35,644 nt of DNA from Elusimicrobiota bacterium (GCA_030637365.1 DAOWGR010000007.1:1-35644), one strand, 5' to 3'; counted from the stretch's first letter, positions 1-35,644 are shown. The notes: generated by a model from the sequence alone, not told the origin. Numbers and translations: made by a program.

Positions 1-4
1 GGCG

Positions 5-123
5 TGGCAGGTGTGTTTGCTAAGCAAGGCCGTTCGGAAGCCGACTTTGGGCATGCGGGAGGCTGAGATACGGAGAGGCGCAGTACTAAGCGACCTCGGT
101 CTTGTGTGTAAATATACCTGCCA
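5..123 (+). repeat. Long hairpin with GGCAGGT...ACCTGCC termini enclosing a GC-rich ~87-nt interior; its termini resemble those of the intergenic hairpin family
   Basis: Positions 5-20 (tggcaggtgtgtttgc) pair with 108-123 (gtgtaaatatacctgcca): 13 Watson-Crick pairs plus 3 G.U. The termini match those of the element at 25937-26050. The interior is clearly more GC-rich than its surroundings. It lies at the window edge, so upstream context is unknown. Confidence 0.4.
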
Positions 124-290
124 TGACTCAAAACAATATCTTAAAAGCTTGGTCTTACAGGTAAATATTGAAATTTGTGTTTCTTTAAAAAATCCTTAGC
201 CAATATAAGGAAATGCCTGATGAATTTAGTAGAATTGTTTTATAGGTAGTATGAGATTTGGAGTAAATAACTAAAATATTAAGGAGCGGT

Positions 291-878
291 ATGCTTAAAA
301 TAACGGCTTTTAATGGAAGTGCGCGTAAAAACGGAAATACCGCCATACTTCTAAATGCGGTCTTGGCGGAGATGAGGGAGCAAGGTTTTGAAACAGAATT
401 GGTGCAACTGGCGGGTAAACCGCTACGGGGATGCGCGGCGTGTGACGGTTGTGTTAAGAGGAAGGATAAAAAATGTGTTCTGCCGGACGACGGATTTAAT
501 GGTTATATGGAGAAGATGGTTGCTTCGGCCGGAATAATTATAGGGTCTCCTACTTATTTCGCAGATGTTAGCAGCGAGACCAAGGCGCTTATAGACAGGG
601 CCGGCTATGTCAGTATGGCTAATGGCGGACTCTTAAAGCGTAAAGCGGGAGCTGCGGTGGTGGCGGTTCGGCGCGGTGGGGCCATTCATGCTTTTGATAC
701 AATAAATCATCTCTTTACCATAAGCCAGATGATAATTCCAGGGGCTGATTATTGGAATATGGGAGTGGGGCGGGCTATAGGTGAAGTAAAGGGTGATGAG
801 GAAGGAATGACCTCTATGAAAGTTCTGGGTGAAAATATGGCATGGTTGCTTTTAAAATTGCACGGCCTGAAGCGGTAG
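291..878 (+). CDS. Flavodoxin-like NADPH-dependent FMN reductase family protein, iron-sulfur flavoprotein (Isf)-like
   Basis: 195-aa ORF. It has FMN_red-type motifs ITAFNGSARKNGNT and IIIGSPTYFADVS. A compact Cys motif C-x2-C-x2-C-x7-C (GCAACDGCVKRKDKKC) is typical of Isf proteins. An AAGGAG SD sits 4 nt upstream of the ATG. Confidence 0.8.
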   Translation: MLKITAFNGSARKNGNTAILLNAVLAEMREQGFETELVQLAGKPLRGCAACDGCVKRKDKKCVLPDDGFNGYMEKMVASAGIIIGSPTYFADVSSETKALIDRAGYVSMANGGLLKRKAGAAVVAVRRGGAIHAFDTINHLFTISQMIIPGADYWNMGVGRAIGEVKGDEEGMTSMKVLGENMAWLLLKLHGLKR

Positions 879-1256
879 AGTGAAATTTTATCAATAATTC
901 GGTTAAATATGTATTTAAGGGTTATTTGCACAGAGTTGGCAGTTTAGGGTGTTTTCAAAGCAGTAGGATTTGGGTTAGATTTGTAGCTGGTGACTGGTGA
1001 CTTTGAAACTTGTGACTTGTTTTTATGTGGGTGGTTTGCTACAATTATAACTGTGTAACCAAACCCTTATGTTCTTTTAGAATTTATTAGCACTTTAATA
1101 CCGTCGTTTTAGGTTCCAATATTTTGGTAGTACGGTATAACTTCCGACACTTATTTTGTGACGGCAGCGCCCTATAGAAAGGTCGGCCTTAAATTCCATC
1201 TTTCTGCGGGCAAAAAACCTAAGATTACAAAAACAGCAGTCGTATTAAACTAAACG

Positions 1257-1285
1257 CTGGCGCCGCGCGCGCCGGTTGTTTTGTG
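1257..1285 (+). terminator. GC-rich stem-loop followed by a T-rich tract; candidate intrinsic terminator or leader attenuator 54 nt upstream of rplC
   Basis: Stem 1257-1264 pairs with 1268-1275 (ctggcgcc / ggcgccgg: 7 Watson-Crick pairs plus 1 U.G) around a GCG triloop. It is followed by ttgttttgtgtgcattttttt. Confidence 0.4.
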
Positions 1286-1338
1286 TGCATTTTTTTATAT
1301 TTGGACATTTTATATAGAGCGGTTCAGGAGCAGGATAT

Positions 1339-2178
1339 ATGACAGAAGAAAATAAAGATAAGAAAGAAGAAATTCCATCCGTCGCCAAGGCTATGGATGG
1401 CAAGTCAGCCGACGCTAAGCCCGTCGAGAATGCTTCGGATAAAACCGCTGAAGTCGCTGAAAAAGAACAGCCCAAGGTTGAAAAGATAGGCAATTTGCCC
1501 GCCAATTTTAAGATTGCTATCGGCAAAAAAACCGGAATGACGCAGCTTTTTGATGAAGAGGGAAATATGAATTCCGCCACTATCATAAAAACCGGTTCTT
1601 GCAAGGTCGTTTATACCAGAGAGAAAAGCAGAGACGGCTATACCGCCGTGTGCTTGGGTTTTGACGAGATAGCGGAAAGAAAACTTAATAAAGCGGCAAA
1701 GGGCATTTTTAAGAAACATAATACCGCTCCCGTCAGGCATATGAAAGAATTTAGAGTTCCCTCCACCGAAGGTGTTAAATCGGGACAGCCTGTTGTTTTA
1801 ACCGATATGTTTAAAGAAGGGGAATATATCAATGTTCAGGGCGTATCCAAAGGAAAAGGATTTGCCGGAGCGATGAAAAGACATAATTTTGCCGGAAGTG
1901 AAGCCGGTCACGGAGCCTCCAATAGAGAGAGAGCTCCCGGTTCAATAGCTTCAAGAAGATCTCTCGGCAGAGTAATTCCCGGGCAAAGAATGGCCGGACA
2001 TATGGGTGTTGAAACCGTAACCATGGAGAAGGTTAAAGTTTTAAAAATAGATTCAAATGAAAGTGTAATTTATTTGAACAGTAGCGTGCCGGGAGCTATG
2101 GGCAGCATTGTTTATTTGGTGGAAACCACCAAGGCGCAGCCAAAGCCTAAAGTAAAAGCTAAGGGTAAAAAGAAATAA
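1339..2178 (+). CDS. rplC: 50S ribosomal protein L3, with a ~57-aa disordered N-terminal extension and a Lys-rich C-terminal tail
   Basis: L3 core motifs are present: IGKKTGMTQLFDEEGN, VQGVSKGKGFAGAMKRHNF, RAPGSIASRRSLGRVIPGQRMAGHMG. An AGGAGCAGG SD lies upstream of ATG 1339. It has the canonical position before rplD. Confidence 0.96.
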   Translation: MTEENKDKKEEIPSVAKAMDGKSADAKPVENASDKTAEVAEKEQPKVEKIGNLPANFKIAIGKKTGMTQLFDEEGNMNSATIIKTGSCKVVYTREKSRDGYTAVCLGFDEIAERKLNKAAKGIFKKHNTAPVRHMKEFRVPSTEGVKSGQPVVLTDMFKEGEYINVQGVSKGKGFAGAMKRHNFAGSEAGHGASNRERAPGSIASRRSLGRVIPGQRMAGHMGVETVTMEKVKVLKIDSNESVIYLNSSVPGAMGSIVYLVETTKAQPKPKVKAKGKKK

Positions 2179-2184
2179 AAAAAA

Positions 2185-2298
2185 GCAGGTTAAGATTAAG
2201 ATTAAGGCTGAGGTTGAGAACGGCAAAATTAGGCGAATAAATTTAAATGGATGGGTTTTAGTTTTTTTCTTGGTCTTGACCTAAATCTCAAACTGCAG
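2185..2298 (+). repeat. Intergenic hexamer-repeat hairpin element, copy A (rplC-rplD spacer)
   Basis: The left arm gcaggttaagattaagattaaggctgagg pairs with the right arm tcttggtcttgacctaaatctcaaactgc. Of 29 positions, 20 are Watson-Crick, 5 are G.U and 4 are mismatches. It starts 7 nt after the rplC stop and ends 16 nt before the rplD ATG. Confidence 0.6.
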
Positions 2299-2313
2299 TA
2301 AATAGGGATATTT

Positions 2314-2964
2314 ATGGAAACAAAACTTTTAAGCATTAACGGGCAGGAAGTGGGGAAATGTGAAATTCCCAAGGAAATATTTTCAAGGAAAGTGGACGCT
2401 CATTTTCTTCATGAGTTGGTTAAATATTATCTTGCCAATAAAAGAAGGGGCACGGCTCAAGCTAAAAAAAGAAATGAAGTGTCCGGAGGCGGGAAAAAGC
2501 CGTGGAAGCAAAAAGGCACCGGCAGAGCCAGACACGGAAGCAATCGCTCTCCTTTATGGAGAGGCGGCGGTGTTGTTTTTGGTCCGCGCGCTCATTCTTT
2601 TAAACTGGATATGCCAAAGACAAAAAGAAGAGCGGCTTTATTGGAAGCTCTTTCGTCCAAATACGCGGATGGCGCGATAACGGTTGTTGATAATTTGGAT
2701 ATCACGGAAGCCAAAACCAAGCAGGTTAGGGGAATTTTTAAAGCGCTGAAAATTGAATGCAAAAAAGTTTTATTTGTTTCCGATGAGCCCAATGATAAGT
2801 TCTCTCTCGCCTCAAGAAATATGAAAGAAGTTTCATGGACTTTGGCGAGAAATATAAATGCTTATGAAATTTTAAGGGCTCGCGCGATTATTTTTACCAT
2901 AGCGGGAATGAAAGATTTAACGGAGTTTTTAAATCCTAAAGCAGAGAAAGTTTCAGCTAAATAA
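2314..2964 (+). CDS. rplD: 50S ribosomal protein L4
   Basis: Carries the motif GGGKKPWKQKGTGRARHGSNRSPLWRGGGVVFGP and sits in canonical order after rplC. Confidence 0.96.
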   Translation: METKLLSINGQEVGKCEIPKEIFSRKVDAHFLHELVKYYLANKRRGTAQAKKRNEVSGGGKKPWKQKGTGRARHGSNRSPLWRGGGVVFGPRAHSFKLDMPKTKRRAALLEALSSKYADGAITVVDNLDITEAKTKQVRGIFKALKIECKKVLFVSDEPNDKFSLASRNMKEVSWTLARNINAYEILRARAIIFTIAGMKDLTEFLNPKAEKVSAK

Positions 2965-2992
2965 TTTGTTAGAGATGTAACGGAGGATGGTC

Positions 2993-3289
2993 ATGAGTAA
3001 ATCTATTTTAAGAGTTCTTTTGTCTCCTATTTTGAGCGAGAAGAGCGTTACTTTGAAAGATAAAGAAAACAGATATTCTTTTAAGGTTGACACAAAAGCC
3101 AATAAGATTGAGATAAAGAAAGCCGTGGAAACGGTGTTTAAAGTTAAGGTTGAAAAGGTTCGCACGCTTAACTCTCACGGTAAAATGCATAGAGTTGGAA
3201 GATATCAGGGCCTGCGTTCGGATTGGAAAAAAGCGTTTGTAACCGTTAAAAAGGGTCAGAAAATAGATTTAACTTCTTTGCCTAAGTAA
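2993..3289 (+). CDS. rplW: 50S ribosomal protein L23
   Basis: L23-like sequence LSPILSEKSVTL...FKVDTKANKIEIKKAVETVFKVKV. The ORF opens at ATG 2987, but the GGAGG SD (2982-2986) is properly spaced (6 nt) only for ATG 2993. Confidence 0.93.
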   Translation: MSKSILRVLLSPILSEKSVTLKDKENRYSFKVDTKANKIEIKKAVETVFKVKVEKVRTLNSHGKMHRVGRYQGLRSDWKKAFVTVKKGQKIDLTSLPK

Positions 3290-3373
3290 TTAGAGTTCGG
3301 AGTTTACCATGGGATAAACCCATGGTACCCTGATGTATATCAGGGTAGAGTTGAAAGAAGAGAGGAGTTTTTT

Positions 3374-4207
3374 ATGCCAGTGAAATCATTTAAAGCGTAT
3401 ACACCGTCAAGAAGAACCATAACCGTTAGTGATTTTTCGGATATTACAAGAACCGTGCCTGAAAAAAGTCTTTTGGTGGGACTTAGGAAAAAGGGCGGTC
3501 GAAATAATACGGGAAGAATCATGGTCAGGCACCATGGCGGAGGACATAAGAGAAGCTATAGGATAATAGATTTCAAAAGAAATAAGTCGGGCATTCCCGC
3601 GAAAGTGTTTTCCATAGAGTATGATCCCAATAGAAGCGCCAGAATCGCTCTTCTCCATTATGTGGATGGGGAAAAGCGCTATATCATAGCTCCCAATGGT
3701 TTGAAAGTCGGTGAAAAGCTTATGAGCGGTCCGGACGCGGATATTAAAGTCGGAAACGCGCTGCCTCTTTCCGCCATTCCCGAAGGAACTTTTATACACG
3801 CTATAGAAATGCAGCCGGGAAGGGGCGCTCAATTCGCGCGCTCTGCCGGCACTCAATCTCAGCTTATGGCTAAAGAGGGCAAATACGCTTCAATTAAGAT
3901 GCCTTCCGGCGAAATAAGAAAAGTTTTGAAAAAATGTTTTGCCACCATCGGTCAGGTGAGTAATACCGAGCATAATACCATAACCATAGGAAATGCCGGA
4001 AGAAACAGGCATCGCGGCATAAGGCCCACTGTCCGAGGCACCGCCATGAACGCTTGCGACCATCCATTGGGCGGAGGCAGAGGTCGTTCAAAGGGTAACA
4101 ATGTTCCTCGGTCTCCATGGAATCAGCCGTCAAAAGGTTATAAAACCAGGAATCCGAGTAAGATTTGGAGTTGGATGATTGTTCAGGATAGAAGAAAAAA
4201 GAAATAA
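3374..4207 (+). CDS. rplB: 50S ribosomal protein L2
   Basis: Carries motifs [28 protein letters not shown] and [12 protein letters not shown], in canonical order. Confidence 0.97.
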
Positions 4208-4290
4208 AAACAGAGTAAGAAACGGCGTAAATACGGGAAGACGGTGATAAGTTGATACGGAGACCCAAAGAGTAATAAGGAGAAAAATTT

Positions 4291-4575
4291 ATGAGCAGGT
4301 CGTCAAAAAAAGGTCCTTTTGTGGATATAAAGCTTCTCGCGAAAGTGCAGAAGATGAATCCGGAAGAGAAAAAAATTATTAAAACATGGTCCAGAGCTTG
4401 CACTATTGTTCCCGAGTTTATCGGACACACATTCGCGGTGCATAATGGCCGTAAGTTTTTACCGGTTTATGTTACCGACAGAATGGTTGGACACAAGCTT
4501 GGAGAATTTTCATTTACCAGATTGTTCAAAGGTCATGGCGTGTCTCACACTAAGGGAACCGCTGATTTGAAATAA
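4291..4575 (+). CDS. rpsS: 30S ribosomal protein S19
   Basis: Carries [12 protein letters not shown]...[44 protein letters not shown]. An AAGGAG SD lies upstream. Confidence 0.97.
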
Positions 4576-4690
4576 GGAGGATAGTAAATTGGAGAAACAA
4601 GAAGTAAGAAGCAAGATTTATATGGAGTTCCGTATTTATCTTCCGCCAATGAAGCGTGGCGGGTCCGTCGAAGAAGTAATGGCGGAGATT

Positions 4691-4718
4691 TCTGACCTCT
4701 GACCTCTGAATTACTGAT
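4691..4718 (+). repeat. Four tandem heptamers (tctgacc tctgacc tctgaat tactgat) immediately upstream of rplV
   Basis: Read directly from the sequence. The repeat ends 6 nt before the rplV ATG (4725), which has no recognisable SD. Confidence 0.5.
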
Positions 4719-4724
4719 TTAACT

Positions 4725-5081
4725 ATGGAAGCAAAATGCTATTTGAAATATCAAAGATACGGAACAAGAAAAGTAGGCCAGGTTTTAACTAAGGTTAAGG
4801 GAAAAACTTTATATGAGGCCGAGCAAATATTAAAATTTATATCCAAGCGTCCATCAGATATAGTTCACAAAGCCGTGATGTCGGCCGGGGCTAATTTATC
4901 GGTTAAACTCGGCAAAAAAGTGGATTTAAAGTCTGTTTGGATAACAACCGCGTATTCGTGCATGGGCTCTATGAAGGCTTTGAGGCGTTTTAACGCGGGA
5001 CCAATGGGCAGAGCGATGCCGTTTAAAAGAAGCATGTGTCATATAACGGTTATAGTGTCCGATTCTAAAGAGGTTAAATAA
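4725..5081 (+). CDS. rplV: 50S ribosomal protein L22
   Basis: L22-like sequence (YQRYGTRKVGQVLTKVKGKTLYEAEQILKF...RAMPFKRSMCHITVIV). It sits between rpsS and rpsC. No SD is present. Confidence 0.93.
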   Translation: MEAKCYLKYQRYGTRKVGQVLTKVKGKTLYEAEQILKFISKRPSDIVHKAVMSAGANLSVKLGKKVDLKSVWITTAYSCMGSMKALRRFNAGPMGRAMPFKRSMCHITVIVSDSKEVK

Positions 5082-5082
5082 T

Positions 5083-5817
5083 ATGGGTCAAAAAATTCAT
5101 CCTAAAGGTATTCGTCTGGGGTATATTCAAGACTGGAGTTCCAGATGGTTTTCTCCCAAGCATATGCCGGAATTGATTCGTGAAGATTATGAAATAAGAA
5201 ATATGATTAAGGACAGATTTCATTTGGCTTCCGTTAGCCGGGTTGATATTGAAAGAGCCGGTTCTTTTCTTAAGCTTACCATTCATACCGCCAGGCCCGG
5301 AATTGTCATAGGCCGAAGAGGCATTGATATTGAAAATCTTAAAAAAGATATTGAAAAATTAACTTCCAGAAAATTTTTTGTGAATGTCGCGGAAATAAAA
5401 AAACCGGAGCTTGATGCCATGCTTGTCGGTCAGTCCATCGCTTTTCAAATAGAAAAAAGAATCGCTTATAAAAGAGCGATGAAAAGGGCTATGGAAAGAA
5501 CCATGCAAAGCGGAGCTTTGGGGATAAAAGTTATGGTCTCCGGTCGTTTGGGAGGCAATGAAATAGCGCGCAGGGAATGGCTGAGAAAAGGAAGAGTTCC
5601 TCTTCAGACTTTTTCCGCGGATATAGACTATGGTTTTGTGGAAGCCAATACGGTGATGGGTAAAATAGGCGTAAAGGTTTGGATATTTAGAAAGCTTGTT
5701 TTCGCCAAAACCAGAAAGGATTTGGTAAATCAACTTAAAGAGTTTGAAACTCAGGAATCATCCGTTGACGGCAATATCGGCGGAGCAAAGCAAACGGAAG
5801 AAGCCAAGAAAGAATAA
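5083..5817 (+). CDS. rpsC: 30S ribosomal protein S3 (acidic C-terminal tail)
   Basis: Carries [23 protein letters not shown], a KH domain, and [13 protein letters not shown]. It starts 1 nt after the rplV stop. Confidence 0.97.
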
Positions 5818-5843
5818 ATTTTTGCATAAGGAGTGTGAGTTTT

Positions 5844-6257
5844 ATGTTAATGCCTAAGAGAGTAAAGTATAGAAAACCTCAAACAAAGCCGAAGATAAAA
5901 GGAACGGCTAAGGGGGGAACGGAGATTTTATTCGGACAGTACGGTTTAAAGGCCGTTCAGCCCAGATGGATAACTTCAAGACAGATAGAGTCTTGCCGTA
6001 TCGCCATAATGAGACGGGTAAGAAAAAAAGGGAAGATGTGGATAAGAATATTTCCGGATAAATGCATTACAAAACATCCCGCCGAAACAAGAATGGGAAA
6101 AGGAAAAGGCGCGCCGGATCATTGGGTCGCTGTCGTTAAGCCCGGAAGAATAATGTTTGAGCTGGAAGGTTTGAGCCTTGAAGAGGCCAAAGACACTATG
6201 ATCAAAGCCAGCGCGAAGCTTCCGATAAAAACCAAGTTAGTTGTGAGAGAAGATTAA
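5844..6257 (+). CDS. rplP: 50S ribosomal protein L16
   Basis: The canonical N-terminus [13 protein letters not shown] begins at ATG 5844, with an AAGGAG SD 10 nt upstream. The track ORF opens at an upstream GTG (5835). Confidence 0.96.
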
Positions 6258-6259
6258 TT

Positions 6260-6490
6260 ATGAAGAGAAAAGACAAAGAAAACTTAAAAAACATGTCATC
6301 CGCAGAGCTTGAGTCTCATATTAGAGATTTGGAGAAAAAACTTTTTCAAATGAAATTCAAAAGAGTTTCGGCTCCGCTTGAAAATCCTTTGGAAATAAGA
6401 AGCATTAGGAGAGAAATGTCCATGGTGCGGACATGGCTGAAGGAAAAAGAAACAGCTAAAGCTAAAACAGAGGTAACTGCTAATGGATGA
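6260..6490 (+). CDS. rpmC: 50S ribosomal protein L29
   Basis: Small helical protein (LKNMSSAELESHIRDLEKKLFQMKFK) in the canonical position. It starts 2 nt after the rplP stop. Confidence 0.93.
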   Translation: MKRKDKENLKNMSSAELESHIRDLEKKLFQMKFKRVSAPLENPLEIRSIRREMSMVRTWLKEKETAKAKTEVTANG

Positions 6491-6764
6491 GAACAAAGAA
6501 AAGACGGCGGAAAGAAATAAAAGAAAAACGGTTCAGGGAATCGTGGTGTCTGATAAAATGAATAAGACCCGCGTTGTCAGTGTTGAAAGAATTATTAAGC
6601 ATCCTTTTTATAAAAAGACGCAGAGAAGGCATTCAAAATTTTACGCTCATGACGAAGCAAATGAATCATTGAGCGGCGATTTGGTCGAGATTATGAGCGT
6701 TAAACCTCAATCAAAACTTAAAAAATGGAGAATTACGCGAATTATCACCAAAGCAAATAAGTAA
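6483..6764 (+). CDS. rpsQ: 30S ribosomal protein S17
   Basis: Carries TVQGIVVSDKMNKTRVVSVERIIKHPFYKK...HDEANESLSGDLVEI. It overlaps rpmC by 8 nt. Confidence 0.95.
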   Translation: MDENKEKTAERNKRKTVQGIVVSDKMNKTRVVSVERIIKHPFYKKTQRRHSKFYAHDEANESLSGDLVEIMSVKPQSKLKKWRITRIITKANK

Positions 6765-6850
6765 TCTTTTTGCGGATTTCGGAGTAATATCCGGACAGGC
6801 GAGTTTGCGGTTGCAGGCAAAATAAGCGTATTTGATTTTGGAGAATTACT

Positions 6851-7219
6851 ATGATAATGTTAAGAACAATATGCAATGTGGCGGATAATTCGGGAGCCAG
6901 AAAAGTGCAGTGCTTTAAAGTCCTCGGCGGAAGTGTCAGGAGATACGCTTCTTTAGGGGATATTTGCGTCTGCTCCGTTAAAGATGTTTTGCCCAATACC
7001 GCTATTAAAAAGGGCGAGGTTGTTAAAGCGGTGGTCGTGAGAATAAAAAAAGAAAAAAGACGCAGAGACGGCTCGTACATAAGATTTGATGATAATGCCG
7101 TATGTATTTTGGACGCCAATGGCGATCCGAAAGGCACGCGCGTTTTTGGTCCTGTGGCGCGAGAGCTTAGAGCCAAGAATTTTCTTAAAATAGTTTCATT
7201 GGCGCCGGAAGTAATTTAG
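6851..7219 (+). CDS. rplN: 50S ribosomal protein L14
   Basis: Carries [25 protein letters not shown]...[12 protein letters not shown], in canonical order. Confidence 0.97.
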
Positions 7220-7242
7220 CGTTTCTCTAAGGATAAAATATT

Positions 7243-7554
7243 ATGTTTAAATTAAAAAAGAAGGACAAAGTTGTGGTTATAGTCGGAGCCGATAAGGGCA
7301 AAAAAGGCGAAATCAAGCAGGTTTTCCCGGTTAAAAACAAAGTCGTTGTTATCGGCGTGAATATGCGCACAAAGCATAAAAAGCCGGGAAAAGATAAGCC
7401 GGGCGGAATACATAAGGTTGAAGGGCCCATAGACGCGTCCAATGTCAAAATTATATGCCCAAAATGCGATAAGGGAGTAAAAGTGAAATTCTCCAAAATG
7501 CAAACGGGAGATAAGGTTCGCGTTTGTCGCAAATGCGGCGAGTTGATGATTTAA
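7243..7554 (+). CDS. rplX: 50S ribosomal protein L24 (variant with a C-terminal four-Cys zinc-ribbon-like motif)
   Basis: KOW motif KKDKVVVIVGADKGKKGEIKQV. The C-terminus reads CPKC-x20-CRKC. Confidence 0.94.
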   Translation: MFKLKKKDKVVVIVGADKGKKGEIKQVFPVKNKVVVIGVNMRTKHKKPGKDKPGGIHKVEGPIDASNVKIICPKCDKGVKVKFSKMQTGDKVRVCRKCGELMI

Positions 7555-7579
7555 TTGGTTTAATAAAGGTGGTTTTAAG

Positions 7580-8182
7580 ATGACTAAAGAAAAAGTGAAA
7601 AAAGAAAACGGCGGTGAAAAATATATCTCCAGATTAAAAGATGAATTCAATAAAAAAGTGCTTTCGGCTTTAATGAAAGAATTTAAATATTCATCTTCCA
7701 TGGCGATACCGCGCTTGGATAAAATCGTAATCAATATGGGTATAAATGAAGCCAAGGAAAATATTCAAGCTTTGGATAAAGCTAAAGATGATTTGGCTTC
7801 GGTGACGGGGCAGCTTCCTCAAATAAGACGGGCTAAAGTGTCAATTTCAAATTTTAAGCTCAGAGAAGGAATGCCCATAGGAGTAAAGGTTACTCTTAGA
7901 GGCGATAGAATGTATGATTTTTTTGATAAGTTCGTTTCCATCGCGGTTCCGAGAATAAGAGATTTTCAAGGGTTTAATCCGAAAGCTTTTGATGGAAGCG
8001 GAAATCTTAATATAGGGCTTAAAGAGCATCATATTTTTCCGGAGATTGATATTGAAAGGTCTCCCAAAGCGCAGGGAATGAATATAACTTTTGTCACTAC
8101 CGCGAAAGATAATAAAATGGCGCAGGTATTGCTTAAGTATCTTGGCATGCCTTTTGAGAAGCCTAAAAAAATAAAAGGATAG
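7580..8182 (+). CDS. rplE: 50S ribosomal protein L5
   Basis: Carries IPRLDKIVINMGINEA, FKLREGMPIGVKVTLRGDRMYDF and NIGLKEHHIFPEI. An AAGGTGG SD lies upstream. Confidence 0.97.
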   Translation: MTKEKVKKENGGEKYISRLKDEFNKKVLSALMKEFKYSSSMAIPRLDKIVINMGINEAKENIQALDKAKDDLASVTGQLPQIRRAKVSISNFKLREGMPIGVKVTLRGDRMYDFFDKFVSIAVPRIRDFQGFNPKAFDGSGNLNIGLKEHHIFPEIDIERSPKAQGMNITFVTTAKDNKMAQVLLKYLGMPFEKPKKIKG

Positions 8183-8220
8183 ATTGTTTATCCGCAGAAC
8201 TTACTAAGGAGTAAATAATT

Positions 8221-8406
8221 ATGGCTACATATGCTTGGATGGCTAAAATGCGCAAGCCGCAAAAATTTTCAACGCGGCATAGAAACCGCTGTCAAATATG
8301 CGGAAGACCAAGAGGATATTACAGAGATTTTGGCCTTTGCAGAATATGCATGAGAAAGATGGCTCACGACGGCCTTATTCCCGGTTTGAAAAAATCAAGT
8401 TGGTAA
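8221..8406 (+). CDS. rpsN: 30S ribosomal protein S14, short zinc-binding (type Z) form
   Basis: 61 aa with CQICG...CRIC and the ending [11 protein letters not shown]. Confidence 0.96.
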
Positions 8407-8552
8407 AAAACAGTTCGGAGTTGAGAGTTTAGAGAAAAAACTCAGCTTGGCAGGAAGCAGTAAGAAGCAAAAAGATTTAAATTACGGGAAGTTTATTAAA
8501 ATATTTTGAGGCTTAATTCTTTGCAAGAAGACAGGCTTCTAAGAGGTGAGAT

Positions 8553-8960
8553 ATGGATATGGTAAGCAATATGCTGACATCGATAAGAAACGCGAATGCC
8601 AAGACTAAGGAAAAGGTTGATATTCCTTTTTCCACTTTTAAGGCCGGCATAGCAAAGATTCTTGTGGAGGAGGGTTTTACTTCAAACTATAAGCTTTTAT
8701 CCGTTGAAGTTAATAAGAAAACCGCCAAAAGAAAAGTTATAAGAATAACTTTGAAATATACAAAAAACAAAAAGCCGGTTATAAAAGGTTTGAAGAGAGT
8801 TTCAAAGCCCAGTTTAAGGGTTTACAGGTCTCATGATAATATTCCTCGCATCAGAGCGGCTTTTGGGGTAACTATTTTATCCACTTCCAAAGGCTTATTG
8901 ACTGATCGTAATGCCAGAAAGGAGAAAGTTGGCGGAGAAGTTCTTTGCCATGTGTGGTAA
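8553..8960 (+). CDS. rpsH: 30S ribosomal protein S8
   Basis: Carries NMLTSIRNANAK...ILSTSKGLLTDRNARKEKVGGEVLCHVW. Confidence 0.97.
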   Translation: MDMVSNMLTSIRNANAKTKEKVDIPFSTFKAGIAKILVEEGFTSNYKLLSVEVNKKTAKRKVIRITLKYTKNKKPVIKGLKRVSKPSLRVYRSHDNIPRIRAAFGVTILSTSKGLLTDRNARKEKVGGEVLCHVW

Positions 8961-9032
8961 TATAGGTTACAGGAGATATGCAACAGGTCTCAGGTTGCAA
9001 TAAAAAAGTTTTAAAACTAAGAGGATAAAATT

Positions 9033-9596
9033 ATGAGCAGAGTGGGAAAACAGCCAATTAAAATTTCAGATAAAGTCAAAGTAAGACTTGAAAAGCGTGT
9101 TCTTTTTGCCCAAGGGACCAAGGGTGAGGGGTCTTATGAGCTGCCTCTTGGCATAAATATCGATATTAAGGACTCCATGATACAGCTTTCCCTGGACGGC
9201 TCGTCATCAGATAAGAGATTATCGGCGATATTTGGCACCACGAGGGCCAGGATAAGCAATATGCTTGAAGGTCTTGAAAAAGAATTTTCAAAAGTGCTGG
9301 AAATAAAAGGAGTCGGTTATAAGGGTTTTGTTCAAGGGCGGAAACTTATATTGCATGTCGGTTTTTCTCATACGGTTGAATTTGATATTCCCGACAAAAT
9401 GACGATGAAATTTGAAAATAAAGACACTGTTCTTACGCTTACTCATTTTGATAAAGAAGTTGTGGGCAATATGGCGGCCAAGATAAAAAAAATAAGACCT
9501 ACCGAGCCGTATAAAGGAACGGGTATCAGATATCAAGGCGAGCATGTAATAAGAAAAGCGGGTAAAACCGCCGCAGGCGCAGGAGAAAAAAAATAA
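9033..9596 (+). CDS. rplF: 50S ribosomal protein L6
   Basis: Carries [17 protein letters not shown]...[24 protein letters not shown]...[12 protein letters not shown]. Confidence 0.97.
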
Positions 9597-9690
9597 AACC
9601 AGCGTGGCAGCCAGAAAAGGAATATATTTACAGACAAGGAAGCGATGCTTCATAAAGTGTCGTGAACTATTAGAAGGACCGGAGAGTATT

Positions 9691-10056
9691 ATGATAACCA
9701 AACAGAGAAAATATAAATTTAGAAAAGATAGAACGAGAAAAAGGCTTTTTCAAAATGGTTTGCATTTACTTCGTTTGCAAGTGCATAGAAGTTCAAAGAA
9801 TATTTACGCGCAAATTGTGGATGATGTAAAAGGCCGGACTCTTGTAGCCGCTTCAAGTTTGGATAAAGAGTTGAAGAATAAGAAGCTTGCGTCAGGCAAA
9901 AATATAGCCACCTCCCGCATTGTCGGCGAATTAGTCGCTAAGCGCGCCGTGAAAGCGGGAATAAAAAAAGTTTGCTTTGACAGAGGCGGAAGGTTGTACC
10001 ATGGAAAAATAAAAGCTCTTGCTGATAGCGCGAGAGAGGGTGGTCTTCAGTTTTAG
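9691..10056 (+). CDS. rplR: 50S ribosomal protein L18
   Basis: The L18 core RKRLFQ...[19 protein letters not shown]...[26 protein letters not shown] is present. ATG 9691 has a GGAG SD 6 nt upstream. The track ORF's 29-aa N-terminal extension from GTG 9604 has no L18 similarity. Confidence 0.94.
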
Positions 10057-10106
10057 AAATTTGAAGCATAATGGCCTTTCGTATCCCGCTGTAGAGGGAT
10101 AAGCGC

Positions 10107-10223
10107 GAGGGGTAAAAAACGCATTAAGTATAAACCCCCCGTAGATTTAATTCCCCGCTAATTCCAGAGGAATCTAAACGCGGGAAATAGTAAAATCTAA
10201 GCACGGAGGGGTAAAAAACGCAT
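10107..10223 (+). repeat. Two copies of an 18-nt direct repeat (gaggggtaaaaaacgcat) 99 nt apart within the 192-nt rplR-rpsE spacer
   Basis: The copies at 10107-10124 and 10206-10223 are identical. Their flanks are also similar (taagcgc / taagcac). The second copy forms aaaaaacgc-ata-gcgtttttt, a 9-bp hairpin at 10213-10233. Confidence 0.6.
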
Positions 10224-10248
10224 AGCGTTTTTTAAAGGAGAATTATAA

Positions 10249-10803
10249 ATGATAGCTAAAGACGCTAAAGAAACTAAAATGGATAATGTCGCGGATAAGA
10301 CGAAAAAATCCAAAGACGGAGTAACTTTTAACACTGATCTTCTTGCTGAAGAAAAAAGCATTGTTGTTACCATAAACAGGGTAACTAAAGTGGTTAAGGG
10401 TGGAAAAAGATTTTCTTTTAACGCGCTTGTTGTGGTAGGCGATAGCAATGGCTCAGTGGGTGTGGCTGTCGGGAAATCCAATGAAGTTCAGCCCGCCATT
10501 ATGAAAGCTACGCAAGCCGCTAAAAAAAACATGTTCACCTTTCCGTTATTGGAATCCAGTATTCCTCATGAAATAATAGGGAATTTTGGCGCGGGAAAAG
10601 TTTGGATGAAGCCCGCCGTTTCCGGAACGGGTCTTATAGCCGGCGGAGGAGTCAGAGCGGTTCTTGAGGCGGCCGGAGTTAAAAATGTTCTTACTAAAAA
10701 TCTTGGAACCAGAAATTATTTTAACAGTGTCTACGCCACGATGGATGCTTTGGAAAATTTAAAAAGCAGGGAAGAAGTTTTAAAGCTGAGAGGCGTTCAA
10801 TAA
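10249..10803 (+). CDS. rpsE: 30S ribosomal protein S5 (N-terminal ~30-aa extension)
   Basis: Carries [39 protein letters not shown] and [19 protein letters not shown]. An AAAGGAG SD lies upstream. Confidence 0.97.
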
Positions 10804-10806
10804 ATT

Positions 10807-10875
10807 ACGGCAGATTAAGATTGAGGTTAAGAAAAAAGAAAAACTCTGAACCTTAATCTTGGCCTTGACCTGCAG
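10807..10875 (+). repeat. Intergenic hexamer-repeat hairpin element, copy B (rpsE-rplO spacer, where rpmD normally sits)
   Basis: Positions 10810-10831 pair with 10852-10873: 15 Watson-Crick, 5 G.U and 2 mismatches. The first 19 nt (acggcagattaagattgag) are identical to copy C. It starts 4 nt after the rpsE stop and ends 20 nt before the rplO ATG. Confidence 0.7.
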
Positions 10876-10894
10876 TTAAACAGGAGAAATTATC

Positions 10895-11413
10895 ATGGTA
10901 AGTTTAAACAATTTATGCCCTAAAACTGGTTCAATACATAGGAAAAAAAGACTTGGTTGCGGTAGAGGTTCGGGACACGGGGAAACAAGCACGCGCGGAC
11001 AAAAGGGCCAGAATTCAACCTCCGGCGGTTCCAAAAGAAATGGTTTTGAAGGCGGACAGATGCCTCTGTTGAGAAGAATTCCTAAAAGCGGTTTCAATAA
11101 TACCCGGTTTAAAACGAAATATACATGGGTTAATATCGGTATTTTTGAAAAGTTTTTTAGCGGCGTCAAGGATATAAATTCCGAAGTGTTAAAATCCAAA
11201 GGCTTGATAAAAAGGCAAGGCCTTTTAAAAATTTTGGGCACAGGAGCTTTGAAAAAATCATTTAATGTTACAGCTCACGCGTTTTCCGCGTCAGCCAAAG
11301 AAAAGATAGAAAAGGCCGGCGGGAAAGCCGTTTTAATTGAAGTTGCCGCAAAGCCCCAAAAAGCAAAAAGCAAAAGGCAAGAAATGAGAGCCAAGAAGTT
11401 CGTTTCCAAATAA
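10895..11413 (+). CDS. rplO: 50S ribosomal protein L15
   Basis: Carries KKRLGCGRGSGHGETSTRGQKGQNSTSGG...GFEGGQMPLLRRIPK. Confidence 0.96.
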   Translation: MVSLNNLCPKTGSIHRKKRLGCGRGSGHGETSTRGQKGQNSTSGGSKRNGFEGGQMPLLRRIPKSGFNNTRFKTKYTWVNIGIFEKFFSGVKDINSEVLKSKGLIKRQGLLKILGTGALKKSFNVTAHAFSASAKEKIEKAGGKAVLIEVAAKPQKAKSKRQEMRAKKFVSK

Positions 11414-11493
11414 TTTGTTTGAACTTTGGTGTTTGATAGTTTGTTTAAAGCTTCGGGTTTTAGATTATTTATTTGAAACTTAAAGGAGAAAAC

Positions 11494-12822
11494 ATGCAGC
11501 AAATAGCTAATGTTTTTAAAATCAAAGATTTAAAGCGCAGGATAATTTTTGTTTTGGTGGCCTTAGCTGTTTATCGTTTGGGCGCTTTAATTCCGATACC
11601 CGGCATAAATACGGCGGCCATACAATCCCTTTTTCAAAACAGTTCCAGCGGAGTTCTCGGAGTTTTGGATATGTTTTCCGGAGGAGCTTTAAGCAGATTT
11701 TCCATTTTTTCAATGGGTGTTATGCCGTATATTAACGCGTCCATCATCATGAGTCTTGTTCAGGGGGCGCATGTTTTTCCTTATCTTGACAGATTAAAAC
11801 AAGAAGGAGAGCAGGGGCATAAAAAAGTCGTGCAGATAACCAGAGTTTTTACTTTGTTTTTGGCCGCTTTCCAATCTTTCGGCTTAACAATGGCATTGGG
11901 TAAAATGCCCACGCCGGGAAATATTCCCATCATTTCAGATCCTACCGTGTCTTTTTATTTTGTTACCGTTTTGACTCTTACCACCGGAACGATTTTTATT
12001 ATGTGGCTCGGAGAACAGATGACTGAAAGAGGGATAGGCAACGGTATTTCTCTTATAATTTTCGCCGGAATAGTAAACGGTTTGCCCGGAGCGATTAGCA
12101 ATATGATTAAGTTGGTGCAAGTGGATGAAATGAGTATTTTAATTGCGCTGATAATTTTGGCCGCGGTTCTTGCTCTTATGGCCTTTGTCGTTTGGGTTGA
12201 AACCGCTCAAAGAAAAATACCCATACAATACGCGCAGAGGATGGTCGGAAGAAAAGTTTATGGCGGAGTCAGCACTTTCCTGCCTTTAAAAGTTGATCAA
12301 AGCGGCGTTATAGCCGTTATATTCGCCATGTCGCTTTTGAGCGTGCCGTATACAATAATACAGTTTAATCCTCAGGCCGCGTGGGCAACCACGATGATGA
12401 GTTTAATGAGCCCCACAAGCATTTTTTATCAGGTGCTTTACGGGCTTTTGATTATATTTTTCTGTTATTTTTATAATTCGGTCAGCATAAATCCGAAAGA
12501 TTTGGCGGATAATATGAAAAAATGGGGCGGGTTTGTTCCCGGAATAAGACCCGGAGATCAAACAGCCAATTACATTGAAAGAGTTATGAATAGAATAACG
12601 CTCGGCGGAGCTCTTTTTGTTTGTTCTATTTGTCTTATACCGGATTATCTTAGGGTCAAATTTAATATTCCGTTTTATTTGGGCGGAACCTCTCTCTTGA
12701 TTGTTGTCGGTGTCGCTTTAGATACCGTATCTCAGATGGAAGCGCATATGGTAATGAGAAATTATGAAGGTTTCTCCAAGCGCAGTAAAATTAAAGGGCG
12801 TTGGTTTAATGTCGGTTCTTAA
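11494..12822 (+). CDS. secY: Preprotein translocase subunit SecY
   Basis: Ten-TM protein with LKRRIIFVLVALAVYRLGALIPIPGIN and WLGEQMTERGIGNGISLIIFAGI. ATG 11494 has an AAAGGAG SD 5 nt upstream. The track ORF opens at an upstream TTG (11473). Confidence 0.96.
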   Translation: MQQIANVFKIKDLKRRIIFVLVALAVYRLGALIPIPGINTAAIQSLFQNSSSGVLGVLDMFSGGALSRFSIFSMGVMPYINASIIMSLVQGAHVFPYLDRLKQEGEQGHKKVVQITRVFTLFLAAFQSFGLTMALGKMPTPGNIPIISDPTVSFYFVTVLTLTTGTIFIMWLGEQMTERGIGNGISLIIFAGIVNGLPGAISNMIKLVQVDEMSILIALIILAAVLALMAFVVWVETAQRKIPIQYAQRMVGRKVYGGVSTFLPLKVDQSGVIAVIFAMSLLSVPYTIIQFNPQAAWATTMMSLMSPTSIFYQVLYGLLIIFFCYFYNSVSINPKDLADNMKKWGGFVPGIRPGDQTANYIERVMNRITLGGALFVCSICLIPDYLRVKFNIPFYLGGTSLLIVVGVALDTVSQMEAHMVMRNYEGFSKRSKIKGRWFNVGS

Positions 12823-12916
12823 GAAAAAATAGAAGTCAGAAGCAAGAAATCAGAAAGATTCAGTAAAGTAATTCGCTGTTTAAATTTAATATTTGGGCAT
12901 TTTGAGGAATTTAAAA

Positions 12917-13570
12917 ATGAATATCATTCTTTTGGGATATCCCGGTTCCGGCAAGGGAACTCAAGCGCAGGCTTTATCTTCGTTGCTTGGAATGGAGCAT
13001 CTTTCAACGGGGGATTTGTTTAGAGAAGAAATAGCCAAAGGAACTCCTTTGGGATTAAAGGTCGCTGAATATTTATCCGGCGGGAAACTTGTTGACGATA
13101 AAATCGTTTTGGAAGTTATAAACTCCAAGTTTGAAAAAGTTGAGAAGGGTTTTTTGTTTGACGGATTTCCAAGAACTTTGGATCAGGCAGAAGCGCTGGA
13201 CGCTTTATTGGTATCCAAGAAAATGGAATTGGACGCGGTTATTTTTCTTAATGTTGATGAAGCGGAGGTTGTTGAAAGAATCAGTTCCAGACGAGTATGT
13301 TCCAAATGTTCAAAGGTGTATAATGTTATTTCAAGTCCCCCTAAAAAAGAAAATGTCTGCGACGATTGCGCCGGACCGCTTTTATTTAGGGAAGATGATA
13401 AGCCCGCCGTCATAGAAAAACGAATAATGGTTTATAAAGATTTGACCGAGCCTCTTATTTCATATTATCGCGCCAATGGAGTGTTTTATGAGATTAAGGC
13501 TCGCGGAGACGCCAAAGTTATAACTGAAAATATAGTTTCCTTTATAAAAACCGAGATTGCAAACAAGTAA
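12917..13570 (+). CDS. adk: Adenylate kinase with a zinc-binding lid
   Basis: Carries MNIILLGYPGSGKGTQA (P-loop), GFLFDGFPRT, and the lid motif CSKC...CDDC. ATG 12917 has a GAGGAA SD 7 nt upstream. Confidence 0.96.
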   Translation: MNIILLGYPGSGKGTQAQALSSLLGMEHLSTGDLFREEIAKGTPLGLKVAEYLSGGKLVDDKIVLEVINSKFEKVEKGFLFDGFPRTLDQAEALDALLVSKKMELDAVIFLNVDEAEVVERISSRRVCSKCSKVYNVISSPPKKENVCDDCAGPLLFREDDKPAVIEKRIMVYKDLTEPLISYYRANGVFYEIKARGDAKVITENIVSFIKTEIANK

Positions 13571-13656
13571 TCCTCCGCAGATTTCCCCGCCGTGAATTTC
13601 GGAGTAATTAAAGCGTGATGGCCGGGAAGATTATGTTTACCGGTTAAAAATTGATT

Positions 13657-14406
13657 ATGGTGGAAATAAAAAATTCCGAAGAAGTTGAAAGGCTTAGGGC
13701 CGCCGCGAAGATAGTCGCTAAAACACTCGTTCTTTTGAAAGAAGAAGTTTGTCCCGGCATATCAACGGAAGAATTGGACCGGATAGCCCGGAAAAAAATA
13801 GAAGACGAAGGCGCGAAACCCGGATTTTTAGGTTATAGGGGATATCCTTCCACTCTTTGTGTTTCAATCAATGAGGAAGTGGTGCACGGTATTCCGAGTT
13901 CCGAAAGAATTATAAAGGATGGCGATATCGTAAGTTTTGATGTTGGAAGTCTTCTAAACGGTTTTTATGGCGATGCGGCTATAACTGTCGCGGTTGGAAA
14001 AGTCAAGCCGGAGCATCTTAAATTGGTGGATGTTACCAAAAAATCTTTGAATAAAGCGTTGGCTGTTGTTAAAGCCGGAGTTCATTTGGGAGATGTTTCT
14101 CACGCGGTGGAAAAATTTGTTGAAAAAGAAGGAATGAGTGTGGTGAAGGATTTTACGGGCCATGGAATAGGTCGTCGGCTTCATGAAGATCCTTCAATAC
14201 CCAATTACGGGTTTGCCGGAAAAGGCATTCTTCTTCGTTCCGGCATGACGCTTGCCATAGAACCCATGGTTTGTTTGGGAAAAGGTGATATTACCATTAA
14301 AAAAGATGGTTGGACGGCTGTCAGTTCCGATGGGAGTTATTCGGCTCATTTTGAGCATACTGTTTGTGTTACGGATTTGGGTTGCGATATTTTAAGCGAG
14401 GTATAA
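13657..14406 (+). CDS. map: Type I methionine aminopeptidase
   Basis: Carries EVVHGIPS, FDVG...GFYGDAA, FTGHGIGRRLHEDP, MTLAIEPM and SAHFEHTV. The start is ambiguous between ATG 13657 and TTG 13651. Confidence 0.94.
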   Translation: MVEIKNSEEVERLRAAAKIVAKTLVLLKEEVCPGISTEELDRIARKKIEDEGAKPGFLGYRGYPSTLCVSINEEVVHGIPSSERIIKDGDIVSFDVGSLLNGFYGDAAITVAVGKVKPEHLKLVDVTKKSLNKALAVVKAGVHLGDVSHAVEKFVEKEGMSVVKDFTGHGIGRRLHEDPSIPNYGFAGKGILLRSGMTLAIEPMVCLGKGDITIKKDGWTAVSSDGSYSAHFEHTVCVTDLGCDILSEV

Positions 14407-14445
14407 GCTATCTAATATACCTGTTATTTAGTATAATAGAAAGAT

Positions 14446-14667
14446 ATGTCTAATAATAGCGAAAAAATAGAGGTTGAAGGAATAGTATTGGAGTCTTTTC
14501 CCAATGCAAGTTTTAGAGTTGAAATTGCTCCCGGTAAAATTATTTTGGCGCATATATCGGGTAAAATGAGAATTCATCATATAAAAATTTTGCAAGGAGA
14601 CAAGGTTAGAGTTGAATTGTCTCCATATGATTTGTCGAGGGGAAGAATAACCTATCGTTCTAAATGA
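14446..14667 (+). CDS. infA: Translation initiation factor IF-1
   Basis: 73 aa with [19 protein letters not shown]...[39 protein letters not shown]. Confidence 0.97.
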
Positions 14668-14750
14668 GTGAAAAACAGTTTAGAATTCATAGCGTGGAGT
14701 TTAGGAATAAAATGATCGTTTGAGAGTTTTTTATTAGGAGCTTATAATCA

Positions 14751-14864
14751 ATGAAAGTCAGAGCCAGTGTTAAAAAGATTTGCAATAAGTGCAAAATTGT
14801 AAAAAGAAAAGGCGTGGTAAGGGTTATTTGTTCAGAGCCTCGTCATAAGCAGAGACAAGGATAA
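14751..14864 (+). CDS. rpmJ: 50S ribosomal protein L36 (zinc-binding form)
   Basis: Not in the ORF track because it is under 60 aa. My own translation gives [37 protein letters not shown]. An AGGAG SD lies upstream. It has the canonical position between infA and rpsM. Confidence 0.95.
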
Positions 14865-14958
14865 TTCCACGGTTGTTTGCCCTCCACTGCGATTCGGCGG
14901 GCTGTCACGGGTTCGTCAGGGAAGTAATGGCGGAAAACTATTTTTTGGAGAAAAAATT

Positions 14959-15333
14959 ATGGCAAGGATAGTAGGATTGGATTTACCAAGAAACAAACGG
15001 ATAGATGTTGCGTTGACTTATGTTTTCGGGATAGGCGATTCTTTGGCTAAAAAGATTTTAAAAGAGCTGGGAAATCAGGTGGACCCTTCAACAAGAGTCA
15101 GGGATCTTACCGAAGAGCAAACAGGTCTTATTAATTCGCTAATCATTAAAGAATACAGAGTTGAGGGTGAATTAAGAAGGGAAGTGTCTCAGAATTTAAA
15201 AAGATATATCGAGATAGGCAGTTATAGAGGGATAAGACACAGAAGAAGTCTTCCTTCTCGCGGACAGAGAACAAAAACAAACGGCCGGACTCGTCGTGGA
15301 AGAAGAAAAACCATAGGGTCGGCGACTAAATAA
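14959..15333 (+). CDS. rpsM: 30S ribosomal protein S13
   Basis: Carries [26 protein letters not shown]...[26 protein letters not shown]. Confidence 0.97.
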
Positions 15334-15382
15334 AAAAGCAAACAATTTTAGTTGTACCCGCAGTTAACGGAGGTTTTTTAAT

Positions 15383-15805
15383 ATGAGTGAAGATAAAAAA
15401 GCGAAAGATGGCGGAAAAGGAAGTTCCAGGCGCGTTGCCAAGAAAAAACATTATGGAACAATAGCGTTTGGAAAGGTGTACATCAATTCTTCCTTTAATA
15501 ACACTTTGGTAACCATAACAAATGAGAGAGGAAATGTTTTGTGTTGGTCAACATCCGGTTCTAACGGATTCAGAGGATCAAAAAAAGGAACTCCGTTCGC
15601 GGCGCAAATTACCGCGTCAAAAGTGGCGGCGAAGGCTATGGAATACGGTGTTCGGCAGGCGCATATTCTTGTAAATGGACCCGGTCCGGGCAGAGAAACG
15701 GCTATTAGAGCCATAGCTCAAGCCGGTATTCATGTTATGAGTATAAAAGATGTGACATCCATTCCTCACAATGGATGCAGGCCGCCAAAACCCAGAAGAG
15801 TTTAA
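15383..15805 (+). CDS. rpsK: 30S ribosomal protein S11
   Basis: Carries [43 protein letters not shown]...[14 protein letters not shown]. Confidence 0.97.
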
Positions 15806-15880
15806 AAAAGGTAGCGCGAAAGAGCGGCAGTTCTAAAAAATAACTTACGCACTTGAATTTTATTAGGAGGTTTAGTACCA

Positions 15881-16510
15881 ATGTCAAGATATACGGGACC
15901 CAGTTGCAAAAAATGCAGAAGGCTTAATGAGAAGATGTTTCTCAAGGGAAGCAAATGTTATAACAATTGTATTGTTGATCGCCAAAAAGCGAGCAGGGAT
16001 AATAAATTTTCCGGTCGGCGCCGAAAGGTGTCTGATTATGCCAAGCATCTTAGAGAGAAACAAATAGCGAGATTTTCCGCTCAGATATGCGAAGCGCAAT
16101 TTAAACGATTTTATTCCATGGCTACGAAAGTCAAAGGACAAACCGGAGAGTCGTTTCTTCGTTTTTTGGAAATAAGATTGGATAACATAGTCAGAAGAAT
16201 GGGTTTCGCGGTTTCATTGAAGGCCGCTCGCCAGATGGTAAACCATGGCGATGTTAAGGTTAATGGCAGGGAAGTTTCCATTCCGTCTTATATTCTTAAG
16301 CCCGGCGATACCGTCAGTGTTGATTCGAAAATAGCCGAACGATTCATTATTAAACAGGGTCTTGAGCATGCCGAAAAAGGCTCTCTTCGCCCCAGTTTTT
16401 TAAGTTTTAATCCGGAAACCCTTACGGGAAAAGTTGAGCGTTGGCCGGATAGAAGCGAAGTTTCCATAAAAGTTGACGAGCAGCTTATAGTGGAATATTA
16501 TTCTAAATAA
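15881..16510 (+). CDS. rpsD: 30S ribosomal protein S4 (Cys-rich N-terminus)
   Basis: Carries MSRYTGPSCKKCRRLNEKMFLKGSKC...SDYAKHLREKQ and an S4 RNA-binding domain (LDNIVRRMGFAVSLKAARQMVNHGDVKVNG). Confidence 0.96.
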   Translation: MSRYTGPSCKKCRRLNEKMFLKGSKCYNNCIVDRQKASRDNKFSGRRRKVSDYAKHLREKQIARFSAQICEAQFKRFYSMATKVKGQTGESFLRFLEIRLDNIVRRMGFAVSLKAARQMVNHGDVKVNGREVSIPSYILKPGDTVSVDSKIAERFIIKQGLEHAEKGSLRPSFLSFNPETLTGKVERWPDRSEVSIKVDEQLIVEYYSK

Positions 16511-16528
16511 TTTAGGAGGCAGCACATT

Positions 16529-17512
16529 ATGACTCAAGATTTTTCAAAGCAGCTTCACATACCGGAGAGTATTACCGTAGATGAAAAAACCGCGACCAAT
16601 AGCTATGCTAAATTTATAGCGGAGCCTTATGAAAGCGGATACGGGCATACCGTGGGTAATTCCATAAGAAGAGTCATGCTTTCAAGTTTGGATGGCGCGG
16701 CTATAGTTGCGGTTAGAATTAAAGGAGCCACCCACGAATATTCAACAATCAAAGGCGTTCAAGAAGATGTCATTAATATACTTTTGAATTTGAAAAAACT
16801 CAGGCTAAAAATGACCGGCGACGGCCCCGAGACGCTTTATGTTTCGCTTAAAGGAAAAAAGGAAGTTAAAGCTTCCGATATACGGGAAAATGCCAATATT
16901 AAGATTGTCAATAAGGATCTTGTGATAGCGCATCTTGAATCGGGAACGGAATTTGAGGCCGAATTTGAAGTTGCCAGAGGAGCGGGATATCTTACAAGCG
17001 AAGAAATAAAAGCCAGAATAAATTTGCCGATGGAATTTATTCCCATGGATTCTCTTTTTTCTCCCATACAAAAAGTTCATTATTTGGTGGAAAACGCGAG
17101 AGTCGGTCAAAGAACCGATTATGACAGGCTTGTGATTGAAGTGTGGACGGATGGGACCATCACGCCCGTTAAGGCGATTAATCAAACGGCCGCTTTGCTT
17201 AAAAAGTCTTTATTGCCTTTTCTCGGCGGAAAAGATAAATCCGGAGATAGTTCCAAGGTTCGGGCCACTGAAAAAGAATCTCAAAAAACGGATAGCGATT
17301 CGAGTATGTTTGAACAGGGAGTTGAAATGATTGAACTTTCGTCTCGCGCGTCAAATTGTTTAAAAGTTGCCGGCATAAGAACAATCGGAGAGCTTGTCCA
17401 TAGAACGGATGAAGATTTGCTGGCGGTTAAGAATTTCGGCAAAAAGTCCCTTGACGAAATAAAGGAAAAATTGGTGGAGATGGGCTTAGGTCTTGGCATT
17501 AAGGCCGAATAA
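16529..17512 (+). CDS. rpoA: DNA-directed RNA polymerase subunit alpha
   Basis: The NTD carries FIAEPYESGYGHTVGNSIRRVMLSSL. The CTD carries IELSSRASNCLKVAGIRTIGELVHRTDEDLLAVKNFGKKSLDEIKEKL. It has the canonical position. Confidence 0.97.
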   Translation: MTQDFSKQLHIPESITVDEKTATNSYAKFIAEPYESGYGHTVGNSIRRVMLSSLDGAAIVAVRIKGATHEYSTIKGVQEDVINILLNLKKLRLKMTGDGPETLYVSLKGKKEVKASDIRENANIKIVNKDLVIAHLESGTEFEAEFEVARGAGYLTSEEIKARINLPMEFIPMDSLFSPIQKVHYLVENARVGQRTDYDRLVIEVWTDGTITPVKAINQTAALLKKSLLPFLGGKDKSGDSSKVRATEKESQKTDSDSSMFEQGVEMIELSSRASNCLKVAGIRTIGELVHRTDEDLLAVKNFGKKSLDEIKEKLVEMGLGLGIKAE

Positions 17513-17515
17513 ATA

Positions 17516-17614
17516 ACGGCAGATTAAGATTGAGATTAAGAACAGCAATGTAAATAATTAAAATCAATATGTTTTTTAGTTTTTCTTAATCTTAACCTAA
17601 GCCTTGAACTGTTG
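17516..17614 (+). repeat. Intergenic hexamer-repeat hairpin element, copy C (rpoA-rplQ spacer)
   Basis: The outer stem 17516-17528 / 17603-17615 has 9 Watson-Crick, 3 G.U and 1 mismatch. The inner stem 17530-17542 / 17583-17595 has 12 Watson-Crick and 1 G.U. The right arm carries a ~7-nt bulge, about one extra hexamer. The element starts 4 nt after the rpoA stop and ends 16 nt before the rplQ ATG. Confidence 0.7.
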
Positions 17615-17629
17615 TTAACGGAGATTGAT

Positions 17630-17974
17630 ATGATTAAAAATTTAGGACGTAAAAAACTGTCTAAAACAGGTTCTCACAGAAAGGCGATGTACACCAATAT
17701 GACTCAGAGTCTTATAATGAGCGAGAAAATAAAAACCACATTGCCCAAAGCCAAAGAATTAAGAGGTTTTGTCGAGAGAATTATTACAGACGCCAAAAAG
17801 GGCAGAAAGCTTGAGGTTAGACGGATTATAAGGGATAGAGCGGCGTTTGATAAAATGTTTGATATTATCGCTCCCCGGTATAAAGAAAGAAGCGGCGGGT
17901 TTACTCGAATTATAAAAATCGGCTTTAGAAAAGGCGATGACGCTGAAATAGCGATGATTAAGTTGGTGGATTAA
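17630..17974 (+). CDS. rplQ: 50S ribosomal protein L17
   Basis: Carries LGRKKLSKTGSHRKAMYTNMTQSLIMSEKIKTTLPKAKELR. ATG 17630 has an ACGGAG SD 6 nt upstream. The track ORF opens at TTG 17612. Confidence 0.95.
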   Translation: MIKNLGRKKLSKTGSHRKAMYTNMTQSLIMSEKIKTTLPKAKELRGFVERIITDAKKGRKLEVRRIIRDRAAFDKMFDIIAPRYKERSGGFTRIIKIGFRKGDDAEIAMIKLVD

Positions 17975-19015
17975 ATGTTTGATTATTTTTTTAGTTTTTT
18001 TTCCAATGATATAGGGATAGATCTGGGAACAGCCAATACTCTTGTATATGTCAAGGGCAGAGGCATAGTTTTGAGAGAGCCTTCCGTAGTGGCGATTGAT
18101 AAAGATAAAAGGAGAGTCCTTGCCGTTGGCAGCGAGGCTAAGCTTATGCTTGGCAGGACTCCCTCCAATATAATGGCCGTTAGGCCTTTGAAGAATGGCG
18201 TTATCGCTGATTTTGAAGTTACGCAGGAAATGATTAAGTATTTCATTAGGAAAGTTCATAATAGAAAAAATCTTCTTCACCCCAGAATAGTTATAGGAAT
18301 TCCCGCCAGAATAACGGAAGTTGAGAAAAGAGCGGTTCAAGAGTCGGCTGAACAAGCCGGCGCGCGCGAAGTTTATTTGATTGAAGAGCCCATGGCGGCC
18401 GCCATAGGTTCGGACTTGCCTGTTTCGGACCCGCATGCCAGCATGATTTGCGATATAGGCGGCGGCACTACGGAGATAGCGGTTATTTCGCTTGGAGGAA
18501 TGGTTGTTTCCAGATCTTTGGATATTGCGGGCGATGAAATGGATGAGTGTATAGTGCAGTACTTTAAGAAAAAACATAATTTGGTAATTGGCGATACTAC
18601 GGCTGAACAAGTAAAAATAAAAATTGGTTCCGTTTTCCCACTTAAAGAAGAAAAAACCATAGAAGTAAAGGGAAGAGATCAGAATAAGGGTTTGCCTAAA
18701 ACCATTCTTGTTACATCCGAAGAAATACGACAAGCTTTAATGGAGCCCGTTCGTTTAATAGTGGAAGCTTTAAAACAGACTTTGGAAGAGACTCCGCCGG
18801 AATTGGCGGCTGATTTGATAGATAGAGGATTAGTGCTTGCCGGAGGCGGTTCTTTGATAAAGGGGTTTCCGGAATTACTTAGGCAAGAGACGGATCTTCC
18901 CGTTCATAGAGCGGCTGATCCTTTGAGTTGCGTGGCTTTAGGCTGCGGAAAATTTTTAGAAGAACTCGACAGTATACAGCAAAAAACCGATTTTCTTGGG
19001 TCTTATCGCAAATGA
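17975..19015 (+). CDS. mreB: Rod shape-determining actin homologue MreB
   Basis: Carries DIGIDLGTANTLVYVKGRGIVLREPSVVA, EEPMAAAIGSDLPV, ICDIGGGTTEIAVISLGG and LAGGGSLIKG. The ATG directly follows the rplQ TAA. Confidence 0.97.
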   Translation: MFDYFFSFFSNDIGIDLGTANTLVYVKGRGIVLREPSVVAIDKDKRRVLAVGSEAKLMLGRTPSNIMAVRPLKNGVIADFEVTQEMIKYFIRKVHNRKNLLHPRIVIGIPARITEVEKRAVQESAEQAGAREVYLIEEPMAAAIGSDLPVSDPHASMICDIGGGTTEIAVISLGGMVVSRSLDIAGDEMDECIVQYFKKKHNLVIGDTTAEQVKIKIGSVFPLKEEKTIEVKGRDQNKGLPKTILVTSEEIRQALMEPVRLIVEALKQTLEETPPELAADLIDRGLVLAGGGSLIKGFPELLRQETDLPVHRAADPLSCVALGCGKFLEELDSIQQKTDFLGSYRK

Positions 19016-19154
19016 TAAATATTATTAATTATACGCGTAAGAGAGCTTTATTAAAATATCACCCGTGTTTGCTTAACTTTAGCGCCGCCGGCGCCATGCT
19101 CTTTGCCTTTTATTAAATCGGTATTTTGCCTTTCTCAAGCCCCAAGGGGAATTG

Positions 19155-20024
19155 ATGCTAAAGGCTATAGGCAGTCACAAGGATATAACAAAAACCGTTG
19201 CGGCGATATATTTATCCATAGCGTGTTTTCTTCTGATTTTCCCCTCTTCCAAATTGGTTTATTCCGTTAGAGCGTTATTTAGCTATGTTCTTTATCCGGC
19301 TCTTAATTACGGAGCGACATCCGAATTTTATTTGCGCAATATTCCAAAGAACATTTCAAATCTTCTTAAAACCGATCAGGAAAATCGGCGGCTTTCCGCC
19401 TTGGTAGAAAATAATACCATTTTTTTAAATTACGCCGGCACGCTTATAAAAGAAAATGCGAGGCTGGTTAAGCTTCTTGATTTGAGTCCTTCTTTTGAAT
19501 GGAGGGGAACTTGGGCCAGAATTATCAATAAAAGTCCCGATAATTGTTACAGTTCTTTTTTTATTGATAAGGGGTCTGATTACGGTATTAAGGTCAATTA
19601 CACCGTTATAGCCGCCCACGGTGAAACAGTCGGTTTAGTCGGAAGGATTTTTGAAGTATATAATAATTTTTCCAAGGTGGTTTTAATTACCGATAATAGA
19701 TTTTCTTCCGTGGGTGTTTTTGGAAAAGAGGAAACTGAAAGTCTTATAGAAGGCCGCGGCGCGGAATTATTGAAAATGAGTCATATTACAATCAAAGCGG
19801 ATATCGCGAAAGATATGGATGTTTTCACCTCAAGAACCAGCATTCTTTTTCCTCAGGGAATTTCAATCGGAAAGGTGTCTAAAATATACTCTAAAAATAT
19901 GGTTATGAATTTTATTGAAGCGGATCTTTTGCCAACCATAAGCATTAATGTTATTAAAGAGGTTTATATTATTTCCAGAGATTTACCGAAGGAAATGCAT
20001 GATGTCAAGGTTTTAAGGAAATAA
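19155..20024 (+). CDS. mreC: Rod shape-determining protein MreC
   Basis: It has an N-terminal TM helix, a coiled-coil segment and a beta-rich C-terminal part (VIAAHGETVGLVGRIFEV). It sits between mreB and mreD. The start is ATG 19155, one codon after TTG 19152. Confidence 0.85.
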   Translation: MLKAIGSHKDITKTVAAIYLSIACFLLIFPSSKLVYSVRALFSYVLYPALNYGATSEFYLRNIPKNISNLLKTDQENRRLSALVENNTIFLNYAGTLIKENARLVKLLDLSPSFEWRGTWARIINKSPDNCYSSFFIDKGSDYGIKVNYTVIAAHGETVGLVGRIFEVYNNFSKVVLITDNRFSSVGVFGKEETESLIEGRGAELLKMSHITIKADIAKDMDVFTSRTSILFPQGISIGKVSKIYSKNMVMNFIEADLLPTISINVIKEVYIISRDLPKEMHDVKVLRK

Positions 20025-20030
20025 AAAACA

Positions 20031-20510
20031 ATGAAATTTATCGGGAATATATTTGTTTTTATCATTGTAAGCGTGGCTTATTGGCTGTTTAGTAATCATT
20101 TTTCATTTTTTCACATAGCTCCGAATATGCTTTTTACGGCGGCGATAAGTTTGGCCATACTTTTAAAGCCCGTAACAGCCCTCAGTTTTTGTTTTTTTTG
20201 GGGCTTGTATATGGATATGATGGGTATTAACGCTTTTGGCGCTTACGCTTTGATTTATACGCTTATGTGCTACGCGGTTCACATCAGTAAAAAGCGTTTT
20301 GATTTTGATATGCCGATTCCTCAAATCGTTCTTGTTTTTATATTGTCGGTTTTGGTGTTTTTATTTCATCAGATGTTATCTTTGATATTTACGGATGTTA
20401 ATCCGTTGCGATTAAAGGTTTTATTCGTGGAGCCGCTTGTCAATTCTTTATTGATGCCTTTTGTGTTCGCGATTTTCCATTATTTGAAAAGGAAACTGAA
20501 AATCCTATGA
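20031..20510 (+). CDS. mreD: Rod shape-determining protein MreD
   Basis: 159-aa polytopic membrane protein between mreC and mrdA. It overlaps mrdA by 4 nt. The call rests on context and topology. Confidence 0.8.
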   Translation: MKFIGNIFVFIIVSVAYWLFSNHFSFFHIAPNMLFTAAISLAILLKPVTALSFCFFWGLYMDMMGINAFGAYALIYTLMCYAVHISKKRFDFDMPIPQIVLVFILSVLVFLFHQMLSLIFTDVNPLRLKVLFVEPLVNSLLMPFVFAIFHYLKRKLKIL

Positions 20511-22300
20511 TTGAAAAGCAGTTGTCGCATAATCGGCTGAATTTTTTGAAAATTTCGGTTTATTTTCTGAGTTTTCTTTTCGTATTAAAAATCGTTAATC
20601 TTCAAATATTAAGGCATGACCATTATAAAGGCGTCGCGGAAAGAAATAAAACCAAAATTATTTCTCAAACGGCTTCCAGGGGAAGAATATTCACGAAAGA
20701 TAAGGTTCTTGTCGCCGGCAGCAGGCCTTCTTTTTCCCTTGTTTATTTTCCTATCGGAGGCATATCGGCGCAATACGCTGAATATCTTGCCGGCAGTCTT
20801 TCCAAATATTTAGATGTTTCTTTGGAGGAAATTAAAAAAAAGCTTTTCCTTGCGGTAAAAAGAGGAACTCCCGTAAGAATCGCGGAAAATTTATCCGATC
20901 ATAGCATGTTTTTGATTAGTGAGCTTAAAACCGTTTATCAGGGAATTAATATTATTACCGAGGCTCGGAGATTTTATCCAAAGAATAGTTTTTTAAGCCA
21001 TTTAATCGGATATATCGGTAAAATCAGTCCGGGGGAATGGAAGTATTTGCGCAACGATAAAAATTACAGTATGGATTCATATATAGGTAAAACGGGCGTT
21101 GAAAAAAGATTTGAAAAAGAGCTGAAGGGAAAAGACGGCGGTGTTTATTTGGAAGTTGATTCCAAGGGCAGGCTTATGCAAATTTTGGAGGGCAAGAAGA
21201 GCGTTAGAGGTTCAAATATTTATTTGACCATAGATTCCAAGGTTCAGGTCGCGGCTGAAGAAGGGTTAAGGGCGACGGGCAGCGGCAGCGGAGCCGTTGT
21301 GGCCGTTAATCCCCGCAATGGCGCTATTCTGGCTTTTGCTTCCTTGCCGGATTTTGATTTAAACGCTTTTGTTCGGAGAGCCGGCGCCAATGGAAACCTT
21401 AAAAACATTAAAGAATTTAATTATGCCACGCAAGGCACTTTTCCACCGGCTTCAACATTTAAAATTATAGTCGCGGCCGCGGCGCTTGAAACGGGAAAGA
21501 TTGATTTGAAGGAAAAAATTTTTTGTCCGGGATATTTTGACGCGGGCAGCAGAGTTTTTAAATGCTGGAAAAAAGAAGGACACGGCTTGACGGATTTTTA
21601 TGAAGGCATGACTCATTCATGCGATGTCTACTATTATAATATCGGAATCAGGACAGGTCCTTTGAATATTGAGAAATACGCCAAAATATTCAGGCTTGGA
21701 GTTCCCACCGGCATCAATATGCCGCATGAAAAATCCGGAAATGTATTTGGACCTTCAAGAAGAGCAAAGAAAAAAAGTTACTGGTTTATAGGGGATACTC
21801 TTAATTTAAGCATAGGACAGGGAGAAATGCTGGTTACTCCCGTTCAGATGGCGCAGGTTATAGCCGCCGTGGCAAATAAAGGCAAGTTTTGGCAGCCTTA
21901 TTATATTGATGAAGTGGTTAATTTGAAGGGTTATAAAACATTTGAATCAAAGCCAAAACTTTTAAGTAATATAAATTTAAAGAAATCCACATGGATTCAT
22001 TTAAGAGAATCTTTAAAAAAGGTTGTTTTACAGGGAACCGGTTATTCCGCCAGAATAAAAGGCGCGGATGTTTATGGTAAGACGGGAACCGCTCAGAATC
22101 CTCATGGCGAAGATCACGCGTGGTTTGTGGCTTTCGCCCAAATAGACGACAATCCTTCGGAAATCGCGGTTTGTGTTTTGGTTGAGCATGGAGAGCATGG
22201 CTCTTCGGCCGCGGCGCCCATTGCCAGACGCGTTATTGAAGCTGCGCTCAGGCACAAGTTGACGAAGCCGCCTGTGCGACGGCAGGTAGCAGGGCAATAG
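20507..22300 (+). CDS. mrdA: Penicillin-binding protein 2 (elongasome class B transpeptidase)
   Basis: It has an N-terminal TM anchor and a PBP dimerisation domain. Transpeptidase motifs are STFK (PPASTFKII), SCD (THSCDVYYY) and KTGTA. It lies in mreBCD/rodA context. Confidence 0.94.
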   Translation: MIEKQLSHNRLNFLKISVYFLSFLFVLKIVNLQILRHDHYKGVAERNKTKIISQTASRGRIFTKDKVLVAGSRPSFSLVYFPIGGISAQYAEYLAGSLSKYLDVSLEEIKKKLFLAVKRGTPVRIAENLSDHSMFLISELKTVYQGINIITEARRFYPKNSFLSHLIGYIGKISPGEWKYLRNDKNYSMDSYIGKTGVEKRFEKELKGKDGGVYLEVDSKGRLMQILEGKKSVRGSNIYLTIDSKVQVAAEEGLRATGSGSGAVVAVNPRNGAILAFASLPDFDLNAFVRRAGANGNLKNIKEFNYATQGTFPPASTFKIIVAAAALETGKIDLKEKIFCPGYFDAGSRVFKCWKKEGHGLTDFYEGMTHSCDVYYYNIGIRTGPLNIEKYAKIFRLGVPTGINMPHEKSGNVFGPSRRAKKKSYWFIGDTLNLSIGQGEMLVTPVQMAQVIAAVANKGKFWQPYYIDEVVNLKGYKTFESKPKLLSNINLKKSTWIHLRESLKKVVLQGTGYSARIKGADVYGKTGTAQNPHGEDHAWFVAFAQIDDNPSEIAVCVLVEHGEHGSSAAAPIARRVIEAALRHKLTKPPVRRQVAGQ

Positions 22301-22334
22301 GTGGCAGGTGTGTAGGAGACAGGTAGATTAAAAA

Positions 22335-23672
22335 ATGTTTTTACAAAAATCAAAAACAAAGAAAAGTAAAATGGACTGGGTTTTTTTTGGCGTTGTCGCG
22401 ATATTATTGGCGATAGGAACAATATCTATTTTTTCTTCGGTTGTCGCGCTTCCCAATCAGCTGAAAATAGTAAGAACGCATCTTTTGGCTCTTCCAATCG
22501 CGTTTACCGCTTTTTTCGTTATGTGGAATTTTAATTATCAAATTTTTCAAGATCAATGGAAAATTGTTTATTCCGTCATGATTATCGCTTTAGTTGGAGT
22601 ATTGTTTTTCGGTATTGCGGATAAGGGAGCTCAATCGTGGTTTAGGCTGCCCTTTTTTTCCGTGCAGCCTTCGGAATTTGTAAGAATAGGTTTAATACTT
22701 GTTATGGCGAATTATCTGGATAAAAATATCGGCAAGATAAAAGAGTTTTCAACTGTTTTGGGAGTTTTATTTATATCGGCCCCGATTTTTTTCTTGCTTA
22801 TTAAGCAGCCCGATTTTTCGGCTATTATGACAATGCTGCCCATAGTTTTAGTAATGCTTTTTTGCGCTGGCGCGAGATTGTTCCATATTTTTTTAATTAT
22901 GGGTTTTGCTTTTATAACCGTCTTATTGCCGATTTTGTGGACTATGATAGATTTAAATCCGGAACTCATGCAAAATTCCTTTATTAATTTCTTTTACGGT
23001 CTTTCGCGCGTTAATTGGCATTTGGCCGCTGTTTTTGTGATTTTGATTTTTTTGGGATACGCGTTATGGTTTATATTTTCAGAGTTTTATCGGAATATAT
23101 CAAAGATTTATTTTATTGGCATAGTGGCGGTTATAACATTGGGTTTATTTTCGGGCATCGCGGTGAAAAAGCAAATGAAACACTATCAGCAGAAAAGATT
23201 GGAGGTGTTTCTTTCTCCCAATACCGATCCTAAGGGAGCGGGATATAATTTAATTCAGGCTCAAGTGGCGATAGGTTCGGGCGGACTTATGGGAAAGGGA
23301 GTTTTTTCCGGGACGCAGGCAAAATTGGGTTTCGTTCCCGAGAGGCATACTGATTTTATTTTGGCGGTAATAGGCGAAGAAATGGGATTTGTCGGTATGA
23401 TATTGGTTATGGGTTTATATGTGTTTTTAATGAGAAGAGTTGTAAATACGGCGTATATGGCCAAGGATAGGTTTGGTTATTTGGTAAATTCCGGCATATT
23501 TGGAATGTTTTTGGTTTATTTTAGCGTTAATTTCGGCATGCTTTTGGGTTTAAATCCTGTCGCGGGCGTGCCTTTGCCGCTGCTGTCTTACGGCGGTTCA
23601 AATTTGGTTTCCACAATGATAGCGATAGGAATAACGCAATCCATTTATTCCAGAAGGTTCGCGTTGACATAG
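22335..23672 (+). CDS. rodA: SEDS-family peptidoglycan glycosyltransferase RodA
   Basis: FtsW/RodA/SpoVE motifs are present: GSGGLMGKG, PERHTDFILAVIGEEMGFVG, PLPLLSYGGSN. It follows mrdA. The start is uncertain between 22335 and 22371. Confidence 0.93.
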   Translation: MFLQKSKTKKSKMDWVFFGVVAILLAIGTISIFSSVVALPNQLKIVRTHLLALPIAFTAFFVMWNFNYQIFQDQWKIVYSVMIIALVGVLFFGIADKGAQSWFRLPFFSVQPSEFVRIGLILVMANYLDKNIGKIKEFSTVLGVLFISAPIFFLLIKQPDFSAIMTMLPIVLVMLFCAGARLFHIFLIMGFAFITVLLPILWTMIDLNPELMQNSFINFFYGLSRVNWHLAAVFVILIFLGYALWFIFSEFYRNISKIYFIGIVAVITLGLFSGIAVKKQMKHYQQKRLEVFLSPNTDPKGAGYNLIQAQVAIGSGGLMGKGVFSGTQAKLGFVPERHTDFILAVIGEEMGFVGMILVMGLYVFLMRRVVNTAYMAKDRFGYLVNSGIFGMFLVYFSVNFGMLLGLNPVAGVPLPLLSYGGSNLVSTMIAIGITQSIYSRRFALT

Positions 23673-23741
23673 AGAAACAGTGCGTAAGCGCGAAAGCGCG
23701 GAAGAAACAAACAGAAAGAAGCAGTGAGAACTACGGAAATT

Positions 23742-24440
23742 ATGAATAAAATTAAAGATATGGATAAAGTTATTTCTCCAAAATACAGATTGCGAATTAA
23801 ATTTTCCCGAACGGGTGAAGCCGTAAATATAACTCATTTGGAGCAAATGAGAGAAATTCGCAAAGGAGTTGTTTTATCCGAGATTCCCGTTTTTAAGGCC
23901 AATAATAAAAAGGCTTTTCCTAAAATTTCGTTTGGTCCGGCGATTAGCATGGGATATGAAAGCTTATGCGAGTTTGCTGATATTTATCTGACGGAATTGG
24001 CGAAAGAAAATAATATAAAAGCGATATTTGATAAAATGGAGATTTCCGGCATTAATTTTGTTTCGGCTAAAAGGATTCCTTTATTGTTTCCATCGCTGGA
24101 ATCAAGCGTAAACGCGGTAGAATATGAAGTGAGAGGAGAGTTTTTGGAAGATTTTTCTCAAGATAAAATCAAGCGGGCTCTTTTAAAGAGAGAGTTGATT
24201 TTTGAGAAAATTAAAGACGGTAAAACAGCGAAAAAAATAAATTTCCGGCCGCTTATAATTAAAATGGAGCATCACAAAGAAGCTGGCTTGGTGATTTTGG
24301 TTTTAAGGATTAAACCGGGTTTTAATATCAAGCCTGAAGAAGCCGTTAAATTTATTGCCGGAAGTTCGGCTAAAATAACGGGTATTTTAAAAAAACAACT
24401 CTACTGGATTAATTCCGGCGGGGAATTCGAGGTTTTCTAA
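23742..24440 (+). CDS. DUF2344 / TIGR03936-like (radical SAM-linked) protein
   Basis: YRLRIKFSRTGEAVNITHLEQMREIRKGV...FPKISFGPAISMGYESLCEFADIYL matches the DUF2344 N-terminal pattern. The start is uncertain among GTG 23724, ATG 23742 and ATG 23760. The stop lies 1 nt before the RNase gene. Confidence 0.7.
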   Translation: MNKIKDMDKVISPKYRLRIKFSRTGEAVNITHLEQMREIRKGVVLSEIPVFKANNKKAFPKISFGPAISMGYESLCEFADIYLTELAKENNIKAIFDKMEISGINFVSAKRIPLLFPSLESSVNAVEYEVRGEFLEDFSQDKIKRALLKRELIFEKIKDGKTAKKINFRPLIIKMEHHKEAGLVILVLRIKPGFNIKPEEAVKFIAGSSAKITGILKKQLYWINSGGEFEVF

Positions 24441-24441
24441 T

Positions 24442-25935
24442 ATGAATAAGAGATTTACAAATTCGTCTAACAAAAAATCGGCATCCCAGACAAAAGCCAA
24501 GTTTAAAAAGGAAATTTTCGCCAATACTTCTTTTGAAGAAACAAGAATTGCCATTATGGAGGATGATAATTTGGCCGAGCTTTTTTGGGAACGGCGCGGG
24601 ACGGCCAATATTGTGGGTAATATTTACAAAGGCACGGTGGAAAATGTTCTTCCCGGAATATCAAGCGCGTTTATAAATATAGGGCTTAATAAAAATGCGT
24701 ACATATATATATCGGATGTATTGGGCAGTCACAGAGACGGTATTGAGAGGCTGTTGAAAAGAAATCAGCATGTAATGGTGCAAGTTTCCAAGGACGCTAT
24801 CGGAACCAAGGGCATGAAGGTTACCATGGATATTTCTTTGCCCGGTCGTTATTTGGTTCTTACTCCCGTTCAAGAATTTGTGGGCGTTTCCAAGAATATA
24901 GATAATCATGAAGAGCGCAAAAGGCTTAGTGAGATTATAAAAAAAATCGCCAAATCAAATGATTTGGATAAAAAAGGCTGTATTGTAAGAACGGAAGCGG
25001 AAGGCGCCAGTGAAAAAGAGCTTGAAAGAGAGCTTAAATATCTTATGCGCACTTGGGAATCAATAATGAAGCGTTTTGAATCATCGCGTTCTCCTCATGT
25101 TTTGCATAAGGATATGGATTTAACTCTTCAAATGGTTAGAGATATTTTATCCGATGAAGTTTCCATATACATGCTTAATAATAAAGAGGATTATAATAAT
25201 GTTTTGGATCTTGTTAAGAAAATTTCGCCCGAATTAAAGGATAGAATTAGATTTTATAATAATAAAACGTCCATATTTAAGGCTTTTGATATTGAAAAAT
25301 CGATTACGGAATTAAGAAAAATAAAGATTCCTTTGCCTAATGGCGGCAGTATAATAATACAGGAGGCGGAGTCTTTATGCGCGATAGATGTTAATACGGG
25401 GCGTTTTACCGGTTCGCGTTCTCAAGAAGAGACAGTGACATTGACCAATGTGGAAGCCGCGCGCGAGGTGGCGCGCCAATTGCGTCTTAGAAATATCGGG
25501 GGAATAGTGGTCATAGATTTTATTGACATGAAGAGGGCGTCAAACCGCCATCGCATAGTGAGCACTCTCGAGAAAGCTGTTAAAAGAGACAGGGCTAAAA
25601 TAAGAATTTTGCCGATAACTCGCCTTGGTCTTGTTGAAATGACAAGAGAAAGAAAAAGAGAGAGTACGGTAAGTCTTCTTACCGAGGAATGTCCCGAATG
25701 CCACGGTTCGGGCAGAGTTCTTTCTTCCGAGAGCATAAGAATAAAAATACAGCGTGAAATTCAGAATTTAACTTTAGGCAGGCCAGGCGGAAATTTAAGG
25801 ATTATAGTGCATCCGATGATACTTGAAATACTAAAGAAGAAGCAGCATATAATTGAGAAAAATGTGCATAGAAGCGTGAAATTATTTTCCGACCCGATGC
25901 TTACATGGGAAGATTATAAATTGATACTTGAATAA
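24442..25935 (+). CDS. rng: Ribonuclease E/G family endoribonuclease (RNase G-like)
   Basis: S1 domain GNIYKGTVENVLPGISSAFINIGLNKNAYIYISDV. The catalytic region carries CAIDVNTGRF and RLRNIGGIVVIDFIDM. The Zn-link CPECHGSGRV is present. Confidence 0.93.
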   Translation: MNKRFTNSSNKKSASQTKAKFKKEIFANTSFEETRIAIMEDDNLAELFWERRGTANIVGNIYKGTVENVLPGISSAFINIGLNKNAYIYISDVLGSHRDGIERLLKRNQHVMVQVSKDAIGTKGMKVTMDISLPGRYLVLTPVQEFVGVSKNIDNHEERKRLSEIIKKIAKSNDLDKKGCIVRTEAEGASEKELERELKYLMRTWESIMKRFESSRSPHVLHKDMDLTLQMVRDILSDEVSIYMLNNKEDYNNVLDLVKKISPELKDRIRFYNNKTSIFKAFDIEKSITELRKIKIPLPNGGSIIIQEAESLCAIDVNTGRFTGSRSQEETVTLTNVEAAREVARQLRLRNIGGIVVIDFIDMKRASNRHRIVSTLEKAVKRDRAKIRILPITRLGLVEMTRERKRESTVSLLTEECPECHGSGRVLSSESIRIKIQREIQNLTLGRPGGNLRIIVHPMILEILKKKQHIIEKNVHRSVKLFSDPMLTWEDYKLILE

Positions 25936-25936
25936 A

Positions 25937-26050
25937 ACGGCAGGTCAAGATTGAGGTTGAGGTTAAGAACGGCAAGGAATATAAAAGCAATTAAACTCAG
26001 TGTATATTTTTAGGTTGTTCATAGTCTTGATCTTAATCTTGACCTGCCGT
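25937..26050 (+). repeat. Intergenic hexamer-repeat hairpin element, copy D (best-paired copy; rng-amidase spacer)
   Basis: A perfect 16-bp stem pairs acggcaggtcaagatt (25937-25952) with aatcttgacctgccgt (26035-26050). It extends through 18 more positions (25953-25970 / 26017-26034): 11 Watson-Crick, 6 G.U and 1 mismatch. The element starts 2 nt after the rng stop and ends 16 nt before the amidase ATG. Confidence 0.8.
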
Positions 26051-26065
26051 TAACGGAGGATTTTG

Positions 26066-27784
26066 ATGAGTAAATATTTAAAGACGGTAAAAATGGTTTT
26101 ATTGTCGCTATTGGTGTTTTCTTCCATGGCTTATGCCAAGATGACTAAAATAGCCTTTATGAAAAACGGAGCCTATGTCGGAAAAATCAATACATATATT
26201 CTCAGTGACAAGATATTTTTGGACGCGTCCAAAACCGCAAAGCTTTTAGGCGGTAAGATTTACTGGTATCCCGTTTCAGGCAAGCTTTTTTTTCAGGTGA
26301 AAGGAAATAAAATTATTTTTTATCGCGATAAGGACGAGATAATTTTAAACAAAGAAAAAGTGTCAGTGTCCCGGCCATATATAGTAAGAGGAGGGAAAGC
26401 CTTTATTTCAAAAGATTTTTTGATATCCGAGGATTTTTCAAAAGCTTTTAATTTTAAGCTCGCGTATAATGAAAAAACGGGCGTTATGGAGGAGGCGCAT
26501 AGCATTAATATCAATTCCGTGAATCACTTTTCATATAAAGACAGAACGAGAATAGTGATTTATATGTCTGAAGCTCTTGAGTATCAGGAAAGTCTGAAAG
26601 AAAGAAACCTTTTAAGCGTTAATATACTGGGCGGCATGCTGTATGCTGATGAGAAAATCGGCATAAATAACGGGATAATTAAGAATATGGAAATGTTTCA
26701 GGAGAATAAGTGCGCCAAAATCGGAATATCTCTGGGCGAAAATTTTAAGGAATATAAAAGTTTTACTTTACAATTGCCGAATAGGCTGGTTTTTGACATA
26801 TATGGCGTGAATGCGGCCGGAAGCAAGAGCGATATATCTTCGGATATTATTGAGTCCGGCGACGAAGATAGTGATATTCCCATTATAGTCCCGCGACGGG
26901 ATTTTAGCGGGAAAGCGGGTGAAGGGGAAGCTCCGGAAATTACCGTTAATGGAGGAGAGAGTTCAAATGCTGCCGGCGCTTTGGGTGCTCCGTCCATTTT
27001 GTCAGATTCCAATCAAAATTTAAGCAAAGAGAGCAATGCGTTAAAGAATGTTTCCGAACTGAAGATGCCGAATATTCCCGATAAAATGATATTGGATAAA
27101 TCATCAATAAAAAGAATCGTCATAGACGCGGGGCATGGAGGAAGAGACGGCGGCGGCCGGCAAATATTCGGACTAAAAGAAAAAACCATTAATTTAAAGG
27201 TGGCAAAACTTCTTTTATGGAAGCTTGAAAAAGTAAAAGGTTTCAAAGTTTCAATGACCAGAGATTCGGATGTTTTCGTTCCTTTGCGCGAAAGGTCTAA
27301 AATCGCGAATGAATACGGCGCCGATTTATTTATATCCATTCACGCCAATGCGTCAAGGCATAAAAGGAATCAGGGATTTGAAATATATTTTATGTCGGAA
27401 AACGCTTCGGACCCATGGGCGGCGGAAGTGGCGGATTATGAAAATTCCGTAATAAGATTTGAAGAAAAACAAGAGGAGCCTGATCCGGCGGCTTTGCTTT
27501 TGCATTCATTGGCAAGAAATGAATACATGAATGAAGGAAGCAAATTGGCTGGTTATGTCGCCAAGGAATTTGATAAGCGGACCCCTTTTGTGAATCGCGG
27601 GGTTAAACAAGCGGCTTTTTATGTTTTAAGGGGAACTTACGCGCCCGGCATTCTTGTTGAAATGGGTTTTATGACCAATCGCAAGGATCAAGCCAATTTG
27701 TGCAAACTCAGCGTAAGAAAGAAAATAGCCGATTCCATATACAGAGGCGTGCTTAATTACGCCAAAATGAAAAAGTGGAGATAA
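26066..27784 (+). CDS. N-acetylmuramoyl-L-alanine amidase (Amidase_3, AmiC-like) with an N-terminal targeting domain and a long low-complexity linker
   Basis: It has a signal peptide and an AMIN-like segment (RIVIYMSEALEY...LVFDIYGV). An acidic/Ser-rich linker follows. The catalytic domain carries IVIDAGHGGRDGG, DLFISIHANA and VEMGFMTN. ATG 26066 has a GGAGGA SD 5 nt upstream. Confidence 0.9.
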   Translation: MSKYLKTVKMVLLSLLVFSSMAYAKMTKIAFMKNGAYVGKINTYILSDKIFLDASKTAKLLGGKIYWYPVSGKLFFQVKGNKIIFYRDKDEIILNKEKVSVSRPYIVRGGKAFISKDFLISEDFSKAFNFKLAYNEKTGVMEEAHSININSVNHFSYKDRTRIVIYMSEALEYQESLKERNLLSVNILGGMLYADEKIGINNGIIKNMEMFQENKCAKIGISLGENFKEYKSFTLQLPNRLVFDIYGVNAAGSKSDISSDIIESGDEDSDIPIIVPRRDFSGKAGEGEAPEITVNGGESSNAAGALGAPSILSDSNQNLSKESNALKNVSELKMPNIPDKMILDKSSIKRIVIDAGHGGRDGGGRQIFGLKEKTINLKVAKLLLWKLEKVKGFKVSMTRDSDVFVPLRERSKIANEYGADLFISIHANASRHKRNQGFEIYFMSENASDPWAAEVADYENSVIRFEEKQEEPDPAALLLHSLARNEYMNEGSKLAGYVAKEFDKRTPFVNRGVKQAAFYVLRGTYAPGILVEMGFMTNRKDQANLCKLSVRKKIADSIYRGVLNYAKMKKWR

Positions 27785-27788
27785 ATAT

Positions 27789-29537
27789 ATGAAAAATCCC
27801 ATTTTATTTAAAATAGCGGTTTTAATTATTATGGGGTTGTCTTTTTTTCTTTGTCTTAGGGGACTTAAATTCGGGCTTCCAAGCGTTCAACAAAACAAAG
27901 TGCTTTTTTCCGATTCTAAAGAGGAGAAAATTTTAATTCCGTTAATGGTGAAAAGGCGTCAGGAGATATATTCCCACTATTCCGATATCGGTAAAACACA
28001 TCAGCAACAAATCAGGATTCCCAAAGCCGGAAATATATCGGTCAATCTATCCGGAAATAGGATTTCAATTTCAGAAAATAAATTAGACGCCATGAGATCT
28101 TTTATGATGAAGTCGCAGTTGCCCGATGAGCCGTTTATTTTAAAAGTCGTATCACAGATAAATTGGCGGGAATTTGATTTTAACCCGAGATTTTTCGCTT
28201 ATGGCGGAGGATATCTTTATTCGGCGGGTGCGGCTTATAAGGCCGCTTCTTTGCTGGGTTTGATAAAAATCGGCGACGCGGCGTATTATTTGTCTAATCC
28301 CCGCGAAGTGGCCAAATTATATATGGCGCCGAAAGTTTTGGCGGCGCTGGCGTTTGTTTTATCCATTCCTTTAATGTTTATGCTGGGCAGGGAATTATAC
28401 GGTTTTAAAACAGGTTTGATAGCCGGACTTTTTTACGCTTTTACGCCCATTATAACGGTTTATTCTCATTTTTATAAGCCGCATGTGCTTATTTTGCCAT
28501 TGGTTTTAATAAGCATGCTTGGCGCCGCCAAATTGTTAAGGTCAGATAAAGGAATATGGTATATTGTCGCCGGTTTGTTCGCGGGGCTTGCCGCCGGAAC
28601 TTTTTATTTCGCGGGGGCGGTTATTTTGTGCGCTTGCGGAAGTCACATCGTAAAATGTTTTTCAAAATACTCTTTGAGAGAAACGAGTAAAATCATAAAG
28701 GCGGCGCTTAATAAAAACCTTGCCATATTGTGCGGCTTTGTGGCAGTCGGTTTTTTTATTGTTAATCCGTATTGGCTTGTGGTCTATAAGGATGGTTGGT
28801 TTGAGAGAGGAGGATTGGGGCGCTGTTCCGCGCCGCATATTGCATGGACGGATGCTGTTAAATATCTGTTTATAACCATTCCCGCGGGCGTGGGATGGTT
28901 TGCCGGAACATTGTTTTTTTGCGGTTTGTTTTTTGCTTTTATCAGGCGGTCAAAGGAAGACTTTATGCTTTTGTTTCTTCTCGTTCCATTCTTAATGTAT
29001 GCCGCGAGCTCTTCTCCAATCTATTGGCATGAAGATTTGCATATGAGCATGGTCGTTGTTCCCTGCATTATTCTTTTGGCTGCCAGATTTTGCGCCAAAT
29101 TTCCGGCGATTGGAAAATTTCGCGGTTTGGGCTTAGCGCTTGCGGCTTTAGCGTCAATTTTCACTTTGTGCAATTCATTTTATTACAGCGAGATTTTTGT
29201 TATGAGCAATAATAAATTAAAGGCGGGTTCGTGGATTAATGAAAACATAAAGCCCGATTCCATAATCGGCTCATACAAACCGTTTTTCTCGGATTATAAG
29301 GGGCATGTTCCGTTTCGTCAAGCGGCTTATAATTTGGTGAGCGGTCCGTCCGCTTTTGAGAACGCCGATTTTTATATTACCGTGGGGAGTGAAGAAAAAG
29401 AGGCAAAACATTCGTTTGAAAAAAATTACGCGGCGGAAAAAAAATTTTCCAGGCCTCGTCTGATGTTGGATCGGTTTTTCAGTAATCATATAGTTCCGTT
29501 TATGGACGAGGATGTTGTTATTTATAAAAGAAAGTGA
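27789..29537 (+). CDS. Polytopic GT-C fold glycosyltransferase (family 39/83, ArnT/PMT-like; polyprenyl-phosphate-sugar dependent)
   Basis: 582 aa with more than 10 predicted TM helices. The first extracytoplasmic loop carries FGLP...PDEPF...FNPRFFAYGGGYLY, which resembles the DE-loop signature of PMT_2/ArnT-like enzymes. A GT2 polyprenyl-P sugar synthase-like gene lies nearby. Confidence 0.65.
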   Translation: MKNPILFKIAVLIIMGLSFFLCLRGLKFGLPSVQQNKVLFSDSKEEKILIPLMVKRRQEIYSHYSDIGKTHQQQIRIPKAGNISVNLSGNRISISENKLDAMRSFMMKSQLPDEPFILKVVSQINWREFDFNPRFFAYGGGYLYSAGAAYKAASLLGLIKIGDAAYYLSNPREVAKLYMAPKVLAALAFVLSIPLMFMLGRELYGFKTGLIAGLFYAFTPIITVYSHFYKPHVLILPLVLISMLGAAKLLRSDKGIWYIVAGLFAGLAAGTFYFAGAVILCACGSHIVKCFSKYSLRETSKIIKAALNKNLAILCGFVAVGFFIVNPYWLVVYKDGWFERGGLGRCSAPHIAWTDAVKYLFITIPAGVGWFAGTLFFCGLFFAFIRRSKEDFMLLFLLVPFLMYAASSSPIYWHEDLHMSMVVVPCIILLAARFCAKFPAIGKFRGLGLALAALASIFTLCNSFYYSEIFVMSNNKLKAGSWINENIKPDSIIGSYKPFFSDYKGHVPFRQAAYNLVSGPSAFENADFYITVGSEEKEAKHSFEKNYAAEKKFSRPRLMLDRFFSNHIVPFMDEDVVIYKRK

Positions 29538-29854
29538 AAATATTCATGAAACCGGCGGAGCCGCGCGTTCAAGTCATAAATCTTAATTTTTTCGAATACA
29601 AGCTTGTGATAATCAATTTTATAGTGTGAAACCGCGATTTTGGAACGAGGATATTGGAGAATAATTTAATGGAACACAGAAACGGAGTTGGTGTATCTCG
29701 AAAAAAATTGTCCGGTAAAGAGAAACGACGAGGCATAAATCGAATCTTCGGCGTTATCCGCATAAGGGGGCTCCTCTTTTTAAAGGTTCTTTTGTCCAAC
29801 CTGCGTTTTACCAGCGCGTTGGAGCGTGTTTGGCGCGGTCGTTTTAAGAGAACC

Positions 29855-30736
29855 ATGAGTGATTTTCTGAAAAGTGATTCGTCTTTTTTGCCTACCAGAC
29901 AATGGCATATAATTTCCTTTTTTTACCGCATGGTGTTCAGAGGCCTTGGCTTTGCGGGATTCAAAACGACTTTCGGCCGTTTTCTCGCGGCCTATGAACC
30001 CGGTAATTCGCGTTTGTTTGAGGCGCTTCATCATCTCTACATGTCTGCTCTTGAGCGAAGGGACACATGGGGGCTTCTGCGATTCATGGAGGAGCCTTTG
30101 CTTGGCGAAGGAGATTTTGTAGTCAACAAGGGCAAGCGTTTAAGCCTTGATCTTCTTCAATCAATCGACGAGTTTTATTGCCTGCAGGAAGCGCTGAATT
30201 TTAAAAAAGACGATTCAATGGTGTTTTGTGAGTTGGGAGGAGGATATGGAAGGTTCGCGGAAATAGTTATGGCCGCCATGCCCAACGCGACCTACCTCAT
30301 TTTCGATCTGCCTGAATCCCTAATCTTGGCCCAGTATTATCTGTCAAAGCTGCATCCGGAACGCAAAATGGCTTTTTATCCCGAATCTCTGGAGTGTGTC
30401 CGTTCACGCGAAAAACTTTCCTCTTACCGGCTTGTTTTCGGATTGCCCCATCAACTGAAGGAACTTCCTAAAAACTACATCAATGTTTTTATAAATGTTT
30501 ATTCATTCATGGAAATGGGGGCCAAACAGGTAAATGGATATTTCGATATCATCGAACAGCTTCAGGTGGGCGCTTTATATCTCAAACAGCACAAACACGA
30601 GATTAATCTGCTTGACCAAGCCGTATACACGGATGAAAGTTATCCCATTCGCCCTTCGTGGCGAAGAATTTATCATGGGACCTCGACTCTTTATGAAAAT
30701 GTTTTTGAAGCCGTTTACCTGATAAATAAAACCTAA
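29855..30736 (+). CDS. SAM-dependent methyltransferase, putative sugar O-methyltransferase-like
   Basis: The Rossmann SAM motif FCELGGGYGRFAEIVMAAMPNATYLIFDLPE is present. The start is uncertain: the ORF is open from 29654, but the first 67 codons are Arg/Lys-rich and look non-coding. GC content and C-ending codon use are higher than in the neighbours. Confidence 0.6.
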   Translation: MSDFLKSDSSFLPTRQWHIISFFYRMVFRGLGFAGFKTTFGRFLAAYEPGNSRLFEALHHLYMSALERRDTWGLLRFMEEPLLGEGDFVVNKGKRLSLDLLQSIDEFYCLQEALNFKKDDSMVFCELGGGYGRFAEIVMAAMPNATYLIFDLPESLILAQYYLSKLHPERKMAFYPESLECVRSREKLSSYRLVFGLPHQLKELPKNYINVFINVYSFMEMGAKQVNGYFDIIEQLQVGALYLKQHKHEINLLDQAVYTDESYPIRPSWRRIYHGTSTLYENVFEAVYLINKT

Positions 30737-30855
30737 ATAACAATGAATTTCCCGGAACAGCCAAGTTGTTTTATTTTGATAATATTGGTATTCATAAAAT
30801 GCGAAATTTTAATGCTTTGGCGCAATTAGCGCATACAAAGAAGTTTAAGGACATT

Positions 30856-30864
30856 TGTTATAAT
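30856..30864 (+). promoter_or_regulatory. Candidate extended -10 promoter element (TGtTATAAT) for the radical SAM operon
   Basis: An exact TGnTATAAT lies 175 nt upstream of ATG 31039, inside a 302-nt AT-rich non-coding gap. There is no good -35 box. Confidence 0.3.
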
Positions 30865-31038
30865 GCTGTAACGGATTAAGCGGCGATGCGTGAGAAACGG
30901 TTTTTACCGGTTGCCATTATCAATAAATAATATATCTTGAAGTTTTGCATGGCCGTTAACATATTCCATGCAAATAGTATAAGTAAAAGAGCTTAAAGGA
31001 AAAGTTTTCCGCTGAAAAAGCGGGGCTAATTTAAAAAA

Positions 31039-32427
31039 ATGAACATATTGCTGGTTAATCCGTCTTATAAAAGCGTTTACAGGGATTCCAAAGTAAAAGA
31101 AGGGGTTCCCATGTCGCCCGTATTAAGTCTGGCTGTTCTGGCCGCCAATTTGAGAAAGAAGCATAATGTTGGAATATTTGACGCCAATATATTTGAAAAT
31201 CCTTATAAAGAATTGGAAGATGAAATAATAAAGTTTTCGCCCGCGTATGTCGCCATAACATTCACAACGCCGCTCTACGATGAAATGCGGAAAATATCCG
31301 ATATGGCGAAAAAAATAAATTCTAAAATAATAACTATTGGCGGCGGAGCGCACGCTTCAGGCTTGCCTTATGACACTTTAAATGACAGCTCTCTTGATAT
31401 TGTGGTCGCGGGAGAAGGGGATTTTACTCTTGCCGAAATTATCAATGGAAAAGATTTAGGCGCGATTGACGGCATCTTTTATAAAAAAGACGGGAAAATA
31501 TTAAAAAATTCCGAAAGAGCTCTCGTAAAAGATCTTGATTCATTGCCTTTTCCCGCGTGGGATTTATTTGACATTAAAAAATACGCCGCGAGTGAACTTC
31601 TCGCGAGAAAAACTCCGGCCGGCTGGATTGAGACTTCGCGCGGCTGCGTGTTTAAATGCGCGTATTGCAATAAAAGCGTGTTTGGAAGCGCTTTTAGAGT
31701 CAAGAGCGTGAAAAGGGTTATTGAAGAAATGGAATATATGTTAAAGGCGGGTTTTAAAGAGATACATTTGGCGGACGACGCTTTTACCACGAATATAGAA
31801 AGGGCCAAGGAAATATGCCGGGAGATAATAAAAAGAGGGCTTGATTTTCCATGGGCTCCGGTAACGGGCATCCGAATAGACGGGGTTGACAAAGAATTAT
31901 TGGAGTTAATGAAAAAAGCGGGATGTTACAGGGTTTACTACGGAATAGAGTCGGGGAATCAAAAAGTATTGGACGGCATAGGCAAAGGAATAAAGCTTGA
32001 TCAGATAAGAAAAGTCGTGAAAATTTCAAAAGAAGTCGGGCTGGAAGTGTTTGGGTTTTTTATGATCGCGCTTCCCGGCGATACGGAGCGTTCAATAAGG
32101 GATACGATAAATTTCGCCAAAGAATTGGATTTGGATATGGCTAAAATGAGCGTAACCGTGCCGCTTCCGGCCACCAAACTTTATGAAGCGTGGAATAAAG
32201 AAGGGAAGATTAAAACAAATGTTTGGTCAAAATTTAATCTTTACTCCATTCCCAAAGACATATTTGATCATCCTGATTTGGCGTGGCCGGTGATTGAAAA
32301 ATATTACAGAAAGTTTTATATTGAGTTTTATTTTAGGCCGTCTTTCATAATAAAGTACATTGTCAAATCTTTGAAACAAGGAAGGTTGTTTTACGATATT
32401 AAATGTTTATTGAATACCAAATGGTAA
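31039..32427 (+). CDS. B12-binding domain radical SAM protein (class B radical SAM, methyltransferase-like)
   Basis: The N-terminal cobalamin-binding-like domain carries ILLVNPSY...VAITFTTPLY...IITIGGGAHAS. The radical SAM motif is CVFKCAYC (CX3CX2C) in ETSRGCVFKCAYCNK. Downstream motifs YYGIESG and MIALPGDT are present. Confidence 0.88.
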   Translation: MNILLVNPSYKSVYRDSKVKEGVPMSPVLSLAVLAANLRKKHNVGIFDANIFENPYKELEDEIIKFSPAYVAITFTTPLYDEMRKISDMAKKINSKIITIGGGAHASGLPYDTLNDSSLDIVVAGEGDFTLAEIINGKDLGAIDGIFYKKDGKILKNSERALVKDLDSLPFPAWDLFDIKKYAASELLARKTPAGWIETSRGCVFKCAYCNKSVFGSAFRVKSVKRVIEEMEYMLKAGFKEIHLADDAFTTNIERAKEICREIIKRGLDFPWAPVTGIRIDGVDKELLELMKKAGCYRVYYGIESGNQKVLDGIGKGIKLDQIRKVVKISKEVGLEVFGFFMIALPGDTERSIRDTINFAKELDLDMAKMSVTVPLPATKLYEAWNKEGKIKTNVWSKFNLYSIPKDIFDHPDLAWPVIEKYYRKFYIEFYFRPSFIIKYIVKSLKQGRLFYDIKCLLNTKW

Positions 32428-32428
32428 T

Positions 32429-33373
32429 ATGAAACATGTAAAATGCGAAATTTGCGGTTCGGATGATTCAAAGCCTTTTTGCTCGGCGAAATGCCCCGAC
32501 GGACCGGTGCGCGAAAACTTTGTAATTAACAAATGTGAAATTTGCGGTTTTGTTTTTGTTAATCCGAGGCCGGACAAAGATGAGATGAAACCGTTTTATT
32601 TTGACGAGTATTACGGCAAACCTTCATGGATTATGAAGCGCGTGTCAAATTCGGCCGTTTCCTTTTTTTCTTTTTTAAGAAAAAGAAGAATTCATAAATA
32701 TAAAAAAGCGGGCAAGATACTGGATATAGGCTGCGGCGACGGCACTTTTTTGAATTATATGAGAGCTTGCGATTGGAAAGTTTTCGGGGTTGAAACTTCC
32801 GAAAGCGGCTGCGGTCGGTGCGAGAAAAAGAAAATAAATGTCTCCAAAGATATAACTTTTCAAAGCGAATATTTTGATATTATCACTTTGTGGCAATCTT
32901 TGGAGCATATGGAAAATCCTTTTGGCGTTTTAAAAGAAATACACAAAGTTTTGGCTGAAGACGGGGTTTTAATCATATCCGCGCCCAATATTAACAGTAT
33001 GGAATACGCGATTTTTGACAGATTTTGGTTTCATCTGGATTTGCCGAGGCATCTTCATCATTTTTCCGGCGCGACTTTAAAAAAGCTTCTGCAAAAATCG
33101 GGATTTAAAGTTCTTGAAACGGAGCATTGTTCTTTCGAATATAATCCTTACGGATTGATGCAAACGATTATGAATACTTTTACTCCCGAGTTTAACTTTT
33201 TCTATAAATTCGCGAAACGAAATAAAACTCAGGGAAAGAAATTTATTCTTAATATGGCGGTAACTTTGCCGGCTTTAATTGTTTTCGCGATTCCGGCTTT
33301 TTTTGTTTCTTATATTTTTTCGTTTTTTAAAAGGGGCGGCGTAATACATGTATATGCTAAAAAAAATTCTTAA
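32429..33373 (+). CDS. Class I SAM-dependent methyltransferase with an N-terminal Cys-pair motif and a C-terminal TM helix
   Basis: The N-terminus carries CEICGS...CEICGFVFVNPRP. The SAM motif is ILDIGCGDGTFL, followed by the motif WQSLEHMENP. It starts 1 nt after the radical SAM stop. Confidence 0.85.
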   Translation: MKHVKCEICGSDDSKPFCSAKCPDGPVRENFVINKCEICGFVFVNPRPDKDEMKPFYFDEYYGKPSWIMKRVSNSAVSFFSFLRKRRIHKYKKAGKILDIGCGDGTFLNYMRACDWKVFGVETSESGCGRCEKKKINVSKDITFQSEYFDIITLWQSLEHMENPFGVLKEIHKVLAEDGVLIISAPNINSMEYAIFDRFWFHLDLPRHLHHFSGATLKKLLQKSGFKVLETEHCSFEYNPYGLMQTIMNTFTPEFNFFYKFAKRNKTQGKKFILNMAVTLPALIVFAIPAFFVSYIFSFFKRGGVIHVYAKKNS

Positions 33374-34298
33374 AGATTATGTTCTGGGAAGATGCGGCGT
33401 TTATAGTTTTTTATTGGTTCTTCTGGGGATATCTATTTATGTTTTCGGCGTGATTTTGTCGATTTGGGATAAAAATGTTTCCTGCGTTTTATTTGATGTT
33501 TCAGTCCCTCTTGTTTTAATATTCGGCGCGCTGTTTGTCTTTGATGTGTTTGTATTGAGAAATTTATTGATAAAAGGAAAGGAAATAAGAACGGATTCCA
33601 TCGCGGGAAAAAGCGTGTTGGTGGGTATGACGGCGTATGATGACGAGGATTGCATAGGAGACGCCGTATCTGATTTTATTAAAGAGCCGAATGTGAAACG
33701 AGTGGTGGTGATAGATAATAATAGCGCGGATAAAACCGGAGAAAGGGCGAGGGATGCCGGAGCGATTGTAGTGACTGAAAGGAAACAGGGCTATGGCTAC
33801 GCCTGTATGAGGGCGTTAAAGGAGGCTTCCGAAACAGGAGACATAATTGTTTTGGTTGAAGGGGACAAGACTTTTTCCGCCGATGATTTAAAGAAATTGC
33901 TGCCATATTTGGAAAATTGCGATATGGTTATCGGAACAAGAACAACAAAAGAACTGAATGAGCCCGATTCGCAAATGGATTGGCTGATGGTTCTTGGAAA
34001 TGTTTTTGTGGCGAAACTGTTGCAGATAAGATTTTGGGGAATAAGATTTACCGATATGGGATGCACATACAGGGTTATGAGAAAAGAAGGGTATGAAAGA
34101 ATCAAAAATAAGCTTAATGTCGGAGGGATGCATTTTCTTCCTCATATGCTGATTCAGTCAATTAAATCGGGCTTGAAAATTATAGAGGTTCCCATCACTT
34201 TTAAAAAAAGGGCGGGTAAATCAAAAGGCGTCGGAAGCAGAAAGCTAAGAGCCGGTTTTGTAGGCATTAGGATGATTTTTTCAATCTTGTTTTCATGA
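33348..34298 (+). CDS. Membrane-anchored family 2 glycosyltransferase, polyprenyl-phosphate sugar synthase-like (DPM1/ArnC/GtrB-like)
   Basis: Two N-terminal TM helices precede a GT-A domain with VLVGMTAYDDEDCIG, VVVIDNNSADKTGE and VLVEGDKTF (DxD-like). It overlaps the upstream methyltransferase gene by 26 nt. Confidence 0.85.
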   Translation: MYMLKKILKDYVLGRCGVYSFLLVLLGISIYVFGVILSIWDKNVSCVLFDVSVPLVLIFGALFVFDVFVLRNLLIKGKEIRTDSIAGKSVLVGMTAYDDEDCIGDAVSDFIKEPNVKRVVVIDNNSADKTGERARDAGAIVVTERKQGYGYACMRALKEASETGDIIVLVEGDKTFSADDLKKLLPYLENCDMVIGTRTTKELNEPDSQMDWLMVLGNVFVAKLLQIRFWGIRFTDMGCTYRVMRKEGYERIKNKLNVGGMHFLPHMLIQSIKSGLKIIEVPITFKKRAGKSKGVGSRKLRAGFVGIRMIFSILFS

Positions 34299-34362
34299 GC
34301 GCGATAGAGGTTGGAAATCGCGGTAAAAAGGGTTTTAGGGACAAATATAGAGGAGTGAGAAA

Positions 34363-35409
34363 ATGAAGCGGATTAAAGAAAGTTTAATTTTTACAGTAGC
34401 GATTGTCGCGATTGTAATATTGTTTTTTAACGCGACGGGTTTCAGCCAAAAAATGGATGAAAGAAACACTAAAGAAACGATAGATAAAATTCAGGCTTTG
34501 ATAAAACAGAACAATGCGAAATGGGTGGCCGGTGAAACATCTCTTTCAAATTTATCTTGGGATGAGTGGCAAAATTATGCGGGTTTGTCTTTTGATCCCA
34601 TTGATATCGTCCGGCCTATTGCGGATGTGGGAGATATTGAACTTCCTTCAAGTTTGGACTGGAGAGCCGCCGCCGGCGATTATGTGACGGAAATTAGAAA
34701 TCAAGCGAAATGCGGTTCATGTTGGGCTTTCGCCATGACGGCCGCGCTTGAATCATATGTTTTGTTGAGCGAGAAAAAACCGGGATTGAATATTGATTTA
34801 TCCGAGCAAGTGATGCTTTCCTGCAGCGGCGAGGGTTCTTGCCGCGGCGGAAATATGAACGCGGATTATTTGGAAGAAACCGGTTTGCCGCTTGAAGAAT
34901 TTTATCCTTATACGGCCACTAACGGCGTTTGTTCAAACGCGGTGGCGGGCTGGCAGGATAAAGCTTATAAAATCGGAGATTGGAATTTTGTACTCCACAA
35001 TTTATCTTCTTTAAAATCAGCTTTGGTTAAATATGGGCCTTTGGCGACAGCGATGATGGTTTATGAAGATTTTATGCATTATAAATCGGGCATTTATTCG
35101 CGCGTTTCCACCAAACAATTGGGCGGTCACGCGGTGACGCTGATCGGCTATAACGATGAAGAAAAATATTTTATAGTGAAAAACAGTTGGAGTGAGCAAT
35201 GGGGGGAAGATGGTTTTTTTAAAATAGCTTACTCTGAAGTGGACTTTCCGGTTTATTTCGGTTTAAGAACGATGGCTTATGCTGATAAAAACGGAGAAGG
35301 AGTCGCTTCTTTTTCACGAAGCGCGGATGGAAAAGACGGCTATTTAAATTCGGAGAAAGCGTGGATGAGAGCGGCGCCGATGTTTTTGCCGTTGTTTGAT
35401 TGGAAATAA
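34363..35409 (+). CDS. Secreted or membrane-anchored papain-family (C1A) cysteine peptidase
   Basis: It has an N-terminal hydrophobic signal/anchor and the mature-start motif LPSSLDWR. The catalytic Cys is in NQAKCGSCWAFAMTAALE, the His in GGHAVTLIGY, and Asn-Ser-Trp in VKNSWSEQWGEDGFF. An AGAGGAG SD lies upstream. Confidence 0.9.
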   Translation: MKRIKESLIFTVAIVAIVILFFNATGFSQKMDERNTKETIDKIQALIKQNNAKWVAGETSLSNLSWDEWQNYAGLSFDPIDIVRPIADVGDIELPSSLDWRAAAGDYVTEIRNQAKCGSCWAFAMTAALESYVLLSEKKPGLNIDLSEQVMLSCSGEGSCRGGNMNADYLEETGLPLEEFYPYTATNGVCSNAVAGWQDKAYKIGDWNFVLHNLSSLKSALVKYGPLATAMMVYEDFMHYKSGIYSRVSTKQLGGHAVTLIGYNDEEKYFIVKNSWSEQWGEDGFFKIAYSEVDFPVYFGLRTMAYADKNGEGVASFSRSADGKDGYLNSEKAWMRAAPMFLPLFDWK

Positions 35410-35434
35410 TAAATAACAGAAGTCAAAAAACTTT

Positions 35435-35644
35435 ATGATTGATAAAAAAAGACCTATCGGGATATTTGATTCGGGTTTTGGCGGTCTTACCGTTTTTAAG
35501 GCTGTTAGAAAATTGATGCCGGGCGAAAATATTATTTATTTCGGGGATACCGCCAGAGTTCCTTACGGAACCAAATCCGCTGATTCGGTTGTGGATTTCT
35601 CCTCGCAAATTTCAAATTATCTAATATCAAAAAAAATTAAAATA
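35435..35644 (+). CDS. murI: Glutamate racemase, 5' fragment (runs off the window end)
   Basis: My own translation gives MIDKKRPIGIFDSGFGGLTVFKAVRKLMPGENIIYFGDTARVPYGTKS. It contains the canonical DSGxGGL and YFGDTARxPYG motifs. There is no stop before the window end. Confidence 0.9.
   Translation, partial: MIDKKRPIGIFDSGFGGLTVFKAVRKLMPGENIIYFGDTARVPYGTKSADSVVDFSSQISNYLISKKIKI

Follow-up and report, generated by a model that had tools for sequence, protein, structure and literature searches.

A gene cluster from Elusimicrobia, located on the 35,644 nt stretch of DNA analyzed here (from now on referred to as the window), contains 4 homologous palindromic hairpin repeats of 70-115 nt whose arms consist of RTTRAG hexamers. 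On balance, these hairpins and a fifth, decayed copy are probably best explained as a dispersed non-coding palindrome of the MITE/REP-like type, tolerated where the mRNA hairpin leaves a gene junction working. The elements look like tolerated insertions of a catalogued but uncharacterized repeat class, not like conserved regulators. By its sequence, the family belongs to a class that has been listed for Geobacter bemidjiensis under the name 'hexanucleotide repeats [TCTYWA]n'. By analogy with other repeat families, the hairpins may possibly serve in transcript processing or stability.

Copies and coordinates in the window

All four copies are located between co-directional genes and share one orientation; Pfam analysis identified the flanking pairs as L3|L4, S5|L15, RpoA|L17 and RNase E/G|Amidase_3 (Table 1). 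A sequence-only reading of the window had proposed a long-hairpin repeat family within operons, with four copies in the same orientation and with common ends, and this was confirmed. The left-end pattern CGGCAGRTYAAGATTGAG matched 5 times at ≤3 mismatches in the window (0.04 expected), the right-end pattern matched 3 times (0.00 expected) and a repeat search of the window recovered the left family, the right family and the inverted-repeat arms. Also in agreement with that reading, the copies differ by whole hexamers, with arm gaps of 6 and 12 nt distinguishing them, and they begin just past a stop codon (gaps of 6, 3, 3 and 1 nt for A, B, C and D) and end 16, 20, 16 and 16 nt before the next ATG.

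Table 1 Hairpin copies and flanking motifs in the window
Feature	Position	Strand	Context and remarks
Copy A	2185..2298	+	L3 (stop 2176-2178) / L4 (ATG 2314); left arm of 5 RTTRAG units
Copy B	10807..10875	+	S5 (stop 10801-10803) / L15 (ATG 10895); short derivative, small A-rich loop
Copy C	17516..17614	+	rpoA (stop 17510-17512) / L17 (ATG 17630)
Copy D	25937..26050	+	RNase G (stop 25933-25935) / amidase (ATG 26066)
Decayed fifth copy	15334..15373	+	S13/S11 spacer; AAAAGCA..TTTTAGTTGT..CCGCAGTTAAC, then SD GGAGG
Right-flank motif GTTAAC + SD GGAGG	26050..26059	+	Abuts copy D hairpin
Right-flank motif equivalents	17615-17623, 10876-10885, 15364-15373		Other window copies

The left arms of B, C and D contain 3, 3 and 4 RTTRAG units, with at most one mismatch per unit in any of the four copies, while the CTYRAY right arms are more degenerate. 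Terminal inverted repeats of the form (A)ACGGCAG...CTGCCGT(T) are present and perfect over 9 nt in D; the ACGG left tip is missing in A. The G+C content of the elements is 25-36%. A, C, D and an orthologue of copy D in L146 (L146_D) have a common non-repeat interior, AAGAACGGCAA.. and TTTTAGKTTTT, and are 62-70% identical in pairwise comparisons, with orthologues no closer than paralogues. A covariance model of 11 copies, run with filters off, matched only the four copies in the window, scoring 71.6 bits on the + strand and 53.2 bits on the - strand for A and 89.2 bits for C. Copy D is the most intact, with 47 pairs and a fold of -56.7 kcal/mol.

In the decayed S13|S11 copy the arms are lost and only a weak covariance-model match is found (15332-15368, 10.1 bits, E=6). 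Its right end is the fragment ccgcagttaacgg that the sequence-only reading had assigned to the family; the assignment stands, with the position corrected from 15368-15380 to 15358-15370. Two further proposed fragments did not hold up: 'acggcag' at 1160-1167 is part of a conserved leader motif upstream of L3, outside the hairpin family, and at 22281-22325 the 'acggcaggt' string (22279-22287) lies mostly inside the end of the PBP2 gene and has no covariance-model match. The motif CTGCAGTTAA followed by GGAG was found again in other Elusimicrobia genomes (L122, L102).

Folding and strand asymmetry

Each copy is predicted to be co-transcribed with its operon and to fold back in the mRNA into a G.U-rich hairpin of 23-47 bp, as opposed to the 22-34 bp estimated earlier. 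The predicted sense RNA folds of A, B and C have energies of -28.9, -20.8 and -25.0 kcal/mol, with z-scores for A, B, C and D of -2.6, -4.4, -4.2 and -11.0; the antisense folds of A, B, C and D have -15.4, -17.7, -16.3 and -35.1 kcal/mol. The sense fold is better than the antisense fold by 3-22 kcal/mol in all four copies as well as in L146_D (-31.2 vs -14.3) and L020. Minimum-energy folds contain 11, 5, 6 and 11 G.U pairs in sense and 2 each in antisense, so that the claimed sense richness in G.U pairs is present, although not at the claimed 4-6 per copy. In the window, the G.U bias toward sense (24 vs 5) is above the ~1.3-1.4:1 expected from the composition of 4-fold sites, where keto bases predominate in sense (T 1419 > C 1098, G 1008 > A 710). 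The excess is real in the window but not distinguishable from an effect of strand composition, common ancestry or hairpin formation in single-stranded DNA. Selection in the mRNA, as proposed in the sequence-only reading, does not follow from it because G.T wobbles would equally favor a top-strand single-stranded-DNA hairpin. Taken together, the G.U excess above composition and the far better sense fold of L146_D are hints of selection on the transcript.

These asymmetries are points in favor of a dedicated intercistronic RNA element, namely an mRNA-selected RNase III (or RNase E/G) site, a 3'-end stabilizer or a translational-coupling device, which we regard as a possible but rather unlikely explanation. 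The modeled stems would be long enough for RNase III, whose substrates have ~20 bp or more of double-stranded RNA, and the left-arm units AAG|AUU resemble the RNase E preference RN|WUU. In A, B and D, the predicted cost of opening the RBS also rose by 1-1.5 kcal/mol once a ribosome was modeled on the stop codon. However, the keto-rich sense strand partly accounts for the G.U excess, and no covariation beyond column composition was found in 11 copies, 90.8% of cells being paired as compared with 90.7% in shuffles. Only 1 pair was changed on both sides (shuffled mean 1.9, 11 copies) and RNAalifold detected 0 compensatory pairs; the sequence-only reading had named a lack of compensatory or G.U-preserving changes among the copies as a refutation of its proposal. 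The pairing register itself is specific, with slid controls giving 18-58% paired.

The self-contained fold fits a tolerated palindrome. The predicted RBS opening energies with the element and with the element deleted are 4.5 and 4.4 kcal/mol for A, 3.6 and 4.2 for B and 4.1 and 3.6 for C, i.e. about unchanged; for D they are 6.9 and 4.2 kcal/mol, in a test window that overlaps the stem. No terminator-like structure was found at any of the four elements, whose stems run into GTTAACGGAGG. Promoter-like TTGAGR-17-TAAATT/AATAAT/TATAAA strings are present in A, C and D at chance frequency (assessed partly by eye).

Known intercistronic hairpins offer analogies for additional effects. Phage T7 early genes contain irregular 20-30 bp intercistronic RNase III hairpins in a polycistronic mRNA, and cleavage leaves a stabilizing 3' stem on the upstream segment. 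The window elements are likewise intercistronic hairpins in polycistronic mRNA, whereas the T7 hairpins are unique, conserved and of proven cleavage and do not form a dispersed repeat family. REP hairpins shield upstream mRNA from 3' exonucleases. Like the window elements, the REP/BIME and ERIC sequences of enterobacteria are transcribed intergenic palindromes often found just after stop codons inside operons. ERIC insertions can expose an RNase E site (PMC10969869). Correia elements of Neisseria (CREE/NEMIS) are palindromic MITEs of ~100-150 nt, co-transcribed with their neighbors; RNase III binds or cleaves their long hairpins, and the elements may also contain promoters (PMC2649163, PMC10969869); the promoter-like strings in A, C and D are a parallel, though at chance frequency. 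These ERIC and Correia precedents also speak for a dedicated RNA element. By analogy with REP, ERIC and Correia, the hairpins could block 3' exonucleases or provide a site at which RNase III or RNase E/G segments the long transcript.

Membership in the REP and Correia families was rejected. REPs are G+C-rich, 20-40 nt long, tipped with GTAG and associated with RAYT transposases, while the window elements measure 69-114 nt with 25-36% G+C and an ACGGCAG tip; the ERIC consensus spans 127 bp and comes with a TA duplication. Neither REP nor ERIC has tandem-hexamer arms or sequence similarity to the window elements. Neither the conserved 26-bp terminal inverted repeat of Correia elements nor their TA duplication or IHF site was found in the window elements, which bear no evident resemblance to that terminal repeat.

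Occupancy and turnover in relatives

Comparison of the same junctions in close relatives indicates that the elements are sporadic and not conserved, being absent or swapped for another repeat hairpin. Relatives at 77-81% SecY identity have spacers of 1-12 nt at most of the junctions occupied by the four copies. This applies to all three ribosomal-operon junctions in L120 and L121; S5|L15 spacers are 1-12 nt in L120, L121 and L122 (12 nt in L122), and rpoA|L17 spacers are 3-11 nt in L120 and L121 and 62 nt without the element in L122. The copies of L122 sit elsewhere, at L36|S13 and S13|S11, the latter holding a full element (11061-11165). Site A is empty in L119 (94% SecY identity), where the spacer is 26 nt and the SD is already present. 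L119 does have a diverged orthologue of copy B (L119:9264-9359), decayed to -13.2 kcal/mol (z = -1.5). The vacancies at 77-81% and even 94% SecY identity, as well as the decay of the copy B orthologue, argue against a dedicated RNA element.

Turnover also appears at the remaining junctions. At rpoA|L17, L119 and L145 carry a different purine/pyrimidine repeat hairpin, and L145 carries a different repeat hairpin at RNase G|amidase as well. The L145 replacement hairpin folds better in antisense (-40.2 vs -28.5), a further point against a dedicated RNA element. However, a hairpin of some kind is found in every clade member recovered at the C junction (window, L119, L145) and at the D junction (window, L145, L146). 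This favors such an element and, together with the sense G.U excess and the L146_D sense fold, counts against a tolerated dispersed palindrome. So does the comparison of D and L146_D, which are 84% identical in aligned columns and only 54.5% at 4-fold sites.

Precise placement between stop codon and SD, emphasized in the sequence-only reading, is seen as described. It is largely forced because the 1-26 nt spacers of element-free relatives leave tolerated insertions nowhere else. The RNase G gene does precede copy D, as had been pointed out, but this is one of four unrelated contexts. Under the tolerated-palindrome explanation, an element with tandem RTTRAG / CTYRAY hexamer arms closed by the terminal inverted repeats would have spread to new sites within this Elusimicrobia lineage and, in tightly packed operons, copies would have persisted only in the few nt that separate a stop codon from the following Shine-Dalgarno sequence. 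The base of the hairpin would restore the proximity of the stop codon to the following ribosome-binding site and may prevent ~100 extra nt from base-pairing with the RBS or remaining as unprotected untranslated RNA. This rejoining and sequestration would explain why even ribosomal-protein operons tolerate such insertions.

As expected of a MITE, several dispersed copies are observed (4-5 in 35.6 kb), and relatives differ in which sites are occupied (A is absent in L119). No consistent direct repeat flanks the four sites (AAC or TAAC at C and D, TTA at B, none at A), no target-site duplication could be defined in the one filled/empty pair, the window A site and L119, whose strong divergence limits the comparison, and neither the window nor the sequence between the array pairs of L068 and L099 contains a transposase or autonomous partner. 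The failure to find a target-site duplication or transposase in the places examined stands against a dispersed palindrome. A MITE inside an operon has a precedent in Chunjie from Geobacter uraniireducens (Chen et al. 2008, as cited in PMC10969869), described there as inserted in an operon whose structure is kept and as having many partial and size-variant copies. As far as that citing account goes, Chunjie differs in its length of 178-235 bp, its clear terminal inverted repeats and direct repeats and in not being built from hexamers.

Related repeats in other genomes

Near-identical copies are found at unrelated loci, on different contigs, of one MAG (L122:11061-11165 and L102:7244-7348; L006 and L078), and the loop of L085:7487-7875 carries nested insertions. 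Along with sporadic occupancy, junction turnover and the common interior of A, C, D and L146_D, these sequence comparisons point to a dispersed palindrome. Alternatively, replication slippage and template switching could have expanded short palindromes at stop/SD junctions independently and in place. Such growth would account for copies differing by whole hexamers, for different repeat units at one junction in sister lineages, for the tandem duplication of the whole right arm in L126 and for the missing target-site duplication and transposase; degenerate hexamer arrays of arbitrary unit are also common, being plentiful in all four viral scans among the matches listed. We consider it improbable given the common non-repeat interior and termini of A, C and D, the near-identical copies at unrelated loci and the (G/A)CAG tip found in 27 of 68 arrays not selected by the search pattern.

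Geomonas, Kiritimatiellae, Bacteroidales and other groups carry the hexamer unit as well. The covariance model matched Geomonas and Bacteroidales copies (E ~1e-8 to 1e-9) as well as related Citrifermentans copies. In other phyla too, hexamer hairpins begin no more than ~6 nt past a stop codon and stop ~16-27 nt short of the following start; LemA|TPM of Geomonas paludis and PrkA|DUF444 of an Eubacteriales MAG are examples. Similar units and contexts outside the phylum are consistent with a dispersed palindrome. In other genomes, where Pfam was used to check gene strands, sense and antisense are the better-folding strand in about equal proportions; Geomonas (L045, L011) and L006 have the better fold or score in antisense, contrary to what a dedicated RNA element would predict. 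Mixed orientation of this kind had been put forward as a mark of a plain MITE, along with target-site duplications, which are not consistently seen at the window copies. A Kiritimatiellae MAG contains single-armed RTTRAG arrays, so arm pairing is not always needed. Together with small G+C hairpins, Kiritimatiellae arrays make up BIME-like mosaics. The single-armed arrays are in sense in 13/13 cases within 80 nt of an upstream gene end (crude gene calls), which counts against a dispersed palindrome.

The sequence-only reading had not recognized the element. Rfam indeed contains no matching family, the only match being a chance one of D to a miRNA precursor (26.4 bits vs gathering 72, E=0.42). 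The repeat class has nonetheless been listed: G. bemidjiensis contains 32 arrays of [TCTYWA]n (Gbem_R6001-R6034; Aklujkar et al. 2010, PMC2996986, Table S6, Fig. S6), most of them annotated as '3' of gene X / 5' of gene X+1', e.g. at dnaN|recF, murG|murC, accB|accC, pgk|tpi and ribBA|ribH, and with no function assigned by the authors. The units TCTTAA/TCTCAA correspond to right-arm CTTAAT/CTCAAT and their complement to left-arm AGATTA/AGATTG, the window left arms (RTTRAG x3-5) being AGRTTR in another phase. Intergenic location between co-directional genes and opposite-strand, inverted arms are shared by 4/4 window copies. Six -/+ pairs spaced 25-130 nt apart (R6005/6, R6009/10, R6016/17, R6022/23, R6031/32, R6033/34; PMC2996986) have the purine-arm-first arrangement of the window hairpins. 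The Geobacter arrays differ in host phylum and include many TCTTTA-type and single arrays; their termini, interior and structure are undescribed, and the comparison relies on the published consensus and an alignment.

In Geobacter metallireducens, four classes (1-4) of paired tandem-repeat 'global regulator binding sites' on opposite strands, one located in proB|proA, were proposed by Aklujkar et al. to bind IHF/HU (PMC2700814). Like the window elements, they are intergenic, in some cases within operons, and consist of inverted pairs of 3-5 short tandem repeats at variable spacing. The sister species has a different repeat at the same junction, mirroring the C and D junctions. The units differ, being 5-9 nt long and of other sequence, and are read as putative DNA sites. 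Phased hexamers on both strands could similarly be bound as DNA by a nucleoid or 'global regulator' protein of the IHF/HU kind, a very unlikely explanation even though single-armed Kiritimatiellae arrays and conservation of the hexamer consensus across phyla would agree with it. The cited papers give no experimental support, no IHF consensus match was seen by eye and the arms tolerate transitions keeping G.U pairing on one strand, a signature of a nucleic-acid fold. Transcription control would also make little sense because the sites lie inside operons right after stop codons. The window additionally contains a second hairpin family with a CCTCTGA arm, which the class 3 unit of G. metallireducens, MTYCTGA, resembles.

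Hexamer-repeat hairpins at operon junctions

The four hairpins A–D lie where the sequence-only reading placed them and match its description of their sequences. In our best reading they add a new member, from Elusimicrobia, to a class of dispersed palindromes of hexanucleotide repeats that has been catalogued but not characterised; in function, these come nearest to transcribed intergenic repeats of the REP, ERIC and Correia type. In the window, the shared left-end pattern gave five matches at up to three mismatches (0.04 expected) and the right-end pattern three (0.00 expected), and a repeat search again picked up the inverted repeats along with the families of left and right arms. Left arms contain five (A), three (B), three (C) and four (D) RTTRAG units, and the right arms, built from CTYRAY, are more degenerate. 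Copies do differ by whole hexamers, with alignment gaps of 6 and 12 nt. A covariance model of 11 copies, run with filters off, recovered exactly A–D within the window, with scores 17–34 bits higher on the + than on the - strand. Two presumed end fragments were reassigned: ccgcagttaacgg, at 15358-15370, forms the right tip of a fifth, decayed copy within the S13/S11 spacer, while 'acggcag' at 1160-1167 is not a family end but part of a leader motif that precedes L3 and is conserved in a relative.

Hairpins and structured spacers, with flanking genes of A–D assigned by Pfam (folds in kcal/mol; the + strand is the sense strand of A–D)
Feature	Position	Junction or context	Fold, +	z	Fold, -	G.U sense/antisense
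A	2185-2298	L3/L4	-28.9	-2.6	-15.4	11/2
B	10807-10875	S5/L15	-20.8	-4.4	-17.7	5/2
C	17516-17614	RpoA/L17	-25.0	-4.2	-16.3	6/2
D	25937-26050	RNase E/G / N-acetylmuramoyl-L-alanine amidase	-56.7	-11.0	-35.1	11/2
Second hairpin family	4576-4724	S19/L22				
Second hairpin family	8407-8552	S14/S8				
Second hairpin family	12824-12854					
Second hairpin family	L119:15995-16090					
Second hairpin family	L145:11497-11600					
GGCAGCGCCCTATAGAAAGGTCGGCCTTAAATTCCATCTTTCTGCGGGC motif	1163-1212	upstream of L3				
Structured spacer, 192 nt	10057-10248	L18/S5	-58.4		-56.2	
Spacer, 302 nt	30737-31038		-73.4		-51.8	

The terminator scan found none at any of the four elements, and an Rfam scan of the whole window (E up to 1) returned chance matches only. 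Sigma-70-like strings occupy the same place in A (2214-2243), C (17530-17558) and D (25957-25985), each made of the left arm's last TTGAGR, 17-18 nt, and a loop TAAATT, AATAAT or TATAAA. This shared place could reflect an element-borne, Correia-like promoter; in a promoter scan, promoter-like strings inside A, B and C, and window-wide, occurred at chance frequency. A peptide reading of the repeats, TTR-AGR as (Leu-Arg)n or RTT-RAG as (Ile/Val-Lys/Glu)n, is ruled out because copies differ in their frame with respect to the preceding stop codon. Mimicry of the Shine-Dalgarno (SD) and anti-SD sequences by the arms (GAGGU / ACCUC) is inconsistent, with C devoid of GAGG and AGAUUA units dominating elsewhere.

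Strand asymmetry of the stems

From the G.U pairs of the stems it had been argued that the structure is selected in the mRNA. The sense-strand excess is real, with 24 G.U against 5 A.C in ungapped arm comparisons within the window, while the selection drawn from it is a possibility only. The sense strand is keto-rich at 4-fold sites (T 1419, C 1098, G 1008, A 710), which predicts a G.U excess of about 1.3-1.4:1 without selection; the observed ratio, from copies that are not independent, lies above this forecast. Across the 11 copies, 90.8% of cells pair as against 90.7% with partners shuffled, both-side pair changes number one against a shuffled mean of 1.9, and neither RNAalifold nor pair counts gave a covariation signal past the conserved palindrome consensus. 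G.T wobbles would stabilise a top-strand DNA hairpin equally. Among loci retrieved from other genomes and metagenomes, where gene strands were verified by Pfam, the favoured strand is sense in L020, L053, L066, L074 and L146_D (the copy at the D junction of L146) and antisense in L045 (LemA/TPM, Geomonas paludis), L011 and L006, with both strands equal in L122, L102 and L049. Given strand composition, the lack of covariation, the DNA-hairpin alternative and these mixed strands, RNA-level selection on the hairpins is therefore possible and no firmer than that. The main rival to the dispersed-palindrome reading, a dedicated processing or coupling role for the hairpins, meets the same evidence, a G.U excess above the composition forecast on one side and the absent covariation and mixed strands on the other, and we consider it rather unlikely. 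If the hairpins do act on the transcript, they would represent a widespread, so far unstudied segmenting or coupling of polycistronic mRNAs.

Placement and turnover

The precise placement was confirmed, each element starting 1-6 nt past a stop codon and ending 16, 20, 16 and 16 nt before the next ATG (A–D). Junction spacers of element-free relatives measure 1-26 nt, except for rpoA/L17 in L122 (62 nt). Therefore, an insertion that spares both genes and the SD-ATG spacing fits only between stop codon and SD, and the placement largely reflects which insertions survive. Modelling is in accord with a structurally self-contained element: the predicted energy of opening the ribosome-binding site is about equal with and without it; with a shuffled insert it is, if anything, higher in A and C. 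RTTRAG palindromes would persist at operon junctions that still work with the hairpin in place. In other phyla, hexamer hairpins have a like geometry, starting up to about 6 nt past the stop and ending about 16-27 nt before the next start. If the elements are indeed tolerated as insertions, what a translationally coupled, highly expressed operon can absorb would be limited to inserts that fold on themselves between stop codon and SD. This view would be useful for annotating Elusimicrobia and other MAGs, as such spacers inflate 'intergenic' length and may break assemblies and mislead operon and sRNA predictors.

Spacers at the A–D junctions in orthologous clusters (nt; entries for the junctions that each cluster covered)
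Locus	A	B	C	D
Window	135, element	91, element	117, element	130, element
L119 (SecY 94%)	26, empty	123, diverged copy	108, other family	
L120 (SecY 81%)		1	11	
L121 (SecY 78%)	9	1	3	
L122 (SecY 77%)		12	62, without element	
L145 (RNase G 89% aa)			158, other family + remnant	109, other family
L146 (RNase G 88% aa)				124, diverged copy

By its SecY and RNase G homologues, the window belongs to Elusimicrobiota. The fold of the S5/L15 copy in L119 is nearly gone (-13.2 kcal/mol, z = -1.5), and L122 has RTTRAG hairpins at other junctions, L36/S13 and S13/S11. At the D junction, an RTTRAG element with one compensated change (C-G to U-A) is kept in L146, the more distant relative, whereas in L145, the closer one, a different hairpin of purine/pyrimidine repeats sits at C as well as D; this replacement folds much better on the antisense strand (-40.2 vs -28.5). 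The pattern of occupancy and replacement therefore shows that the RTTRAG family is sporadic and turns over fast, and is not a conserved trait of these junctions. D and L146_D are 84% identical in aligned columns vs 54.5% at 4-fold sites. By the same scoring, unrelated spacers reach about 0.56, a baseline at which B and its L119 counterpart lie (0.57), and A, C, D and L146_D have a non-repeat interior in common at 62-70% pairwise identity. Orthologous copies being no nearer each other than paralogous ones, this neutral-rate comparison cannot separate constraint from family consensus. In a comparison for strain polymorphism, the 99.6-99.9% identical contigs L117 and L118 have no changes inside C or D.

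Near-identical copies occur at unrelated loci within single MAGs (L122:11061 vs L102:7244; L006 vs L078), and in the L085 copy other repeats, about 300 nt in all, are nested in the loop. No target-site duplication was found at the four window sites and the empty A site of L119. No transposase or autonomous partner was found in the window or between the array pairs of L068 and L099, which enclose ordinary genes. An insert GGCAG...CTGCCGTTAAC between '..AAC' and the SD would fit the four junctions and the empty A site, as an unproven model; duplication-free insertion between '..AAC' and 'GGAGG', in IS200/605 style, would rebuild the stop-SD-ATG junctions, which four sites only cannot prove. A long family member of about 190 nt, L126:1470-1710, has its right arm and the SD-like AAAAGAGG duplicated in tandem.

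Related repeats in other phyla and further features of the window

The supplement to the G. bemidjiensis genome lists 32 'hexanucleotide repeats, consensus [TCTYWA]n TCT', most between co-directional genes and with six -/+ pairs, whose implications, according to the authors, 'remain to be elucidated' (Aklujkar et al. 2010, PMC2996986). Four further classes of paired tandem-repeat sites were described in G. metallireducens and read as possible IHF/HU sites; one of them falls in the proB/proA spacer, which in G. sulfurreducens is occupied by a different repeat (2009, PMC2700814). Literature searches by repeat string returned nothing relevant. Scans of genome collections and metagenomes found RTTRAG arrays in Elusimicrobiota, Kiritimatiellae, Verrucomicrobiota, Bacteroidales, Planctomycetota and Omnitrophota as well as Geomonas, Geobacter, Citrifermentans and Pelotalea, and (G/A)CAG precedes 27 of 68 arrays not picked by the search pattern. 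The hexamer unit, common to distant phyla, is recorded only in the 2010 supplement and deserves a systematic census under either reading. In viral contigs, the RTTRAG unit and three permuted control hexamers each had at least about 120 matches. Many search-pattern matches are unrelated to the repeat: GCAGATCAAGATTGAGATTGG encodes the conserved MreB motif AEQIKIEIG in Acidobacteriota and others (L004, L012, L017-L019, L025, L033, L043 and others), a false-positive source for any DNA-pattern census.

Arrays just past stop codons, with a complementary arm usually ending at the next SD, might instead form a functional intercistronic RNA class across Elusimicrobiota, Desulfuromonadia, Kiritimatiellae, Bacteroidales and Omnitrophota, which we regard as improbable. 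A hexamer-periodic RNA-binding factor would then read the array, or a ribosome-opened clamp would link termination on one cistron with initiation on the following one while shielding the spacer from Rho and nucleases. Were this so, the sense-oriented single arrays of Kiritimatiellae and the sense G.U bias of Elusimicrobia would both reflect transcript selection.

Single-armed RTTRAG arrays lie within mosaic intergenic repeats of the Kiritimatiellae MAG GH20 (L002, L013, L021, L047, L071, L073, L077, L079, L086, L112), in the order stop codon, small G+C hairpin (GCTGGCnnnGCCAGC and similar), AG, (RTTRAG)4 and further small hairpins. By crude gene calls, all 13 arrays within 80 nt of their 5'-side gene lie downstream of a co-oriented gene, and two adjoin convergent genes on the 3' side. 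Another Kiritimatiellae MAG, STCSWMC_188 (L008, L029, L091, L110), has its arrays embedded in a unit, GACAATCGGCGACGAGCAG(ATTAAG)n..ACGAGAAGGTCTCCCCAACAGAACTGCCATGCGCCC, that is conserved; the opposite strand reads as an ORF start, ATGGCAGTTCTGTTGGGG.., with (Leu-Asn)n after it, and the repeat may be coding there.

The second intercistronic hairpin family has a purine-rich 5' arm (AGAAGYAAGAAGCAAGA / AAGAGGCAAGAGG) and a pyrimidine-rich 3' arm (TCTGACCTCTGACCTCT), its unit resembling class 3 (MTYCTGA) of G. metallireducens. It occupies other junctions in the window and, in sister lineages, the same junctions as the window's RTTRAG copies.

Upstream of L3, the GGCAGCGCCCTATAGAAAGGTCGGCCTTAAATTCCATCTTTCTGCGGGC motif lies within a 460-nt structured spacer (-110.7 kcal/mol, no Rfam match) and is conserved in the L3-preceding spacer of L121; the region may constitute a so far uncharacterised L3-operon leader. 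A tblastn search with the L121 S10 protein found no S10 gene upstream of L3 (291-1338), where the ORF at 291-878 encodes an FMN reductase of the NADPH-dependent type; in the window, the S10 operon therefore begins at L3. In the L18/S5 spacer the direct repeat GGGGTAAAAAACGCAT occurs twice, and the terminal hairpin AAAAAACGCATAGCGTTTTTT is perfect. Of the 23 differences from the 99.9%-identical L117, six cluster in 25 nt (30738-30762) at the start of the 302-nt spacer, which folds better on the + strand. At 23547-23580, the window differs by 30 nt in length from the 99.6%-identical L118 within the RodA/FtsW gene (445 vs 435 aa).
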